A stretch of DNA of 64,000 nt, taken from contig CBDCTK010000002.1 in the NCBI GenBank assembly GCA_965222225.1, forward strand, positions 5,152,001-5,216,000, given 5' to 3'. The translations under genes were made by a program, and so were the position numbers. Source of the DNA: Candidatus Poribacteria bacterium (lineage in GTDB: Bacteria; Poribacteria; WGA-4E; JAJDTR01). Positions 1 through 64,000 of this stretch are shown here, piece after piece (the stretch's first letter is position 1; every line of letters begins with the position of its first letter). The notes under the pieces are model-generated. The model was not told the origin of the DNA. It searched no databases and saw only the letters and a program-made list of their open reading frames with translations.

Positions 1-30
1 CCACTATATGAACCCTTTAATTTCATTCGT

Positions 31-1269
31 TTATTCCTTTTTCATTTCTTTTTGGCTTGCGAGAATTACCGACTCCGCGACTTTAATCAACTCGGACGAA
101 TCCAGCTCTCCGATAAGTGTGAAATCGACTCCGGAATTCGACCATTCGAGAATATGAGCGTGATGTTGCCTCATTACGTGTATAGGCACATCGTGACGTG
201 AAATGGTTTTACCGCCTCTCCTACGCGGTCCTCGATCCGGATGATGAGATTTGTGTTCCCCTTTTCGCTCAAATAGCGAAAATGTAGCCAATCCGTCGGT
301 GTACCGCAGAAACACGGTTGATGAACGGTGTTTGATATACCGCGTCTCCAGCAACTGAAATCCGGGGGGAAGATAGGTGGGTTGCACCAGCCGAACCCCC
401 AACGCTTCTTCTGCTTCCACATCCTTGATAGGTTGGCTTCGCCGCTCCGCTTTCTCAAATATCAGCTTCTTGTCATTCTTCAATTCGGCTAGCGTCCCCT
501 CAACTTTTTCGCGATCGAACTCTATCTGCGTAAAAACGCCCATGAATTGAAGGTGTCCGGTGTAGTCAAACTCCTCCACGCGCAGGATAATTCCATTACA
601 GCGTGAAATGAAGAGACGCTTTGTAGGTCTACCCTCGAACTGGGGATAGATTTTAATTTCATTCGTTTCTTCGCCTGCAATAGCGCTTCCGGGCGACAGG
701 TGGAATCGATAGTTTTGCGCGAGGAGTTGCATCTCTGCTTGAGAAAGGTTGCTTATCCGTTTCCGTCGTGGTAGGAACTCTCTTCGACTAGAAGGTCTAT
801 CACCCCGACTAGGTCGTCGTTCTTTGCGATCTTTATCCTTGAGGCGTTCAATCTCACGGTGTTTATCGAATCGATCTCTGCCGACGACCGATAATACCTT
901 GACTGCATTAACGTCTGGCGGATGGTGGATTACAAGGTCCTCACGAACGGTTAGCCCGCGCGGCGTGTGGAAGGTGATTAACCGCGAACCGGTATAACTT
1001 ACTGCATCTTCGGCGGCCGCTATGCGCCGCAAGACCTCAAGAAACTGCTCTGGCGTATTGGAGAGAGCATCTTCTGAGGAACCAAAAAGCAACCCGCAAA
1101 CGAGAAGCGTGGAGAAAAGCCAAACAATGGCGTGAGTCCCGAATCGTGATAGGATTCCTAACTTATTTCTAGGTATTTTCAATGGACCGCCTCCTGTATT
1201 CGGAATTCCATTGCTAACTCGTCCAGCTTTTGGGCGCGGACTGCTCAGTTTCCCTATTGGATATTTCAT
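31..1269 (-). CDS. MucB/RseB-like periplasmic anti-sigma partner (LolA-like fold, C-terminal PxYLPxGF domain)
   Basis: 412-aa ORF with a hydrophobic N-terminal segment, 'VSYTGSRL', 'IAGEETNEIKIYP' and 'QPTYLPPGF...RYTDGLATFSLFE' typical of RseB/MucB-like proteins; directly downstream of an ECF sigma and anti-sigma. True start may be further downstream. Confidence 0.7.
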   Translation of the reverse strand: MKYPIGKLSSPRPKAGRVSNGIPNTGGGPLKIPRNKLGILSRFGTHAIVWLFSTLLVCGLLFGSSEDALSNTPEQFLEVLRRIAAAEDAVSYTGSRLITFHTPRGLTVREDLVIHHPPDVNAVKVLSVVGRDRFDKHREIERLKDKDRKERRPSRGDRPSSRREFLPRRKRISNLSQAEMQLLAQNYRFHLSPGSAIAGEETNEIKIYPQFEGRPTKRLFISRCNGIILRVEEFDYTGHLQFMGVFTQIEFDREKVEGTLAELKNDKKLIFEKAERRSQPIKDVEAEEALGVRLVQPTYLPPGFQLLETRYIKHRSSTVFLRYTDGLATFSLFERKGEHKSHHPDRGPRRRGGKTISRHDVPIHVMRQHHAHILEWSNSGVDFTLIGELDSSELIKVAESVILASQKEMKKE

Positions 1270-1272
1270 GGT

Positions 1273-1806
1273 TTAGTCCCCGAGATAAACCTCTAGAAAA
1301 AAGTTTGTATCCTCTTCAACATTTGTGGGAGATAATGCTCCATTTGAGTCGAGCGAATCGGTAGCACCGTCTGAGTGCGATGAATAATACACGGAATACT
1401 GTGTATGCTCCGAAAGGTAAAGATCGAGCGAATCGTCAGAATCAGAAGTTGGCGTCAAATTAAAATAGACCATCGCGAAGAGCAGGCACGCGGAGACCAC
1501 CGCGAACGTTCCACCCATCACGGGACGGAAAAACCACTGACGAATATCCTCCGCGCTCGGAAGGAAACTTCGGCAAACCGCTCCGCGATCTGACAATTGC
1601 GGTAGGACAAGATCCGCGATAGGAGGCGCTTCGTGTCTTAAAGCGCCAATGCTTTGACGATTCTGCTGGAAGTCCGAGAGCATCTCGACACATTCGTTGC
1701 AAGTATTCAGATGCGCTTCAACCCTTGCCCGACCCTCCAGGCTTATCCGGTCGTCCAAGTATGCAGATAGTTGTTTTTGAATGTGATTGTGATTCATGAT
1801 TTCCAC
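1273..1806 (-). CDS. zinc-finger (zf-HC2) anti-sigma factor with TM helix
   Basis: 'LSAYLD...VEAHLNTCNEC' HxxxCxxC motif, one TM segment, GGAGG RBS, follows the ECF sigma. Confidence 0.85.
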   Translation of the reverse strand: MEIMNHNHIQKQLSAYLDDRISLEGRARVEAHLNTCNECVEMLSDFQQNRQSIGALRHEAPPIADLVLPQLSDRGAVCRSFLPSAEDIRQWFFRPVMGGTFAVVSACLLFAMVYFNLTPTSDSDDSLDLYLSEHTQYSVYYSSHSDGATDSLDSNGALSPTNVEEDTNFFLEVYLGD

Positions 1807-1812
1807 CTCCTA

Positions 1813-2439
1813 TCACGAAAATTGTAAGACCAATTCTCTTAAGACCTTTCTGGCTTCATGTAGTTTTGATTTTACACGTCCAACCGAGCAGCCAATCACC
1901 TCTGCCAATTCCTCATAGGAAAGATCTTGCATTTCACGCAGAACCAAGATTTTCCGATAATCATCCTTCAACTCGGCGAGCGCCTTTTGAAGGATTTCCT
2001 GCTGTTCTAGGCGCAACACCGATTTTTCCGGGGTTTCTGTGTCGATGGGCACCCAAGGTTGTGAATCGTCAATCTCCATAGCATAGGTTTGGCGCCGCTT
2101 TTTCTGATCTTTGACGTTGATACACCGGTTTGTCACGATTCGGTAAAGCCATGTGGAGAAACGCGATCGAAATTGGAATTGCCCGATATTTTCCCAAAGC
2201 CAGAGAAAGACCTCCTGCGCCATGTCGGAAGCGTCTTCCCGATTGCCAAGCATGCCGTACGCGATATTGTACACCCAATGCTGGTAATGGCCAATAAGCG
2301 CTTCCATGGCGCGCTTGTCACCATCTTGGCAACGAATCACATAATCCTTTTCTTGCTCCTTCGTCAATGCGTCCGCAACTTGGGCGTTTAGAGGCACAGC
2401 AGGCAAAACCTCCTCCAAAATGGGGTACATGGCATCCAT
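1813..2439 (-). CDS. ECF RNA polymerase sigma-70 factor (RpoE/SigW-like)
   Basis: Region 2 'DASDMAQEVFL...FSTWLYRIVTN' and region 4 'LSYEELAEVIGCSVGRVKSKLHEAR'. Confidence 0.93.
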   Translation of the reverse strand: MDAMYPILEEVLPAVPLNAQVADALTKEQEKDYVIRCQDGDKRAMEALIGHYQHWVYNIAYGMLGNREDASDMAQEVFLWLWENIGQFQFRSRFSTWLYRIVTNRCINVKDQKKRRQTYAMEIDDSQPWVPIDTETPEKSVLRLEQQEILQKALAELKDDYRKILVLREMQDLSYEELAEVIGCSVGRVKSKLHEARKVLRELVLQFS

Positions 2440-2489
2440 CCTGAAACGCGTTGGCTAGAAACCCTACGGGTTTCTTCCATTTTCATCTG

Positions 2490-2516
2490 TTAGACATGTA
2501 ACGAAGGGAAAAGTTC
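2490..2516 (-). promoter_or_regulatory. putative sigmaE-type autoregulatory promoter
   Basis: Minus strand reads GAACTT-N16-TCTAA, matching the RpoE/AlgU consensus, ~50 bp upstream of the ECF gene. Confidence 0.6.
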
Positions 2517-2609
2517 GTGGTTTATCGTTTTCCGCATTTCGATTTACAGGCGCAAGACTTGATTGCCGTCTGACATACCATTTCGTGGCACCATGCGTTA
2601 TTTCCGTTC

Positions 2610-5072
2610 TTATCGGTTCGGGCTGCCCGGTGTCATGGCAACCGCTTTGAAGTTGCCGGTGCCATCGGGAAATCTTCCGATAGCAGTATCGTCCTTTTGT
2701 ACTCCGAATTTTACAGAGTCAAGCACTTGATTGTGTCGTTCGTCCGTGTCGACGAGGATGAGCGTTTCGCCGTTCTTCGAGAGATTGAAATTAGTGTGCA
2801 GTTCCGTTTGGCTCTCGTCATCAGAATCAGCCCAGACAATCAAGTATCCTTTTGGTGCGATGGTTGTTTGTTTCGGAAACTGCCACCATTTGCGAGGGAT
2901 CGCTAGATCGTCGCTAAGATACATCCCCGCAAGATTGATGGGGTGCTCGCCAGCGTTGTAGAGTTCAATCCAATCATCATGCCCTCCGCGAGCGTCCATG
3001 ATACTGCTCGTATTGCTCGCCATCAACTCGTTAATTACAACATCCGAACCCTTGGCAGGTGGTGAAATTACGCGATATGTCAACGGTTCAAATTCAGTCT
3101 TGGCGGGGAAAAACGCCGTAGTTCCATGTGATTCTACCGCACGCGCCTCAACGTAGTAGCGCACCTCTGTTCCGGCAGGAAAACCTGGGATTTCACCAGT
3201 ATATACCCCGCCATTCTTTGACATCGGTAGGCTCTGGAACGGGGACAGTCGAGCGTAGGCATAGTATAGGATTACCTCATCAACGGCAATCTCATCGCTG
3301 ATTTTTGCCATGATCTGTACGCGTTCACCCGCTACCGGGTTTTCCGGCTCCGAGACGGATAGAGTAACGGGCGTCGGTTTATTGATTTCCGGGTGAGAAA
3401 GTAGATATTCGCGACGTTGCGTGACGAAGTCTTTAAAACTAGGCGTGCCGCCTCCTCCGCCGGGTCCGAATCCATGAGTCTGTTCTTTGATGTGGCTGGT
3501 GGCAAACGCCTCGTAAGGATAAAGCTTCTTGTCATCCGCGCTGACCCCCTCGTCAATTAACGATTGGTAAGCTGCGATAATTGACTCTAACTTTTCCCAA
3601 TCAAGCCAGTCGGCGACGATGGTACGAATGTGCGATAGGTATCGCGCTCGGAGGTGTGGGATCGCGAATAGGCGTTTGATAACGGGACGCATCTCGTCCT
3701 CCTCTTGAGCAACGGGAGACAACATCGGTCCATCGGTTGCCCAAGAGTTCGGACCGCCTCCCCCGGCAAAGCGAAAAGTCTCATTACTATCGTACGGCAG
3801 CAGGTGAAATCGACCGTTTGAATCCTGATAAATGGAATAATCACTGCCGCGGCTGAAATAACCGTCGTTGTCAATGAAGACGTTTTCAAGCGCGAGAAAC
3901 CAAAATGCTCTGTCTATGTTAAAAACGCGGGACAACTCGGCTTCAAGTTGGGCGTCGGATGTATTCTGGAGTGTTCGGCATAAGTTGATTAAGTCAATCC
4001 ACGCATTGGGCGCACCCTTTTCATTTGTCTTGAGTTGATAGGACTCCTGATAATCCGCCGGGTTGTCGCCGTTGTAGACCAACCCGCTTCCGCGACCGGG
4101 CGGCACCTTCCACCGAACGCCGCTTCTGGTGTCAAACCATTCCGAAAGGAAATCCTTGTTATATTGTTGGCTGCTGATGTAAATTCCCCAGTTCTCTCCA
4201 TTGATAACCAGTTTGACGAAGTTTGCCCTTGACGCGGGAATATAATCGCGAGCGATTCTTGAGTAGAGAACTTCTCGGAGAAAAGATGCGTCCGAATGTC
4301 CGTTAAGCAAGTTTAATGTCTTGTACCCTGAAAGACGTTGCTCTTCATCGTTGGCGTCAATAGCGATGTTAAACGACTTCTTTTCGTTCTCAACGGTGAA
4401 ATAGGACGAACTTCCACGGAAACGGACGCCGACCAATCGAAAAATCTCCCCATCCACAACTAAGTCCGCCGGAACGTCGACATCGGATTTATAGAAATCC
4501 CCCAGTTGTTCATACCAATCGTCGTCATGAAAACGTAGATAGAAGGTTCGCAAGGTGTTGTCGTTATAGAGTCCAACATTCTCCGAGATTGCCGCTGCTT
4601 TACTGGTTTTCAGGTCGCCTTCAAGCGTGGTTTTTACCAATATTTCGTCCGATGAACGTGAGGCCCCGGGTGCTCCGCGGCTGTCTTGGACGTATTTACG
4701 AGCGTCCCCGCGCTCAGACTCATTTAGTTTCCCATCCCCGTCTTTATCGAAACGGTGGACAATCTTCTCCGCACGTCGCGGTCCCCTACCTCTGCCTCCG
4801 AATCCACCCGGCCCGCCGCCCCGACGCATCTCGCGAATTGCACGTTCATCCAACCGTACTCCTGTCAACGCCTCTTGAGTAATCGTTTCAAGTAGGATTT
4901 CTTTCTCATCTTCACTTAACCGCCCGTCTCCGTCGAAATCGGACCGTTTATCCTCATCCGTGAGGGGTGGGACCGCATTTTCCGTGTTTTGTGAAAAACC
5001 GCCCGATACGACCATCATGCAGATTGTTAGTGTAATCGCAAGTGTGTAGCAAATGGGGTCTTCTCGCGTCAT
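2610..5072 (-). CDS. secreted CotH kinase-family protein with EF-hands and C-terminal lamin-tail domain
   Basis: Signal peptide; EF-hand loops 'DFDGDGRLSEDE' and 'DKDGDGKLNESE'; CotH motifs 'VGVRFRGSSS...KKSFNI', 'LREVLYSRI', 'LPYDSNETF'; LTD 'VVINELMASN...DWIELYN...TPGSPN'. Confidence 0.88.
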   Translation of the reverse strand: MTREDPICYTLAITLTICMMVVSGGFSQNTENAVPPLTDEDKRSDFDGDGRLSEDEKEILLETITQEALTGVRLDERAIREMRRGGGPGGFGGRGRGPRRAEKIVHRFDKDGDGKLNESERGDARKYVQDSRGAPGASRSSDEILVKTTLEGDLKTSKAAAISENVGLYNDNTLRTFYLRFHDDDWYEQLGDFYKSDVDVPADLVVDGEIFRLVGVRFRGSSSYFTVENEKKSFNIAIDANDEEQRLSGYKTLNLLNGHSDASFLREVLYSRIARDYIPASRANFVKLVINGENWGIYISSQQYNKDFLSEWFDTRSGVRWKVPPGRGSGLVYNGDNPADYQESYQLKTNEKGAPNAWIDLINLCRTLQNTSDAQLEAELSRVFNIDRAFWFLALENVFIDNDGYFSRGSDYSIYQDSNGRFHLLPYDSNETFRFAGGGGPNSWATDGPMLSPVAQEEDEMRPVIKRLFAIPHLRARYLSHIRTIVADWLDWEKLESIIAAYQSLIDEGVSADDKKLYPYEAFATSHIKEQTHGFGPGGGGGTPSFKDFVTQRREYLLSHPEINKPTPVTLSVSEPENPVAGERVQIMAKISDEIAVDEVILYYAYARLSPFQSLPMSKNGGVYTGEIPGFPAGTEVRYYVEARAVESHGTTAFFPAKTEFEPLTYRVISPPAKGSDVVINELMASNTSSIMDARGGHDDWIELYNAGEHPINLAGMYLSDDLAIPRKWWQFPKQTTIAPKGYLIVWADSDDESQTELHTNFNLSKNGETLILVDTDERHNQVLDSVKFGVQKDDTAIGRFPDGTGNFKAVAMTPGSPNR

Positions 5073-5147
5073 ACTCTCACCTTAGGTTATTGAAACCCAA
5101 CTATACTACAATGTTTGAAACTCCTGTTTTCTGGAATTCCACTACGT

Positions 5148-5804
5148 TTAGACTCTGTCATCCCGCAGATAGGGAAGAAGCAACGCCCTCAAATTACGCT
5201 GTGCTTGAAAGAGATGCGCCTTGATGGTGCCGGTAGACCGCCCCATTTTGCGTCCAATTTCCTTCAACGGGAGTTCCTCTTGATAACGGAGAATAAAAAC
5301 CTCTCTTTGCTTTGGGGACAACTGCATAACGGCTCGACTCAAATAGACGTAGAACTCCTCATTTTCTACAGCCTTGGAAGGTGCCGACGGGTGTCGATTG
5401 GCGACATTACTGTAAAACACGTCGTCAGACACCGGATCGTCGCTCATCACGCGGTGTTTTGACCGCTGGCGCATAAAGTCGATGCAACGATTGATTGTGA
5501 TGCGATAGATCCAACTGTAGAATTGTGAAGCCTTCTTGAAGTTCCCGAGGCCCTGATACGCCTTGAAAAAAACGTCCTGTGTGACATCAAGAGCATCTTC
5601 AGGATTTGAGATGATGGCGCGAATAACTCCATGAATACGACCACGGTAGCGAAGATATAACAGATTAAATGCCTCCGAATCCCCGTCCTGAAAGCATTCG
5701 ACGAGCTGGGAATCCTCGGCATCGGTTTCAAGCACAGATCCGGAGTTGCCAATCGGCACATAGCTAGAACTAAATTGAAACGCTTCCTGAGTCGGCATGG
5801 ACAT
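5148..5804 (-). CDS. ECF RNA polymerase sigma-70 factor
   Basis: 'DALDVTQDVFFKAY...FYSWIYRITINRCID' and region 4 'LKEIGRKMGRSTGTIKAHLFQA'. Confidence 0.92.
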   Translation of the reverse strand: MSMPTQEAFQFSSSYVPIGNSGSVLETDAEDSQLVECFQDGDSEAFNLLYLRYRGRIHGVIRAIISNPEDALDVTQDVFFKAYQGLGNFKKASQFYSWIYRITINRCIDFMRQRSKHRVMSDDPVSDDVFYSNVANRHPSAPSKAVENEEFYVYLSRAVMQLSPKQREVFILRYQEELPLKEIGRKMGRSTGTIKAHLFQAQRNLRALLLPYLRDDRV

Positions 5805-5987
5805 CTTTCCCCCGTGCGGTAGTGCGAAAATCCTGGTTAGTTGAAAATGAGCTGCGGATTATCATTCATGATTGGAAATCTCGAATTATCCATTAGGCAG
5901 ACGAATCTACAATTTGTTCGGAAAAAACCAATAACAATCGGACGCTCGTGCCAACTTATTCAATTTCCATCTCGCCCAATCATGCAA

Positions 5988-6024
5988 GATCAACCGACTG
6001 AATAAGGAGGGCGATAGAAATTCA
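5988..6024 (+). repeat. single copy of the ~37-bp GATCAA...GCGATAG unit
   Basis: GATCAACCGACTGAATAAGGAGGGCGATAGAAATTCA matches the family consensus and abuts a 5'-truncated gene. Confidence 0.8.
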
Positions 6025-7852
6025 ACAGATTGCTGATCGGCGTTATGCGCCCCGCCGAAGCGGTTGAGGAGCAAGAATTGCTCCAACAGATTAGAGAAGC
6101 CGTGCTATGGAGGCCGGAACCCTCTGAGAAACCGCCACCGATGCCGAAGTGGCAGCGATGAAGGAACAGTTCACGAAACGGATTGAAAACGGGTTTGAAC
6201 TCAGTGAACGGTTTCTCGGCATGTATCCCGAAAGCGAGAAGCGTGATGAGGCATGGATGTACAATATCCAATGTCTTTTGGGACTCTGCAGGCAAGAGGA
6301 AGCCAACGCTGAGATCGAAGCGTTCTTGAAGGCGTTTCCCAAATCGAACACGCCTTAGGAGTAAGGATGATTAAGATTGGGCTAATTGAACACGAGGGAA
6401 AATACAAGGAGGCGCTCGCCGAGTTAGACAAAATGGATCACTCGGCGGTTCTTCCCCAGGTGTATGAGGAGAAGGCACAACTCTACTCACACATGGAAAA
6501 TTGGGAAAAAGCCGCCGAATACCGGCTCCTCGCCGCAGAATTGACATTGGGCAAGCCTGCCCCGGATTTCACGCTGAAGGACATCAACGGTAAAACCGTC
6601 TCACTCAAGGATTTTCATGGCAAGGTCGTCCTGCTCGACTTCTGGGTGACGTGGTGCGGGCCATGCATCCACGAGCTACCGGAGCTGAAGGCGATTTATG
6701 AAAGACACAAGCACAACCCCGATTTCGCCCTCATTAGTATCAGTTCGGATTTTGATGACGAAACAGTCGCGAAGTTCGTCGCGAATAATGAGATGCCGTG
6801 GATTCACATCCGCGAGACCGAAGAGATGCAAGTGAAATTCAGTGTGATTGCATTACGCACTACACTGTCATTGACAAGAACGGGCTGATACGCGAAGACA
6901 ATCTGCGCGGTGGTATCCAACTCAACGCGGTGATTTCCTCCCTGCTTGCCGAAGCGCCGGGCGAACCGGATTCGCCAAACTCCACGAGTTGAGTGCGGAT
7001 CTGCACAATAGGCGCGGCGAACGGGAGCAGGCGATTCAGGTTGCGATGGACAACGACCTGGATGATGGATATTTGGCGAAGCGAATAAAAGGGATGACGA
7101 ATCGGATTTCGGAAATCCGCGACAGATCGGCGTTCAAGGCGTTTACGGAAGCTGTCCCCAAGACGGAACAGGACAGGCGGACCGACGAGGCGAATCGCAA
7201 GCTGAACGAATTCACCAATGAGCGGATTGAAGCCCGGAATTCCTTCCTACTTGTCAAAGCTGACGGCGAGATATTCATGGGTGTGATTCTGAGTTCAACG
7301 GGCCATCTGCTTGTTCCCGACAGTGTCGCCGATGCCACGGACATCCGGGCGAAGATGACAGATTATCTACCGGCTGTTGCTAGGGATTCGGAGGCAAGGC
7401 TGGCTGTTATAAAAATTCAGGGCGCGGGCGACTTGCGGCCTGTCGAGATGGGGACAGTCGATGACTTGAAGGAGTACGCGCCGTACAACTTCGCAATGGC
7501 AAATGGTCGCACGAGCAGATCGTTTCCTACAATCGTGCTGGTTACGCCCCGTGGTTATTCGGGAAATAGTGACGTTGGACAAATCGCCGTACTCATCGGT
7601 GACAGTGTCGGAACGTTTGAAATTGACAAGGCAGGAAATGTCACTTCATTCCAAATCGGTTCAAGTGAATCAAAACTCGGTGATGCGTTTGTCCACTACG
7701 ATGGCAAATTGCTCGGATTCTGCGTCGAAGATGAGGTCCTCTACAAAGGTTCCGCGCATAGCATGCCCGGTCCGAAATGTAATGTCGCACCAATCGATCA
7801 GATTCAAGCAAGCTTGGAACGGATGGGTGTGACAGAAATGCTTGGAGACTAG
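6025..7852 (+). pseudogene. disrupted TPR + TlpA/redoxin + trypsin-like multidomain gene
   Basis: Consecutive ORF pieces in different frames (6149, 6367, 6798, 6989): TPR-like helices, 'APDFTLKD...LLDFWVTWCGPC', continuation 'HYTVIDKNGLIR', and a trypsin-like 'GVILSSTGHLLV...LAVIKI'. Several frameshifts and no clear start. Confidence 0.7.
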
Positions 7853-7879
7853 GGGCTTGCGGTGGGTTGTTGCAATGGG

Positions 7880-7906
7880 GTAGGGACGTAACGGGAACGT
7901 CCCTAC
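7880..7906. repeat. GTAG-flanked REP-like palindrome between convergent genes
   Basis: GTAGGGACGT-aacggga-ACGTCCCTAC, perfect 10-bp stem. Confidence 0.7.
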
Positions 7907-7917
7907 GCCGCAATTTG

Positions 7918-8115
7918 TCAATCCGCCGCCGACCTGTCGGGATAGGTGATGGGACCGCTAACGTTGAATTCTTGACGCAGGCATTTGCGGCAATAATACG
8001 TCAGAAGCATTTTGCGATACGTAAAGCCCTTCGCTTGGTTACCGCACGTGTCGCAGTGTTGCTCCTTTATACCTCGAATGGCATCGGTAACCCTTGAACC
8101 CGCTGAAGTATTCAT
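7918..8115 (-). CDS. small CxxC/CxxC zinc-ribbon-like protein
   Basis: 65 aa with CDTC and CRKC; AGGAGA RBS just before the ATG; ECF-like promoter upstream. Confidence 0.55.
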   Translation of the reverse strand: MNTSAGSRVTDAIRGIKEQHCDTCGNQAKGFTYRKMLLTYYCRKCLRQEFNVSGPITYPDRSAAD

Positions 8116-8183
8116 TCATACTCTCCTGTTATGGACTCTTGATGAATCAAACCAGAAACTACTACTTGTCTGTTATGCTATAC

Positions 8184-8211
8184 AAACGTATAGTTATCCG
8201 AAAAGGTTACA
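8184..8211 (-). promoter_or_regulatory. putative ECF-type promoter
   Basis: Minus strand TGTAAC-N17-CGTTT, resembling the AAC/CGT consensus of SigW/SigX-class promoters. Confidence 0.4.
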
Positions 8212-8598
8212 GAAAGTGCAAAAAAAATTTCGGGTTGCGCGTAACTCGATAGTCTACCTTTGCCATCATATTCACCGCCCTTATTTGGCGTAATTTTTAG
8301 TAGTGCAATTCATTGCATCTCCGATATTTGCAATGACAAAACCAATCTTCAATACTTATGATAATTTGCGCGCCTTCCATCCTTCCATTCGTCCCGCTTC
8401 CATCTTCCACCGTTCTTGACAACCTATTTAGCAGTGTGCTATTCTTTCGCGGTCATAACCTGTAGGCAAGTCTTATTCATCAAAAATCTACGAATTACAG
8501 AGGTAATCCCATTTCGTTTGAATAATATTCCGTATAATGTTTTTCAATCATACTAATATGCGAGGACCGATACCAACAATTACCCTCGACCAAACCCG

Positions 8599-8675
8599 GT
8601 AGGCGGGGCATCTTGCCCCGCATAGGAAAAACTTGATTCACGCTATTAATGCGCCGCAAATATAGGGAATTGGCA
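8599..8675 (+). repeat. GTAG REP-like hairpin with conserved tail
   Basis: GTAG-GCGGGGCA-tct-TGCCCCGC plus a ~55-bp tail that recurs, diverged, at 59836-59897. Confidence 0.7.
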
Positions 8676-8679
8676 TAAG

Positions 8680-9765
8680 ATGGCTTCAGCGAAGAAAGTC
8701 GTCGTCGCGATGAGCGGCGGTGTCGACAGCTCAGTGACAGCCGCATTGATGCTTGAGTTAGGCTACGATTTAATCGGCATCACGATGCGGCTCGGAGCTC
8801 CCGATACGCTCGAAGTAGAATCGGGAAAGCCAAATTGTTGTTCGCTTGAAGGCATTGAGGATGCGCGGCGAGTGGCAACCCAGCTTGGGATTCCCTTCTA
8901 TGGCGTGAATTATGAGGAGATATTCCGGGAGCGCATCATTGATTACTTTGTCAATGAGTATCTTGATGGCAGAACACCGAGCCCCTGCATGATTTGCAAT
9001 CGAGAACTGAAATTCGGAAAACTTCTGTCTCTTGTCGATAGTTTGGAGTACGATTTCATTGCAACCGGTCACTATGCTAGAATTGAACAAGATCGAGACA
9101 CTGGACGATATCTTTTACTGAAGGGCGTCAATGCCAACAAAGACCAGTCCTATTTTCTGTCCGCGCTTACACAAGAGCAATTGAGTCGCGCGCTTATGCC
9201 ACTGGGTGGATTCACCAAAGATCAGGTGCGGGCGATGGCTAGGAGGTTCAAGTTGCGTACCGCCGATAAGCTTGAGAGCCAAGAATTGTGCTTTGTGGCG
9301 GACGACAACTATAGACGATTCCTGAAAGAACGGGTGCCCGAAAAGATTCACGAAGGCGATATAGTGGATAAAGATGGCAATGTACTCGGTACACATCAAG
9401 GTATCCCTTTCTATACGGTCGGGCAACGCCGCGGACTTGGAATTGCCGCCAGCAGCCCGCTGTACGTCACCCAAGTAGACGCCCAAAACAACACCATCGT
9501 TGTCGGTACACCCGCCGACTTGCTTCGGCGAACCATGCTGGTAGAGCGAATAAATCTGATTTCTATTCAACAGTTTGACGAGCCGATTCGTGCTCTCGTC
9601 AAAGTGAGATCTAGAGATGAAGGAGCGCTTGCCACCATACGCCCGTTGAGCGAAACCGAGGCGAAAGTCATATTTGATGAACCGCGACGAGCGATAACAC
9701 CGGGCCAAGCGTCGGTATTTTACGACGGAGATCTCGTCATTGGCGGCGGCTGGATTAAATCGTAA
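8680..9765 (+). CDS. mnmA: tRNA 2-thiouridine(34) synthase
   Basis: 'VVVAMSGGVDSSV', 'TPSPCMICN', 'ATGHYA', 'KDQSYFL', 'ESQELCF', 'YTVGQRRGLG', 'AITPGQ'. Confidence 0.97.
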   Translation: MASAKKVVVAMSGGVDSSVTAALMLELGYDLIGITMRLGAPDTLEVESGKPNCCSLEGIEDARRVATQLGIPFYGVNYEEIFRERIIDYFVNEYLDGRTPSPCMICNRELKFGKLLSLVDSLEYDFIATGHYARIEQDRDTGRYLLLKGVNANKDQSYFLSALTQEQLSRALMPLGGFTKDQVRAMARRFKLRTADKLESQELCFVADDNYRRFLKERVPEKIHEGDIVDKDGNVLGTHQGIPFYTVGQRRGLGIAASSPLYVTQVDAQNNTIVVGTPADLLRRTMLVERINLISIQQFDEPIRALVKVRSRDEGALATIRPLSETEAKVIFDEPRRAITPGQASVFYDGDLVIGGGWIKS

Positions 9766-9773
9766 CCGGTCGG

Positions 9774-9915
9774 GATCAAGCGACTGAATAAGGAGATCAA
9801 GCAAGCGAATAGCGATCAGCTGAGTGGTTAACGAAGGAGCAACTGACCGATAGGGAAGGCGGTAGAGATCCCATAGAAGATCCCGCGCGATAGTCATTCC
9901 TGCGATAGAGATCTC
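9774..9915 (+). repeat. nested cluster of 37-bp units (3 left halves, 1 full unit, 3 right halves)
   Basis: GATC starts at 9774, 9795 and 9814; full variant at 9837-9872; then three GCGATAG/ATAG...ATCCC-like right parts. Confidence 0.85.
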
Positions 9916-10044
9916 TTCTAGCCCGACCTGTGCGGCATAGTATGTCTTGATAGATTAAGGCGCTTCCCGCACATTTCGGACGGCTAACGCCGTATTTCTC
10001 TATAAACGCTTTCTCAAAGTATCCGGTAACAGGTGGCTGATTGT

Positions 10045-11236
10045 ATGGCAGTGTCACTTCGGGAGTATCGCGAAGAAGACCGCTAGCAGTATGAAATGAT
10101 TTGGACATCGGCTTTCCACGCTGGTGAAGCCTATCCTTCGGAAAGACCGGTTCCGGGATCAAGCGAGACCGTTTATGTGGCAGAACAAAATGGTCGGGTT
10201 GCCGGTACCTTCACGATTCGTCCTTCGGAAGTTACGTGTAGAAATGCAGCCCTGACATGTGGTGGCATTGCTTCGGTTGCTGTTTCCGCCGACTCGCGTA
10301 AGCACGGCGTGGGAAGAGTCATGATGACCTCGCTGGCTGAAATCAGGCGTGAAGACGGGCTGATTGTCGGGAATCTACGTGCCTCCCACGAAAGTTTCTA
10401 TCGCAGATTCGGCTGGGAAAGTTGCGGGCGTGAAGTCCGGATCACCTGCCCCGTCAGACTGGTGCCGCAGTTCGAATGTACGTTGCCGGTGCGTCAAATG
10501 CGCCTGACGGACTTCAAATTTGTGAACAAGGACAACGAATTGCTGCTTCAGGAAGAGTGGGCGCCGTTAAAAACCGCCTACGATAGATTTGCGCGTGCTT
10601 ATTCCGGGATGCTTATTCGTGAAAGTATGAGATGCGGCGACTTCGCATGACCAGCGGTAGTCTGCCCTATGTCTTCGTTGCGGGCGATCCGGTGAAGCCT
10701 ACGCTGTCCTGCGAATCTCCTCAACGAGAGATCAGGATGTCATAGAATTTGTTTGGTCCACTCTGGGAGGGTATCAATCCTTACTCGTAACCTTGGCTGG
10801 GGTTGCCATCAATCACGCCACGCTCAGTTGGACAGAGCCTTCAAATGGTCCATTTTTATCTACGTGGTTTACTCAGGGCATTGAGGCGCAGTTGCGCAAG
10901 CCGTCAATGTTTCAAGTATTGGATGCCCCACGTTCACTGTCTCTGCTCAAGCCGACAGGTTCGGGAAGTTTCGCACTTGAGGTTGAGGACGAGATCCTAC
11001 CAGCCAATCGTGGGCCATGGCGAGTGTCCTACACGCCGGAAGGCGTTGAAGTGGAGCCGAGCGACACCGCAGACGTGCAAATGACGATTCAACACTATGC
11101 ACAGGTCTTAATGGGTGAGCCGAGTTTTTCGGATCTGTTGTCTTACGGACTTGTATCGTGCAGTAGTGACCGAGCGGCACAAGCAGTTAATGGATTATTG
11201 GATCCACAAGTGACATACAGCCTTGAGATTTTCTAA
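10045..11236 (+). pseudogene. disrupted Eis-like GNAT acetyltransferase with SCP2-like C-terminus
   Basis: ATG at 10045, in-frame TAG at 10084; 'GGIASVAVSADSRKHGVG...FYRRFGWE'; two apparent 1-nt deletions near 10633 and 10693; C-terminal 'LEVEDEILPANRGPWRV'. Confidence 0.75.
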
Positions 11237-11323
11237 TTTCCATTTGTAGCAGTCATGCAGCCGCGGTGGGGCTTCCGTGTGAAACCCACCGAGCTCTTAG
11301 GTTCTTAATAATCTCTCAAATTT

Positions 11324-13364
<2,041 letters not shown>

Positions 13365-13482
13365 GAATATGTCCGATGGAGAAAAGCAACGAAGGAAGAC
13401 GGTCAGGACTTGCGCAGTTCGGTTTGTAGTAGCGATGGTCGATCGCCAAATCAAAGGTGGATTTCCACAAGTGCTGGTGCCT

Positions 13483-13522
13483 GTAGGAGCGATCTTCAAT
13501 CATCAAATCGTTGATTTTCCCT
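13483..13522 (+). repeat. GTAG REP-like element (aatcatcaaatcg family)
   Basis: Related to 15929-15974 and to the near-perfect hairpin at 45190-45235. Confidence 0.6.
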
Positions 13523-13688
13523 CTACTCTCTTCATTCCATGTCCTGCCTAGAACGGGGTAGAGAACGCCTCTGCAATCAAAAGATTTGATACAACCCCCC
13601 CCGGCGACTGATAAGATTTGTCTTGATCCGCGTTCAATAATCTGATAGACTTAAAGACACCCTGATTCAAGGAAAGCAAAGACACACT

Positions 13689-14306
13689 TTGGCTCGCATC
13701 AAGATCTGCGGAATCACCCATCTGACGGACGCATTAACGGCAGTCGAAGCCGGCGCTGATGCACTCGGTTTCGTGTTTGTGCCGGACACTCCCCGATTTG
13801 TCAAGCCCGATCAAGTTGCTGCAATTATTGCCCAATTACCTCCCTTTATTACAACCGTTGGGATATTCGTGAGCAAAGACTCTGAAAAAATAAGGACGAT
13901 TGTCGAGCGATGTCGACTGGATGCCATTCAGTTACACGCTGATGTAACGCCCGAATTCTGCCGCAACTTGGATAGTAGAGTCATCAAAGCTGTCCGCGTG
14001 AAAGACGAGTCCAGCTTGTCAATCCTCTCGGATTACGATGTTAATGCCTTCCTGTTGGATGCCTACGTCGAAGGGAAGATGGGAGGAACGGGACACGTTT
14101 TCGACTGGGATCTCGCGCTGCAAGCTAAAAATTATGGTCGAATCATAATCGCGGGAGGCCTCAATCCGGACAATGCGGCACAAGCCGTGCGCCACGTCAT
14201 GCCCTACGGCGTCGATGTCAGTAGTGGTGTTGAATCGCAGCCAGGGCGCAAGGATCCGAATAAAATCAGAAAATTCATTGACGCAGTGAGAGCCGTCGAG
14301 GCTTGA
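13689..14306 (+). CDS. trpF: phosphoribosylanthranilate isomerase
   Basis: 'IKICGIT', 'GADALGFVF', 'GGTGHVFDW', 'AGGLNPDN', 'GVDVSSGVE'; TTG start. Confidence 0.95.
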   Translation: MARIKICGITHLTDALTAVEAGADALGFVFVPDTPRFVKPDQVAAIIAQLPPFITTVGIFVSKDSEKIRTIVERCRLDAIQLHADVTPEFCRNLDSRVIKAVRVKDESSLSILSDYDVNAFLLDAYVEGKMGGTGHVFDWDLALQAKNYGRIIIAGGLNPDNAAQAVRHVMPYGVDVSSGVESQPGRKDPNKIRKFIDAVRAVEA

Positions 14307-14315
14307 AACGCTAAA

Positions 14316-14816
14316 ATGGGAACGCTTGAACTGATTTACAAACGCCTACCGAACCGCGTGAACCGTTTTCAGCAGGAACTGCTTTATGAGGATGCCTCTG
14401 TAATCGTAACGACCCAGAGGCTCAAGCCTTCCAATCCCATTGCTATTGATGGGGTAACCGTTCTTGATAACGATTTCACGGCGGTGTGGTTTGTCTTCGC
14501 TAATCTATGGCACGATGTCGGAAAGATTTATAACCTTGAGGATGTTTTCACGGGATACTATTGCGACATCATTACGCCGATGCATCGGGCTAAGAATCAC
14601 TTTGAAATCACCGACCTATTCCTGGATCTGTGGGTAATGCCCGCTGGCAGTTATCAGATTCAGGACAGTGACGAATTTGAAGAGGCTATCGCCAACGGCT
14701 GGATTCAGCCTGATTTGGCGGACAAGGCAAGAAAGGCGCTTCAAAATCTGATTGCTGAGGTTGAATCGGGCGTTTTCCCGCCGAAAATCGTGGCGGACTG
14801 GGAACTCATGAAATAA
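14316..14816 (+). CDS. DUF402-family protein
   Basis: 'GYYCDIITP...DLFLDLWV...DSDEFEEA' pattern. Confidence 0.75.
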   Translation: MGTLELIYKRLPNRVNRFQQELLYEDASVIVTTQRLKPSNPIAIDGVTVLDNDFTAVWFVFANLWHDVGKIYNLEDVFTGYYCDIITPMHRAKNHFEITDLFLDLWVMPAGSYQIQDSDEFEEAIANGWIQPDLADKARKALQNLIAEVESGVFPPKIVADWELMK

Positions 14817-14867
14817 TTACTGTCGGTTCTTGAACCGTTCAATCATAATATCTATAGAGGACTCAAC

Positions 14868-15864
14868 ATGGTTATGACATTCCAAGGAGAGGTTCGTGAC
14901 GATCTCAGGCTGTTTGCCGGGAGCGCCAACCCGGAGCTAGCTAAGGAAATTGCCATGACGCTGGGCGTTGAATTAGGCAAGATTTCGATCTCGCCGTTTC
15001 CCAATAGCGAGACCCGTGTTCAGATTGAGGAGAGCATTCGCGGGACGGATGTTTATATTATCCAACCGACGTGCCAACCCTCCAATGATCACTTAATGGA
15101 ACTGCTCCTTACCATTGATGCCATGAAGCGCGCCTCGGTGCGGCAGATCACGGCGGTGATACCGTATTTTGGCTACGGTCGCCAAGACAAGAAATCCACG
15201 GGCCGTGAACCCATTAGCGCCAAGCTGGTTGCTGATCTCCTTAACCGTGGCGGGCGCTAATCGTATTGTTGCTGTTGACCTGCACGCCGCTCAGATTCAG
15301 GGCTTCTTCGACATTCCCGCAGATCATCTTACGGCCTTAACGACTTTGGCGGATCATTTCAAGCAAAAACAAATTGATAACGGTGTCATTGTCGCGCCCG
15401 ATGCCGGACGGGTGAAATTGGCGGAAAAATACTCAAATATTCTGGGATTCCCGTTGGCGCTGATGCACAAACGCCGCACGGGTGTCGGTGGGCGAGAGGT
15501 TGAGGCGGCGGGTATTGTCGGCGATGTTGCAGGCAAAAATCCTATTATCGTTGACGACGAAATTGCTACCGGCGGCACCGTACTTGAACAGGTCGCGGCA
15601 TTAGAGATGGCGGGATCGAAACCGGCTTACATTAGCGTGACACACCCTGTACTCGCCGGAGCTGCCCCGGAGCGCCTGCGGCACCCTGCGATTCGAGAGG
15701 TTGTTGTGACTAACACAATCCCGGTTCCCGCTGAAAAACAAGCAAACGGAAAAATTGAGGTTCTTTCCATCGCTCCCCTCCTGGCAGAAGCCATTCTAAG
15801 AATTCATCAGCACCGGTCCGTTAGCCAAGTCTTCTCTGCTCAACAGTTGGTCTTTCCCGTCTAG
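14868..15864 (+). CDS. prs: ribose-phosphate pyrophosphokinase, split by one frameshift near 15243
   Basis: 'LFAGSANPELA', 'PYFGYGRQDKK', then 'VDLHAAQIQGFF', 'APDAGRV', 'VDDEIATGGT'; removing one A from CTT-A-ACC restores ADLLTVAGANR. Confidence 0.9.
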
Positions 15865-15907
15865 ATCTTCACGGGAATCTGTGCATGACCTGTGGGTTGC
15901 ATTGAAC

Positions 15908-16076
15908 GATCGAAACCCCGAATAGTTTGTAGGGTGCGATCGACGATCATCAAATCATCGATTTCCCCTCTTACTGCGATCAACTGAGCGGATAGCGAAG
16001 GAGCAACTGACCGATAGGGAAGGCGGTAGAGATCCCATAGTGAGTGCGATAGCAAATCTCGTGCGATAGAGATTCC
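15908..16076 (+). repeat. REP plus nested 37-bp unit cluster
   Basis: GTAG REP at 15929-15974, left half at 15978, full variant at 16001-16036, two right parts; 45 bp are identical to 9832-9876. Confidence 0.85.
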
Positions 16077-16166
16077 TCTGCAATCATCAAGTCGCGGGGA
16101 AATCGCCAAGGTGTATGGCAGGCGACAACAAAACCTGAAAAGCCCTGGAAAAACAACTCCGGGAGT

Positions 16167-18692
16167 TCATTCTAGAGAAATCACGATGGGTTCAATACCC
16201 TGTGATTCCCTTAGTTGCTCCGCGAATTCCACGGCTTCATGCCGTTCTTTGAAACGTCCGACCGTCACTCGGTACCACGGTTGGGATTTGATTACCACCC
16301 GAGAGGATTGAATATCATCTGCGATATCTAACGTCTTCAGGTTCTCAACGAGCAGTTCTGCACTCTCACGGGATTTGAATGAACTGACCATTAATGTCCA
16401 CTTCCCCCGCATATTTTCCTTTAACCGAGCCGACGAACGAAAATCGAGTTCAGATATCTCACTAGATGTCTCTTTCACGCGGTTAGAGATTTCGGAAATC
16501 ATATCTGCGTCTAGACCAAGGGAACCTGATATGGATAACACGACCTCTACGCGCCGGTTTTTGTGGCGAATGGATTCCACATCGTTATCCACGATTGGCT
16601 TTTCCTCACCATAACCTTTTGTCTTCAACCGTGCCCAGGAAATGCCAAATTCACGAACAAGATAGTCCTTCACTGCATCCGCACGCTGATGCGATAGTTC
16701 GAGATTGTAGTCGGCATCGCCAATACTATCCGTATGCCCTTCTATGCTTACCTGCGCCTTTGGATACGTGAGAATCACCTTCGCAAATTTTTCTAGAACC
16801 GCCCGATAGCCATCGCTGATTTCATAAGACCCCGTATCAAAAGCGATGCCCGGAAGTGTCAATACAACCTCGCTATCTTCTGGTTTCTGTTCTGTTGCCT
16901 CATGCTGAGGCGGTAACACGTCCTCGGAGGTAACCTCCTCTTGGGGCGTGGCATCCTCATCGACTAGCAGTTTCTTTGAGGTTAAATCGATTAGCTGAAG
17001 AGGAGCGGTTTCCGAATTACGATTGCCGGCGATGTCATGTATTGTCATCTCTAAATGGTAGTCCGCTTCCGAGTCCGCGAGCAGTTGAGAACGCTCCCAG
17101 TTGTTCCAGACAATCGTGTTCGACGGTGGGCTGTCTCCCGCGAGTGTATCTATGACATCTCCTCCGCTCTTTACAATCTTCAGTTCCCATTGCACAATCT
17201 GATTCAAATCTGGCGTCTGTATATGTACTGTTGGTGTGTTGGCTGTCCGCGAATCGCTTGAACTCGCCTTGGTATCCGCGTCCGATGACGGCTCAATCAA
17301 AAGCGGTTCCGCCTGGATTTCGAAATCTGTCGGAGTAGTATCTACCTCAACGGTCACTTCGCGCTGTAAATACTGATAATTCCGCAAATCGAGCACCGTG
17401 AATTGAGCGGTGTATGTGCCGTCGTTTACTAGATTACCGGCATCGTCCTGTCCGTTCCACATGAGTACCTCTTTACGTAATCCGGTTCCGGAATAGCGCC
17501 TCAAGGTCTCACCGTGCTCATCGTGGATTTCCAACGTCCATTTCGCATTAACGGGAATGGTTAAGCTAAATGACGCAATATCCTTAATGTCGTCGCCATT
17601 TGGCGAAATTACCCGCTCGGAAACCCGGAAGTCCGTTTCATTTTCACGCAGTGTAACTACCGGATCGATAGTTTTTGGATGTTGTGGAGGAGGGGTGGGC
17701 ATTATGATTGGGGCAGGGAGTTCTGGAGGATTGGTCGGAGCCACAGTCGGAATGCCGTTCCAACGAAAAGTTGCGGCAATCCAATGCGATCCCTCATCAA
17801 ATTCGCCGCCGTTGAGGTATGCGTAATCAAATCTCCCTGTGTCACTGCGCAAGCTGAATCCACTTGACCATTCTCCCTCGGTGAAATTTTCATGGTTTGT
17901 AATTGCAGTATAGCCAAAGCGAATGCCGAATCGTCGGTTGAATATCCACTTTTCTACCCCTAAATGCAGGCGAAATCGGTCTTTCCATGTGAGTTGGTCG
18001 TCATTGTGCAGCGTGAAATCGCTCGATAAAATCGTACCCCAGTCAAGATGATACGCTGTACCGAAACGAGCCACAAGCGGCAAATCTTGAATGAGTTGTC
18101 CATCTCTATACAGTCGGCCGTCAAAATCTTCAAAACTCAATCCGAAAGCGACTCGATCGCCCAAGCGCGTCAACTTCCGCGAAACCTGAATCCCGATGTC
18201 ATAAGACCATCCAAGATGTGTGTTGGCACCTCGACTCCGACGATGATGGCGGATATTGGCGCCTGCGGCAACCGATTTTCCAAATGAGTATCCGTAGCCT
18301 AGGAGCATGATTCGATTTTGTTCCCGATCTTCGCCCCAGCCATCAAACCAAGAGCCAAACGAGATATTCCCGATTTTTCTGGTAGAAATTCCGAGGTTTT
18401 CCGGATTTAAGCCAATTGAGAACGCCCCTTCTCGGTTTGTCAAGTTTTCGGCAAAGGGTAACCCGACCAAGGAAACTTCCATTCCGCTCAAAAACCCGAG
18501 TGATGATGAATTCCAATAGAAGCTGTCGCTCCCGGCTGGTCCCGCGGTGAAGGCACTCCCCATCCCGAGCGCTCTCGCACTTGCTCCGACGAGGATGTCC
18601 CTGTCGCTGATGTCTGATTTTATCTCGGTTGTTGAAGAAATGACCAATATCAGTGTAAGAGTTGCTGTTACGGCAAAAGTATTTAATTTCAT
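16167..18692 (-). CDS. outer-membrane protein: PorV/PorQ-like barrel + FlgD-Ig + OmpA-C + SPOR
   Basis: Signal peptide; 'VGASARALGMGSAFTA'; Pro-rich linker; 'ISPNGDDIKD...WNGQDDAGNLVNDGTY'; 'IEGHTDSIG...LSHQRADAV...NRRVEV'; 'WYRVTVGRFKERHEA'. Confidence 0.8.
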   Translation of the reverse strand: MKLNTFAVTATLTLILVISSTTEIKSDISDRDILVGASARALGMGSAFTAGPAGSDSFYWNSSSLGFLSGMEVSLVGLPFAENLTNREGAFSIGLNPENLGISTRKIGNISFGSWFDGWGEDREQNRIMLLGYGYSFGKSVAAGANIRHHRRSRGANTHLGWSYDIGIQVSRKLTRLGDRVAFGLSFEDFDGRLYRDGQLIQDLPLVARFGTAYHLDWGTILSSDFTLHNDDQLTWKDRFRLHLGVEKWIFNRRFGIRFGYTAITNHENFTEGEWSSGFSLRSDTGRFDYAYLNGGEFDEGSHWIAATFRWNGIPTVAPTNPPELPAPIIMPTPPPQHPKTIDPVVTLRENETDFRVSERVISPNGDDIKDIASFSLTIPVNAKWTLEIHDEHGETLRRYSGTGLRKEVLMWNGQDDAGNLVNDGTYTAQFTVLDLRNYQYLQREVTVEVDTTPTDFEIQAEPLLIEPSSDADTKASSSDSRTANTPTVHIQTPDLNQIVQWELKIVKSGGDVIDTLAGDSPPSNTIVWNNWERSQLLADSEADYHLEMTIHDIAGNRNSETAPLQLIDLTSKKLLVDEDATPQEEVTSEDVLPPQHEATEQKPEDSEVVLTLPGIAFDTGSYEISDGYRAVLEKFAKVILTYPKAQVSIEGHTDSIGDADYNLELSHQRADAVKDYLVREFGISWARLKTKGYGEEKPIVDNDVESIRHKNRRVEVVLSISGSLGLDADMISEISNRVKETSSEISELDFRSSARLKENMRGKWTLMVSSFKSRESAELLVENLKTLDIADDIQSSRVVIKSQPWYRVTVGRFKERHEAVEFAEQLRESQGIEPIVISLE

Positions 18693-19423
18693 AATCCCGT
18701 GCCTGTTTCAAAGATTCTAAGCAACTTTTAAGAATAAACTTCCACTTCGATTTAGATCTGACCCGCTCCTGCCGGAGTGACAAATCCAGCAGATCTTTTT
18801 CTAGCTATTCAGCTTCAATTCTCTCGCTACGGAAGAGCGGTATGTCTGTAGAACACTGATAGCTTCAATACTCTGCTCCAGAGGAGCAGCATGTTTGTGA
18901 AACGGGCACAGCCTCGATTCTTCCCCAGTCGCTGCGGAAGATTAACTTTTCTATTGAAATTTGCTTATATATGAATACTGTGGATTTCTTATTTTTCTCA
19001 TTAATAAACGTCTACCTGATGTTGATGGATACAGCAAACCCTGAAATACCGCGCCCATGGAGTAGATAAGATACGTCAATGGCGTAATGTGTGTTTTTGG
19101 AGGATATGCTGTGAATCCCATGCGGAAAAGTTGGTGTTCAGCGTATAATCGCAATGGAAAACAGTAGTGGTTTCAGTTATAATATCTGCAGTGAAGTCCA
19201 CCTGCCTTCCGGTTCAGGCATCTTGAATTACAGGCATAGATGTTTACTAACCGCAAAGCTATGGACTAAGACACCGTTAGCAGAATCGAACATAGTGCGA
19301 TTGGAGAGATCGAGGTGAAACATTGTCGTCGGAGATCAACTAAGTTGTGGAAGGACGACAAAACTGCGCTTTGAATAGGGCAGGATAGCATATACCAATA
19401 GAACGAAATCCGAGGAGAATACT

Positions 19424-20404
19424 ATGGTGCGTATTGGTGTCATCGGTACAGGCGGCATGGGCAGCGCGCACTGCAATTCGCTGCCAAACGTTGAAAACTG
19501 TGAGTTCGTCGGCGTGGCGGACATACGGCTTGAAGCCGCGCAAGCCATCGCCGAACAGCATCATGTACGCGCGTTTCAAGATTTCCACGAACTATTGGAG
19601 ATTGCCGACGCTGTCATTGTTGCCACGCCGCCCATGATGCATCGGGAGGTTGTCGTTGCAGCGGCGGAAGCGGGCGTTCACGCCTTCTCCGAGAAACCGC
19701 TCTCCATCACCCTTGCGGACGCCGACGCCATGATTGACGCGGCAAACAGAGCTGAAACGCATCTTATGGTAGGGCAAGTGCTTCGCTTTTATCCGGTGCA
19801 TCGTCTCGGCAAACAGTTGGTCGATGGCGGCGAAATCGGCGACGTGGTGTACATCGAAACGGATTATAGCGGTGCCTTCAATGCGGCGCGGGAGCGCCCA
19901 TCAACATGGTACGGTACCGTAGGCGGGCTTCTCGAAAACGGAATACACAAGTCCGATCTCATCAACTGGTTTGGTGGCACTGCCTTGACAGTTGCGGCGG
20001 AAGTGGACAGTTTCTCCGGGAACGAAGATTGGGAAGACTACACAGTCTCGCTAATCCGCTACGACACCAAAGCCGTGGGCATACTGCGTTGGGGCGGCTT
20101 TATGGGTGCCCGCGGTACAACCGACACCATTATTGACGGATCGAAGGGCTCCCTACGGCTCGATATGGGAGCGGACATTGCCTACCTAAAGAAGATAGGC
20201 GAATCCGACTGGACTCCTCTCACTCCTGATCGGGGAGCGCCGCACGGCGTGGTCGGAGAATTAACCCATTTCGTCGATTGCATTCGGGACGGTAAGACGC
20301 CGTTGGTTGATGGCGTAGCCGGACGCCGCGCCGTTGAAATTGCGTTGGCAACCTACCGATCAGCAAAGGAACAGAGCAAAGTCACCTTGCCAATCCACGA
20401 TTGA
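19424..20404 (+). CDS. Gfo/Idh/MocA oxidoreductase
   Basis: 'IGVIGTGGMG', 'VATPP', 'SEKP', 'ENGIHKSD'. Confidence 0.92.
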   Translation: MVRIGVIGTGGMGSAHCNSLPNVENCEFVGVADIRLEAAQAIAEQHHVRAFQDFHELLEIADAVIVATPPMMHREVVVAAAEAGVHAFSEKPLSITLADADAMIDAANRAETHLMVGQVLRFYPVHRLGKQLVDGGEIGDVVYIETDYSGAFNAARERPSTWYGTVGGLLENGIHKSDLINWFGGTALTVAAEVDSFSGNEDWEDYTVSLIRYDTKAVGILRWGGFMGARGTTDTIIDGSKGSLRLDMGADIAYLKKIGESDWTPLTPDRGAPHGVVGELTHFVDCIRDGKTPLVDGVAGRRAVEIALATYRSAKEQSKVTLPIHD

Positions 20405-20618
20405 TGAGAATCGTACTTACCCATATTGGATTCTGAAGAGTGAGGATTCAACGTATTGTGATATTTACCAGATGTCTATCGTAGCGACCATGGGTTGGGG
20501 ACGCCGTCGTTCATGCTGCGTGAGTTCACCACGGCAGCCTAAAGAATCTGTAATAATTTCAACTGAAATCGGTGCTCTTCCACCATCATCTCTACGGCTA
20601 CTCTAAGGAGACTCTTGT

Positions 20619-21434
20619 ATGAACCAAACGTCAGGAAACGGAAACTATCTCGCCAATCAAAGCGTCAGCGAGGAACAGATTCAAGCGTGGGTCGATCGAT
20701 TTCACCGTGATGGCTTTTTGTTCCTGCAAAATGTCTTGCCGCCAGATTGGTGTGCCCTGATGCGCGAAGACCTTGATAAGGCGCTTAGGGAAAACCTAAA
20801 CGGTCTCAACAATGTCAACGATCGTATTGCGCTGGCACACCGCATGTTTGAAACCAGCGAGGCGAATCTCAGGCTGTTTGATCTGGAACCGGTTGCCGGT
20901 TTCGCTGAGGCGCTCGTCGCGCCAAACTGCCACGTCATCCACAACAACTCCTTCCAAAGCCCGCCGGGCGGTGGCATTACGGGTTGGCACCAAGATGATG
21001 CCCCGCACATTACTGTCACGGATGGGAAGCCTCTCGAAAACATCCGCCTTTCGGTACTGTTCTTCACGGCGAACTACTACTTGACCGATGTCACCGAAGT
21101 CAAATATGGCCCCACCGAGGTAATTCCCGGTTCTCATCTATTTGGCGCCAGTCCACCGTCCGAACTCGAAGGCACGGAGTGGGAGGACAGTATCCATTGC
21201 AACTTGGGAAAAGCTGGGAGCGTCATCATGTTCAATAATCAGCTGTGGCATCATGGAGGGGTTAATCAGAGTGAGAGAACGCGCTATATCACACAAATTA
21301 CCTATGGTCGCCGGATAATTGGCCACAAATATTACCCATTCATGAATTACAACATGCCTGAGCACATCTACAAGGACACTAATCCGAGATTAAGGCGGCT
21401 CCTCGGTTTCCTTGATCACGGGAATTATGGATAA
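20619..21434 (+). CDS. phytanoyl-CoA dioxygenase (PhyH) family
   Basis: 'FHRDGFL', 'WHQD', 'GPTEVIPGSH', 'LWHHGG...R'. Confidence 0.9.
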   Translation: MNQTSGNGNYLANQSVSEEQIQAWVDRFHRDGFLFLQNVLPPDWCALMREDLDKALRENLNGLNNVNDRIALAHRMFETSEANLRLFDLEPVAGFAEALVAPNCHVIHNNSFQSPPGGGITGWHQDDAPHITVTDGKPLENIRLSVLFFTANYYLTDVTEVKYGPTEVIPGSHLFGASPPSELEGTEWEDSIHCNLGKAGSVIMFNNQLWHHGGVNQSERTRYITQITYGRRIIGHKYYPFMNYNMPEHIYKDTNPRLRRLLGFLDHGNYG

Positions 21435-21476
21435 GTCAATATCCCTATCCGAGCATATTTCAGCCGGGAGGTGAAT

Positions 21477-22427
21477 ATGGAGAGAATTCTGGTCACTGGG
21501 TCCGTAGGGCAGATAGGATCTGAACTAACTCTTGCCCTCAGAGAGCGGTATGGTAATGATAATGTGGTTGCGGGAGGTCGCAAAACTCTTCCGAGTGAAG
21601 AATTGCGAGATTCAGGCCCCTTCGAAATTGTGGATTGCACGGAGGTTGAAGCCGTTGATCACGTCGTCAAAACGTATGAGATTGATACAGTATATCACCT
21701 TGCCGCACTGCTATCGGCAGTAGCTGAGAATGAACCTCAATTGGCATGGAAGGTGAACGTTAATGCGTTGGTGAACGTCCTTGAGGTCGCGCGTGAACAC
21801 GACTGTGCAGTCTTCACCCCTAGTTCCATTGGTGCATTTGGACCGACAACCCCTGCCGACAATACGCCACAAGACACCATCCAGAGACCCACGAGCATGT
21901 ACGGCGTCACCAAAGTCTCCGGCGAGCTACTATGCGATTACTACTATGAAAAATTTGGTGTCGATACACGCGGGTTGCGTTATCCGGGGATTATTTCGTA
22001 TGTCACGCTGCCGGGTGGCGGCACCACGGATTATGCCGTGCAAATCTTCTATGACGCGATAAAGCGCCGAAGATACACGTGCTTCTTGAAGCAGGGCACG
22101 AAGCTGGATATGATGTATATACCGGACGCTATCAAGGGTGCTATTGCGATAATGGAAGCCGATCCGAGCAGGTTGAAACACCGCAACGCTTTCAATGTGT
22201 CCGCGATGAGTTTCGCGCCCGAGGACATTGCGGCAGAGGTAAAGAAGTTGATTCCCGACTTCACTATGGATTACGATGTGGATCCGTTGAGACAGAGTAT
22301 CGCTGACTCTTGGCCCAATAGTATGGATGACAGCGCGGCAAGAGAGGAATGGGGCTGGCAGCCGGACTACAATTTACCTCGAATGTGCGAGGATATGATT
22401 GAAAAACTAACGCCAAAACTAACTTGA
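21477..22427 (+). CDS. SDR-type L-threonine 3-dehydrogenase / NAD-dependent epimerase
   Basis: 'ILVTGSVGQIG', 'YHLAALLSA', 'PSSIGAFG', 'YGVTK', 'PGGGTTDYAV'; GGAGG RBS. Confidence 0.88.
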   Translation: MERILVTGSVGQIGSELTLALRERYGNDNVVAGGRKTLPSEELRDSGPFEIVDCTEVEAVDHVVKTYEIDTVYHLAALLSAVAENEPQLAWKVNVNALVNVLEVAREHDCAVFTPSSIGAFGPTTPADNTPQDTIQRPTSMYGVTKVSGELLCDYYYEKFGVDTRGLRYPGIISYVTLPGGGTTDYAVQIFYDAIKRRRYTCFLKQGTKLDMMYIPDAIKGAIAIMEADPSRLKHRNAFNVSAMSFAPEDIAAEVKKLIPDFTMDYDVDPLRQSIADSWPNSMDDSAAREEWGWQPDYNLPRMCEDMIEKLTPKLT

Positions 22428-22660
22428 GTCCCTCGTACAATTGTGCACCGCGCCGGAATTAGTCAAGTCGAACTCGAACAACTACGCCGCCCATGACATC
22501 TTTTTCTCTGCCGTCGAGAGGGTTCGCCGAAAGCGTGGCATAGTGCTCCTGTGCGCTCTCGAATTCGCGATAAACGAAGTAAATCATAAGTTCTAACGCA
22601 CCCAAGAAGATCCTGTGAAAGGATTGTTCCAAATCTAACAACAAGCAAGTCCCGAAGTTC

Positions 22661-23731
22661 ATGAGATATATTGGTCGCAAAACCAATCTCCTTACACACA
22701 TTGAGGATGTAATACTGAAGAACACTCCACAGAAAGGGGTTTTTTGCGATCTATTTGCGGGAACCCATTCGGTTGCGGCGCATTTCAAGAACCTAGGATT
22801 CCAAATCATTTCCAACGATATGCTTTACCTCGCCTACGTTTTCGGGCGAGCGCTGATTCAAAGCAACAAGGCGCCGACTTTCACCAAGCTGACACACCTT
22901 CCGGATGCTCACGCATACGGTCTCTTCGATGCAATGGAAACCTACCTGAAGGTCTTGAGTTATCTAAACCGGCTTGATGGGATTTCCGACGGTTTTATCT
23001 TTAATGCCTACTGTCCCGGCGGAGACAATGAATACAATCGGCAATATCTCTCCGACGAAAACGGACAGAAGATTGACGCCGTCAGACAGCAGATTGAGGA
23101 GTGGAGGCAACACAATCTAATCGCCGAAGACGAATACTATATCCTCCTGCTCTCACTCCTTGAGGCGGTTTCCAAGGTAACCAACATTTCGGGGACTTAC
23201 GGTGCGTATCTAAAAGGCTGGGATGCGAGAACCTACAAAGAATTGACGCTTGAACCGATTGCCTCAATTCCATCGGACAAAGAACATACCGTCCATCGGC
23301 AAGACGCGAACCGTCTCATTGAGAAGATTGAGTGCGATATTCTCTACATAGATCCGCCGTACAACACCCGCCAATACATTACGAACTACCATCTCCTCGA
23401 AACCATCGCTCAATATGACAATCCTAGCGTTTACGGCAAAACAGGGCTCCGTACATATTCCGAAGCGGAGAAATCGGCGTACTGCTCTCAGGCGGGGTGT
23501 CTGCGCGCCTTTGCCGCGTTAATCTCGCGTGCTAAGGCGAAACACATCGTCGTGAGTTATAACAGCGAGGGCATTATGAACGAAGCTGAGATACTTAGCG
23601 TGTTAAGTGAAAAAGGGGAAATGCCGGAATTAATTCCTATTGATTATCGTCGCTTCAAGAGCAATTCAACCGGTACATTAAGTAACAATAAGAACGTAAG
23701 AGAGTATTTATTCTATGTCCAAACAAATTGA
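22661..23731 (+). CDS. DNA adenine methyltransferase (D12/Dam/FokI-type), M1
   Basis: 'MRYIGRK', 'DLFAGTHSVA' (motif I), 'YIDPPYN' (motif IV), 'SYNSEG'. Confidence 0.92.
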   Translation: MRYIGRKTNLLTHIEDVILKNTPQKGVFCDLFAGTHSVAAHFKNLGFQIISNDMLYLAYVFGRALIQSNKAPTFTKLTHLPDAHAYGLFDAMETYLKVLSYLNRLDGISDGFIFNAYCPGGDNEYNRQYLSDENGQKIDAVRQQIEEWRQHNLIAEDEYYILLLSLLEAVSKVTNISGTYGAYLKGWDARTYKELTLEPIASIPSDKEHTVHRQDANRLIEKIECDILYIDPPYNTRQYITNYHLLETIAQYDNPSVYGKTGLRTYSEAEKSAYCSQAGCLRAFAALISRAKAKHIVVSYNSEGIMNEAEILSVLSEKGEMPELIPIDYRRFKSNSTGTLSNNKNVREYLFYVQTN

Positions 23732-24665
23732 GAAGAAAACACAAACGGGAACGATGGATGCACGCAACACGCTTAACGATTTAACCGGCAGGGAATGGGT
23801 CTACTTTTTGAACTCGATTGAACTGATTGAAGGCGAGCCTCATCTCCTCACAGGCGAAAAACTCAACGACTTGTCGGAGGAACAGTGGGCAGAACATCAG
23901 AGTCCGCTCGTTGACACATTTTATCCGACTTCCGGTGGACACAGCCATGCGCATCACATTCGCAAGAAGCATCCATCACCAAAACCGCCGCAACTCATGA
24001 AGCGATTTATCGAGTTTTTCACCAAGAAAGACGGCTGGGTGCTTGATCCGTTTGTCGGTGTAGGTGGTACGCTATTGGGGTGTTCAATGGCAGGAAGACA
24101 CGGCGTGGGGGTGGATTTGTCCCAAGACTATCTCAATCTTTACCGTAAGGCGTCCGAGAGCTTAAATCTCGAACTCCAGACAGTTTACCAAGGAGATGCG
24201 AGGCGACTTGACAAAATCTTCAATGGGGAAGATTATCTGTTCGATCTCATCCTGACCGACCCACCCTACGGAGATATGCTTTCAAGAAAACGCACCGGCG
24301 AGCGAAAGAAGAGAACCGGCGACGATTCACCAACGCCGTTTACAAGCGATGAGGGCGATCTTGGAAACATGCGGCACGAACAGTTCTACGAAGCCCTAAA
24401 ATCCGTTATCGTTCAGTCAATGGAGTTCCTCAAGGTCAAAGGATACGTGGTAGTCTTCTGTAAAGATCTTCAACCGACCGCTGAACATCACAACCTGATT
24501 CACGCTGATGTGGTCAATGCGCTGGTGCAGATACCTAATCTCAGGTTCAGGGGCTATAAAATCTGGTATGACAAGTCGCTGAAACTCTATCCTTTTGGTT
24601 ATCCGTATGCGTACGTGTCCAATCAACTACATCAGTTTATTCTAATTTTTCGCAAGGAAAGATAA
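23715..24665 (+). CDS. second amino-DNA methyltransferase (m6A or m4C), M2
   Basis: 'HPSPKPPQL...VLDPFVGVGGT' then 'ILTDPPY'; overlaps the end of M1. Confidence 0.85.
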   Translation: MSKQIEKKTQTGTMDARNTLNDLTGREWVYFLNSIELIEGEPHLLTGEKLNDLSEEQWAEHQSPLVDTFYPTSGGHSHAHHIRKKHPSPKPPQLMKRFIEFFTKKDGWVLDPFVGVGGTLLGCSMAGRHGVGVDLSQDYLNLYRKASESLNLELQTVYQGDARRLDKIFNGEDYLFDLILTDPPYGDMLSRKRTGERKKRTGDDSPTPFTSDEGDLGNMRHEQFYEALKSVIVQSMEFLKVKGYVVVFCKDLQPTAEHHNLIHADVVNALVQIPNLRFRGYKIWYDKSLKLYPFGYPYAYVSNQLHQFILIFRKER

Positions 24666-24667
24666 AT

Positions 24668-26401
24668 ATGGCGACGCGCACATTCGGATGGGTGCAAGAC
24701 TCAGGTAAAATAGAAAACCTCCGCAAAACGGTGGAAATTTTCGATCGTAGTTCATCTACCTATCAGGAATTGATTGCGAATCGTATACCCGCGCTCGTTC
24801 AAGAACAAGATGGGAGAGATCGGTTTCTTTCCGAGTTAAGTCGTATTCCTCTTAAATTGAAATATACTAATCTGGTCGGTACCGCTTTTAATCCGCGATC
24901 TGAATCCCGTTGTAATGGCATTTTACAGGCGGCTATCAAAGGCCAGAGGAGAGAATTCATCGGAGATTGGCCCGCAGACAATTTCCTGAGATGGGCACAT
25001 GCACTCGGTTTTATTCAGTTTGATAAGAACGCAGATTGTTTCTCAATCACCGAAGTTGGCCTACAGTACGTGACAACAAAACCGGGAACCTCCGACGAAA
25101 CAGAAATCCTTTCCCAAGCGTTTCTCTCCTACCCACCTGTGATGCGGGTGTTGAATCTACTAGCAGATGGTTCGCACCTGACGAAGTTCGAAATCGGCAA
25201 ACAGCTGGGATTTGTAGGCGAAGATGGCTTTACCAGTTTGCCTCAAAATATCTTGGTGCGCTCTCTTTGTCAAACAGAGAATTCAAGTGATAGGAGCAAG
25301 ATGCTAACAGATTGGGATGGCACATCGGACAAATATGCCCGAATGATTGCAAACTGGCTAAAGCACATGGGCTGGGTGACACAAGCTAAGAAGCGGGTAG
25401 CAGCGACTTTTGGGGACGAGAGATGCGAATATCTCATCCCTCAAGCCTATGTAATAACTGCCGTAGGCTTGCAAGCGAGAAGGAGAGGACTGGGAACTAA
25501 TATCCAGAGTCGAATCTCAAAGAGCGTCTTCTGGGAGATGTTGGCGACCAAGGGAAAAGATCGAGATTATATCCGTACGCGTCGAGCACTAATTCTTCAA
25601 GGGATTGCTGGAAAATCTTGTTCACTTCAATCCTTGGTGCAGCAGTTGGCAGACAGAGGATTCGACGAGTCTGAGACAACTATTTCCAATGACCTGAGCG
25701 GGTTGACACGAATTGGCCTCAATATTCAGCAGGAACAAGAAGGGCATTTTCTGCAAGATACCATTAAGAATCTGGAGATTCCGGGACTTTCCAGCGAAAA
25801 CAAAGTAAAGAGCGATGTTCAAGAATTAGTCGACGAGTGCCGAGCCGTTTTAGACCATGTCCCTCACGATTATCTAATACTTATACCCATGAGTTTTTCA
25901 AACCAAGAAAGTCGATTGTTTGAAATGAAAACGACCGAATTGCTCGTGGATCAGTGCGGGTTTGATGGTCTCCATTTGGGCGGGGCAGATCAACCGGATG
26001 GCTTAATCTTCACTCAGAAACTGAGGGAAAATTATGGCGTAATCATTGATACAAAGGCGTACGAGCATGGATTTAACATTCCCGCATCGGAACGAGATAA
26101 GATGGCACGTTACGTCAGTGAAAACAACTTACGGAACCAAACACATTCGCAGAAGTGGTGGAGGCATTTTCCTTCCGAAATTAACGTGTTTAAGTTCCTG
26201 TTTGTATCTGGTAAATTTATCGGGACCTACGAAACGCAACTGAAACGGATATCAGAATTGACCCAGTACACACCGGGTGCAGCAATCACATCCTTCAACC
26301 TGTTACTACTGGCTGAGGAAATTGCCAAGAAGACAATCGCTTTCCAAGGTACCGGCGAAATGTTTAGTTGTCTTTCAGAAGTAGACGTCAAAAGTTTCTA
26401 A
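24668..26401 (+). CDS. FokI-family type IIS restriction endonuclease
   Basis: 577 aa, collinear with FokI as recalled: 'RTFGWVQ', 'FLRWAHALGFI', 'HLTKF', 'SDKYARMI', 'WEMLAT', 'RTRRALIL', catalytic 'PDG...DTKAY', 'FKFLFVSG'. Confidence 0.95.
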   Translation: MATRTFGWVQDSGKIENLRKTVEIFDRSSSTYQELIANRIPALVQEQDGRDRFLSELSRIPLKLKYTNLVGTAFNPRSESRCNGILQAAIKGQRREFIGDWPADNFLRWAHALGFIQFDKNADCFSITEVGLQYVTTKPGTSDETEILSQAFLSYPPVMRVLNLLADGSHLTKFEIGKQLGFVGEDGFTSLPQNILVRSLCQTENSSDRSKMLTDWDGTSDKYARMIANWLKHMGWVTQAKKRVAATFGDERCEYLIPQAYVITAVGLQARRRGLGTNIQSRISKSVFWEMLATKGKDRDYIRTRRALILQGIAGKSCSLQSLVQQLADRGFDESETTISNDLSGLTRIGLNIQQEQEGHFLQDTIKNLEIPGLSSENKVKSDVQELVDECRAVLDHVPHDYLILIPMSFSNQESRLFEMKTTELLVDQCGFDGLHLGGADQPDGLIFTQKLRENYGVIIDTKAYEHGFNIPASERDKMARYVSENNLRNQTHSQKWWRHFPSEINVFKFLFVSGKFIGTYETQLKRISELTQYTPGAAITSFNLLLLAEEIAKKTIAFQGTGEMFSCLSEVDVKSF

Positions 26402-26672
26402 TCATTGCTCTTCTGGAACTATTTTTCTCATAATGATTCTCAAATTTAGAATCCAGATGCGCTCAGAAATCATATACCGAAATAGTATGGAGAACAATAA
26501 ATGTTCAATGGCCAAAGGCCCCCGTATGTTCTCAGATAGACCGGTTATTCCTGCGATATTGATTAGCACTATTATTGCGACTCTCCTCTGTCACCGTAAC
26601 TCTGCTGGCTACCATGTCAGATGGAATAAACGCGAACAAACCCACGGCATAGATGAGATTATTCGTCGGACA

Positions 26673-27872
26673 TCAATGAGAAGCTCGAATCGTGACTGAA
26701 GCAACGTTATTTGTGTAGTTCAGAAAGTCATAAAATTCCGCTTCCTCATTCGTGTCATTCTTGTTGAGTTGATAGTCTGCGAGGAGCGTGACACGTTCGT
26801 GGAACTGCCAGTTGAGTTGAAAGTTTAAGCCAAGCTGTGTGTCCATACGCTTCTCGGCATCGTCGGCTATGAACCCATCCGCACCTCGAACACGTCGTCC
26901 GTCAAATTCGACTCCCAAGCGTGATAAACGTAGACGCGCCCAACTTCCGGCATCAATCTTGTAGAATGCGCTCAACGCTACCTCTGCGCTGAAAAAATCG
27001 TAGAAATCAACGTTTGAACTATTCATGAATAGACTGAACTCCTCCTGCAAAACCACGCGATCCGAAGCGATCTGAATTAATTTCGCGGAACCGAATTGGC
27101 GCATGTCACGCCGTGATTCCCCGGGTTTTATCCCCGCTATCCCAAGCACCAGAATGTTCAGATTACCTTTGTAGCTTTCCCGCTCAATCGAATATTCTAA
27201 CTTGCCCAGCATCCGTTTCAGCAAACCCAGTTGAAGACGCGCGACGCCTTGATGGCTTGTCGAACCAACGAGAAGGAAATCCTCGCGGCGCGTTTGCTCG
27301 TCATCGAATCGGTGCAGCCGCAGGTTGTATTCCAATACCTTACCGAATCGAAGTCCCATTTGACGTTGCATGCTGTCGTAGGTGTCGTCCTCCCTATCTA
27401 ATCGTTGAAGCTGGTGAGAGAGGATAAGTGCGGGAAGATCTGGCTTTGCTTGGAAACTCACCTCGGTTAGAAAGAGGTCGGTCAACGCGTCGAATTCGTT
27501 GAGTTGTCCGTTTTCACCAATGTAGTTTTCAAACTGCGGAGTGTATTGGAACTTGACTCCAAAACGATCACCAAGCGGCAGTGTGCCCTGGAGATTGACC
27601 CCCGCTCGGTTAATCAATCCGGAAAGCTGAGGATTCTCTCTGCCTGCCAAGCTGCTGGTGTTCGGGTCGATACTCAAACCGAATTCAATATGATCATTAA
27701 ACACATTACTGACTTGATAGTCGATCAAGAGTTCGGGTTCGGTTGCTTTAGGCGATTCTGTTTTTTCTTGAATCAAGCGCTTGCCAAAATCTGTTTGGAG
27801 TTGGGCTGTCCCGATGGAGATGTTTAAACCCAAGAAGATAATCGTGAACAGCAAAGAGGCCTTGAATTTCAT
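26673..27872 (-). CDS. putative outer-membrane beta-barrel protein
   Basis: Signal peptide MKFKASLL...; alternating amphipathic beta-strand pattern through to the C-terminus. Confidence 0.6.
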   Translation of the reverse strand: MKFKASLLFTIIFLGLNISIGTAQLQTDFGKRLIQEKTESPKATEPELLIDYQVSNVFNDHIEFGLSIDPNTSSLAGRENPQLSGLINRAGVNLQGTLPLGDRFGVKFQYTPQFENYIGENGQLNEFDALTDLFLTEVSFQAKPDLPALILSHQLQRLDREDDTYDSMQRQMGLRFGKVLEYNLRLHRFDDEQTRREDFLLVGSTSHQGVARLQLGLLKRMLGKLEYSIERESYKGNLNILVLGIAGIKPGESRRDMRQFGSAKLIQIASDRVVLQEEFSLFMNSSNVDFYDFFSAEVALSAFYKIDAGSWARLRLSRLGVEFDGRRVRGADGFIADDAEKRMDTQLGLNFQLNWQFHERVTLLADYQLNKNDTNEEAEFYDFLNYTNNVASVTIRASH

Positions 27873-28004
27873 TACGTGGATATAGTTTGTCAAAATTATG
27901 CCCCCTATCTACGATGCGCGTGAATCAATATTGCCAAGTTCTTGCGCAGTCTGGTTTGTAACCGCGATTCTCGATTATCGAACAACCCCAAACCAACACG
28001 TGAA

Positions 28005-28805
28005 TCACCGAATCAACCCTTCCCACGGGCTTGATGCCGTTGCGTACAGTTTCTTGGGAATCCGACCGGCTAGGAACGCCGTCCGTCCGGCTTCGATCGC
28101 TTTCCTCATGGCTTCCGCCATCAGCACCGGCTGTCGCGCCTTTGCAACCGCCGTGTTGAGGAGCACGCCGTCACACCCAAGTTCCATCGCAATCGCGGCA
28201 TCCGAAACCGTTCCAATTCCCGCATCAACGATCAAAGGAACGCTAACGATGTCGCGGATAATCTGAATGTTGTAGGGGTTGCGAATCCCCATTCCGGATC
28301 CGATCGGGGCGCCTAACGGCATAACGACCGCACACCCCAAATCTTCCAACTTCTTGCATGTTATCGGATCGTCGTTGCAGTAGGGCAACACCGTGAATCC
28401 ATCTTTAATCAACGTTGCCGCCGCATTTAGCAACTGTTCAACGTCGGGAAACAGCGTTCGGTCATCACCGATGACCTCCAACTTGATGAGGTCGGTGTCA
28501 AGCGCCTCTCGCGCAAGATGAGCTGTAAGAACCGCCTCTTTGGCGGTGAAACACCCCGCAGTATTCGGCAGAATCGTGTAATTTCTCTCCCGGAGCAGGT
28601 CGAACAGATTCTCCCCGGAATTCTCGCTCGGTTTTACTCGGCGAATCGCAATCGTAGCAATCTCCGCCCCACTTGCCTCAAGGGCGCGGGTCATCACATC
28701 GAAATTCGGATAGCCCGCTGTCCCGATAAGTAGGCGCGATTGATACGTCTTTTCACCGATTTTGAGCCCTTCCATCTTGTCTTTTCCCATTAACTCTGTA
28801 TCCAT
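28005..28805 (-). CDS. thiG: thiazole synthase
   Basis: 'SRLLIGT', 'LPNTAGC', 'IKLEVIGD', '[13 protein letters not shown]', 'VDAGIG', 'LLNTAVA'. Start may be a later ATG. Confidence 0.96.
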
Positions 28806-28888
28806 TCAATTCAATAGACATGAAAAGGAAGTATATCAATGTCATCCACCATTGTCAATCTCAATCGCCTTTTAGCCAATAGTAGCCC

Positions 28889-29043
28889 GTAGGTTGGGTT
28901 GAACGATCAAGCGAGTGGATAACGAGCGCGATAGAGATCCCAGTGCGATAGAGATTCTCAGGTGTATAGTAGAACAGGTCTCGCAGGACCACAAGCCCCA
29001 GAGGGGGATCAAACGAGTGAATAGCGATTGCGATAAAACTCCC
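28889..29043 (+). repeat. truncated REPs fused to two 37-bp units
   Basis: GTAGGTTGGGTTGAAC|unit 28905-28941 + right half; AAGCCCCAGAGGG|unit 29007-29043. Confidence 0.85.
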
Positions 29044-29447
29044 CGCAGGTAATATCACTCAACAGTTCAATAATGGCTTTGACATCAAATTTCCAAACAG
29101 GCTCTTAATCCGTGATTCATACAATTGTCGAATGCCTCTGATGGATTCTACAAGGTGTATGGCAACTTCCCTCTTCCACCCTTCCGTTCTTCCATCCTTC
29201 TCCACGCTTCATTTGCCACCAAAATTACATGCAATTGCCCGATGTTCTACCTCCGAAAAACTATTGAAAAAGCAAACTACCTGTGCTATCATAGCCAAAA
29301 TCGTCAAGCGTCTCTCTAGCCAAGATTGATGGCAACAACTATCGTGCACGTTCCAAACAAATATCTAATCCTTCAACACAATCTTCTGCTCGCACCTCCG
29401 CTTTTTGATGGACTGTCTCAAGCGCGAGTTCCGTAAGGTGAAAATCC

Positions 29448-30479
29448 ATGCAATCTTTTATTGATTCCAGAGATATTCTTGATAACGGCGCCGAACTGCA
29501 AAAACGTATGGAGCAGGACGGTTGCTTGTTTATCAGTGGTTTATTGCCCGGTGAAACGGTAGAACACCTCAGACTAAAGCAACTGAAAATCGGGCTTGAA
29601 GAAGGCTGGGTCAGTGCCGACGCGCCGCTTCAGGATGGGGTTGCGGACCTCAGCGACTTCGGTGTCGAACCGGAACCGGAGTATATGCGCGTCCTAGGTC
29701 GCATGACAAGTCTCCAAGAGTTCTACGCCTTAGCCCAGCACCCCAATCTCATCGGCATGTTTAATCGCATGCTCGGCGAGACCGTGCTACCCCATGCCAA
29801 GGTCATCGGACGCTGTCTCTTCCCGCAGCGCGAAGCATTCACGACACCGCCGCATCAGGACTATGTGTTCATTCGAGGAACTGCTGAAACCTACACCGCT
29901 TGGATACCGCTTCAAGATCTCCCCCCTGAAATGGGAGGCCTTCAAATTGCCGCCGGTTCGCACAAAAACGGTATTTACGAGTATAGACCGGCGCTTGGCG
30001 CGGGAGGCATGGGGGTTAACGAATCCTTGGAAGGCTCGTGGGCGAACAATCCGTTCAAACAGGGCGATGTGCTCATTTTTCACAGCATGGTCGTGCACAA
30101 AGGGGTTCCCTGCACGGGCAAACGGTTGCGCCTCTCGATTGATGCACGGTATCAGCGGCTTAGCGAACCGATTGGCCCCGGCAATCTTTCGCCGCATGCC
30201 GGAGGGTCGTGGGAGCAAATTTACGCGGATTGGCTCTCCGATGACTTCAAATACTACTGGAAGGGGTGGAATCTGGACGACGCCGATTATGCCAGCCGAT
30301 TCTCGGAGAGTGATGCAGAAGCGGCGGAAGTCGTTGAAGAACGAGATCGAATGGCGTTTGAAATGGGTGAAAACGGCGACACAAACGCAATTTCGGCGCT
30401 TCAACGTATAATGATGCGAGACGACAATCCGGAAAAACGCCAAAAAGCCGCCGACTTGCTGGATACATTGCAGATTTGA
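29448..30479 (+). CDS. phytanoyl-CoA dioxygenase (PhyH) family
   Basis: 'TPPHQD', 'YTAWIPL', 'GGLQIAAGSH', 'GDVLIFHSMVVH', 'RLSIDARYQ'. Confidence 0.9.
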   Translation: MQSFIDSRDILDNGAELQKRMEQDGCLFISGLLPGETVEHLRLKQLKIGLEEGWVSADAPLQDGVADLSDFGVEPEPEYMRVLGRMTSLQEFYALAQHPNLIGMFNRMLGETVLPHAKVIGRCLFPQREAFTTPPHQDYVFIRGTAETYTAWIPLQDLPPEMGGLQIAAGSHKNGIYEYRPALGAGGMGVNESLEGSWANNPFKQGDVLIFHSMVVHKGVPCTGKRLRLSIDARYQRLSEPIGPGNLSPHAGGSWEQIYADWLSDDFKYYWKGWNLDDADYASRFSESDAEAAEVVEERDRMAFEMGENGDTNAISALQRIMMRDDNPEKRQKAADLLDTLQI

Positions 30480-30542
30480 CGCGAATTCCGCTTCGATCCA
30501 AGAGCGTATAATCTAGTCTGACCTGTAGAAAAGGAGAGCTAG

Positions 30543-31208
30543 ATGGGTAACGTAGTGAACCGTGAAATTCACATTAAACGTGCGCCTTCCGGCATGTCTA
30601 CCGAGGACGATTTTGAAATTGTCGAAGTGTCAATCCCCGAGCCCGGTGCCGGCGGCGCGGTTGGCTCTCTCGTTTTCCAAATAGCCAAAATCTAAAGAAT
30701 GCCGCGTCGTCGGTAGCACGGGGGCGGACAAAACAGTGTCGTGGCTCGTTGATGAACTTGGAATGGATTCCGCTATCAATTACAAGAAGGTTGACGACTT
30801 GGGCGCGGAGTTGGGAAAACATTGCCCCGACAAAATAGACATCTTTTTCGACAATGTTGGCGGAAATCACCTTGAGGCGGCGTTATATCACATGAATCGT
30901 TTTGGCAGAATCATCGGCTGCGACATGATATCCGAGTTGAATTCGACGACGCCTCTACCCGGTCCCCCAATTTGGTTTACCTCTATACCCAACGAGTCAA
31001 ATTCCAAGGCTTCATCAGCAGCGATTATTCCGATCAGTTGCCGCAGTTTTACGAGGGCATGCGCACATAGATCGAGGAAGGACGAGTGAAATGGAAGGAG
31101 ACGATCCTCGAAGGGATAGAAAATGCCGCGTAAGCCATCGTAGGCCTTTTCAGAGGGGATAACTTGGGTAAGATGTAGGTGAAAATCGGTCCGGATCCGG
31201 CTATCTGA
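30543..31208 (+). pseudogene. NADP-dependent oxidoreductase (CurA/PTGR-like) remnant
   Basis: MGNVVNREIH...PEPGAG joined directly to GAVGSLVFQIAK (large internal deletion); later 'DIFFDNVGG' and 'GLFRGDNLGK'; frameshifts and in-frame TAA/TAG. Confidence 0.8.
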
Positions 31209-31292
31209 GTCTCATAACGCATACTAATTGAAGCAGAATGTTTTCTTGAAAACTCAATTGTTTTCTTGCACAGTCTTGCACCCTCTTACCGC

Positions 31293-31346
31293 AATCAAGC
31301 GAACGAACAGTGAGTGCGATAGTAAATCCCGTGCGATAGAGATCCC
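31293..31346 (+). repeat. 37-bp unit plus right half
   Basis: AATCAAGCGAACGAACAGTGAGTGCGATAGTAAATCCC-GTGCGATAGAGATCCC. Confidence 0.85.
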
Positions 31347-31481
31347 ACAGGTTAATAGCACTCAAATAACAAAAATTGTTTTACCACCGTGATTCAAAGA
31401 AGCCCTAATTGTTGTCATAACCTAAAGAAATCCACCTTGGTAGAACTCTTCACAAGACACATTTGAGAAAGGGGATTAGCC

Positions 31482-32528
31482 ATGGCTAGAACCGGACGCG
31501 CCACTGTGATGGTGGGCGAGCGCTTTGAAATACGCGAATATCCCGTACCCGATCCTGCACCGGGCACGGTCCTCTTGAGACAAGAACTCGGTGGTATCTG
31601 CGGCACCGACCTCCACAACTGGGAGTTTCAACGCATGGGGTTTGACGTCATTCCCGGTCACGAAAACGTGGGGGTGATTGACGCTTTGGGTGAAGACGTC
31701 GAAACCGATTACTTGGGGAATCCAGTGAAGGTCGGAGATCGCGTGGTGCTGTCCCCGAGCGTCGGCTACGGCTTCCTCCCATCGGAGGAGGCGCCTTACT
31801 TGCGCGGCGGCTTTGCGGAATACATTTATCTGTGGAATGCGGAGTCCATGTTCCTCAAGACCGAATTACGGCCCGAGATTGCGGTACTTAGCGAGCCTGC
31901 CTCGTGTGCCGCGCATTGCATTTCACGCGGAAAAATCCAGTTTGGTGACACCGTGGTTATCCAAGGAACAGGCCCCATCGGTCTCCTAGCGCTCAACTGG
32001 GCGAGAGTTTCGGGAGCGGGCAGGTTGATTGTTGTCGGAGGACCGCCGGGGCGTCTCGAAATGGCAAAGCGATTGGGCGCGGATGTCACAATCGACATTG
32101 CGGAAGTTCCAGATCCCGAGGAACGGAAGAAAATCGTCCGTGAGAATACACCTCAAAATAAGGGGGCTGACATCGTGTACGAATGTTCGGGTTTTCCCGC
32201 CGCTATTCCCGAAGGGCTGGATTTTATCCGCTACAGTGGCACTTACGTGGAATATGGCCACTTCGTTGATGTCGGAACGTTTGAGTGTAACCCCAACCAA
32301 ATGCTCATGCGCAAGAATCTGCGATTGGAAGCCGGATGGGGTTTCCGACCGCACCACTTCATCCGAGCGGTGCCGATGCTCGAAAAACACCAATCTCTCT
32401 TTACTGACTTTGTCAGCCACATTCTTCCTTTAGAGGATGTCGCTCAAGGCTTCAATGCCCTGCACACCAGCTACAATCTTGACGGTCGAGACGCCATCAA
32501 GATCGCCATCAAAGGCGGTTTAGCTTGA
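31482..32528 (+). CDS. zinc-binding MDR alcohol dehydrogenase
   Basis: 'GICGTD', 'GHENVG', 'GDRV', 'GTGPIG', 'YECSG'. Confidence 0.9.
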   Translation: MARTGRATVMVGERFEIREYPVPDPAPGTVLLRQELGGICGTDLHNWEFQRMGFDVIPGHENVGVIDALGEDVETDYLGNPVKVGDRVVLSPSVGYGFLPSEEAPYLRGGFAEYIYLWNAESMFLKTELRPEIAVLSEPASCAAHCISRGKIQFGDTVVIQGTGPIGLLALNWARVSGAGRLIVVGGPPGRLEMAKRLGADVTIDIAEVPDPEERKKIVRENTPQNKGADIVYECSGFPAAIPEGLDFIRYSGTYVEYGHFVDVGTFECNPNQMLMRKNLRLEAGWGFRPHHFIRAVPMLEKHQSLFTDFVSHILPLEDVAQGFNALHTSYNLDGRDAIKIAIKGGLA

Positions 32529-32592
32529 TGAGGGACAAAACCTTGCTTGAGATAGAGTTTTCGAACTCAAGGACATACGCCAATTGAGGTTT

Positions 32593-32658
32593 GTAGGCTG
32601 GGCAATTCGATGAGGCGAGCGAATTATGACTGCGATAGAACTCCCATAGAAATTTCTC
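32593..32658 (+). repeat. truncated REP plus diverged 37-bp unit
   Basis: GTAGGCTGGGCAATTC|GATGAGGCGAGCGAATTATGACTGCGATAGAACTCCC|ATAGAAATTTCTC. Confidence 0.7.
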
Positions 32659-32789
32659 TGAGATTGCAGAATCGTAGATGAAATTCTCAAAGTATTCAAA
32701 GTATATAGAAACGCCGATTCACTGCGCAGCAAAAGACCTTGATTCATCAAGATTCGCATCGTGCTCCTCTATTCAGCGAGTTCCCTAAC

Positions 32790-32823
32790 TGCACGGTCTG
32801 GATTGATAAATCCAGACCGTGCA
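32790..32823. repeat. perfect 15-bp inverted repeat
   Basis: TGCACGGTCTGGATT-gata-AATCCAGACCGTGCA, no U-tract. Confidence 0.7.
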
Positions 32824-32971
32824 CTTGAATGTGCTAGTCTAGCTACTCCGAGTGCGCGCTCACCGGGTAGACTAAAAATTTCTAACTAACATTTCTTAGT
32901 TTTATCAGTTTTATCAGCAATTATTGCCGAAACAAATCGGCAGACTAAATAGTTACGATGTAAGATAACCA

Positions 32972-33814
32972 ATGGCGGGAAAGACAATTATCACCGCGGC
33001 AGTGGTAGGATCCAGTCCTGCGAAAGAGATGAATCCTGCTGTGCCGTACACACCGAAGGAGATTGCGGAGGCTGCCATCGTGTCTTGCCGGGCGGGAGCC
33101 GCCATTGCCCACATCCATGTGCGCGACCCGGAAACCGGAAAACCCGATTCATCGATTGAGTTATTTCGAGAAGTTGTTGATCGAATCCGTCAATCCTGCG
33201 ACATTGTGATTAATCTGACAACTAGCGGCTATAATATCACCGGTGACGACGTCATTGAAAAGCGCCTGGAACCTGTCACATTGGGGCCGGAAATCTGTTC
33301 ACTGGACATCGGTTCGGTGAATTTCGCGAATGCCGCGTTTGTCAATTCCCCGGAGTGGGGCAGGACTGCGGCGGCTCGGATGCGCGACCACGGGGTAAAA
33401 CCGGAGATTGAAGCCTTCGACGCGGGTCACATGCGTCAAGCTGTCAATTGGGTTGCGGAGGGACTGTTTGACGACCCGCCATATTTCCAACTGTGCATGG
33501 GGGTCGGTTGGGGAATTCAGGCCTCGCCGGAGAACCTTCTGCTTATGCAGAGGCTTGTGCCGCCCTCCTGTCCGTGGTCCGTTTTGGGCGTTGGAAGACA
33601 TCAATTGCCCATGATTACAATGGGCGTGATTTTGGACGGCCACATACGGGTCGGTTTTGAGGACAATATCTATGTCAGCAAAGGGGTGTTAGCTAAGAGC
33701 AATGCTCAGATGGTGGATATGGCTGCAAACGTGGTAGAGACCCTCCAACACCAAGTAGCCACGCCCGATGATGCGCGTCGAATACTGGGTACTTCTAGTC
33801 GTAGCACGAGCTGA
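32972..33814 (+). CDS. beta-keto acid cleavage enzyme (3-keto-5-aminohexanoate cleavage, DUF849)
   Basis: 'NPAVPYTPKEIA', 'AHIHVRD', 'SLDIGSVNF', 'KPEIEAFD', 'HIRVGFEDN'. Confidence 0.92.
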   Translation: MAGKTIITAAVVGSSPAKEMNPAVPYTPKEIAEAAIVSCRAGAAIAHIHVRDPETGKPDSSIELFREVVDRIRQSCDIVINLTTSGYNITGDDVIEKRLEPVTLGPEICSLDIGSVNFANAAFVNSPEWGRTAAARMRDHGVKPEIEAFDAGHMRQAVNWVAEGLFDDPPYFQLCMGVGWGIQASPENLLLMQRLVPPSCPWSVLGVGRHQLPMITMGVILDGHIRVGFEDNIYVSKGVLAKSNAQMVDMAANVVETLQHQVATPDDARRILGTSSRSTS

Positions 33815-34109
33815 CAACTTCGTTTCGACCTGCTGTCCTACCAAAGGGCGACTAACCGGAAATATACGGATAGCTTCAATCCTCATCTGTACGTTAATTA
33901 AATAGCACGTGTTCTAATCGTCGAGGGAATTTTCGGCTGCCTGTGAGTTCGATGTACAGATTCTGCGGTAGCATTGTCCTCTCTACGGAGGCGCACCGGG
34001 GGAAAAGACAACCCGGGTTTGCGGGTGCTTTTCCCCCTCACCTCGTTTCCTCTTGGGACATTTTGTGCCCTATATCCAACTGGAAGTCACTCGTACCGTA
34101 AGAATGCTA

Positions 34110-34150
34110 TAAAAAAGCACCCAACCAAGACATTGATGGGTGCTTTTTTA
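34110..34150. terminator. bidirectional intrinsic terminator
   Basis: TAAAAAAGCACCCA...TGGGTGCTTTTTTA, downstream of the RRM gene. Confidence 0.8.
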
Positions 34151-34186
34151 GGGTGGTTGGTAAGTAATGCGTTAGGTTTTTACCAT

Positions 34187-34513
34187 CTACCATCTATTAC
34201 CGCCACCACCACCACCGCTACCGCCACCGCGTCCCCGTCCACCGCCGCGTCCCCGTTCACCGCCGCGGTCTTCCCGAGGGCGTGCTTCGTTGACCTTGAT
34301 TGCACGTCCCTGTAACTCGCTACCATTAAGTTCCTGAACTGCTCGCTCGCCATCGGCTTTCTCTCGCATTTCGACGAACCCAAACCCTTTTGATTGACCA
34401 CTGTACTTGTCCATGATAATGTTGACAGCGTCAACTTCTCCGAAAGCCGCAAATAGCCCCCGCAATTCATCATCTGTGGCATCGAACGATAAATTGCCTA
34501 CGTAGATGTTCAT
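34187..34513 (-). CDS. RRM RNA-binding protein with Gly/Arg-rich tail
   Basis: RNP2 'IYVGNL', RNP1 'KGFGFVEM', 'VNEARPR'; GGAGA RBS before the ATG at 34513. Confidence 0.93.
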   Translation of the reverse strand: MNIYVGNLSFDATDDELRGLFAAFGEVDAVNIIMDKYSGQSKGFGFVEMREKADGERAVQELNGSELQGRAIKVNEARPREDRGGERGRGGGRGRGGGSGGGGGGNRW

Positions 34514-34820
34514 ATTTGTCTCCCAAATCGGTAAAGGCAAAAGAAAAATGTCATCAGACAACAGTTTTGTCTGTGCCATCTTTAATGTTTTTAAGAGTGG
34601 ATTGAAATGTGCCTGTTATCGCGGTGTTTTGGCAGGAAACATAGAATGGTAGGAATAAAAAACTGATTCTTATTCATCAAGGCTAGCTGTCAAAATACTG
34701 CTCTTTTTCTTGAAGGGCGAAAATTTCGCGCTTCAATTTCGGACACAACCGGTATTATAACACAGATTCGTAATTTGCGCAACATTCCATACTATTTCTG
34801 ATGTCAACCCGTGGGCCACT

Positions 34821-35402
34821 CTATAACCGTCTATTAACCCTATGTCGATCGGCAGAATTTGCTCCTGATGGGGGCATAGACCGCTGATTAACGGACAAAT
34901 AGCGTTTCGGCGGCGCGGTAGAGATAATATCAATCCAAACGAGTGTGGCGTCCTCCGTGTGTGATTGTACGACGAATTTGGCGTTGTCCGAAGATAAATG
35001 TGAGCCACGCGGATAATAAATCGTGGCAAACGTGCCGAGTATCAGGAGCACAGCGAACGTAGCAGCAAACGTAAAGGACGGTGCACGCTTGAGCACGCTG
35101 TTGTGAGGCCAAGCCATGGCGGATTCCAGTCTCTGCCAGATTCGGTGTCTTAAAGATGTTCGCAATTTCTCGCTTGCGGAGACCTCCGACGCCCGGTACA
35201 TTACGTCTGAGACGAAATCGTCTGAGGTTTTGACGAGGTCGAGGCGATGAAGGATTTCGTCAGTCTGTCGAATTCGCACAGCCTCGTGCGCGCACGTTGA
35301 GCACTGTCCAAGATGCCACTTAATCAACTGAATCTTCCACAGTGGCATCTCGCGGTCAAGATACGCGGAGATTTCGGACTGTATACCTTCACACTTTAGC
35401 AT
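34821..35402 (-). CDS. zf-HC2 anti-sigma factor
   Basis: 'CEGIQSEISAYLD...HLGQCSTC' and one TM segment; overlaps the end of the sigma gene. Confidence 0.82.
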   Translation of the reverse strand: MLKCEGIQSEISAYLDREMPLWKIQLIKWHLGQCSTCAHEAVRIRQTDEILHRLDLVKTSDDFVSDVMYRASEVSASEKLRTSLRHRIWQRLESAMAWPHNSVLKRAPSFTFAATFAVLLILGTFATIYYPRGSHLSSDNAKFVVQSHTEDATLVWIDIISTAPPKRYLSVNQRSMPPSGANSADRHRVNRRL

Positions 35403-35988
35403 TAGAACTCTCTCCAATTCCAACCTCAAGCAGAAGCGTTTTCATATTTTGGCGCGCCCGGTGAATCAATGATTTCACCGCGCTCACGGAGCAATTCATG
35501 ATTTCGGCAATTTCGTCGTATCTTAAATCTTGATAGGTTACCAAGTTTAACGCTATACGCTGATTATCCGGGAGCAGATTCAGCGTTTGCTGGATCATCA
35601 ACTGCTGCTCCTTCTTTTCATAAAGCTCATCGGGCAAATAACTTACGTCCCGCATGACATACGAATAATTAATGTCTTCGCCCTCCGAAACAAGATCGTC
35701 GAGAAAAACCGTGTTGCGTCGGTGCCGATTTCGCACCTCGTTCCGGCAAAGGTTCGTCGCAATCAGATAAATCCAGTTCTTGAATTGACACTTGGGCTCG
35801 TAACTGCTCGCGCTACTCAGAACCCTGATAAACGTCTCCTGTGCCAGATCTTCGGCGCGCTGGTAGTCGTAGATACACCGATGGATATAATTGATTATTA
35901 AGTCCTTGTAGCGTATGACCAGAAGTTCGAACGCACTCATATCGCCGTTTCGACATCTCGCCATCAACTCTTCGTCCGAAGTTCGCAA
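35389..35988 (-). CDS. ECF RNA polymerase sigma-70 factor
   Basis: 'AEDLAQETFIRV...WIYLIATNLCRN', 'YDEIAEIMNCSVSAVKSLIHRAR'; GGAGG RBS. Confidence 0.93.
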   Translation of the reverse strand: MRTSDEELMARCRNGDMSAFELLVIRYKDLIINYIHRCIYDYQRAEDLAQETFIRVLSSASSYEPKCQFKNWIYLIATNLCRNEVRNRHRRNTVFLDDLVSEGEDINYSYVMRDVSYLPDELYEKKEQQLMIQQTLNLLPDNQRIALNLVTYQDLRYDEIAEIMNCSVSAVKSLIHRARQNMKTLLLEVGIGESSNAKV

Positions 35989-36181
35989 CGCGCACCTCCA
36001 TTTCTCAACAAGAGGGCAGCGGGTCTCACTCTAGATGCACCGTGTTCTTCTAAAACACCAGTAAGCCCCTCTGAGTTTCGCACCAAAGTGTCAGAAATTC
36101 ACAAAAACCGCTCTTGGGCAGGCGTCAAAAGTATACTTCATATTTTGAAGATGGTGTAGAGAAAAGATCTGGGTCGCTCCC

Positions 36182-36548
36182 GTGCGATAGAAATCTAAGC
36201 AGCCTTATGTCCGTGCGAAACGCTGTAGGAGCGATTTCCGAATCGATCAAACGAATGGACAGCGATCGACCGAACGATTAGTGAGGGCGATAGCAAATCC
36301 CGTGCGGTAGAAATCCTTAGAAGTCAGGAATCGGAATTCCCTCCTACCCAAATCACACGCTCTATAATCGATATTGCCACCTAATGTAATTTGAAATCAA
36401 GATCGACTTTGTAGGGTGGGCATTGTCCACAAGCCTTTGAAAGCGCCAGTGGCAATCAAGTGAGTGCACAACGATCAACTGAACGAATAGTGAAGGCGAT
36501 AGTAAATCCCGCGCGATAGAAATCCCATAGAACACCGTGAAACCCAAC
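36182..36548 (+). repeat. two nested 37-bp-unit clusters interleaved with REPs
   Basis: Left 36245 + full 36264-36301 + right; left 36454 + full 36473-36510 + right; GTAG REPs at 36225 and 36411; REP right arm at 36531-36548. Confidence 0.85.
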
Positions 36549-36630
36549 TCTCTAACTACTCGCAAGCCAACCCACCTCTACACTAAAGTTGAAGTTCAGA
36601 CCAACTTAAGGTATACTGAAAGCAACCGAT

Positions 36631-37614
36631 GTGCTCATTCTAAATAATCTCCCTAGAACGAATGCGGGGCGTTGCCTTTTGATTAAATCGTCTTTCCTCT
36701 GCCTCTTCGCTCTATTTCTGATTGCATCGTCCGGGACACGCGCCGACGCACGCGAATCATGGGATTTGGTAGAGAGCGAAAATTTTCTGGTCTACTACCA
36801 CGGCAATGTCAAATCGGCGCAGAAAATCGTTGATATTGCGGAAGATTTCTACCCCAAAATGCGCCGCTTAATGGGCGATGTCCGCCTAGGTAAGATCGAG
36901 ATTTGGGTTTGTGAGGCGCAGTCAGAGTTTCAGGCAGCCGTTCATGCTCCCATTCAAGACTGGGCGATCGGCTGCGCATTTCCGCTCAGTCGGCGCATAA
37001 TCATCCAAAACCCGCGTGTCATCATTCAGCGTGATTTTCAGTTATCCCAAGTCATCCGCCACGAAATCGTCCACATTATCTTCGGGCAGCGTACCCAAAA
37101 AGCAATCGGCAAGATTCCGCGATGGTTCGTGGAAGGCATAGCCATTTATTTCTCGGGCGAGTGGGCGCCTCGGCGCAACGATGCGCTGATGAAACATATC
37201 TTCTCAAAGTCGGTGATTCCGCTTGCCGAGCTCACGCACGGATTCCCGAAATCTGGAAACCTCGCGCAACTGGCGTACGCGGAAAGCCAAAACGCCGTTG
37301 CGTGGCTGGCGGAAACCGAGGGTGTTGAAAAACTATGGGAGATTATCGACCGGCTTGCAAGCGGCAGCGATCTGGATACCGCCTTCCAAGATTCAATCGG
37401 ATTACAACTTAGCACCTTTGACGCGAAATGGCGCAAGTCACTATCCCGGCGCTACCATTGGGCGGCAATGCTCTCAAGTTCCTATCTCTTTTGGGGAAGC
37501 CTGGCGCTTTTCTTCATGCTAGTCTACCTTCGGTACTGGCGTTACAAACGAAGGCGGCTTCGTCAACTAGAACGCGAGTCGGAAGAGGAGGATGCCTTTT
37601 TCATTGAGCGATGA
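36631..37614 (+). CDS. peptidase MA-like zinc metallopeptidase with C-terminal TM anchor
   Basis: 'IRHEIVH' (HExxH), 'PRWFVEGIA', 'LAYAES'. Confidence 0.8.
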   Translation: MLILNNLPRTNAGRCLLIKSSFLCLFALFLIASSGTRADARESWDLVESENFLVYYHGNVKSAQKIVDIAEDFYPKMRRLMGDVRLGKIEIWVCEAQSEFQAAVHAPIQDWAIGCAFPLSRRIIIQNPRVIIQRDFQLSQVIRHEIVHIIFGQRTQKAIGKIPRWFVEGIAIYFSGEWAPRRNDALMKHIFSKSVIPLAELTHGFPKSGNLAQLAYAESQNAVAWLAETEGVEKLWEIIDRLASGSDLDTAFQDSIGLQLSTFDAKWRKSLSRRYHWAAMLSSSYLFWGSLALFFMLVYLRYWRYKRRRLRQLERESEEEDAFFIER

Positions 37615-37650
37615 TATAAATTTTCTTGTAACTCGGAGAACCCAAAAGTT

Positions 37651-38142
37651 ATGCGCGATAATCTTTTTGTGCCAAACAAAATGGCTTATGTCAAAGGGAA
37701 AGCAAAACCTGATGTCGAGTGCATCCTGTGTGCCATTGTCGAAGGAGACGAACGGGTAGAGCGTTTGGACATTTACCGAGGCGAATTATTTACGATTTCG
37801 CTGAATCTCTACCCGTATAGCCCGGGACATCTAATGATTTTTCCCAATCGCCATATTGTTGACGTTCGAGAATTCACTCGTGAGGAGGTTGTCGAACTGC
37901 ATCGCCTTCAATGTCGCTCCCTTGAAGTATTGGATCGCGTATACCAACCCTACGGATACAACCTCGGTTTCAATGTCGGACAAGCGTCAGGCGCAAGCAT
38001 TCCGCATGTACATGCCCACGTTGTCCCGCGCTACCCCCGCGAGCTGGGATTCATTGACGTTATCAATGGCGCCAGAATTATAGTCGAAGATCCAAACGTG
38101 ACACAAGACAAACTCCGCCAAGCGTTTAACGCAGACGATTAG
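37651..38142 (+). CDS. HIT family hydrolase
   Basis: 'CILC', 'LNLYPYSPGHLMI', 'HVHAHVVPR'. Confidence 0.92.
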   Translation: MRDNLFVPNKMAYVKGKAKPDVECILCAIVEGDERVERLDIYRGELFTISLNLYPYSPGHLMIFPNRHIVDVREFTREEVVELHRLQCRSLEVLDRVYQPYGYNLGFNVGQASGASIPHVHAHVVPRYPRELGFIDVINGARIIVEDPNVTQDKLRQAFNADD

Positions 38143-38179
38143 TGTCTGATGCTGCGTTCAACCATCCGCTCATTTGATA

Positions 38180-41100
38180 CTATTTTACTATCACCGCCCT
38201 GCGCGACGCCGAAAACCTTCCCGCAACAAACCGCAAGAAGTACACACCGCTGGAGACCTGCTCTCCGTTCTGGTTCTGACCATCCCAATATGCGGCTTCC
38301 GAACGTGTCAGGTAGTACCCGGCGGGTTTAAAGCCGAGCGGGATTTGCCGGACGAGGCGCCCTCCGGTGCCATGGATAAATAGTGTCACATCTGCTCCCT
38401 AGGCTAACTGATACGGTATCCATGTCTCCAGGTTAAACGGGTTGGGGAAATTCGGGAGTAACTTCGTTTCTGCCACGGTCTGCGTCAGGTGCGTTAGCCA
38501 AAGGCGTAGAAGCCGAATCGCCGCCTCAACACCGCCTGATATTTCGGATATTTCTTCCAATGCGTTCAAGGCTTGGTTAATAGCAATGGCCTCTTCGGGC
38601 GTGGCAACTTTCGATTCGGAGATATCAGACGCGGTGGGCGCTGCGGCGGCGTTTTCACCAAGCGCCCCTGCCACCAGCACCAGGTCTAGCACGTTAACCT
38701 GTCCATCCTTGTTCACATCCGTCCGCGCGTTACGTGGCGGCTTTTGTCCAAACTCCTGTGCAACAAGCACAAGATCCAGAATATTGACCATTCCGTCCCG
38801 GTTGACATCTTCGCTAGACTGACTTTCAACCCCTTCTGCGGTGATAAACAAATCCGCCCAATTCGCTTTGTCAGAACTTGCGCTTCCAGCCGGATTTGTC
38901 ACCAATTCCAGCAATACGATTTCACCCGCAAACTCGGCAAGAGAAATCTGGGCATCCACCCAGCCTGATGTGTCTATGAATCGTTCAAATTGAGATTGTC
39001 CGTTTAGTAATACTTGGAAAAGAACTCCATCACTTTGACTACCCCCTTCCCCCAGGCCCATTGAAAAAGCGAATGTCACATCTCGGGCTTGGGGCAGAGC
39101 GAGCAAAAACTGAAGAATTGTCTCCCCATCACGAGGTGGATGGGCGAAAATGGTTTCCTTACGCACGCCGCCGGACGTAGCCGCCGTTCGTGCGCCCGAA
39201 TTCCAAGCGCTGCCCAGCCGAAAAATACCTTCAAACTCAAGCCCGGCAACAAACTCGGCCTCTCTAAGATTGTACGGTGGCACCACTTGTTGAACAGGTT
39301 CAAAGAACAGGAGGATTTTCGCTGGCAGTGCGGTTTCGAGATAATACTGTCCCTGTCCGACAGACCGAATTTTCGCGGGCAAACGCTTTATAGGCTTATA
39401 AGGCAGGAAGAACCCTACGTTTATGTGTGTTATGTGTGTATCGACTGGATCGGCGACGATTTTGGGTTTCCCCCAAACCGCCCAATCCCAGCCCGTATTT
39501 CCGGCAGGCCCTGGATTCGTGGTAAAACGTAGGATGACGTTCTCGCCGCTGTAGGGAGTTAAGTTCAGGAGAATGTGCTTCCACCGCTGTTCGTGGTGGT
39601 GTTGACGAAAGATCTCTTCGCCTTGCACGGAAACGATGAACGTCACGCCATCGGAGTTTTCGGAACCGTCCCGCAATCCGATATTGAATTCTAGATTGAT
39701 TCTGGGGCTTTCCGGAAGCGCAAGCGTAAATTCACCGAACGTGTCGCCGCTAGCCCCTTGGTGAGGGGGATGCGCGTAAATCGCCGCCTTTCGAGTGCCA
39801 GCAACAGTGGCTTCGACTCGCCTAAAGGTAGCTCCTCTTTGCCCAGTTAATTCTTGCCCGTCAAGGATGATTCCTGTCCTCACAAGATGAAACCTAGACA
39901 TTAGATCAATGTCGTCCGAGCCGCGAACGCGTTCCAACCGGAACACGGCGGCATTCGTCGTCACGCGCGTCTCTGTCACGGAGACCCCTTCCGGCAAGGC
40001 ATTAATATGCACTTGTGAAAAATCGCGTGGCAAATCACTCAAGAGATAATTTTGATTCGGATTCAACCCGAGTATCGTGGTTTGGTTGTATGCGCGCCAT
40101 TGCGGTAGGGTTCGCTCAGTTATCGCTTGCGTTACGCCAGAAAACACTCTCTCGTACCCTGCGCTACCCCGAGGTAAAACAAGCACAGAACCAGTGTCTG
40201 TCGTTTGCTGCCTTGCAATTTCACCGTCTTGACCGACATACTGGAATAGGGTTCCCGATTCCCAAGCCCCTTCAAAGTCGGGTTTCAAACTAAGTTGTTG
40301 CCATTTTCGGGCGACCGAGAGCAGTGTTTGTGTCCCAGTATATGAGGGATTCAACAGTTCCAACCTGAGGCGAAGTGTCGGCAAGACTCCCCAACTCTCA
40401 TAGGAGTCGAGGTGCTCTTGATAAAGTTGCGGATTTCTATCTAGTTCCGGCAATGACAAATGGCCGTAGGGTAATGTATAAGGAGAGAAGAGAAACGCGC
40501 TAATCGGATGTGCTTTTGCCTCCGGCGAGAGTCTCGGGCGTTGTGAAAAACTCTCCCGAAAGAAGGTGACTTCGTGAAGTCTTTCGCCGCTGAAAACAAC
40601 CCGCGGCATCGCTTCCGCCAATTCCTTATGGAGCAGTGCGTTGCCTTGGGAAGCATTTAAGCCTTCAATCAGTCCATTGGCATCATTTATCACAACGTGA
40701 CTGATATCCAAATGGAATGCATCCACTCCGTATTTTTTCCACACATCGTTCAGTTGTTTAACGAATAGTTTTCTAAATGAAGAATCAGCGAGATTAATGA
40801 AAGCATGGCGTCCAGGGTTGTCTGTTTCACCCCACCGCCAACCAATCGGATTCCCATTCCAGGGATCCCGAAATTGAGAGTTCTGAAATTTTGCGTATAG
40901 GGGATGGTAAGGCGAGACTCCTACGAGATTTGTATGAGGCATTACGCGGAATCCGTGTTGATGTGCGGCTTCAACAAAACGCCCAAAACCGTCTCGTGCC
41001 GCGTAATCGGGATAATTTACATCGTAAGCATATTTGCGCCACCCAACCAGATACAGTAAGGTTTTTGCCGGATTGATTAGTTCTGCCAGCCGATCCAAAA

Positions 41101-41994
41101 ACCGGGTGTCCAAATCGGCGTAGATGATAACCAAGCCAATGTCGTCAACCCATGCTGGCATTTCTGACAGTCGCCAAGGGTTGAAAGTTTGTTCAATCCA
41201 GTTCCGATACTGCTCGGCAGGCACACGCCAGTCGCCGGTGTATGTATTCAATCGCCACGTCACAGATTTAGCGGAAGTTAACGCATCGAAAGGGGCTTGG
41301 TTGTGCGTTTGAAAACCCAGCGCGAAACTGTCCAAATCCCGTTCGTAGCGGAGTTCCTTAAACTGAAATGTCGGGTCTGTACCGCGAACGAAAAAACCGC
41401 CATGCTTTCCCTGAATAATTGCAAGTTGCGTTTCCCAAGCGCCCGGATAGCCAAAACTTCTTGAAGCATTTGGATATGCCGCGTCAATAATCTGCCCGCC
41501 TTCCGCGGGAAGAATGAGCTCCAGATTTCTGATATCCAGATTCCCGCAGCCCCACTGGATTCCATAAACCCCCGGTGCATCAGAAACTCCGTCCTGTCCA
41601 ATGAGCAAGTCGTTTGTAGACTCGTCAACGGCTATAGACAGCCTGAATTCGTTCTGTCCCTCCCGAAATACAATCTCGGCTTCAAGCGGGGCTATTTTTC
41701 TTGCTTCGGTTAACGTAGCCTCCGATATCCAGATAGGGAGTTATGCTTCCTCAATATCCCGCTCTGCCCACCAAGACCCCTAGAAAGACCGGCGGCATCA
41801 GGCGGTAAGGTATACACTTCGTCTGTTATCTTGTTGGCAATCTGATTGATAACGCCGTTCTCAAACCGAACCTCGTAAGTGTCCGTTTCGACAATGACAG
41901 TGTTATCATGGACGGTAATTTTGGCGGCTTGCACCGCCTCGGTATGAAGCATAAACAGGACGCTGCAAAGGCTTGCTATGACCAAATTACGCAA
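38180..41994 (-). pseudogene. large secreted protein (GH-like barrel, two carbohydrate-binding-like modules, dockerin-like repeat, FlgD-Ig tail) with one frameshift and one in-frame TAG
   Basis: GGAGG + TTG at 41994 and a signal peptide; a missing C near 41737 restores NSPIWISEATL; 'DVNRDGMVNILDLVLVA'-type repeat twice; 'PNFPNPFN.ETWIPYQLA*GADVTL...YWDGQN..GE.VSSGVYF' continues in frame past the TAG at 38399-38401. Confidence 0.75.
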
Positions 41995-42086
41995 TTGAGT
42001 TCCCTCCATAGAAACGTAAGACATAAAACAAAACCGGGAAAACGTTGGCGTTTTCTTGCATGTAGCCCCAGTTTGATGATCCATTT

Positions 42087-42150
42087 GTAGGGTGCGCACT
42101 GCGCACCAGCCTTTGGAAGCACCAGCGGCGCGACAGGTAAACGTGTGTAG
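42087..42150 (+). repeat. GTAG REP-like hairpins
   Basis: GTAGGGTGCGCACTGCGCACCAGCCTTT, also at 36411, 54022 and 58769; followed by a GCACCAGCGGCGCGACAGG-type hairpin. Confidence 0.75.
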
Positions 42151-42283
42151 GAACTCAAATGCCGAAAATGACTTCCTTCCTATATTCGAACAGATTTTAA
42201 ACAGTTACGAATAAAAGTAGACTCATCAACCGCTCCGGAAGATTGAGCGTGGCATGGAATCCAATCTTCCATCCTTCTCAACC

Positions 42284-43183
42284 TTACCCATCGGGATCCG
42301 TAACAATCTGCGTCCCAATCCCCTCCGAAGTAAAAACCTCAAGCAAGAGCGCGTGGCTAATTCGTCCATCAATGATGTGCGCTTTGGAAACGCCGCCGAA
42401 GATGGCGATGGTGCACGCCTCAACCTTTGGAAGCATGCCGCTGCTAATCACCCGATCGGCGATCAAACCCTCAATCTCCTCTGTCTTCACCGTGGGAATC
42501 AGTGTTGAATCGTCATCCAAGTCTCGCAAGATGCCCCGCTGATCCGTAAGTAAAATCAGTTTTTCTGCCTTGAGTGCGGCGGCGATTTCGCCTGCCATCG
42601 TATCCGCGTTTATATTATAGGTGCAACCATCTTCTCCAACCCCGTTCGGCGCAATAACAGGGATGTAGCCATCCCGATCGAGCGACACAATGACGCTGGG
42701 ATCGACATGCGCGATGTCGCCGACGAAGCCAAGATCAACGTCCGTCGCCTCACCGAGGTCGTCGACAACGTGCGCAAAATGCTTTCGTGCGCGAATAAGG
42801 TTGGCGTCTTTGCCGCAAAGCCCCACGGCGCGTCCCCCGTGCGCGTTGATAAGCGAGACGATTTCCTTGTTGATGGTTCCAGCCAACACCATCTCGGCGA
42901 CCTCAACCGTTTCCTGATCCGTGACGCGCAGCCCCTGCACAAATTCGGCGTCCTTGCCGATCCGCTGCATCCACTCACTAATCTTTGTTCCTCCGCCGTG
43001 CACAACAACAGGATGCATACCGGTATACTTCATCAAAACGATGTCCTGAATCACACTATCCTTTAGGGCGTCGTTTTCCATGGCGGCTCCGCCGTACTTA
43101 ACCACGATGGTTTTTCCGAAGAATTGACGGATATATGGAAGCGCTTCAATTAAGATATCTGCTTTCTTTACCAATTCATCCAT
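42284..43183 (-). CDS. argB: acetylglutamate kinase
   Basis: 'EALPYI', 'VVKYGGAAM', 'VVHGGG', 'GLRVTD', 'NINADT', 'GMLPKV', 'GIGT'. Confidence 0.97.
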   Translation of the reverse strand: MDELVKKADILIEALPYIRQFFGKTIVVKYGGAAMENDALKDSVIQDIVLMKYTGMHPVVVHGGGTKISEWMQRIGKDAEFVQGLRVTDQETVEVAEMVLAGTINKEIVSLINAHGGRAVGLCGKDANLIRARKHFAHVVDDLGEATDVDLGFVGDIAHVDPSVIVSLDRDGYIPVIAPNGVGEDGCTYNINADTMAGEIAAALKAEKLILLTDQRGILRDLDDDSTLIPTVKTEEIEGLIADRVISSGMLPKVEACTIAIFGGVSKAHIIDGRISHALLLEVFTSEGIGTQIVTDPDG

Positions 43184-43249
43184 TTGCTATCTCCGTTGGA
43201 TAAACTCGGAATTTAGTCCTCACATCCTGTTTGAAAACCCATGTGGTGC

Positions 43250-43351
43250 GTAGGTTGGGTTGAGCGGAAATCCCTGAGAAATCACACATAGAAAGAGAAC
43301 TTTCGAGGTTTCATTTCGCCCTAAAGGGCCGAAATTCGAGTGAAACCCAAC
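43250..43351 (+). repeat. ~100-bp GTAG REP-like element
   Basis: GTAGGTTGGGTTGAnCGGAAATCC...GTGAAACCCAAC; homologous copies at 45064-45166 and 57633-57732, short forms at 46840 and 55440. Confidence 0.8.
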
Positions 43352-43508
43352 TCTTCATCGCGCACATTGCTCCTGTAAGATCGCTCTTCGATCAGGAAAA
43401 GGCTTTGTCAAACGTGGCGATAGTGCCTGCATCGGGAGTAAATGACAATTGTAAGGCGAGAAGAACCTGTGTCCAAAAAATCGACTCGTCGGCTTGGTAT
43501 AATCCTCC

Positions 43509-44927
43509 CTAGAGGATTTCTACGTCGATCGCGTTTGGTGGTGTTGCGAGCCCTGTCGACATCCCCGCGACGATTACCGCGCGATCCCCACGCTCTGCAA
43601 TCCCGGAATTGAGAACGGCAGCCTTCGCGTTTTCAACCGACTGCTTAAGGCTTGCGGCCCGCTCAATTAAGGTGGGAAAGGTGCCCCAAGACAGCAACGC
43701 CCTACGAAGTGTTGTTTCGCTCCAACTAGACACGATTATGGATGCGAAGGGGCGGTATTTTGCCAGAAGTCGTGCATCCTGTTCAGATTGCGTGCAACAG
43801 ATGATAACCTTCGCACGAATGGCTAAAGCGATGTGGCACGCGGCATGAGCGATTGCACTTGGAATGGGTTTTTCTTCTTCGATTCCCTCTCGCTTCAGAC
43901 GTTCCGTGTAGTCGAGTCCGGCTTCGGTTGCCAAGGCTACGTCAGCCATCATCCGGGTTGCCTTCACGGGGTATTTCCCCACAGCGGTTTCCCCGGAAAG
44001 CATAATCGCATCCGTGCCATCAAAAATCGCATTCGCAACGTCGGTAACTTCCGCGCGCGTCGGGCGGGGGTTATTAATCATTGACTCAAGCATGTGCGTC
44101 GCCGTAATTACCGGCTTACCCAAACGATTTGAAGCACGGGTAATCTCCTTTTGCACGATGGGCACTTCTTGAAGCGGGATCTCCAAACCGAGGTCCCCTC
44201 TGGCAATCATGACGCCGTCTGCCGCTTTGATTATTTCATCAAGGTTGTCTAACGCCTCATGCTTTTCAAGTTTGGCGATAATCGGTATGTCGCCTCCGTT
44301 TTGCCGAATTATCTCCCGTAAGGCGTGCAACTCATCAGCCGAGCGGACAAAAGATTGCGCCATCCAATCGACACCGTGTTCAATCCCGAAGATGACATCT
44401 TTGATGTCTTTCGGTGTTGGAATCGCCTGCTTTAACACGACACTCGGCGCACTGATTCCTTTGTTTGAGCCGAGTTCCCCGCCTACAATGACCTCGCAGG
44501 TAGCATCCGTCTCCGTCGTCGAGGAAACCGCGAGCTCGATTTCCCCGTCAGCCAATAAAATGCTATCGCCGGGCTTCACATCTTGCACCAGTTCTGGACA
44601 CGTTATTGAGACCCCTTCCTCGTCCCCCACTTTTGGTCGCGTCGTGAGAGTAAATTGTGAACCTTGGGATAATTCAACCGGCGGGTTCGCGAATGTGCCT
44701 ATTCGTAACTTTGGTCCCGACAAATCTTGCAGAATCGGCAAAGGCATCTTCCGCTGTTGGGACACTTGGCGCATCCGAGCAATCAGTTGAGCGTGGTCTT
44801 CATGCGATCCGTGGGAAAAACTAAGCCGAGCGATATCCATACCCGAGTCGATTAGGGCGTGTATCTTTTTGGTCGAGTTGCTAGCCGAACCAAGCGTGCA
44901 AACAATTTTTGTGCGTTTTCGTTTCAT
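43509..44927 (-). CDS. pyk: pyruvate kinase
   Basis: 'RTKIVCTLG', 'DLSGPKLRIG', 'IAKLEK', 'MIARGDLG', 'PTRAEVTDVANAI', 'MLSGETA'. Confidence 0.96.
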   Translation of the reverse strand: MKRKRTKIVCTLGSASNSTKKIHALIDSGMDIARLSFSHGSHEDHAQLIARMRQVSQQRKMPLPILQDLSGPKLRIGTFANPPVELSQGSQFTLTTRPKVGDEEGVSITCPELVQDVKPGDSILLADGEIELAVSSTTETDATCEVIVGGELGSNKGISAPSVVLKQAIPTPKDIKDVIFGIEHGVDWMAQSFVRSADELHALREIIRQNGGDIPIIAKLEKHEALDNLDEIIKAADGVMIARGDLGLEIPLQEVPIVQKEITRASNRLGKPVITATHMLESMINNPRPTRAEVTDVANAIFDGTDAIMLSGETAVGKYPVKATRMMADVALATEAGLDYTERLKREGIEEEKPIPSAIAHAACHIALAIRAKVIICCTQSEQDARLLAKYRPFASIIVSSWSETTLRRALLSWGTFPTLIERAASLKQSVENAKAAVLNSGIAERGDRAVIVAGMSTGLATPPNAIDVEIL

Positions 44928-45063
44928 CGTCTATCACATGCCTTTGCACATATCCTTGCGTTTCAAATGTCCGTGCGCAAGTATGAAATTGCATAGCGTT
45001 AATATTCCAAAACCGGATTATACAACAATTTGCCTTGGATTGAAAGAACAAATCATAGTGTGC

Positions 45064-45444
45064 GTAGGTTGGGTTGAACGGAAATCCATAAGAAGTCGCA
45101 GGCAGGAGAAGGCATTCCGAAGAATTATTTCCCCCTGAAATCACTGAAACTCAAGTGAAACCCAACACCTCATCGCACATGCTGTGCCTGTAGGGGCTAT
45201 CGACAATCATCAAATCGTCGATAGCCCCTCTTACCAGCCTTCTTGCCGAGCTGTAGGAGCGATCTCCGAATCGCGACGAAACCGATCAACCGAGTGAATA
45301 ACGAGGGCGATAGAAATCCCTTTTTTCTTCAAAACTCGGTTTCTCCTTCTGCGTAGAGAATAACGATCAAGCGAGCGAATAGGGAGCGATCAAAAGAGCG
45401 AACAGCGACTGCGATAGAGTTCCCATAGAGATCCCCGCTATTCC
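45064..45444 (+). repeat. mosaic of three REP families and 37-bp units
   Basis: REPs at 45064, 45190 and 45253; units at 45284-45320 and nested at 45365/45388-45436. Confidence 0.85.
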
Positions 45445-45645
45445 TCACTTAAACCCCACTCGGTTGAGCAGAATCACGACGATTAGGATGAAGATGACGT
45501 TGAAGAAGGGAAATATGATGGTGGGAACTACCTGATACTCGTAGTCTTGGCGGGATATGACTAACCAGTAACAGTTGATTGGGATGAGGAACAACCCCAA
45601 CACAATGATCCGGAATGAAACCGCGTATGGCTGCTTTCGATTCAA
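45445..45645 (-). pseudogene. N-terminal fragment of a polytopic membrane protein (DUF6785-like)
   Basis: Two TM helices 'IVLGLFLIPINCYW...PFFNVIFIL'; ends abruptly at the repeat cluster. Family assignment from memory. Confidence 0.5.
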
Positions 45646-45732
45646 TACAATTTGCTTAGTTCTCTAAGACTGACCGTCCTGAATTACATTGACAGTTTTA
45701 TTACGCATTACCCATTACGTATTATTTCTTAC

Positions 45733-46783
45733 TCATAGCGAATCCGCTCCGTCCGTCAGCCACTCCAAGTCGAAACGCGCAAACGAGATGTCCCCGCTGT
45801 AGGTGCTAATCCCTTTGCCATCCCTGTTTCCTTTTTCATAGAGACAACAAATGCTGCCATCCGGCGCGATGCAAAGATCGGAGTACGATGAAGGTCCCTC
45901 GCAAATGACCTTCGATACCGGCCAGGTTCGGCATTCATCGTAGCTTAGGCGTATCGTAAGATGGTTCCTATCATGCTGTTGTGCGCTCCCCGGATTCGTG
46001 AAGAGCACGCGGTTTTTCTCTTGTCCCGGAGGTCCATCTTCCGCGAGCGTATACCGGCAAACGTTCGCTTGACATCTGGGTTCCGGAAGACCGGCGTCAC
46101 TGAGACTGGGCGAAAAACTCTCGCCGCCGTCCTTACTCCAAGCCACTCGGCGGTGATAAGTCATGTTCTCCCTAGAACAGTATTGGTTGCGCGAATTGAT
46201 ATAGAGCCATCCATCGGCGGTTTCCAATACCGTTGACTCGTTGGTATGCCTGTCGGCACTTCCGCCCAACTCCCAGCTTGCGCCGTGGTCGTCACTGTAG
46301 ATGATGTGCGAGTTGTCATAGTCATCTTCATCTTCCACATTCTGTTTCATCTCCCTGTGATTGGCGGGGATCACTATGCGCCCGCTTCGCATTTGAATGC
46401 CGTGGCAGGGTCCTGTGGCATACCATGTCGCCCAGTGGGGAGGCCTTACCGAAGCGGTGATTTCCTCGGGTTCATTCCAAGTTTCTCCGTCATCGTTGCT
46501 GCTTGTCACCCAGACGCTGCGTGGAACTTCGAGCGTAGAGATTTTCTCGGTTCGGTTTCTGCAGAACAAGAGCCATATCGTGCCGGTGGTTCTATCCTGC
46601 ACCAGAGCCGGATTGCCGGAGACCCAGCCGTCCTTGGTAGTAACAACCTGCACATCCTCTAAATTTTCTAGCCTCATTGAAGGCTAGAATCGTTCCATTC
46701 GCTGTGGTGAGCAGTGCTGGAATCCTGCACTCATGGTATCCAAAGTCCCCGGCTTCATACAGATTATATTCCTGAAAAAACAT
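45733..46783 (-). pseudogene. GH33 sialidase-like gene with internal frameshifting deletion
   Basis: 'CRIPALL...LAFNEARK' in one frame and four Asp-boxes (SxDxGxTW-like) in another; the first Asp-box is missing at ~46657. Confidence 0.8.
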
Positions 46784-47172
46784 ACTCCCCCTCGGTTTTG
46801 TACTATTAGATTTTACGAACCGCGGTTTGGCCTTAGCCCGTAGGTTGGGTTGAACACAATGGAACTCAACTATTTACCTGCCTGATTTCCACTTTTCTCT
46901 TAGATGGAATCTTTAAGGAGCATTAGGACACCGATGAGGTGTTTTTAATTTTCCACACGTCCGCCCCGGAGGGGCGAAATGTCTGTAGAGTAGGATATGT
47001 CCAAACTGCTGCGCTCCAGCGGAGCGCAATCGACTCGCGAAATTCTGTATGAATCTGGTTTACCCACGATGCGGACAATTCAATCCGCGCAATCCCCTAA
47101 TCCTCTCAATCCGCGATTCAGACAATTGCAAGAAACCCCTTCGCAAATGACCGACTATGTCTTTACCGCCCA

Positions 47173-48015
47173 TTATTCAGACAGGTTCTTAACTTCGCCC
47201 CACGTCAGAGCCAATTTCCCGTATGAGTCTACTGCAAACGAGGTCATGTTCGCCGAAACCTCCTCTTGGGTCAGTGCTCTATTCCAAAACCGCACCTCAT
47301 CAAATTTCACGGGATAAAAAACATCCAGATGATTTGCCAGCCAGATCTTCGTCCGAGCTTTATCGTCGCCCGGTTTGCTGTTGAGCGACCTCGTGAGATC
47401 TTCCGCCTCTCCCGCCAAGTTGCCGTCAATATATAATCGGAGTTGCTTGTTGTCCTCGTCACGTACGGCGGCGATGTGGTGCCACACCCCATCGTTAATC
47501 TTCGGTCTCTCTGCTATCGCGCCATCCTTGCCATCGTTGACAAATCCATTCACATTCACTACAAAGAATCGAAGCAGATCCTCATTCAACAAGAGAATCG
47601 TCCAGTGCCCCTGAAAGTGGGTTTTGGGACCAAACCCTCCGATGATACCAAGCCCGACAAACCGATCTACGGGCGGGGGGATGCCCTGCGCCCGAGTTTG
47701 GATCCATAACTCGGCAGTGAAGGAGTTCCTCTCCGCCTCAATCATTTCATCAGTCAGCTCGATTTCCACAAAGCCACTTGTGCCATTGAGTTCCAGAGCC
47801 CTCGCGTGGACACCTGACGGAATCACTTTTGTGCCGCCGACGAGTTTTCCGCCTTTCGTTTTGCCCGTTACATCCGTCGTGACCCTGCCGGTGTCATTGT
47901 CAAAAGTGAGGTAAAGTAGAAGACTGTCATCAATGCCTTCCACAGGCAAAACGACTGCTATCAGAAGCATGAGAGTCGTCATCCCGACAGATAGACTCTG
48001 CGTTGCTGTTATCAT
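47173..48015 (-). CDS. secreted LamG/concanavalin-like protein
   Basis: Signal peptide; 'LLLYLTFD', 'WHHIAAVRD', 'LYIDG', 'DEVRFWNRAL'; tail 'AVDSYGKLALTWGEVK'. Confidence 0.85.
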   Translation of the reverse strand: MITATQSLSVGMTTLMLLIAVVLPVEGIDDSLLLYLTFDNDTGRVTTDVTGKTKGGKLVGGTKVIPSGVHARALELNGTSGFVEIELTDEMIEAERNSFTAELWIQTRAQGIPPPVDRFVGLGIIGGFGPKTHFQGHWTILLLNEDLLRFFVVNVNGFVNDGKDGAIAERPKINDGVWHHIAAVRDEDNKQLRLYIDGNLAGEAEDLTRSLNSKPGDDKARTKIWLANHLDVFYPVKFDEVRFWNRALTQEEVSANMTSFAVDSYGKLALTWGEVKNLSE

Positions 48016-48133
48016 TTGTCCCCCTTATTCCTTTGTATTCCTCCCCACATCGGGGGTAACCTCTCCAAACAGGTTTACCAAGAACCAATTTATAGTTGCC
48101 ACAATCTCGTCGGCGCTCAATTTGCACTAGTCA

Positions 48134-48940
48134 TTAACCACGGTCTTTATGACGCGCCTTAATCTCGCCCCACATCAGGGGCAGCTTATCCAAAGCGCTG
48201 ACCGAAAACCACGTCATGTTTTTTAAAATCTCATCGGCGCTCAGGGCTTTATTCCAGAACCGCACTTCATCAAATTTCACGGACCAAAATACTTCAAGAT
48301 GATTCCCCAACCAGATTTTCCTTCGAGCCTTGGGGTCATCTGATTTGCTGTTGAGCGCTCTCGTAATATCCTGCGCTTCTCCCGCCAAGGCGCCATCTAT
48401 ATAAACTCGGAGTTGCTTGTTGTCCTCGTCGCGGACAGCAACCACATGGTGCCAGGCACCATCGTTGACCACCGGCCTATCTATTAACACGCCATCCTTG
48501 CCGTCATTGGAATGTTGACTGGCATTGACTACATTGAATTGCAGGATATCGTTCTCTAACATAAACAGCGTCCAGTGTCCCTGAAAGTGGTCTTTGGGCC
48601 CAAATCCTCCGAAGATACCAAGCCCGATAAACCATTGCCCAGCCTCCGGAATGCCCTGTGCACGAGTTTGCATCCATAGCTCGGCGGTAAAGGAGTCTCT
48701 CTCCGCCTCAATCATCTCAGGGCTCAGTTCAATCTCCACATAGCCGTTTACTCCGTTGAGTTCCAGTGCCCTGGAACGAACGCCGGATGTGATAGTTTTT
48801 GTGCCCCCGACAAGTTTTCCGCCTTTTGTCTTTCCCGTTGTATCCTTTGCAATCCTGCCCGTGTCGCTGTCAAAGGTAAGGTAAAGTAACAAACTTTCAT
48901 CGAGCGCATGCGTGGGCAAAGCCGTCGCAACCAGTAACAA
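48134..48940 (-). CDS. secreted LamG-like protein, tandem paralogue
   Basis: Closely similar to 47173-48015. The hydrophobic signal extends upstream of the called start without an in-frame ATG, so the start is uncertain. Confidence 0.8.
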   Translation of the reverse strand: MLLVATALPTHALDESLLLYLTFDSDTGRIAKDTTGKTKGGKLVGGTKTITSGVRSRALELNGVNGYVEIELSPEMIEAERDSFTAELWMQTRAQGIPEAGQWFIGLGIFGGFGPKDHFQGHWTLFMLENDILQFNVVNASQHSNDGKDGVLIDRPVVNDGAWHHVVAVRDEDNKQLRVYIDGALAGEAQDITRALNSKSDDPKARRKIWLGNHLEVFWSVKFDEVRFWNKALSADEILKNMTWFSVSALDKLPLMWGEIKARHKDRG

Positions 48941-49077
48941 GCCGACTGTCAGTCCGATTAGCCAATTCGTCTCCTTATCTTGTCATCTTACGCACTTTTC
49001 CCTTTTAAATTTTGAACGCGATTCCCTCACCCCAACATCTACTGCGGATCCAAAAGCTAAGGCAAGACGACAATCTC

Positions 49078-49947
49078 TTAATACGTCTTCTTCAACCTTC
49101 CCCAAGTTGTCGTCAACTTGTCGGTAGGATCGACAGCTTGGGAGGCACGCGGATGCCTGAAATTTTCGAGAACCTCGTTCTCGTCCAACTCCCTGTCATA
49201 CATTCTGATAAGACTAATCGAGCCATTAAGGACACGATTATCGGGATCGGCGACATCCGATCTGAAAGCCGTGATACGCTTCACCTCTGACTTATCGTCG
49301 TAACTTTGATTAGTGGGATCTTCGCTGAGAAACTTGCCATCAATATAGGATTGCAATGAGCGGGAACGACTGTCGAAAGTAAATACAACATGACGCCATC
49401 TCTTTGCTCCGATGTCGAGACCGTTAGGTGCGATATGATCGGTACCATTCGCACCACCGCCTTTTTCGGTGATGAGCGTCGCGCGGATGTGACCGGTCTC
49501 GGCGCCGTCGAATCGGAGGAGAATACTTTGTTTGAAGGGCCAGGGACGATCCGCCATACCGAAGATTTGATGTTCCCCGCCGCCAACCGCTGGCCCCTTG
49601 CGCTTCACCCAAATCTCTATAGTCCAGTCTTCAAAGAAGAGAGATATTCCGGCTTGGCCGTAGGATTGTCCCGCTTTATCGGCAGTGTAAGCAGGTCCGC
49701 CATTTGGCCCCGCATTTTGTTCCAATTTTGCTCCCCCTCCGCGACTGGGCAACTGACCGCCTGCCGTACCCAGATTGGTCCAAGCATTTGGGTGTGCCAG
49801 ATTGTCGGCGGCATCAAGATAAAGGATGGGTTTGGGGACATAACCTGCCGCCATCGGGACTGCCATTGCCAACAGAACACCCATGCCGAGAAAGTGTGCT
49901 ATCTTCATGTGTTTCATATTAATTCGCCGCATTCTCCTGCCTTTCAA
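49078..49947 (-). CDS. secreted LamG-like protein
   Basis: 'ILYLDAAD', 'WTIEIW', 'WRHVVFTFD', 'IRMYDREL'; tail 'AVDPTDKLTTTWGRLK'. Confidence 0.82.
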   Translation of the reverse strand: MKGRRMRRINMKHMKIAHFLGMGVLLAMAVPMAAGYVPKPILYLDAADNLAHPNAWTNLGTAGGQLPSRGGGAKLEQNAGPNGGPAYTADKAGQSYGQAGISLFFEDWTIEIWVKRKGPAVGGGEHQIFGMADRPWPFKQSILLRFDGAETGHIRATLITEKGGGANGTDHIAPNGLDIGAKRWRHVVFTFDSRSRSLQSYIDGKFLSEDPTNQSYDDKSEVKRITAFRSDVADPDNRVLNGSISLIRMYDRELDENEVLENFRHPRASQAVDPTDKLTTTWGRLKKTY

Positions 49948-50100
49948 TAATGCGACTTACCTGTTAGATTTGTCGCAGCGAATTTCACTGCGCGTCTTCT
50001 GTAGAAACAATCTAGAGATCCCTCCTCAAACCCCGAAAAATGACTATAGTCATCTGTCATTAAAAAAAAGCTTCAAAAAAGCAAAGCATTTTCACATATA

Positions 50101-50147
50101 AAAAACCCAAGTTTCGAAGCAGCGTCGCCGCAGTCGAAACTTGGGTT
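50101..50147 (-). terminator. intrinsic terminator
   Basis: AACCCAAGTTTCGA...TCGAAACTTGGGTT stem with a T-run on the minus strand, after 50183-51028. Confidence 0.7.
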
Positions 50148-50182
50148 AAAGAACGTGAGTCCTAGCCTAACCGAAACCTGGA

Positions 50183-51028
50183 TTAATAACTTCCCGCTTT
50201 TACACGGCTCCAAGTTGTGGCAAGTTTGTCGCTCACCTCGACAGCCGTACCAAACTCACCAGTGTCAACCACTCTGTCCCACATTGTGACACTAGCGATT
50301 GAACCGCCAAAGCCGCGGCAAGGATTGTCCCCCGGAATCAGGAAAATTCCAATCACATCAAACGGGATTGTGTCGTCGAAGTCCTGGATAGTCTCGAACT
50401 CGCTGTGCTCCTCACCGTTGACGTACGTCTTCATTACGCCGTCATCATTGTTGAACGTAGTGGTTAGCACTGCCCACTCGCCGAACGGAAGCGTTGCGAC
50501 GGGGAAAAGATGTTGATTATTGTCTATACCACCAGATTTGGCTGCGGCGAGCGTGATTCGCAGGTCCGACGCCGAGAAATCCGGAGGATCGCCAAGCTCG
50601 AAGCGATACCCAATCCACTGACCGAAGGGCCAACCCTGATCGACCATACCGATCAAGTGATGTTCTCCGCCGCCCTCATTGACATCAACTGCGGGTCCGT
50701 TCTGTTTCGCGACAACTTGGAGTGTCCAACTTGCGACCAAAAGTTCAGGCCTGCCGTCCAATTCGTCGTCCGCGGTAGAGAAGCTGTGGCCGCATTCGGT
50801 TGAAGTATAAGCTGCGGTGCCGCCTGGTCCCGCATTTCTCTCCCAATCCGGTCTTCCATCGCCGGTTGGCACCACACCACCGGCGCTGCCGGTGTTCGTC
50901 CAGCCATCCTTGGAATCGTCATCTTGGTTGGCGTCTAAATCAAGTATGGGTGGTTGAGCTAGCGCGATGGGGCTAACTACCGCAAGAAGAAATCCCACGG
51001 TAAGGATTGTTGCAATTCTTGTAAACAT
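50183..51028 (-). CDS. secreted LamG-like protein
   Basis: Signal peptide; shares 'WTN.G.AGG', 'NAGP.G', 'GGEH' and 'WPF.Q' with 49078-49947; tail 'AVEVSDKLATTWSRVK'. Confidence 0.8.
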   Translation of the reverse strand: MFTRIATILTVGFLLAVVSPIALAQPPILDLDANQDDDSKDGWTNTGSAGGVVPTGDGRPDWERNAGPGGTAAYTSTECGHSFSTADDELDGRPELLVASWTLQVVAKQNGPAVDVNEGGGEHHLIGMVDQGWPFGQWIGYRFELGDPPDFSASDLRITLAAAKSGGIDNNQHLFPVATLPFGEWAVLTTTFNNDDGVMKTYVNGEEHSEFETIQDFDDTIPFDVIGIFLIPGDNPCRGFGGSIASVTMWDRVVDTGEFGTAVEVSDKLATTWSRVKAGSY

Positions 51029-51543
51029 TTTTTATAGTTATCCTTTCCTAAAGAGTTTTAACGAGTTTCCACCCATCTTAATGGGGAAATTTGAACACCT
51101 GTAACTTTCAGAAACGTTAACTACTCACAAATGTTTGAGTATATATTACGTTGATAAAGTAAGTCAAGAGAAAAAAGTCCACCGAACCTGATTCCAGAAA
51201 CTCGAAAATCATCAAATCCTCAATTTCCCCTTGTCTTCAAATGTGTACGGCGCTTTAGGACTTACGACCTTTTGACTGTAGGGAATGCAGAACTGCGTTC
51301 TCTACTCGCCTTTCATCATTGCCCGTGCTGGTCACTTTTTAACCGGTCTCTCCACTTCTTTTTTCATTGCACCTCCGTTACAGCTCAAAGTAGACGACAC
51401 TTCGGCAACCAAGAACCAAATGATTCTCCTCAGAAAAAGCCATCACCTCTTGATTTTTAACACTTAGTCCCCTATAATAAACAACGACATAGTTATCCAT
51501 GACAATTTGGTACTGTTAATCTTAAATACTTGGGAGAAAACAT

Positions 51544-52674
51544 ATGACCACAACCTATCGCGCTGGCGCCATTGGTAGGACAGGCGGAGGCGATTTTGGT
51601 CACGGCTTGGACGTAGCCTACGAGGGAATCCCGAATGTAAAATTTATAGCTGTAGCGGATCCTGATCCGAACGGTCGTCAGACAGCTGTTGAGCGAACAG
51701 GCGCTGAGCAATCATACGCTGATTACAGAGAAATGCTAGAGAAGGCGAATCTGGATGTGGTCAGCGTTTGCCCGCGCTGGATCGACTGCCACGCAGAAAT
51801 GGTGATCGCCTGCGCCGAAGCCGGAGTAAAAGGCATTTTCTGTGAAAAACCATTGGCGCGAACATTGGTTGAAGCCGACGCGATGGTTGATGCGTGCGAG
51901 CGCAATCGAGTAAAGATGGCGGTGGCGCATCGGCGAGCAAGCGGCTATGAGCAGCACGCCAAGAAGCTGGTTGATGCCGGCGAAATCGGCGAAATCCGCG
52001 TGATGCGCGGGCACGGCAAGGACGATCGCCGCGCGGGCGCTATGGATTTGATGGTCTTGGGAACGCATATCCTGGATAGCATGCGTTTTTTCGCGGGTTC
52101 TGAGGTTGCTTGGGCGCATGGGCACGTCACCCAAAACGGAAAGGAGATAAGCCTTGGAGATGTCCGAGAGGGTGATGAGCAAGTTGGTCTCCTCGCTGGA
52201 AATGGCGCATCGGGGTATTACGTTTTCAAAAACGGAATACGAGCATCCTATGAATCTCACGTCGGCATATCACCCGGGCGTGTAGACGCGGCGCGTTGGT
52301 TCGGGTTTGAGGTGTATGGCAGTGAGGGAATTATCTCACTCCGAAACTCTCCCAAAGGAGAGATGTACATCTATCCCTACGGCACTTGGATTCCGGGCGA
52401 AGAAAACGGTAAATGGGAACGTGTCCTCCTTGAGGAATGGGAAAATGCACCGGAGGGCGATACGCAGCGCAGCAACCGGATGATTGTCGAAGAGCTCATC
52501 CAAGCCATAGAAGAGGATGGCGAAGTACGCAATTGTTCGAGTGGACGCGCCGCGCGCGCCGCCCTTGAGATGATTATGGCTGTTCACGAATCTCAGCGGT
52601 TGGGGACGCGCGTGTCTTTTCCGCTTGAAAACCGCGAGAATCCGTATGAAGTTTGGCGGAGAGAAGCGAAATAA
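51544..52674 (+). CDS. Gfo/Idh/MocA oxidoreductase
   Basis: 'IFCEKP', 'LGTHILD', 'AALEMIMAVHES'. Confidence 0.9.
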   Translation: MTTTYRAGAIGRTGGGDFGHGLDVAYEGIPNVKFIAVADPDPNGRQTAVERTGAEQSYADYREMLEKANLDVVSVCPRWIDCHAEMVIACAEAGVKGIFCEKPLARTLVEADAMVDACERNRVKMAVAHRRASGYEQHAKKLVDAGEIGEIRVMRGHGKDDRRAGAMDLMVLGTHILDSMRFFAGSEVAWAHGHVTQNGKEISLGDVREGDEQVGLLAGNGASGYYVFKNGIRASYESHVGISPGRVDAARWFGFEVYGSEGIISLRNSPKGEMYIYPYGTWIPGEENGKWERVLLEEWENAPEGDTQRSNRMIVEELIQAIEEDGEVRNCSSGRAARAALEMIMAVHESQRLGTRVSFPLENRENPYEVWRREAK

Positions 52675-52913
52675 ATCGAGATTTGCGATCGGCGCACCTA
52701 CAATGAGTGTGTCAAGCGTGGCGAAATCTCACTGAACCGTTCAGGGGGTTTTCAGACTTTTGAGATAATAATTAGGATTTACGCAAGTTACCCTGATTCA
52801 TGCGCATTGGAACAAGCCCTATTCAAGACTGTTGCACACACTCTTGAAATGAACCGAGCTTCCCTTCGCGCGTGAATGGGGTTGTAGATATACCATTTTA
52901 TGGAGGAAGATTT

Positions 52914-53936
52914 ATGGCATTCTATCGTGCGGCTGTAATCGGATGCGGCCGGATTGGCAGTACTATCGACGACGAGCAGCGCGATCGTCCGCAATTTCGC
53001 TACCCATGGGCACACGCACCGGCATACGTGGAAGCGAAGGGCGTGGACTTGATAGCTGGCGCCGACCTTTCGAAAGACCAGCTTGAGGATTTCAAGCGTC
53101 GTTGGAACGTCACCGCGCTCTACACCGACTATAAGGAGATGCTCGTTAAGGAAAAGCCGGATATCATCAGTGTCACAACCAAGACTACGGAGCGGGCGGA
53201 GGTAGTCATCACGGCTGCTGAAGCGGGGGTCAAAGCAATCTATGCGACCAAACCGATGTGCCAAACGCTGGCAGAGGCGGATGCAATGATTGAGGCATGT
53301 CGAAGACACGGCGTCATTCTTGCCATGGCGTGCCACAAGAACTGGAGCCCATGGTTACAGGCGTGCCTGCGGTGCATCAGGAAGGGAGACATCGGAGAGT
53401 TCTCCTCCATGGTTGCCAACTACAGTTGGAGTTTTAACGGCGGACATAGTCACACACTTGCGCTATTCCGCCAGTTTGCAGACGCGCCGGCAAAATGGGT
53501 GTTCGGTCACATGGACAGCGATGAAGCAGCCGCGGGAGAGAAAGACTTGCGAGGAACGGGCATGATCCTCTACGAGAATGGAATTCGGGGATTCCTGAAC
53601 ACCGGTGGCTGGTTAAACATTGACTTTATAGGGCGTGATGGGTGGTTCAGTTGCAGGAACGAACACGCCGATTTTGAGATGTGGGGCCGCCACCCGGACA
53701 CACGCGAACCCATCCGCCGTCAGTTTCCAAATCCGAAACGCCCCAGGAGTTCTCAACAAGCCGCTGTCGAAGGAATCGTCAAGAATCTCGACGAAGGTAC
53801 AGAGCCGCTCTGCCCGGGGGAATTCGGACGCGAAGCCCTCGAAATCGCAGTCGCGTTGCGGGAATCGCACCGGCGCGGTGGAGAGAAGATTGAACTTCCC
53901 GTGGCTGATCGGAGTCTGGGTTTCCAAAATCATTGA
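52914..53936 (+). CDS. Gfo/Idh/MocA oxidoreductase
   Basis: 'AAVIGCGRIG', 'YATKP', 'ALEIAVALRES'; GGAGG RBS before ATG 52914. Confidence 0.88.
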   Translation: MAFYRAAVIGCGRIGSTIDDEQRDRPQFRYPWAHAPAYVEAKGVDLIAGADLSKDQLEDFKRRWNVTALYTDYKEMLVKEKPDIISVTTKTTERAEVVITAAEAGVKAIYATKPMCQTLAEADAMIEACRRHGVILAMACHKNWSPWLQACLRCIRKGDIGEFSSMVANYSWSFNGGHSHTLALFRQFADAPAKWVFGHMDSDEAAAGEKDLRGTGMILYENGIRGFLNTGGWLNIDFIGRDGWFSCRNEHADFEMWGRHPDTREPIRRQFPNPKRPRSSQQAAVEGIVKNLDEGTEPLCPGEFGREALEIAVALRESHRRGGEKIELPVADRSLGFQNH

Positions 53937-53937
53937 C

Positions 53938-54050
53938 AATCAAGCGAGCGAATAGGATCAACTGAGCGGATAGATCAAGGGACTGAATAAGGAGTGCGAT
54001 AGAGATCCCGCCAGTATATTTGTAGGGTGCGCACCGCGCACCAGCCTTTG
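53938..54050 (+). repeat. two left halves, full 37-bp unit and a REP
   Basis: AATCAA at 53938, GATCAA at 53956, full unit at 53973-54009, GTAG REP at 54022. Confidence 0.85.
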
Positions 54051-54238
54051 ATAGTGCTCATCCTCAAATTACGGGGAATGGCACCTGTTATTCAGACAGG
54101 CTCCGGAACTACGCGAAGCAAACACAGGTAGCTCGCCAAGACGGTGCTTCGCCCCCTTGGTACGCTACTTTGGAGGCATGACCCCACAGGATTTTCGACA
54201 CATTTGTAGTACGAATACAAAATCTAACGAGGTGAAAC

Positions 54239-55270
54239 ATGAGGCTGGTACTACTTTCTTACAGTCACCACGGACGCAGCATGGCGCAGACAGCGCAAAA
54301 ACTTGGCCACGAAATTGTCGGCGTAATGGATGCCGAGGAGGAGCCGCGACAACGACTTGTCGATGACTTTCAATGCCCGGGATTCGATACCGCTGAATCT
54401 TGCCTCAATACTATCAAGCCGGATGCGGCGCTCGTGGCAGGTAAGCATGTCGAGATGCCTTCCCATATAGGTGCATGTGTGGATCAGCGCGTGCCGTACC
54501 TGTTGGATAAACCCTTTGCCGATTGTGCGGCGCGTCTGCGTCCGGTTGCCGAGGCGTCCGATAAACATGGCGTGTTCAGCGCGCTTACGTTGCCCAACCG
54601 CGCGAGTCAAATTGTGAGGGTGGTCCAAGGGATGGTCGAAGATGGCTCACTCGGCGACCTCGTCCTGTATAACAGCCGTTTGAATAATGGGCCTCCCTCT
54701 CGCTACGATCCGACGCCATCGTCTTGGCACAACGATCCGCAATTCTCCGGAGGCGGCTGTTGGGGAGTTGAAGCCGCCCACGGAATCGATACTTTTCTAC
54801 AATTCGTGGGTTACAAACCTATCACTGTCGTGGGCGCCGTCATGTCAAATGCCATGCACCGGCGTTGCGTTGAAGATGTCGCCATGGGTATTCTACGAAC
54901 GGACGATGGTGTGACCGGAATAGTCGAGTCGGGCTATTGCTATCCTTCGGGTGTACGCGCCGGCGATCATTTCTTCCGATTCGTTGGAACGAAGGCGTCA
55001 GTGTTTCAGCAGTACGACACACAAGGCCAGGCGGTCATTGAAGTTCACACCACCGAAGGTGTTGCAGTTGCCGAAAACGTCTCGCGCGGAGGTAACCAGG
55101 GCGTCATGGGCGAAGCCTTTTCGGCGATAAGCGAAGGACGTACCTTTGAACCAAACATCCTTACTGCGGTTCGCGTACTCGAAGTCCAAGATGCCGTCTA
55201 TGACTTCGCCCGGAAGTCAGCCATGACGAACGGTCCTCACGCAATGGGAACGCCCGCCCCGCGCCCATAG
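54239..55270 (+). CDS. Gfo/Idh/MocA oxidoreductase
   Basis: 'LLDKP', 'SGGGCWGVEAAHGID', 'VEDVA'. Confidence 0.82.
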   Translation: MRLVLLSYSHHGRSMAQTAQKLGHEIVGVMDAEEEPRQRLVDDFQCPGFDTAESCLNTIKPDAALVAGKHVEMPSHIGACVDQRVPYLLDKPFADCAARLRPVAEASDKHGVFSALTLPNRASQIVRVVQGMVEDGSLGDLVLYNSRLNNGPPSRYDPTPSSWHNDPQFSGGGCWGVEAAHGIDTFLQFVGYKPITVVGAVMSNAMHRRCVEDVAMGILRTDDGVTGIVESGYCYPSGVRAGDHFFRFVGTKASVFQQYDTQGQAVIEVHTTEGVAVAENVSRGGNQGVMGEAFSAISEGRTFEPNILTAVRVLEVQDAVYDFARKSAMTNGPHAMGTPAPRP

Positions 55271-55310
55271 AACGCTTAGACCACTCGTGAACACAGTGAA
55301 TCCAACTCCT

Positions 55311-55469
55311 GTAGGAGCGATCAAGCGAGCGATTAGCAAGTGCGATAGAGATCTTGAAGGTGTATAGAAACGCCAATCCACTACGAATCAAGAGCCCCAG
55401 CGGGGCGACAGGTATGTAAGTTAACCCGTAACCATTCTGGAGGTTGGGTTGAACACAGAGAAACCCAAC
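55311..55469 (+). repeat. truncated REP, 37-bp unit and two further REPs
   Basis: GTAGGAGC|unit 55319-55355; GCCCCAGCGGGGC hairpin; GTTGGGTT...AACCCAAC. Confidence 0.8.
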
Positions 55470-55626
55470 TCCTAGCTGATACTGTATGGGTTGATTGAAT
55501 AGATTAATGGGCGCCCCCACAACCAAAACCAGAAGTCATTGTCCTGCCATCCTAATATTTAAACCACTTTCCCTACTTGAATTACTATCCTCCGCTCACA
55601 ACCTGAGCCGATAGCGCAAAGTCACC

Positions 55627-56373
55627 ATGTCACAGTCCGAAGATGTCACAATTGATGAAATCGATTACCCGCTGGTTTATGTCCCGGAAGGATCATTTCT
55701 CATGGGAACAATCCCCACGGCCTTTCGGAAAACCGACCATGAAGAACCGCAGCGTGAGGTGACGCTTGACGCTTTTTACATTGGAAAACTTCCCCTGACC
55801 AATGCGCAGTATTCGCAATTCCTCGAGTTCAACGGTCACCATTTTCCCCATTTCCATGACAATCCGCGTTTCAACGCATCCAATTGCCCCGTTGTGGGAA
55901 TCAGTTGGTACGATGCCCTGGCGTTCCTGATGCGGCTCGATGAACTTAGCGGCAAGTCTTGCCGTTTGCCGACGGAGGCGGAGTGGGAAAAAGCCGCCCG
56001 TGGAACGGATGGACGAATATATCCGTGGGGAAATGAGTGGGATGTCTCAAAAGGAAACTTCGGCGAAATGCGGCTCAAGCGGACGACACCTGTTGGCAGC
56101 TATCCGAGCGGCGCCAGTCCTTACGGATGCCTCGACATGGGCGGCAATGTCTACGAATGGTGCAGCGATTGGTTCCACCCGGAAACGTACAAGTATGCCC
56201 CTGCAGACAATCCCGGCGGTGCGGCGGATGGCAGACGCAAAGTAATTCGCGGCGGCTCCTGGGTACCCCGCGGCGAATTTGCCGCACGATGCGCCAATCG
56301 GGCGGCTTATGAGCCAACGGAGAGGGTGCATAATGTCGGCTTTCGGATTGTGATTTCGGCGGCGGCTCGATAG
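55627..56373 (+). CDS. formylglycine-generating enzyme (FGE/SUMF1) domain protein
   Basis: 'FLMG...EEPQREV', 'RLPTEAEWEKAARG', 'DMGGNVYEWC', 'RGGSW', 'VGFR'. Confidence 0.92.
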   Translation: MSQSEDVTIDEIDYPLVYVPEGSFLMGTIPTAFRKTDHEEPQREVTLDAFYIGKLPLTNAQYSQFLEFNGHHFPHFHDNPRFNASNCPVVGISWYDALAFLMRLDELSGKSCRLPTEAEWEKAARGTDGRIYPWGNEWDVSKGNFGEMRLKRTTPVGSYPSGASPYGCLDMGGNVYEWCSDWFHPETYKYAPADNPGGAADGRRKVIRGGSWVPRGEFAARCANRAAYEPTERVHNVGFRIVISAAAR

Positions 56374-56475
56374 CCTACACTTCGAGCTGAGTCCCTAAAG
56401 CTTGCCCGACACAGACCATAACCCGTTTCCCGCAAATTGATGGCATGTGTCGTACATCTCTCAGCCCTATCTAAT

Positions 56476-57549
56476 ATGGCGCCCAAAAACATCTCACAAT
56501 TTCGTCGTAATCTTTTGGCTTGGTTCAAGGCGCATCACCGCCAACTTCCTTGGCGCGAGACGAACAATCCATACCATATCTGGGTTTCAGAGGTGATGCT
56601 CCAGCAAACTCAGGCAATAAAGGTAGTGGAATACTACCAAGATTTTGTCGATAGATTTCCCGCGCTCCAACATCTGGCTAAGGCGGAACTGGATGATGTT
56701 CTAAAACAGTGGGAAGGTTTGGGATACTACGCCAGAGCGCGAAATCTGCGTAAAGCTGCCAAAATACTTGTAGATCAGATGGATGGGGAAGTCCCGGCGG
56801 ATTATGACTCGTTCCGAGAGCTGCCCGGCGTGGGTGACTATACCGCCGCGGCAGTGCAGAGCATAGCATTTAACAATCCGTATGCGGTTGTGGATGGGAA
56901 CGTGAAACGCGTAGTTGCCCGACTGTTCCTCATCGGTGCACCCGTGAATCAAAATGCCTCGGCGAAAATCTTCCAATCAAAAGCGGATTCTTTACTCGAC
57001 GGTGATGCTCCCGGACGTTTCAATCAAGCGATGATGGAACTCGGGTCAAGAATCTGCCGACCAAAATCCCCGCTCTGCGTTGTCTGTCCGGTAAACGATT
57101 TCTGTGACGCATTCCGGACGGCACGCCAAGACGAATTCCCCGTACGAGTGAAATCCAAGCCTACTCCCGAATATCACATTGCCGTGGGCGTTATTTACAA
57201 GGGAGATCGCGTTTTAATCACCCGGCGCAAAGCGGAAGGTTTGCTCGGCGGGTTGTGGGAATTCCCCGGCGGCAAAGTTGAACAGGACGAAACCGCCAAA
57301 GCCGCCTGTGTTCGAGAGATTCGGGAGGAAGTCGGTCTCTCTGTTGAAAAGGTAGATTTCCTTACGCGTATCAATCACGCCTATTCACACTTCAGAATTG
57401 GCGTAGATGTCTTTCGCTGTCACTATCGAGCACGCGAAGTGGTTTTGAACGGTCCCGTGGATTATCGGTGGATTCGGCTTGAGGAGATTGATCAATTCCC
57501 CTTCCCGCGTGCCAATCACAAATTCATCCCATTATTGAAAGCGAATTGA
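56476..57549 (+). CDS. mutY: A/G-specific adenine glycosylase with C-terminal Nudix domain
   Basis: 'WVSEVMLQQTQ', 'WEGLGYYARARNL', 'LPGVGDYTA', 'VDGNVKRV', 4Fe-4S CX6CX2CX5C. Confidence 0.95.
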   Translation: MAPKNISQFRRNLLAWFKAHHRQLPWRETNNPYHIWVSEVMLQQTQAIKVVEYYQDFVDRFPALQHLAKAELDDVLKQWEGLGYYARARNLRKAAKILVDQMDGEVPADYDSFRELPGVGDYTAAAVQSIAFNNPYAVVDGNVKRVVARLFLIGAPVNQNASAKIFQSKADSLLDGDAPGRFNQAMMELGSRICRPKSPLCVVCPVNDFCDAFRTARQDEFPVRVKSKPTPEYHIAVGVIYKGDRVLITRRKAEGLLGGLWEFPGGKVEQDETAKAACVREIREEVGLSVEKVDFLTRINHAYSHFRIGVDVFRCHYRAREVVLNGPVDYRWIRLEEIDQFPFPRANHKFIPLLKAN

Positions 57550-57592
57550 TATCATAGGAAACAACGACTATTATTCCGTATGTTTTGGGTTT

Positions 57593-57885
57593 GTAGTAGT
57601 GCAATTCATTGCACGTCCACAGATTGTGTTACGTAGGTTGGGTTAAACGGAAATCCACGAGACAGCGCACGCAGAACGCGTTTTCGAAATTCCATTTTGC
57701 CCGAAAGAGCCGAAATACGAGTGAAACCCAACACTCCATCCCGCACAATCTTCAATTCATCAAATCGTCAATTCCCCTCGTCATCTTGTTGGATCAAGCG
57801 AACGGATAGTGAAAGGATTTTCTATCGCCCTTGCTATTCACTCGGTTGATCGATAGAGATCCCATAGAGATTTCCCGTTATTCCC
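57593..57885 (+). repeat. REP mosaic with an inverted 37-bp unit nested in a forward unit
   Basis: REPs at 57596 and 57633; left half at 57792, inverted full unit at 57815-57851, right parts to 57876. Confidence 0.85.
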
Positions 57886-57970
57886 TACGATTCCATAACA
57901 CGCGCTCACAAAGATGAAAAAGTCCGAAACCTCCCCACTCTCCTCACCACCACGTCTACATAACTTTTCC

Positions 57971-58016
57971 TTGACATTTAGCCCCGGTATAAGATATAAT
58001 TTAGGCAAGCCTAAAT
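57971..58016 (+). promoter_or_regulatory. sigma70 promoter overlapped by a DtxR/MntR-type operator
   Basis: TTGACA(57971)-N18-TATAAT(57995); palindrome ATTTAGGC-aa-GCCTAAAT at 57999-58016. Confidence 0.8.
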
Positions 58017-58067
58017 AATTTCAAAAGGCTAGACTAACTGATTTTTAGAACATGCTGGAGGCGCACG

Positions 58068-58721
58068 ATGCACACTCAGGCGGTTGAGGATTACCTCAAA
58101 GCAATCTACAAGCTGGCAGAAAGAAAAAGTAAAGTCACGACTTCCCTTTTAGCAGAATTCTTGGACGTAACGCCGGCCTCCGCGACAGGTATGCTCAAAA
58201 AGCTAAAGCAGATGAATCTGGCGGCCTATGAACCCTATAAAGGAGTGAGTTTGACCGAATCCGGACAGAAAATTGCTCTGGAGGTAATACGTCACCATCG
58301 TCTAGTTGAACTTTACTTGGCTGAAGCGCTCAACGTACCGTGGGACAAAGTGCATGAGGAAGCAGAGAAGTGGGAGCATGTGCTTTCTGAAGATCTTGAA
58401 GATCGGATTGATACGATACTTGGTCATCCGACTGCCGATCCGCACGGCGCGCCAATACCCAATCGAGATGGAACCGTCGCGATGCCTGCATTAAGCCCTT
58501 TGACGGTTCTCGAAGCTGGGCAGACAGGGATCATTGCCGAAGTGAGCGATCACGATTCGGCGCTATTGCGTTATCTTGGCGAGATGAATCTATACCCGGA
58601 AACGGAGTTCACGGTACTTGATATAGCGCCGTTTAATGGCCCGATAACCATCCGTAGCGAAAATTCCGAAAAGATCCTGGGTTCGGAAGTTGCGGGATAT
58701 ATTTTCGTGAGGTTAACCTAA
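58068..58721 (+). CDS. DtxR/MntR/TroR metal-dependent repressor with FeoA domain
   Basis: 'VEDYLKAIY', 'RHHRLVELYL', 'HEEAEKWEH', 'DPHGAPIP'. Confidence 0.95.
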   Translation: MHTQAVEDYLKAIYKLAERKSKVTTSLLAEFLDVTPASATGMLKKLKQMNLAAYEPYKGVSLTESGQKIALEVIRHHRLVELYLAEALNVPWDKVHEEAEKWEHVLSEDLEDRIDTILGHPTADPHGAPIPNRDGTVAMPALSPLTVLEAGQTGIIAEVSDHDSALLRYLGEMNLYPETEFTVLDIAPFNGPITIRSENSEKILGSEVAGYIFVRLT

Positions 58722-58800
58722 AGATATTCCGGTCTTGTAACCTTGTAGGGATCAACTGAGTAGTCTTTGTAGGGTGAGCGCTGCCCACCAGCCTTTAATT

Positions 58801-59736
58801 ATGCGTATACTTGGAATTGTCCTAATCATTGCCTCAACTGTGTTTCTCCCGTCTTGTGAACGACAGGGCAAAAACAAGGAGCACGACGATGGGCAATTTG
58901 ATGTCGTCGCGACAATTGGCATGATTGCCGACATCGTGAAAGTTGTCGGCGGCGATCATGTCAAGGTGACAGCGCTCATGGGTCCCGGCATAGACCCGCA
59001 TCTATACAAAGCGACCGCCGGAGACGTTTCGCGACTGACTGGTGCGAATATTATTTTCTATAACGGCTTGCATCTTGAAGCCAAGATGTCCGAAGTGCTG
59101 CGGCAGATGTCGAGTCGAGTAAAAACGGTTGCCGTTACCGATAGAATCGACCGCTCAATGTTGCTCGCTCCCCCCAAGTTTGAGAGCGCTTATGATCCGC
59201 ACGTCTGGTTTGATGTGACGCTTTGGAAAAAAGCGGTCGAAATTGTTCGCGATTCGCTTGTCAAGGCAGACGCCGAGCATTCGGAAACTTACGGACGAAA
59301 TTCAAAGGTTTATCTCGCGAGACTGGATGAACTTCACGAATACGTAAAGACCCAAGCGGGGCGTGTGCCGGAAAATCAACGCGTGCTTGTTACTGCGCAT
59401 GATGCTTTCAACTATTTCGGACAGGTTTACGGCTTTCAGGTACGCGGGCTGCAGGGTATCAGCACTGTAACGGAAGCCGGCACCGCGGACATTCAAGAGC
59501 TCGCTAAGTTTATTGTCCAACGGCGTATTCCCGCGATGTTCGTCGAAACCTCGGTGTCGTCGCGGAACATTGAGGCGGTACAGGCAGCGGTCAAATCACG
59601 AGGATTCGACGTAGAAATCGGAGGTCAATTGTTCTCTGATGCCATGGGTGATCCGGGAACGCCTGAAGGTACGTATATCGGCATGGTTCGTCACAACATT
59701 GACACCATTGTGAAATCCCTCGCGCCATCCGATTAA
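58801..59736 (+). CDS. Mn/Zn/Fe ABC transporter substrate-binding lipoprotein (TroA-like)
   Basis: Lipoprotein signal '...FLPSC'; 'GIDPHLY', 'DPHVWFD', 'TAHDAFNYF', 'LFSDAMG'. The ORF's upstream GTG lies within a REP. Confidence 0.92.
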   Translation: MRILGIVLIIASTVFLPSCERQGKNKEHDDGQFDVVATIGMIADIVKVVGGDHVKVTALMGPGIDPHLYKATAGDVSRLTGANIIFYNGLHLEAKMSEVLRQMSSRVKTVAVTDRIDRSMLLAPPKFESAYDPHVWFDVTLWKKAVEIVRDSLVKADAEHSETYGRNSKVYLARLDELHEYVKTQAGRVPENQRVLVTAHDAFNYFGQVYGFQVRGLQGISTVTEAGTADIQELAKFIVQRRIPAMFVETSVSSRNIEAVQAAVKSRGFDVEIGGQLFSDAMGDPGTPEGTYIGMVRHNIDTIVKSLAPSD

Positions 59737-59777
59737 TATCTGGCCATGTGGTAAATACTGCGCGCCAGAATTTAAAA

Positions 59778-59897
59778 GCCCCAGAGGGATCGAGCGAACG
59801 ATCAACTGAGCGGTTAGCGAGTGCGATAGGAATCTCATCTTGCCCCGCATTGGAGAGACTTGATTAACGCCAATAATGCACTGCGAATCTAGGGAAA
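59778..59897 (+). repeat. 37-bp unit joining two different truncated REPs
   Basis: GCCCCAGAGG|GATCGAGCGAAC|unit 59800-59836|ATCTTGCCCCGC plus tail homologous to 8610-8675. Confidence 0.85.
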
Positions 59898-60088
59898 TGA
59901 TATATACCCAATGAGCTAAGCTTCACGTTCCAAAGACTGTGTCGCTAAGTCGTCGACAATCACGATTTGTGTCCTTTTCCAGCTAGTCATGGAACGACTG
60001 CCTAGCCATAAAATATTCAACTCCGTTACTACTATGATGGTAAATTGCATTCGTTCCGCGGCATGTTGATGTCGCGTAGGAGGGAAAA

Positions 60089-60931
60089 ATGCCAAGCTAT
60101 TCCGGAGAATCGGCGATTGAGGTCGAAGACCTCACCGTAGCCTACCGGGATCAACCTGTGCTCTGGGATGTCGATCTCAATGTTCCAGCCGGAGTCCTGA
60201 TGGCTATCGTCGGTCCCAACGGTGCCGGCAAAACCACACTTATCAAGGTGATTTTGGGCTTGGTGCGTGCGGCAGCCGGGCGCGTTTCAATCTATGGTCA
60301 GTCCTATTCTGTTCAACGTCGCCTTGTCGGTTACGTTCCGCAGCGAGGCAGTGTTGATTGGGACTTCCCCACAAGCGTGTTGGATGTCGTGATGATGGGA
60401 CGTTACGGCGCACTTGGTTGGATACGGCGCCCCGGATCCAGAGAACGAAAATTGGCGCTGGAAGCGCTGGAGAAAGTTGGAATGCAAGATCTGGCGCACC
60501 GACAAATCAGCCAACTCTCTGGCGGGCAACAGCAGCGTGTTTTTCTTGCACGTGCGCTTGTTCAAGACGCACAAATCTATTTCATGGATGAACCGTTTCA
60601 GGGTGTGGATGCCACAACCGAACGCGCGATTGTCGCGCTGCTGCAGGAGTTGCGTGCAGCGGGAAAAACACTCGTTGTAGTTCACCATGACTTACAGACG
60701 GTTGTGGACTACTTCGACTGGGTTACGCTGCTCAACGTGCGGCGCGTTGCAAGCGGGCCGGTCAGAGAGGTGTTTACCGAGAAAAATCTTCGGCTAACCT
60801 ACGGCGGGCGAATAGCCTTTCTTAATCGTGGGGAGGATGAACCTGCCGAAACACAAACCGCGCCTCATATAATTGCACCGGGGGAGGTCGAGAGTGATTA
60901 TACTGGAGTTGGGGAGAGACCTATTCCTTGA
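60089..60931 (+). CDS. metal ABC transporter ATP-binding protein (TroB-like)
   Basis: 'GPNGAGKT', 'YVPQR', 'LSGGQQQRV', 'MDEPF'. Confidence 0.95.
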
Positions 60932-62027
60932 TTATACGCTACGAACAGTGGCTTTGGGTTCGGCGACGCTCGGCGTTGTGAGTGGAGCTCTCGGTTCTTA
61001 TGCCGTGCTGCGGAAACAAAGCCTGCTCGGAGATGCAATCTCACACGCGACTTTGCCCGGCGTCGCATTGGCATTCCTACTGACACAAAGCAAAGCTCCG
61101 CTCGTCCTCGTTATCGGAGCGGCGATATCTGGATGGATCGCCACGCTGCTCGTAATCGGCATCGTCAACAACACTCGGATTAAAGAAGATAGCGCGCTCG
61201 GCTTGGTGCTTTCGGTCTTCTTTAGCGTGGGGATGGTTCTGCTTACGGTAATCCAGAAAATGCCTACCGCCAGGCAATCGGGCTTGGACACCTTCCTGTT
61301 TGGCCAAGCCGCCGCGCTCCTGGAGCGTGATGTCATAACAATGGCTTCGCTCGGCGGAGTGACTATCATCATTATGCTATTTTTTTGGAAGGAGTTTAAG
61401 TTACTTTGTTTTGACTCGGCTTTTGGTGCAAGCCTGGGATTCCCAATGGCGGTTCTTGATGTCCTGCTAGTTACGCTCCTCGTGGTTGCGATTGTAGTGG
61501 GGCTCCAAACGGTAGGTGTGGTGCTGATGAGTGCGATGGTTGTGGCTCCCGCTGTCGCGGCACGACAGTGGACAAATCGGCTCGGAGGAATGGTTGTTCT
61601 CTCTGCGCTTTTTGGCGCGATTGCCGGTGTCAGTGGAACTGTCATAAGCAGCAGTGCGGTTCAGATTCCCACAGGTCCGACTATTGTGCTTTCTATCAGC
61701 GTAATTGTGGTGCTATCGATTACCTTCGCCCCAAACCGCGGACTCGTCTGGAATTGGATTCTCAATCAGCGTGAACGTAGAAAACTCCAAATCGAAGTCG
61801 TATTAAACGACCTCTACACGCTTGCATCACAACACGCAGACCCCCGTCACAGTCATTCCACCGCGGTCTTGGAGGCGATGAGCGCAAACCGGAGTAATGT
61901 GCGCAACAGTCTCAGAGAGTTAGCCTCGCGCGGTTGGGTTGAAAACGTCAATTCAGACGAATGGGCGTTGACATCCGAGGGAGTTATTCAAGCGCGGTAT
62001 GTTACCAGTCGGGGATCAAGGGAGTGA
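60894..62027 (+). CDS. metal ABC permease (TroC-like) with C-terminal winged-helix extension
   Basis: '[14 protein letters not shown]', 'FLFGQAA', '[10 protein letters not shown]'; tail '[10 protein letters not shown]...WALTSEG'; GGAGG + GTG at 60894. Confidence 0.9.
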
Positions 62028-62085
62028 ATAACGACCAATCAAGCGAACGAACAGTGAGTGCCATAGAGTTCCCATAGAGATCTCC
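62014..62085 (+). repeat. nested 37-bp units overlapping the permease stop codon
   Basis: Left half at 62014-62036 contains the TGA; full unit at 62037-62073; right part follows. Confidence 0.82.
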
Positions 62086-62200
62086 TTGCCTCGCCGGCTC
62101 TGCGCGGCGACAGGACATCTAACTCCACACAAGTTTTTTTTGCTTGCCACACGCAATCAATGCACTTGAATTATAGAGAAATGGTATACGGAGCGCCGAT

Positions 62201-63310
62201 ATGTCGTCCGAAGTGTTAGAGATTCAGTTGATTGCGGTAGTTGTGGCGGTCGCGTGCGTCATGCCGGGTGTGTTTCTCGTATTGCGCCGTATGGCAATGA
62301 TGAGTGATGCTATCAGCCACGCCATTCTAGTGGGGATTGCGCTCGCTTTCTTCGTTACAGCCGATCTTAATTCGCCGCTTCTAATTATCGCAGCCACTGC
62401 TACCGGCGTGCTAACCGTAGTTCTCGTAGAGTTACTGAATCGTACGAGGCTGATACGTGAAGACGCCGCCATCGGAATCACGTTTCCCGCGCTGTTTAGT
62501 GTTGGCGTAATACTTATTGCCCGCCATGCGGGTGACGTTCACCTTGACACTGACGCCGTATTATTGGGAGAACTGGCTTTCGCGCCGTTTAATCGCTTCG
62601 AGCTTTTCGGACACGATTTTGGCCCGCGTGCGCTCTGGGCTATGAGCGCTATCCTGTGCATCAACGTCGCCTTCATAGCGTTTTTCTATAAGGAGTTAAA
62701 GCTGGTTACGTTCGACGCGAACCTTGCCGCAACCCTCGGTTTCTCTCCCGTACTCATTCACTACGGTTTGATGACACTGGTTTCAGTTACGGTGGTTGGG
62801 GCGTTCGATGCGGTCGGTTCAATCTTGGTGGTTGCCTTGATGATCGCGCCTCCCGCCACGGCATACCTACTTACCAATCGACTGTCCCGAATGATTGGGC
62901 TAAGCGGTTTAATTGGTGTCGCAAGCGCGATTGCGGGGTACTGGTTCGCGCACTATCAAGATGCCTCAATCGCCGGTTCGATGGGATTGATGACCGGAGT
63001 TTTCTTTGCCATGGCTTTTCTATTTGCACCGAATCGCGGCATCGTTGCCATCGCTCGCCGCCGCGCTAGTCAACGGTGGGAATTCGCGCAGACAATGCTT
63101 GCCATTCATCTTTTCAGCCACGAAGGGCTGCCCGAAGCGGAAAGGGAGGCGCACGTTTATCACCTCAGCAGCCATCTCCATTGGGAACCGGATTTCGCGC
63201 AACAAGTAGTCCGAAACGCCGAGCGTCACGGATTCATTCGCAATCAGGCGGGGCGGTTAGATTTGACCGAGCAGGGGCGAGAAATGGCGCAACAAGCACT
63301 TGTAGGGTAA
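62201..63310 (+). CDS. metal ABC permease (TroD-like) with C-terminal soluble extension
   Basis: 'MMSDAISHAIL', 'VHLDTDAVLLGE', 'AFDAVGSILVV'; tail 'HLFSHEG...LTEQGRE'. Confidence 0.9.
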   Translation: MSSEVLEIQLIAVVVAVACVMPGVFLVLRRMAMMSDAISHAILVGIALAFFVTADLNSPLLIIAATATGVLTVVLVELLNRTRLIREDAAIGITFPALFSVGVILIARHAGDVHLDTDAVLLGELAFAPFNRFELFGHDFGPRALWAMSAILCINVAFIAFFYKELKLVTFDANLAATLGFSPVLIHYGLMTLVSVTVVGAFDAVGSILVVALMIAPPATAYLLTNRLSRMIGLSGLIGVASAIAGYWFAHYQDASIAGSMGLMTGVFFAMAFLFAPNRGIVAIARRRASQRWEFAQTMLAIHLFSHEGLPEAEREAHVYHLSSHLHWEPDFAQQVVRNAERHGFIRNQAGRLDLTEQGREMAQQALVG

Positions 63311-63405
63311 ACGAATCTCCCCTCTTCCCCGGCGTTGCTGCTCGTCTGGCGTTTGCCATTGCTTGCCACTCTCCACTGTTTTTCCCCTTCCATTCTTCTC
63401 TCTTC

Positions 63406-64000
63406 TCACTTTGTCGCCTTGACGCTTCCCCACGTCGTCACGCGTTTCCCTTTTGACTCGACAGAAACTCCCTCCGTTGTGACGGCGAACACTTCACAAT
63501 TTTCAATGCCTACCGCATCACCAAGGAGGGCATCCACACGTCGCTGACCATTTATCGAATCCTCACCAACCCAAATCGCTTCACGGATGTGCGTGCCGTC
63601 GGTAATCTGGATATTGTCCGCCATCATGCCGAACTTCCCGAATGATGTTGCGCGATCTCCCCGTTTCTCCGTCCCGAGACTGATTGCCACGATTGTCTCG
63701 CCCGCGAGTTGATTCAATGCAACCCGATAATGCATCCAGTCCGTGTCGATAGCAGTTATAGATTCCCCAATTTGGTTTCCTTCTGCCGTATGAACAAATA
63801 CCCCTCCGCTCCTATAGACGCTCTCCACCGGGAATGCCAGCTGAAATTCCAAAAACGTGCCCGCCTCAGCCGTTGTTTCACCCTCCCAAATAGGAATGAA
63901 ACATTGAACAGGTGCGTTCGGTTTGGCAATATCTCCTTGCAACAAGAGGAATTTATCCCCTCGAATGTGTTCGGTGATGGTAAACTCGGGCGCCTCAATC
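63406..64000 (-). CDS. 3' part of a protein carrying the shared C-terminal tail
   Basis: Open frame near the window edge; ends 'SVESKGKRVTTWGSVKATK'. Confidence 0.6.
   Translation of the reverse strand, partial: IEAPEFTITEHIRGDKFLLLQGDIAKPNAPVQCFIPIWEGETTAEAGTFLEFQLAFPVESVYRSGGVFVHTAEGNQIGESITAIDTDWMHYRVALNQLAGETIVAISLGTEKRGDRATSFGKFGMMADNIQITDGTHIREAIWVGEDSINGQRRVDALLGDAVGIENCEVFAVTTEGVSVESKGKRVTTWGSVKATK

Follow-up and report, generated by a model that had tools for sequence, protein, structure and literature searches.

A hairpin-forming repeat of about 36 nt inserted at REPs, CRISPR repeats and its own copies in sponge-symbiont Poribacteria

The window analysed is a 64,000-nt stretch of Candidatus Poribacteria bacterium (GCA_965222225.1, contig CBDCTK010000002.1, positions 5,152,001-5,216,000 of the forward strand), and it carries a repeat unit of ~35-37 nt that is present in hundreds of copies in some sponge-symbiont Poribacteria genomes. 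The unit is laid out as G-ATC-AA-[NN-GA-NN]-G(A/G)ATA-[NN-GA-NN]-GC-GAT-AG; in this genus AGATCC(C) comes next. By our own reading of the sequence, ATAG-nGA motifs are phased at 11 nt, and two GATC sites lie 31 nt apart in the unit of this genus. An initial annotation had listed 16 full copies in the window; all 16 positions bear its consensus, and they occupy 13 spacers between long ORFs, not the 14 intergenic regions counted there. A covariance model (A1/R1) built only from other genomes' copies recovered 15 of the 16 at E <= 3.3e-4, missed the copy at 32609, and gave three weak partial matches besides. The window holds 30 occurrences of GCGATAG vs 6.9 expected, a count reached in 0 of 100 shuffles. 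The repeat is real, and its length and variable columns are as first described, but it is not a standalone fixed 37-mer, and the claim that it forms no hairpin was wrong.

Copies in the window are on the plus strand unless otherwise stated. Full units lie at 5988..6024 (54.8 bits; hairpin CC-GA-CT / GAATA / AG-GA-GG, degenerate 3' tail), 31293..31346 (36.4 bits; duplicated tail) and 45284..45320 (61.3 bits), the last adjoined by an intact REP-4 (CTGTAGGAGCGATCTCCGAATCGCGAC), a host-type GTAG REP, at 45251..45277. At 28905..28959 (64.2 bits) a GTAGGTTGGGT-type REP arm is followed immediately on its 3' side by a full unit (28905-28941) with the duplicated tail GTGCGATAGAGATTCTC; at 29007..29043 (44.3 bits) one lies within a AGCCCCAGAGGGG...CAGGT (REP-2 type) hairpin; and at 55319..55355 (49.4 bits) one is fused without a gap to a REP-4 5' arm (CTGTAGGAGC joined to GATCAA). 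The unit at 32609..32645, missed by the model at E <= 1, is degenerate (GATGAG..., loop GAATT) and lies 3' of GTAGGCTGGGC. Arrays occur at 9780..9915 (32.9 bits; tandem or nested hairpin modules, then full unit 9837-9872 and repeated GCGATAG tails, with a weak partial covariance-model match nearby at 9768-9803), 15978..16076 (33.3 bits; hairpin module 15978-16000, full unit 16001-16036, two more GCGATAG tails), 36243..36317 (44.2 bits; behind REP-4-type GTAGGAGCGATTTCCGAATC, a split or partial module, full unit 36264-36300 and an extra tail) and 53931..54009 (49.7 bits; split modules ending in full unit 53973-54009), the last followed by an intact REP-1 at about 54020-54050. Partial modules precede full units at 36452..36526 (full unit 36473-36509, extra tail; 55.7 bits) and 59788..59836 (full unit 59800-59836, context AGCCCCAGAGG...GCCCCGC; 41.7 bits). 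At 45365..45436 (51.3 bits) full unit 45388-45424 interrupts an outer unit after ...GAGC G, and the outer tail ATAGAGATCCCC comes next, a nesting read by the rule found at other sites. A second nested pair, at 62014..62084 (32.9 bits), consists of outer unit 62014-62036 with tail ATAGAGATCTC and inner unit 62037-62073, the latter absent at the orthologous site in genome G005. The feature at 57793..57875, assigned to neither strand, is an outer plus-strand unit (partial match, 18.3 bits) split by an inner minus-strand unit at 57815-57851 (47.9 bits).

Across the main contig, 557 strict copies match the anchored pattern GATCAANNGANNGNNTANNGANNGCGATAG, and the whole assembly holds 559 matches, with 0 for a reversed control pattern. 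The micro-element is strongly extragenic, only 21 of the 557 lying wholly within ORFs (crude calls covering 73% of the contig), and 277 different 8-nt sequences flank the strict copies on the left. Many of the sites hold nested or tandem arrays, not lone fixed 37-mers, and the "halves" reported earlier are outer units cut in two by an inner insertion. A 17-nt tail is duplicated in tandem at some sites, and of 210 tails that no full strict hairpin immediately precedes, 56 come after the end of another unit. No master tandem array, as the initial annotation had envisaged, was found in the genome; the largest cluster (20 modules) is a CRISPR array invaded by the unit. The repeat matched no Rfam family, even at E <= 1.

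The dinucleotide columns first called "hypervariable" make up both arms of a hairpin, 5'-NN GA NN [G(A/G)ATA] NN GA NN-3'. Only the GATC ends had been thought to match, but columns 7-8 pair with 22-23 and 11-12 with 18-19, with strong covariation. When the 557 copies of this genome are anchored on invariant columns alone, Watson-Crick or G.T pairs fill 97.1% of 2228 variable-pair cells vs 58.9% (maximum 61.3%) in 200 partner shuffles, and 125 distinct stems are represented. Among 140 distinct copies from other genomes, 95.9% of cells are paired vs 62.9 +/- 1.4% when shuffled (0/500 shuffles), 250 cells are changed on both sides vs 43 expected, and slid-pairing controls reach 23-59%. A tandem G.A/A.G mismatch in the stem is invariant, as is the loop (GAATA in 296 and GGATA in 192 own-genome copies). 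Because G.T outnumbers A.C in the stem cells of the 557 copies (232 vs 18), the GATCAA strand is the folding strand; with mismatch and loop fixed, G.T tolerated and A.C not, this purine-rich strand is under selection for folding.

With DNA energy parameters the hairpin averages +1.0 kcal/mol, is not stable alone and is the MFE structure in 33 of 557 copies, single copies folding no better than shuffles. With RNA parameters the MFE structure of 484 of 557 is made up of the covarying pairs and a 3-bp outer helix (mean MFE -4.6 vs -3.0 kcal/mol for shuffles). This difference favours an RNA-level element, that is, a structured RNA motif with a GNR(N)A-type pentaloop on a tandem-G.A stem that spreads via an RNA intermediate or gives the host a signal in its transcripts for protein binding or processing, which we regard as possible though unlikely. 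Tolerance of G.U is typical of RNA helices, the two loops fit the GNR(N)A class, and RNA-library contigs cover at least one unit (32609), where DNA carry-over is possible. G.T is, however, also the least destabilising mismatch in DNA, the lack of an Rfam match weighs against a structured RNA, and orientation is nearly random relative to flanking genes (at co-directional gene pairs, 300 unit clusters on the genes' strand and 254 opposite). PF00078 (RVT_1) has a single match in the genome, to an AbiA-like reverse transcriptase of defence type that is found in 8 of 31 relatives and does not follow the element's distribution. This enzyme, together with column-wise variation that amounts to compensatory stem change, also speaks against the initial proposal of a cDNA from a variant template library.

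A further point against action as RNA is that unit orientation in this genome follows local GC skew, not gene direction: over 57 bins the Spearman correlation is -0.58 (p 3e-6) with raw GC skew and -0.09 with gene strand. When the effect of transcription is removed, the C-rich strand carries 70-86% of copies, a share that grows with the absolute value of r, and intact GTAG REPs show a like bias (88/115, 55/76, 8/9 and 15/24). The skew link is not significant in other genomes (88 loci; pooled r -0.011, 26 negative vs 15 positive, p 0.12-0.16). The dnaA gene lies at the minus-to-plus skew switch, which suggests normal polarity; the leading-strand template would then be where the folding strand lies, the reverse of the IS608 rule; 54% of coding bases are on the C-rich strand, at odds with a normal-polarity reading.

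The unit is inserted as a block at the apex or 3' side of REPs, in CRISPR repeats and in its own loop. Four GTAG-type REP families carry it in their apex as a discrete insert with a net gain of 33 to 36 nt, so that the initial idea of an oligonucleotide-sized insert at many unrelated places stands. Intact and filled copies number 105 (9 nt between anchors) vs 22 (43-44 nt) for REP-1, 20 (7 nt) vs 32 (41-43 nt) for REP-2, 15 (10 nt) vs 16 (42-44 nt) for REP-3, and 85 (8 nt) vs 10 (41-43 nt) for REP-4. The unit is usually just 3' of a G, and clean +35 insertions exist (e.g. GCG/ATCAA...GATCC/CACC, slashes marking the junctions); junctions vary, with 1-4 target letters apparently lost in some REP families. 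Overlaps are of a single letter, G on the 5' side and C on the 3' side, and the comparison of filled and empty REPs found no target duplication flanking the inserts. Within REPs, 117 inserts are on the REP top strand, the one that bears GTAG, 2 opposite and 3 both. Excision rebuilds the outer hairpin in 12 of 456 units, all at loop position 13, vs 2 for a shifted control. Because amplified composites account for many of the copies, the number of independent insertions is much smaller than the copy number.

Fuzzy junctions of this kind at hairpin apexes would also arise with no dedicated mobility, through replication errors (template switching, slippage, gene conversion between REP clusters) in which a nascent strand stalled at an apex copies a nearby unit and returns. 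The tandem tail duplications, the hairpin-less tails that follow another unit's end and the coupling of orientation with GC skew are consistent with such errors. We consider this explanation doubtful, since the block keeps its sharp ends across 277 or more different left contexts of 8 nt, occurs in two genera of different families and obeys a very strict strand rule (117 vs 2), and stem covariation under pairing selection is not required of a passive by-product.

Among about 16 CRISPR repeats, 5 are interrupted by the unit, and the copies near cas1 are inserts in that locus's CRISPR repeats. The unit is of the size of local spacers and repeats (35-39 nt in 11 spacers of the cas1-cas2-linked array) and, like a CRISPR repeat, has a small central hairpin and conserved ends; it differs in being dispersed, not arrayed, with stems that vary among copies. 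Nunez et al. are said to have reported in 2015 that Cas1-Cas2 integrates off-target adjoining cruciform-forming DNA. A spacer-sized parasite of CRISPR adaptation, captured by Cas1-Cas2 and integrated off-target at hairpin or cruciform DNA, would match this size and the choice of palindromic targets, and the range of close Cas1 orthologues (at least 79% identity; g1 7/10, g4 4/4, g6 1/3, and 0 of 13 genomes in families f2 and f4) overlaps that of the element. It is nonetheless very improbable: the units break CRISPR repeats without repeat duplication at the inserts, none was seen as a spacer between two intact repeats in the genome's array, three g1 genomes have 321-628 copies but no orthologue, one g6 genome has the orthologue but 0 copies, and the strict single-strand signature (G.T vs A.C, strand rule) is unexpected for duplex prespacers.

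The element is present in 15 of 31 genomes, at high copy in 13, and high copy numbers are found in two Poribacteria genera of different families. Unit occupancy differs between species of the genus: at seven orthologous spacers in six genomes, length (e.g. 5 to 828 nt) and unit content differ, and one filled/empty orthologous pair separates G000 from G005. The check proposed initially, a comparison of orthologous spacers, revealed differences in the presence, number and orientation of units among five congeners. Such turnover makes it improbable that the copies are immobile, host-selected polar DNA sites kept for chromosome organisation, for example by binding nucleoid- or replication-associated proteins. 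The 11-nt phasing, the paired GATC sites of this genus, the extragenic location and an orientation tied to GC skew, as in polar chromosome motifs, would suit host sites. In duplex binding sites, however, otherwise free stem letters would not be expected to covary, and both CRISPR repeats and REPs are broken up by units. Copies in four MAG chromosomes of 4.7-4.9 Mb lack the second GATC and have TCTT or TTTT in the tail, and no copy was found in 100 genomes from the phylum's largest sampled family.

The initial annotation had looked to an enzyme encoded elsewhere, and copies do adjoin a Y1/HUH gene and cas1, but as inserts in each locus's own hairpin repeats. Y1/HUH genes occur at five loci; the best matches PF01797 at 83.7 bits and the NCBIfam IS200 model at 65.8 bits (cut-off 55), and its HUH and Tyr align with those of solved IS200/IS605-family transposases. 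Several GTAG REP families each flank their own Y1 gene. The element does not do so for any Y1 gene, and is present at these loci only as an insert in other REPs. Its distribution shows no clean match with the four Y1 types (L005 in 18, L006 in 3, L007 in 14 and L008 in 4 of 31 genomes) or the Cas1 orthologue group.

The statement that no described element behaves like this was too strong. Elhai et al. reportedly described in 2008 (Genome Res 18:1484) the small dispersed repeats SDR1-8 of Nostocaceae, said to measure 21-27 nt and to have a hairpin backed by compensatory changes, with SDR5 inserted into HIP1; spread through an RNA intermediate is said to have been proposed for them. SDRs reportedly resemble the unit in being very small and dispersed, with a covarying hairpin, inserted into other short repeats and their own copies, confined to one coherent lineage and assigned no enzyme. 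The unit differs in its length (35-37 nt), its origin in Poribacteria and not cyanobacteria (the comparison being by description, not sequence), the invariant tandem G.A mismatch in its stem, its GTAG REP and CRISPR-repeat apex targets and its skew-following orientation. SDRs of Nostocaceae are treated in PMC5861425, and Elhai et al. 2008 is cited in PMC3116915.

REP/REPIN/BIME sequences with RAYT (TnpA_REP) are likewise extragenic, high-copy, defined by single-strand structure and found in mosaic clusters, and the genome's own GTAG REPs share the unit's strand and GC-skew bias. By the criteria in 10.1101/279083 (GTAG or GTGG 0-2 nt 5' of the hairpin; a fully paired stem of 7-20 nt), the unit has neither feature; it also forms mostly direct, nested arrays, not inverted doublets, and uses REPs as targets. 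The same source describes IS200/IS605 "peel and paste", with recognition of a stem-irregular hairpin, insertion on the 3' side of a short target that is not duplicated and strand-specific orientation tied to replication, traits that the unit shares with IS200/IS605 and its non-autonomous derivatives. Unlike these, the unit has one hairpin, not separate left-end and right-end hairpins, its target is apparently only a G in a hairpin apex, its junctions vary by 1-4 nt, and its fork polarity may be opposite. REP-specific IS elements such as IS1397 (Tobes and Pareja 2006; from titles listed in PMC3116915) also insert in REP hairpins; those are full, transposase-encoding elements, whereas the unit is ~36 nt and non-coding.

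The reading we favour, to which we give about an even chance, is a lineage-restricted, non-autonomous REP/SDR-like micro-element acting on single-stranded DNA via a putative trans-acting enzyme. This enzyme, most plausibly of the Y1/HUH (IS200/RAYT-type) class, would read the hairpin structure and fixed flanks, recognise the unit in the single-stranded form that replication exposes, and move it. Only fold-keeping copies would then be copied, which would produce the stem covariation, and many copies may afterwards multiply passively as REP passengers. The unit ranks among the smallest mobile-looking DNA units known.

All 16 copies of the dispersed unit listed in the initial annotation fit the consensus GATCAA-nn-GA-nn-G(A/G)ATA-nn-GA-nn-GCGATAG-AGATCCC, and 15 of them were recovered (E <= 3.3e-4) by a covariance model (R1, alignment A1) trained solely on unit copies from other genomes; the degenerate copy at 32609 was missed, and the same scan of the window returned three additional weak partial matches. 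The window contains 30 instances of the core heptamer GCGATAG vs 6.9 expected, a count reached by 0 of 100 shuffles. The 16 copies are intergenic, as had been described, and occupy 13 spacers between long ORFs rather than the 14 claimed. Rather than single 37-mers, many sites in the window hold hairpin modules, GCGATAG tails and 11-nt ATAGAGATCCC pieces strung into arrays, and the partial copies previously taken for halves are largely outer units split by an inner insertion. Across the 5.70 Mb assembly (two contigs, 50% G+C), the pattern GATCAANNGANNGNNTANNGANNGCGATAG finds 557 copies on the main contig (C2), of which the window is 5152001-5216000, and 559 in total, vs 0 for the reversed control pattern. 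The unit is extragenic and of high copy number: ORFs occupy 73% of the contig and contain 21 of the 557 strict copies. The commonest 12-mers of the genome are pieces of it (GCGATAGAGATC, n=283). The 557 copies have 277 distinct 8-nt left flanks; many were clearly amplified along with a host REP, and the commonest stem is found 51 times. Mixed orientation is seen in 85 of 993 unit clusters (81 intergenic, 4 within gene calls), the remainder being direct or nested.

Three other features lie in the window. An 841-aa protein encoded at 16167-18692 (minus strand) resembles PorV/PorQ in its N-terminal part, at a sub-threshold 64.7 bits (cut-off 90), and carries an OmpA-like domain at its C-terminus. 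Short tandem repeats with periods of 3, 6, 15 and 18 and proline/glycine-type codons occupy 34181-34267, overlapping small ORF calls at 33974-34315 (plus) and at 34180-34482 and 34187-34579 (minus), and contigs of public runs carry length variants of this run (3-, 7- and CCG-indels). A second dispersed repeat, GAAACCGAGTTTT...AAAACTCGGTTTC, located at 45318-45352 (genome-wide 12-mers AAACTCGGTTTC / GAAACCGAGTTT), has about 120 copies by 12-mer count and frequently adjoins units.

The unit is a hairpin. Copies were anchored on the invariant columns alone and columns 7-8 were paired with 22-23 and 11-12 with 18-19; in the 557 own-genome copies, 97.1% of 2228 cells are Watson-Crick or G.T vs 58.9% (maximum 61.3%) with partners shuffled, and all four pairs are formed in 498 copies, with 125 distinct stems. 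In 140 distinct copies from other genomes, 95.9% of cells are paired vs 62.9 +/- 1.4% when shuffled (equalled in 0 of 500 shuffles), cells changed on both sides number 250 vs 43 expected, and sliding the 3' partners leaves 23-59% paired. The columns that the initial annotation read as hypervariable, in an element said not to be a hairpin, are in these two sets of copies the covarying arms of its stem; the fold was probably overlooked owing to its marginal stability. An invariant 5'-GA-3'/3'-AG-5' tandem mismatch sits between the two 2-bp steps of the stem, and the 5-nt loop reads GAATA (296 copies), GGATA (192) or GATTA (38). G.T cells outnumber A.C cells by 232 to 18 in the 557 stems, so selection for folding, whether as RNA or as single-stranded DNA, acts on the purine-rich GATCAA strand. 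A further, outer helix of 3 bp (ATC/GAT) is predicted, and lies outside the reach of covariation because its columns are nearly invariant; where C4 has changed to T, a T.G pair is retained in 21 copies vs 4 with C.A.

An RNA-level role or intermediate is one rival account of this fold. With RNA parameters exactly this fold is the minimum free energy structure in 484 of 557 copies, vs 33 of 557 with DNA parameters (mean cost +1.0 kcal/mol). Folded singly as DNA, the copies do not outperform shuffled sequences, so on energy alone the hairpin is neither demonstrated nor disproved. A search of the whole window against Rfam gave no match, either at gathering score or at E <= 1, in keeping with the earlier view that the element belongs to no recognisable family. 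Loci from four MAG chromosomes (4.7-4.9 Mb) have the same hairpin and GCGATAG (60 of 64 cells paired); their tail is TCTT... or TTTT... in place of AGATCCC, and the units lie within or beside GTAGGTTGGGT...ACCCAAC REPs. Since the tail differs while the hairpin and GCGATAG are kept, the conserved core is a 30-nt GATCAA-hairpin-GCGATAG.

Units insert as blocks into hairpin apexes, under a strict strand rule. Each of several ordinary GTAG-type REP families in the genome is found both intact and interrupted by units. REP-1 (anchors GTAGGGTG...CACCAGCC) is intact 105 times with 9 nt between the anchors and interrupted 22 times with 43-44 nt; REP-2 (AGCCCCAG...ACAGGT) is intact 20 times (7 nt) and interrupted 32 times (41-43 nt); REP-3 (GTAGGCGG...CCCGC) is intact 15 times (10 nt) and interrupted 16 times (42-44 nt); and REP-4 (GTAGGAGCGA...TCGCGAC) is intact 85 times (8 nt) and interrupted 10 times (41-43 nt). 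Insertion adds a net 33-36 nt, with clean junctions in some cases (+35, GCG/ATCAA...GATCC/CACC, slashes marking the joins) and an apparent loss of 1-4 target letters in others; no target duplication was seen in the filled/empty REP pairs. The inserts sit 3' of G (after GCG, GGG or AAAAG), at the apex or on the 3' side of the host hairpin. Within REPs, units share the strand of the GTAG in 117 cases and oppose it in 2, and 3 cases show both arrangements. GTAGG is found within 60 nt upstream of 230 of the 557 copies vs 3% of random 60-mers, only because units sit in or beside GTAG REPs.

The unit also inserts into itself. Excision of an inner unit rebuilds the outer one in 12 of 456 full units vs 2 for a shifted control; in all 12 the split follows G13 of the outer loop, and they look like one amplified composite. 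A second self-nesting site follows the G of GCGATAG, with window examples at 45388 and 62037; the ortholog of the latter in congener G005 holds the outer unit alone (gacc-GCG-ATAGAGATCCC-cttgcc), giving a filled/empty pair. Passive template switching is a rival account of how units spread. The flanks of whole arrays show a modest excess of complementarity (13.2% vs 7.0% at <= -12 kcal/mol, Mann-Whitney p 0.005). Target-primed copying, which was considered as a source of a 5'-truncation series, is unsupported: the histogram is bimodal, with full units vs tails and few intermediates, its 3'-end motif being too loose for the low classes. Among 'solo' tails, 118 of 210 follow a degenerate hairpin and 56 of 210 follow the end of another unit.

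A scan of one genome per species matched at least 101 stretches, and all matches listed are Candidatus Poribacteria MAGs. The pattern is present in 17 of 151 genomes of the phylum: in all nine sampled genomes of the window's genus (g1), its own included, with 320-860 copies each, and in all four of genus g4, from another family, with 118-137 copies. Traces beyond these two genera comprise 2 copies in g2, 2 of 20 genomes in g6 (one with 15 copies) and 1 copy in g12; the pattern is found in 0 of 100 genomes of family f2 and has 0 matches in viral contigs. A search of a limited body of literature turned up neither an account of this element nor one of DNA repeats in Poribacteria.

Unit content turns over between species. 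Seven spacers within 52700-63400 of the window were compared with those of five congeners (82-91% identity between matching genes); unit number and orientation are identical across all six genomes in 0 of 7 spacers, and the spacer lengths are, for example, 173, 164, 5, 828, 138 and 5 nt (IG7) and 63, 239, 63, 233, 741 and 66 nt (IG3). A rival reading takes the units to be host-selected sites, and identical presence at orthologous positions, which the initial annotation had named as the sign of static binding sites, is not what these six genomes show.

Unit orientation is linked to GC skew, as is that of REPs. Orientation is near-random with respect to flanking genes (at co-directional gene pairs, 300 clusters are on the genes' strand and 254 opposite), and in 100-kb bins its Spearman correlation is -0.58 (p 3e-6) with GC skew vs -0.09 with gene strand. 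The replication component of the skew (r) was separated from the transcription component by averaging over plus- and minus-strand genes. The GATCAA strand is on the C-rich strand in 70-86% of copies, a share that climbs with the absolute value of r, and sharp local flips occur, such as 10:0 at r -0.061 adjoining 3:20 at r +0.038. Intact GTAG REPs are biased in like manner (88/115, 55/76, 8/9 and 15/24), as do units without a REP nearby (59/80). In 88 loci of other genomes the link has the same sign (pooled r -0.011) and is non-significant per locus (26 negative vs 15 positive). At the dnaA gene (C2:2610389-2610874) r switches from minus to plus, as it does at normal origins, and the C-rich strand holds 54% of coding bases. 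Replication-type skew on C2 is weak (mean absolute r 0.02), with many sign changes, and transcription-linked skew is larger (0.056); so patchy a profile implies that the chromosome is highly rearranged, or imperfectly assembled or mis-joined. A precedent for replication-linked orientation of REP-type repeats comes from P. fluorescens, where tandem REP arrays are oppositely oriented on the two sides of the origin (PMC3116915).

The unit was compared with known classes of small repeat. The criteria for REPs are GTAG or GTGG 0-2 nt 5' of the hairpin foot and a fully paired basal stem of 7-20 nt (10.1101/279083). REPs and REPINs are extragenic and of high copy number, as is the unit (557 strict copies), but the unit starts with GATCAA and lacks GTAG/GTGG at the foot; its stem, under a 5-nt loop, has 2 + 2 covarying pairs around the tandem G.A, in contrast to the fully paired basal stem of 7-20 nt that carries the 2-5 nt loop of REPs; its clusters are mostly direct or nested, whereas inverted doublets are the replicating form of REPs; and none of the Y1 genes of the genome has the unit as its own flanking repeat, as a RAYT gene has its REP in a REPtron. 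MITEs have terminal inverted repeats and a target-site duplication; the ends of the unit (GATCAA / AGATCCC) are not inverted and no duplication is seen, so it is not a MITE. IS200/IS605 elements have distinct left-end and right-end subterminal hairpins, whereas the unit has a single one. They insert 3' of a short target of fixed sequence and do not duplicate it; inserts of the unit follow a G, with no duplication seen and with 1-4 target letters seemingly lost in some REP families. Their active strand in IS200/IS605 elements is on the lagging-strand template, and for the unit (70-86% on the C-rich strand) the polarity indicators disagree. CRISPR repeats and spacers form regular arrays, or duplicate the repeat at an insert, whereas units are dispersed and interrupt repeats without flanking duplication.

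The SDRs of Nostocaceae, described by Elhai in 2008, are reportedly units of 21-27 nt with a hairpin backed by compensatory changes. The unit is longer (35-37 nt, net gain 33-36 nt) and differs in host phylum, in the tandem G.A, in its hairpin-apex targets and in its skew-linked orientation. SDRs reportedly have compensatory changes in a hairpin, insertion in other short repeats and self-nesting in common with the unit, and by that description the element would appear to work most like them. For SDR5, insertion into HIP1 is recorded (PMC5861425). Overall, we rate the element as a very small, structure-defined dispersed repeat, probably outside any described family.

Y1_Tnp matches are found at five loci of the genome. 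The best is a 157-aa protein (C2:3080255-3080728, type L005) with 83.7 bits to PF01797 and 65.8 bits to the NCBIfam IS200/IS605 model (cut-off 55); it scores 30.6 bits against the REP_Tyr model, below the cut-off of 80, and its HUH and Tyr line up with those of solved IS200/IS605-family transposases. A copy beside a Y1/HUH gene, suggested earlier as something to look for, exists here insofar as inverted units flank this gene, but solely as an insert in the gene's own repeat: comparison with homologues in other genera gives that repeat as a AGCCCCnnnGGGGCGACA(G/T)GT hairpin, whose downstream copy in this genome holds the unit. Three loci are REPtron-like, L005, L007 (C2:3088937-3089299) and L008 (C2:3727535-3728017), with own REPs AGCCCCnnnGGGGCGACAGGT, GTAGGAGCGATC...TCGCGAC and GTAGTAGGC..., respectively, the last two genes being flanked by REP-4 and by the GTAGTAGGC-type REP. 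The L007 gene has an in-frame TAG. Neighbourhood thus gave no cognate enzyme among the five Y1 loci, each complete RAYT-like gene having its own REP and the element being merely an insert. PF00078 (RVT_1) has a sole match in the genome, to an AbiA-like defence reverse transcriptase (670 aa, C2:4499560-4501572, L156:514-2526, minus strand; PADLOC AbiA/DRT 254.8 bits). Among 31 genomes, the Y1 types L005, L006, L007 and L008 are present in 18, 3, 14 and 4, the AbiA-like reverse transcriptase in 8, and Cas1 in 20 by any match and in 12 as close orthologues; none equals the distribution of the element. ORFs bracketed by inverted units number 26 and are mostly ordinary-looking, the only mobile-DNA candidates being the Y1 gene and cas1.

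That screen led to a locus outside the window (C2:2702925-2707762, L157:2925-7762), which contains cas1 (C2:2702925-2704112; PF01867 235 bits, TIGR00287 225 bits), cas2 (C2:2704264-2704515; TIGR01573 50 bits) and a CRISPR array (about C2:2705500-2707762) with a 37-nt repeat starting GTAG and spacers of 35-39 nt. One unit lies between cas1 and cas2, and inspection of 9 kb here revealed no recognisable effector genes. Units or unit composites, in both orientations, break into the hairpin of about 5 of 16 CRISPR repeats, which are therefore a further class of hairpin target. No master tandem array, such as the initial annotation had advised looking for, was found: the largest unit cluster of the genome (20 modules in 1.28 kb) is this invaded CRISPR array.

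Spread of units by Cas1-Cas2 is a further rival. The unit has the length of the spacers in the local array, a striking equality, and close Cas1 orthologues (7 of 10 genomes in g1, 4 of 4 in g4, 1 of 3 in g6 and 0 of 13 in families f2 and f4) overlap the range of the element. However, no insert has a target duplication, no unit was found as a spacer, three unit-rich genomes have no orthologue and one genome with an orthologue has zero units, and Cas1 involvement is kept as a reading of low probability. Close orthologues in G001, G003, G004, G027 and G012 have in-frame stops (four: TGA, TAG, TAA, TAA) or are truncated, which suggests that the adaptation module is decaying in several species. That a unit of about 36 nt should be a free-standing parasite, transposing by itself through an undescribed reaction into any extruded DNA hairpin apex (REPs, CRISPR repeats or its own), is very improbable; in the boldest version, the local Cas1-Cas2 would handle it as a spacer-sized substrate. 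If that boldest version were true, CRISPR adaptation machinery would be used to spread a selfish 'spacer' and erode the array.

We infer that the unit acts as single-stranded DNA during replication, via a trans-acting enzyme that would read its structure, and that only folding copies would be propagated, giving rise to the covariation. Y1/HUH is the most plausible enzyme class, because the element has its strand, targets and skew bias in common with RAYT-associated REPs, and the invariant tandem G.A should be a candidate recognition feature. To our knowledge, how repeats of under 40 nt (REPs, SDRs) move is still unsettled. The family offers unusually clear comparative handles on this, namely a covariation-defined structure in hundreds of copies, hairpin targets, a strict strand rule and a link to replication polarity, and it gives oligonucleotide-scale substrates for in vitro trials of Y1/HUH or other enzymes.

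In four public runs, two of them RNA libraries, most contigs start or stop at unit-bearing spacers, their joints being repeat artefacts; because short-read contigs break there and CRISPR repeats are interrupted, the element will influence assembly quality and CRISPR calling in sponge-symbiont metagenomes. If mobile, the units would be among the smallest DNA units behaving as insertions, and their patchy range, in two genera of different families, could mark lineage or trace transfer between co-resident symbionts.

Follow-up and report, generated by a model that had tools for sequence, protein, structure and literature searches.

Composition of the nested cluster

The window, that is, the whole stretch of 64,000 nucleotides (64 kb) of Candidatus Poribacteria DNA analysed here, holds at 9774-9915 on the plus strand a cluster built from a 37-nt repeat, with three left fragments, then a diverged full unit, then three right fragments, as determined by reading the sequence and by parsing it with a 37-position profile derived from 586 full copies. 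The cluster starts 8 nt past the TAA stop codon (9763-9765) of a plus-strand gene, and these eight bases, CCGGTCGG (9766-9773, plus strand), are recognizable in the sequence as the 5' arm of a host REP-like hairpin of the family 'GTAGGTCGG [GC] TTCCAGCCCGACC', empty copies of which are found at other sites of the genome. The outermost left fragment (L1, 9774-9794, 31.1 bits in the parse) comprises unit positions 1-21. It is followed by L2 (9795-9815, 31.5 bits), which consists of positions 1-19 and a GA common to the next piece, and by L3 (9814-9837), which covers positions 1-24 with a diverged start, GATCAG, of which the parser scored only positions 9-24. The last G of L3 is shared with the innermost full unit (9837-9872), a diverged copy of 36 nt with a GAGCAA start and a 1-nt loop deletion that reads GCGGTAG, and that was parsed as positions 4-13 and 15-37.

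The right fragments, all likewise on the plus strand, follow in the inverse sequence of their partners. The partner of L3 (9873-9884, from sequence and parse) has positions 27-37 and one extra base; that of L2 (9885-9900) has positions 22-37 with a diverged tail, only 22-30 being scored by the parser, and its stem bases 22-23 (GC) are complementary to positions 7-8 (GC) of L2; that of L1 (9901-9915, 24.0 bits) has positions 23-37. Paired inside-out in this manner, the fragment lengths sum to 35-36 nt. The remainder of the host hairpin loop and the 3' arm GCCCGACC (9916-9928, arm at 9921-9928, plus strand, read from the sequence) close the structure. The closest complete relative, G005, keeps GTAGGTCGGGC...GCCCGACC at the orthologous site and has no unit there; the cluster is in fact absent from the orthologous site in all nine relatives examined, one of which (G007) carries other units nearby. 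The intergenic DNA around 9774 is too diverged among these nine relatives for the timing of the layers.

Further clusters on the plus strand of the window were resolved by the same parse. The combination of L(1-24) and the diverged inner unit seen at 9774 recurs at 15978-16076, where it is followed by two right fragments. A left fragment, an inner unit and a right fragment are found at 36245-36317 (L 1-20, R 22-37), at 36455-36526 (a diverged short L, a full unit, R 22-37), at 45365-45435 (L 1-24, R 27-37, 71 nt in total) and at 62014-62084 (L 1-23, a 37-nt inner unit, R 27-37), the orthologous G005 site of the last being one intact unit. Two left fragments and a full unit without any right fragment lie at 53939-54009. 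Conversely, a full unit is followed by a right fragment without a left partner at 28905-28958 (R 21-37) and at 31294-31346 (a 38-nt tail variant, R 22-37). On mixed strands, a plus-strand unit at 57792-57871 is split by a minus-strand full unit (57815-57851), which represents one case of opposite-orientation nesting. An 11-nt tail repeat was flagged at 45414-45435. In the window as a whole the left-half pattern has 21 matches, of which 20 are on the plus strand, against 0.25 expected, and none of 100 shuffles reached 21; the right-half pattern has 28 matches against 5.4 expected.

The preliminary description, made from sequence alone, had read the cluster at 9774-9915 as three lefts, one full unit and three rights, and this reading held, with the qualification that the full unit is diverged and 36 nt long. 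The left-full-right composition given there for 36245, 45365 and 62014 was also recovered by the parse, and that for 36454 held in the form of a short diverged left fragment, a full unit and a right fragment. The cluster with lefts only (53938) proved to be L-L-F without a right part, and the two with rights only (28905 and 31293) to be F-R without a left part.

Anatomy and fold of the 37-nt unit

A loose-pattern scan of the whole genome (5.70 Mb, two contigs) found 591 full copies, of which 586 measure exactly 37 nt; in all, some 800 full and about 1700 partial copies are present. The ends of the unit are conserved in the 586 copies, with GATCAA at the 5' end and GCGATAGAGATCCC at the 3' end; the two ends (GATCAA and GATCCC) are unrelated to each other. 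Positions 7-8, 11-12, 18-19 and 22-23 are variable and covary: the pairs 7-23, 8-22, 11-19 and 12-18 are standard in 94-98% of the copies, each with at least three pair types. Together with the tandem G.A/A.G formed by positions 9-10 and 20-21, which is invariant, and a loop G(A/G)ATA, they describe a hairpin whose stem has only four Watson-Crick pairs and the tandem G.A. Wobbles in this stem are G.T in 299 instances against A.C in 33, and the fold is therefore selected on the given strand only.

The nearest-neighbour energy of the hairpin is merely -1.8 kcal/mol (z 0.5), and neither the unit nor the composites fold better than shuffled sequences. As these energies give the hairpin no advantage, it is covariation that supports the fold. 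Covariation without a stable folding energy makes it likely, by inference, that the unit hairpin has a protein partner. No Rfam family matched at the gathering threshold across the window, or at E values up to 5 around 28850-29100. Taken as a whole, the unit of this sponge-symbiont genome is probably a mobile DNA element that is non-coding and, at 37 nt, very small, resembling REP sequences.

Order of fragments in the genome

The profile scan returned 2171 segments of at least 20 bits, compared with 84 in the reversed sequence. Clusters were called by a jumping-profile Viterbi parse around seeds, with the reversed sequence as control, and amounted to 1545 genome-wide versus 97 in the control. 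They represent 168 distinct strings of left fragments (L), full units (F) and right fragments (R), the commonest being F (474), R (163), L (123), LF (88), LFR (87) and FR (66). The pieces within a cluster are co-oriented and abut without spacers, and no regular spacing was seen. Neighbouring clusters less than 60 nt apart lie on the same strand in 305 cases and on opposite strands in 158.

The order of pieces is strongly constrained. Among neighbouring tokens, L is followed by F 249 times, F by R 234 times, L by L 196 times, R by R 177 times and L by R 96 times; the reverse orders F to L (30), R to L (28) and R to F (8) are rare, as is F to F (18). The same is evident when all pieces of a cluster are compared, with L before R in 487 pairs against 54 in the opposite order, L before F in 329 against 54, and F before R in 342 against 20. 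Furthermore, 71 of the 87 strict L-F-R clusters measure 71-73 nt, two full units being 74 nt.

Breaks in the outer unit fall after positions 10, 12/13, 17/18, 19-21 and 23/24. The left junctions lie at a G of the outer unit, and G or GA is shared at most of them; given as the last position of L, the first position of the next piece and the gap, they include (24,2,0) 76 times, (13,2,0) 54 times, (20,2,0) 47 times, (17,1,0) 46 times and (10,1,0) 25 times. Right fragments begin at position 27 (112 times), 22 (72 times), 21 (42 times) or 15 (28 times). When left and right fragments were matched as a stack, 98 of 288 pairs had fitting breakpoints, whereas 1000 shuffles of the partners gave 43.9 on average and never more than 63. 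In 36 of 54 clean L/R pairs both split stem pairs are complementary, against 42% for shuffled partners, a genuine signal of moderate strength. At the variable stem positions, a left fragment is usually not identical to the unit after it. Unpaired fragments are numerous: 456 L and 545 R have no partner, while matched pairs number 247. Inner units were not found to be less diverged than outer ones (mismatches at conserved positions 4.4% inner versus 3.0% outer, not significant, and subject to ascertainment bias). At C2:1543617 an identical 23-nt left fragment occurs three times, a local duplication.

Filled and empty sites and orthologous gains

Filled and empty versions of the same site gave 1172 matches in about 40 distinct flank families, a count which is inflated by copy number inside families. 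The empty site always has 1-4 extra bases, and a duplication was never observed. Typical empty sites are GTAG-tagged palindromes, in which the unit takes the place of the last bases of the 5' arm.

Orthologous sites were compared between the genome under study (G000) and its closest complete relative, G005, of which 829 kb were used and whose coding identity is about 85-92%. Syntenic sites with unique flanks numbered 26 from G000 clusters and 28 from 376 G005 clusters. Three self-nesting differences with conserved flanks were identified, each with a net gain of 34 nt. At 62014 of the window the intact unit of G005 corresponds in G000 to positions 1-23, a 37-nt unit and positions 27-37, so that GCG (24-26) has been replaced. 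The other two gains are in G005, where an extra unit lies after position 10 of a left fragment (C2:2938450) or replaces GCG at 24-26 (C2:2696516, minus strand). At three more sites a unit is present in G005 and an intact GTAG hairpin in G000, with GCAT, GAA or GGTT replaced. The empty state is taken as ancestral because the empty hairpins are intact palindromes and as such implausible products of excision. These orthologous sites in a sister species establish insertion beyond inference, and together with the filled and empty matches they show that the incoming unit replaces 2-4 target bases without duplicating the target.

Contigs of four public runs (X3, X4, X7 and X8) showed no allele with an inner unit more or fewer over 28000-47900 of the window. 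These contigs stop at nearly every cluster, only 36245-36317 being bridged (X3 and X7, without gaps), so the absence of inner-unit alleles from the reads says little either way. The units thus break short-read assemblies of Poribacteria at nearly every cluster.

In the light of these data, most of what had been proposed in the preliminary description is supported. Its claim that left halves precede and right halves follow a full unit held genome-wide, and the two genome-wide checks it had suggested, on order and on paired lengths, came out with right-before-left order rare and with lengths that are supportive, at 9774 as well as in the strict L-F-R clusters. Its exclusion of tandem duplication as the main source held as well, given the scarcity of F-F neighbours and the differences between left fragments and the units that follow them. 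Insertion into copies of itself without target-site duplication is supported by order, lengths, breakpoint fit and the three orthologous sites. The proposed insertion at positions ~19-26 held in part, since breaks also occur after 10, 12/13 and 17/18. The shared G or GA was confirmed, and the exact event can now be stated: a 37-nt unit takes the place of 2-4 target bases. An accompanying deletion in left-only and right-only clusters remains plausible without direct evidence; such unbalanced strings are common, LF and FR being of the same order as LFR. The allele check in reads, also suggested there, carries little weight for the reason given above.

Targets, strand bias and mobile composites

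The closest GTAG upstream was located for the 1072 clusters whose left end is complete. The distance from the end of GTAG to the unit is 5 nt in 158 and 4 nt in 65 of them, about 3.5 being expected per offset, with further accumulations at 12 nt (53) and at 0-2 nt (101). Hence 223 of the 1072 clusters have a GTAG 4-5 nt upstream, on the same strand and as part of a REP-like host hairpin. The downstream mirror motif CTAC showed no matching peak (at most 13 of 822 clusters, at offset 10). The presence of the upstream peak and the lack of a downstream one imply that units go into GTAG hairpins on the strand that carries the tag. The genome contains 431 GTAG hairpins that are empty and have a perfect stem. 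The bases before the unit follow only a loose rule, with G in 75% of cases at -2 and C or G in 93% at -1, and a perfect flanking stem of at least 5 bp is present in only 12% of 701 clusters versus 4% of controls. Hairpin targeting is clear for the GTAG families and has not been shown for all sites. For GTAG hairpins and the unit's own hairpin, our data show that self-insertion is one case of a wider hairpin targeting.

As a separate matter, ATAG at unit positions 15-18 was considered as a mimic of the GTAG+5 arrangement for the 23/24 site. This idea was rejected, since left fragments with a break at 21-24 are depleted in G18: they have 63 G to 82 A at this position, whereas solo units have 295 G to 159 A (p 7e-6).

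Clusters are mostly intergenic: only 234 of 1540 (15%) lie more than half inside ORFs, which cover 80% of the genome. Their direction relative to the flanking gene is nearly balanced (481 co-oriented, 404 anti-oriented; Spearman -0.09, not significant). By contrast, unit orientation correlates with GC skew in 100-kb bins (Spearman -0.66), and the correlation persists, at -0.64 (p 2e-7), once the component of the skew linked to transcription has been subtracted. The bias is shared by the empty GTAG hairpins, whose correlation with replication-type skew is -0.55; the regional orientations of units and empty hairpins correlate with each other at +0.75. Unit orientation thus tracks replication-type GC skew and not gene direction.

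Nested composites bounded by unit ends are also copied as a whole. L(1-24) together with an inner unit bearing three private changes is common to 9774, 15978 and C2:1654711, where the outer layers differ, and further composites recur at many loci. It follows that the three layers at 9774 need not reflect three insertions on site, and that part of the nesting is inherited.

Distribution in Poribacteria

In a species-representative collection, the 101 matching stretches all belong to Candidatus Poribacteria. Among 31 related genomes, an exact 30-base pattern occurs in all nine genomes of the same genus (g1), with 280-761 copies in each, and in all four g4 genomes, with 111-126 copies in each; it occurs twice in g2, and no copy was found in the 16 genomes of g3 and g5-g9. 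A reversed control pattern gave zero matches in every one of the 31 genomes. The order of pieces is also conserved, since 101 eight-kb loci from other Poribacteria genomes contained 71 LF, 51 FR, 28 LL and 23 RR neighbours versus 7 FL, 7 RL, 2 RF and 1 FF.

Proposed mechanism

We consider it likely that the following steps, taken jointly, best explain the observations. The first of them are shown by the data above. A copy of the unit, or a whole composite, integrates in the upper part of a DNA hairpin and replaces 2-4 bases, with no duplication. The favoured target is a GTAG-tagged REP-like hairpin, entered 4-5 nt past GTAG on the same strand, and the unit's own hairpin serves as a target too, after positions 10, 12/13, 17/18, 19-21 and 23/24. 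Repeated hits on an earlier copy build up left...full...right stacks such as the one at 9774-9915.

The remaining steps are inferred. The reaction might take place on single-stranded DNA at the replication fork, and the enzyme would be a tyrosine transposase (Y1/HUH) related to those of IS200 and RAYT. It would make two closely spaced cuts in the target strand and join the element between them. A second cut at the outer unit's own end would leave a left-only or right-only cluster, and no separate deletion step would be needed. The enzyme is unidentified. A Y1/HUH transposase acting on single strands is the candidate we favour, but only tentatively, and we regard its involvement as slightly more doubtful than probable. 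Only indirect signs point to it, namely the replication-type strand bias, the one-strand wobbles and the presence of Y1 genes.

Five Y1_Tnp hits were found in the genome, two of which are flanked by units as '-> gene <-', an arrangement with a background of only 17 in 4267 ORFs. Y1_a, an intact protein of 157 aa encoded at C2:3080255-3080728, reaches 65.8 bits with the NCBIfam IS200 model, whose cut-off is 55, and a unit lies 10-14 nt past the stop codon of the Y1_a orthologues in G000, G001 and G005. However, no Y1 gene matches the distribution of the unit in the 31 genomes: Y1_a is found in g6, where no units were found, and is absent from two of the four g4 genomes. Y1_b, likewise intact and 247 aa long, was examined as the cognate enzyme and rejected, as it occurs in only three g1 genomes. 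Y1 genes may have acquired their flanking units merely because units land in the REP hairpins around such genes.

The strand preference deserves comment. On the leading strand, G generally exceeds C. By this usual rule, the folding strand of the unit would be on the lagging-strand sequence, the opposite of what is the case for IS608-type elements.

A bolder reading is possible, according to which the unit is a minimal single-strand element, a hyperparasite of the REP/RAYT system that borrows an HUH enzyme recognizing GTAG hairpins and moves by a 'swap' reaction. The element would be defined by its two ends only, two cuts would be made a few bases apart in the top of the hairpin, and the element would be ligated between them. 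As its own hairpin would also be a substrate, the unit would nest in itself and the composites would stay mobile. If true, this would be a mode of transposition with neither duplication nor clean insertion, which is not known to have been described for bacterial repeats, and the clusters would constitute a natural record of the in vivo cut sites of RAYT-type enzymes.

Alternative explanations

The alternative that survives best, although we judge it unlikely, is template switching without a dedicated transposase. Here a polymerase that has stalled at a hairpin on one strand would jump by G/GA microhomology to a unit elsewhere, copy it and return a few bases downstream, so that the top of the hairpin is skipped. 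In favour of this model, the two pieces have a G or GA in common at most left junctions, replacement affects a few target bases and no duplication occurs, the targets are hairpins, orientation tracks replication-type skew, and no enzyme has been identified. Against it, the ends of the inserted block are near-perfect (from 1 to 37, with 586 of 591 copies exactly 37 nt), which a G or GA would hardly enforce; the fixed distance of 4-5 nt from GTAG on one strand only suggests sequence-specific recognition; and composites bounded by unit ends move whole.

Nesting might instead have been rare, the nested clusters being copies of a handful of ancestral composites. Consistent with this, an outer unit broken at 13/14 around one and the same inner unit is found at more than eight loci, and the core of L and inner unit at 9774 is common to two other loci. 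The 168 cluster strings with many outer/inner stem combinations, the three lineage-specific self-nesting gains in just 829 kb compared with G005, and the same ordering in other genomes nevertheless render this explanation very unlikely.

Still less probable in our view is that the units are selected structured RNAs, such as 3'-UTR stabilisers or terminators, whose nesting would reflect RNA function and not mobility. The G.U-compatible wobbles on one strand would fit, as would the mostly intergenic position of the clusters and the location of the one at 9774 only 8 nt past a stop codon. On the other hand, orientation is nearly independent of gene direction (481 versus 404; rho -0.09), neither an Rfam match nor a folding energy better than that of shuffles was obtained, and the filled and empty sites would be left unexplained.

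Finally, partial tandem duplication or slippage, with deletions in tandem arrays producing the fragments, can point to the threefold 23-nt left fragment at C2:1543617 and to the tail repeat at 45414-45435, but is all but excluded, because F to F neighbours are few beside L to F and F to R, the model predicts R to F (8) and F to L (30) at the frequency of the opposite orders, most left fragments do not match the next unit at variable stem positions, and the orthologues show the gain of a whole foreign unit.

Comparison with known systems

The closest likeness is to REP and BIME sequences and their RAYT enzymes, with which the unit shares a size of 20-40 nt, hundreds of intergenic and clustered copies, a covarying hairpin with G.T wobbles, and Y1 genes that in some cases have inverted copies on either side. 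For REPs, a position within palindromic targets has been reported (PMC3733652), and TnpA_REP of E. coli binds GTAG and the hairpin and cuts single strands (PMC3479197). In size, copy number and extragenic location the unit qualifies as a REP (37 nt, 586 exact-length copies, 1545 clusters, a covarying hairpin). It lacks, however, the tag, since there is no GTAG or CGTC at the unit ends and the upstream GTAG belongs to the host hairpin, which is also found empty. As to a REPtron, two of the five Y1 hits have the '-> gene <-' arrangement, yet no Y1 gene is co-distributed in the 31 genomes. BIMEs alternate, whereas unit copies in a cluster are co-oriented and nested, and the unit enters GTAG REPs as a second, distinct element. 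The word 'nested' was not found in the two REP papers that were searched for it.

REPINs are likewise short, non-autonomous repeats inherited in a lineage, for which a single-strand HUH mechanism has been proposed (PMC3116915, PMC3337134). In REPINs, which are mobilised by single-copy RAYTs, the mobile entity is an inverted doublet folding into one long hairpin, whereas here it is a single 37-nt unit or a nested composite, and higher-order REPINs have been described as tandem and not nested. With co-oriented pieces and orthologous gains of single units, our repeat does not qualify as a REPIN. The SDR4-6 repeats of Nostocaceae (Elhai et al., 2008, Genome Res 18:1484) are also dispersed, 21-27 nt long and proposed to be mobile; according to statements in papers citing that work, SDR5 lies precisely inside the HIP1 palindrome, and nested SDR copies are reportedly described in Elhai et al. 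(2008). They belong to another phylum and differ in sequence and length, and by sequence the unit is not a member of the SDR1-8 families.

IS200/IS605 elements and their gene-less derivatives resemble the unit in the lack of target duplication, a hairpin end, strand-specific insertion tied to replication and the Y1 enzymes, which are present here. Such elements, IS608 among them, insert 3' of a fixed 4-5-nt target without removal of bases and have two different ends. The unit, in contrast, has one hairpin, replaces 2-4 bases, is loose in its target sequence, including the preceding base, and shows the opposite strand bias by the usual skew rule; it does not follow their target rule. IS1397, ISPpu9 of the IS110 family and IS621 also target REP-like palindromes, but are protein-coding and about 1-1.5 kb long, while the unit has 37 nt and targets itself as well. 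It does not qualify as a MITE, having no terminal inverted repeats and no duplication in the 1172 matches or the orthologous cases, nor as a CRISPR array, as the pieces abut without spacers and regular spacing.

The literature searched, supplementary files excepted, contained neither a description of this repeat nor one of REP-like units that nest in themselves with base replacement; a prior description cannot be excluded. The mobility of REPs and REPINs has been treated as inferred and the mechanism of strand transfer as unresolved (PMC3116915, PMC3337134, PMC3479197). The family described here provides exact junctions by the hundred, targets in both the filled and the empty state, and gains that distinguish two sister species. 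From this junction record the extent of the inserted block can be read with single-base accuracy, as can the loss of 2-4 bases, the fixed spacing to GTAG and the strand, which makes the mobility mechanism of REP-like repeats directly testable. Moreover, as composites of 71-73 nt and more still move, the length of the element is free, which bears on the building of larger mosaic repeats from small ones. The 37-nt unit thus works like a REP-type repeat, yet it is not a REPIN, a MITE, a CRISPR array or, by its target rule, a derivative of IS200/IS605.

Insertion sites and variants of the unit

The GTAG-tagged REP-like hairpins that are the favoured landing sites of the 37-nt unit constitute an ordinary repeat family of their own, distinct from the unit. 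Across the genome, 431 empty copies (without an inserted unit) with perfect stems were found, and the family comprises several stem types, among them GTAGGGTGCGCA.., GTAGGCGGGGCA.. and GTAGGTCGGGC... Genome-wide, the hairpins and the unit have a strand bias in common. One member has its arms at 9766-9773 and 9921-9928 of the window.

A common variant of the unit is 38 nt long and differs in the tail, where position 30 is separated from position 31 by an additional base (GCGATAG[C/T]AAATCCC), as exemplified by the window copies at 31294-31330 and 36265-36301. Among left fragments genome-wide, A instead of G at position 18 is more common in outer units split at positions 21-24 (82 A, 63 G) than in solo units (159 A, 295 G).

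Unit-dense regions and further repeats

The small second contig C1 (63 kb) also bears the unit, with three full copies on the minus strand in addition to clusters. On contig C2, a unit-dense region with near-regular arrays was observed at 1,534,000-1,585,000, in which different short repeats, TCTTGTAGGGAGC and CTATATGTAGGGTGC among them, stand in place of the unit tails, and which includes a tandem of three identical 23-nt left fragments (C2:1543617).

In the window, contigs of public runs were stacked to 10-40x the adjoining depth at about 36323-36352, 45253-45284, 38000-38600, 42000-42600 and 44600-45900, and such contigs joined 36347 with 45253; further repeat families are therefore present at these places.

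RAYT-like Y1 genes

Among genes of the Y1-HUH transposase class, considered as candidate enzymes for movement of the unit, two matches in the genome under study (G000), other than the fragment described next, are short or broken (one with a TAG stop, one of 124 aa). A RAYT-like fragment of 73 aa (C2:3560325-3560519) retains only the C-terminal part, and a unit cluster sits where its N-terminal side is missing, as though unit insertion had truncated the gene. The 247-aa RAYT-like Y1 protein (C2:2563965-2564705) is 99% identical to that of the sister species G005, the closest complete relative (C1:3780663-3781403), whereas syntenic genes of both species share only about 85-92% identity. Since it is moreover present in only 3 of the 10 genomes of the genus, its gene may have been transferred recently.
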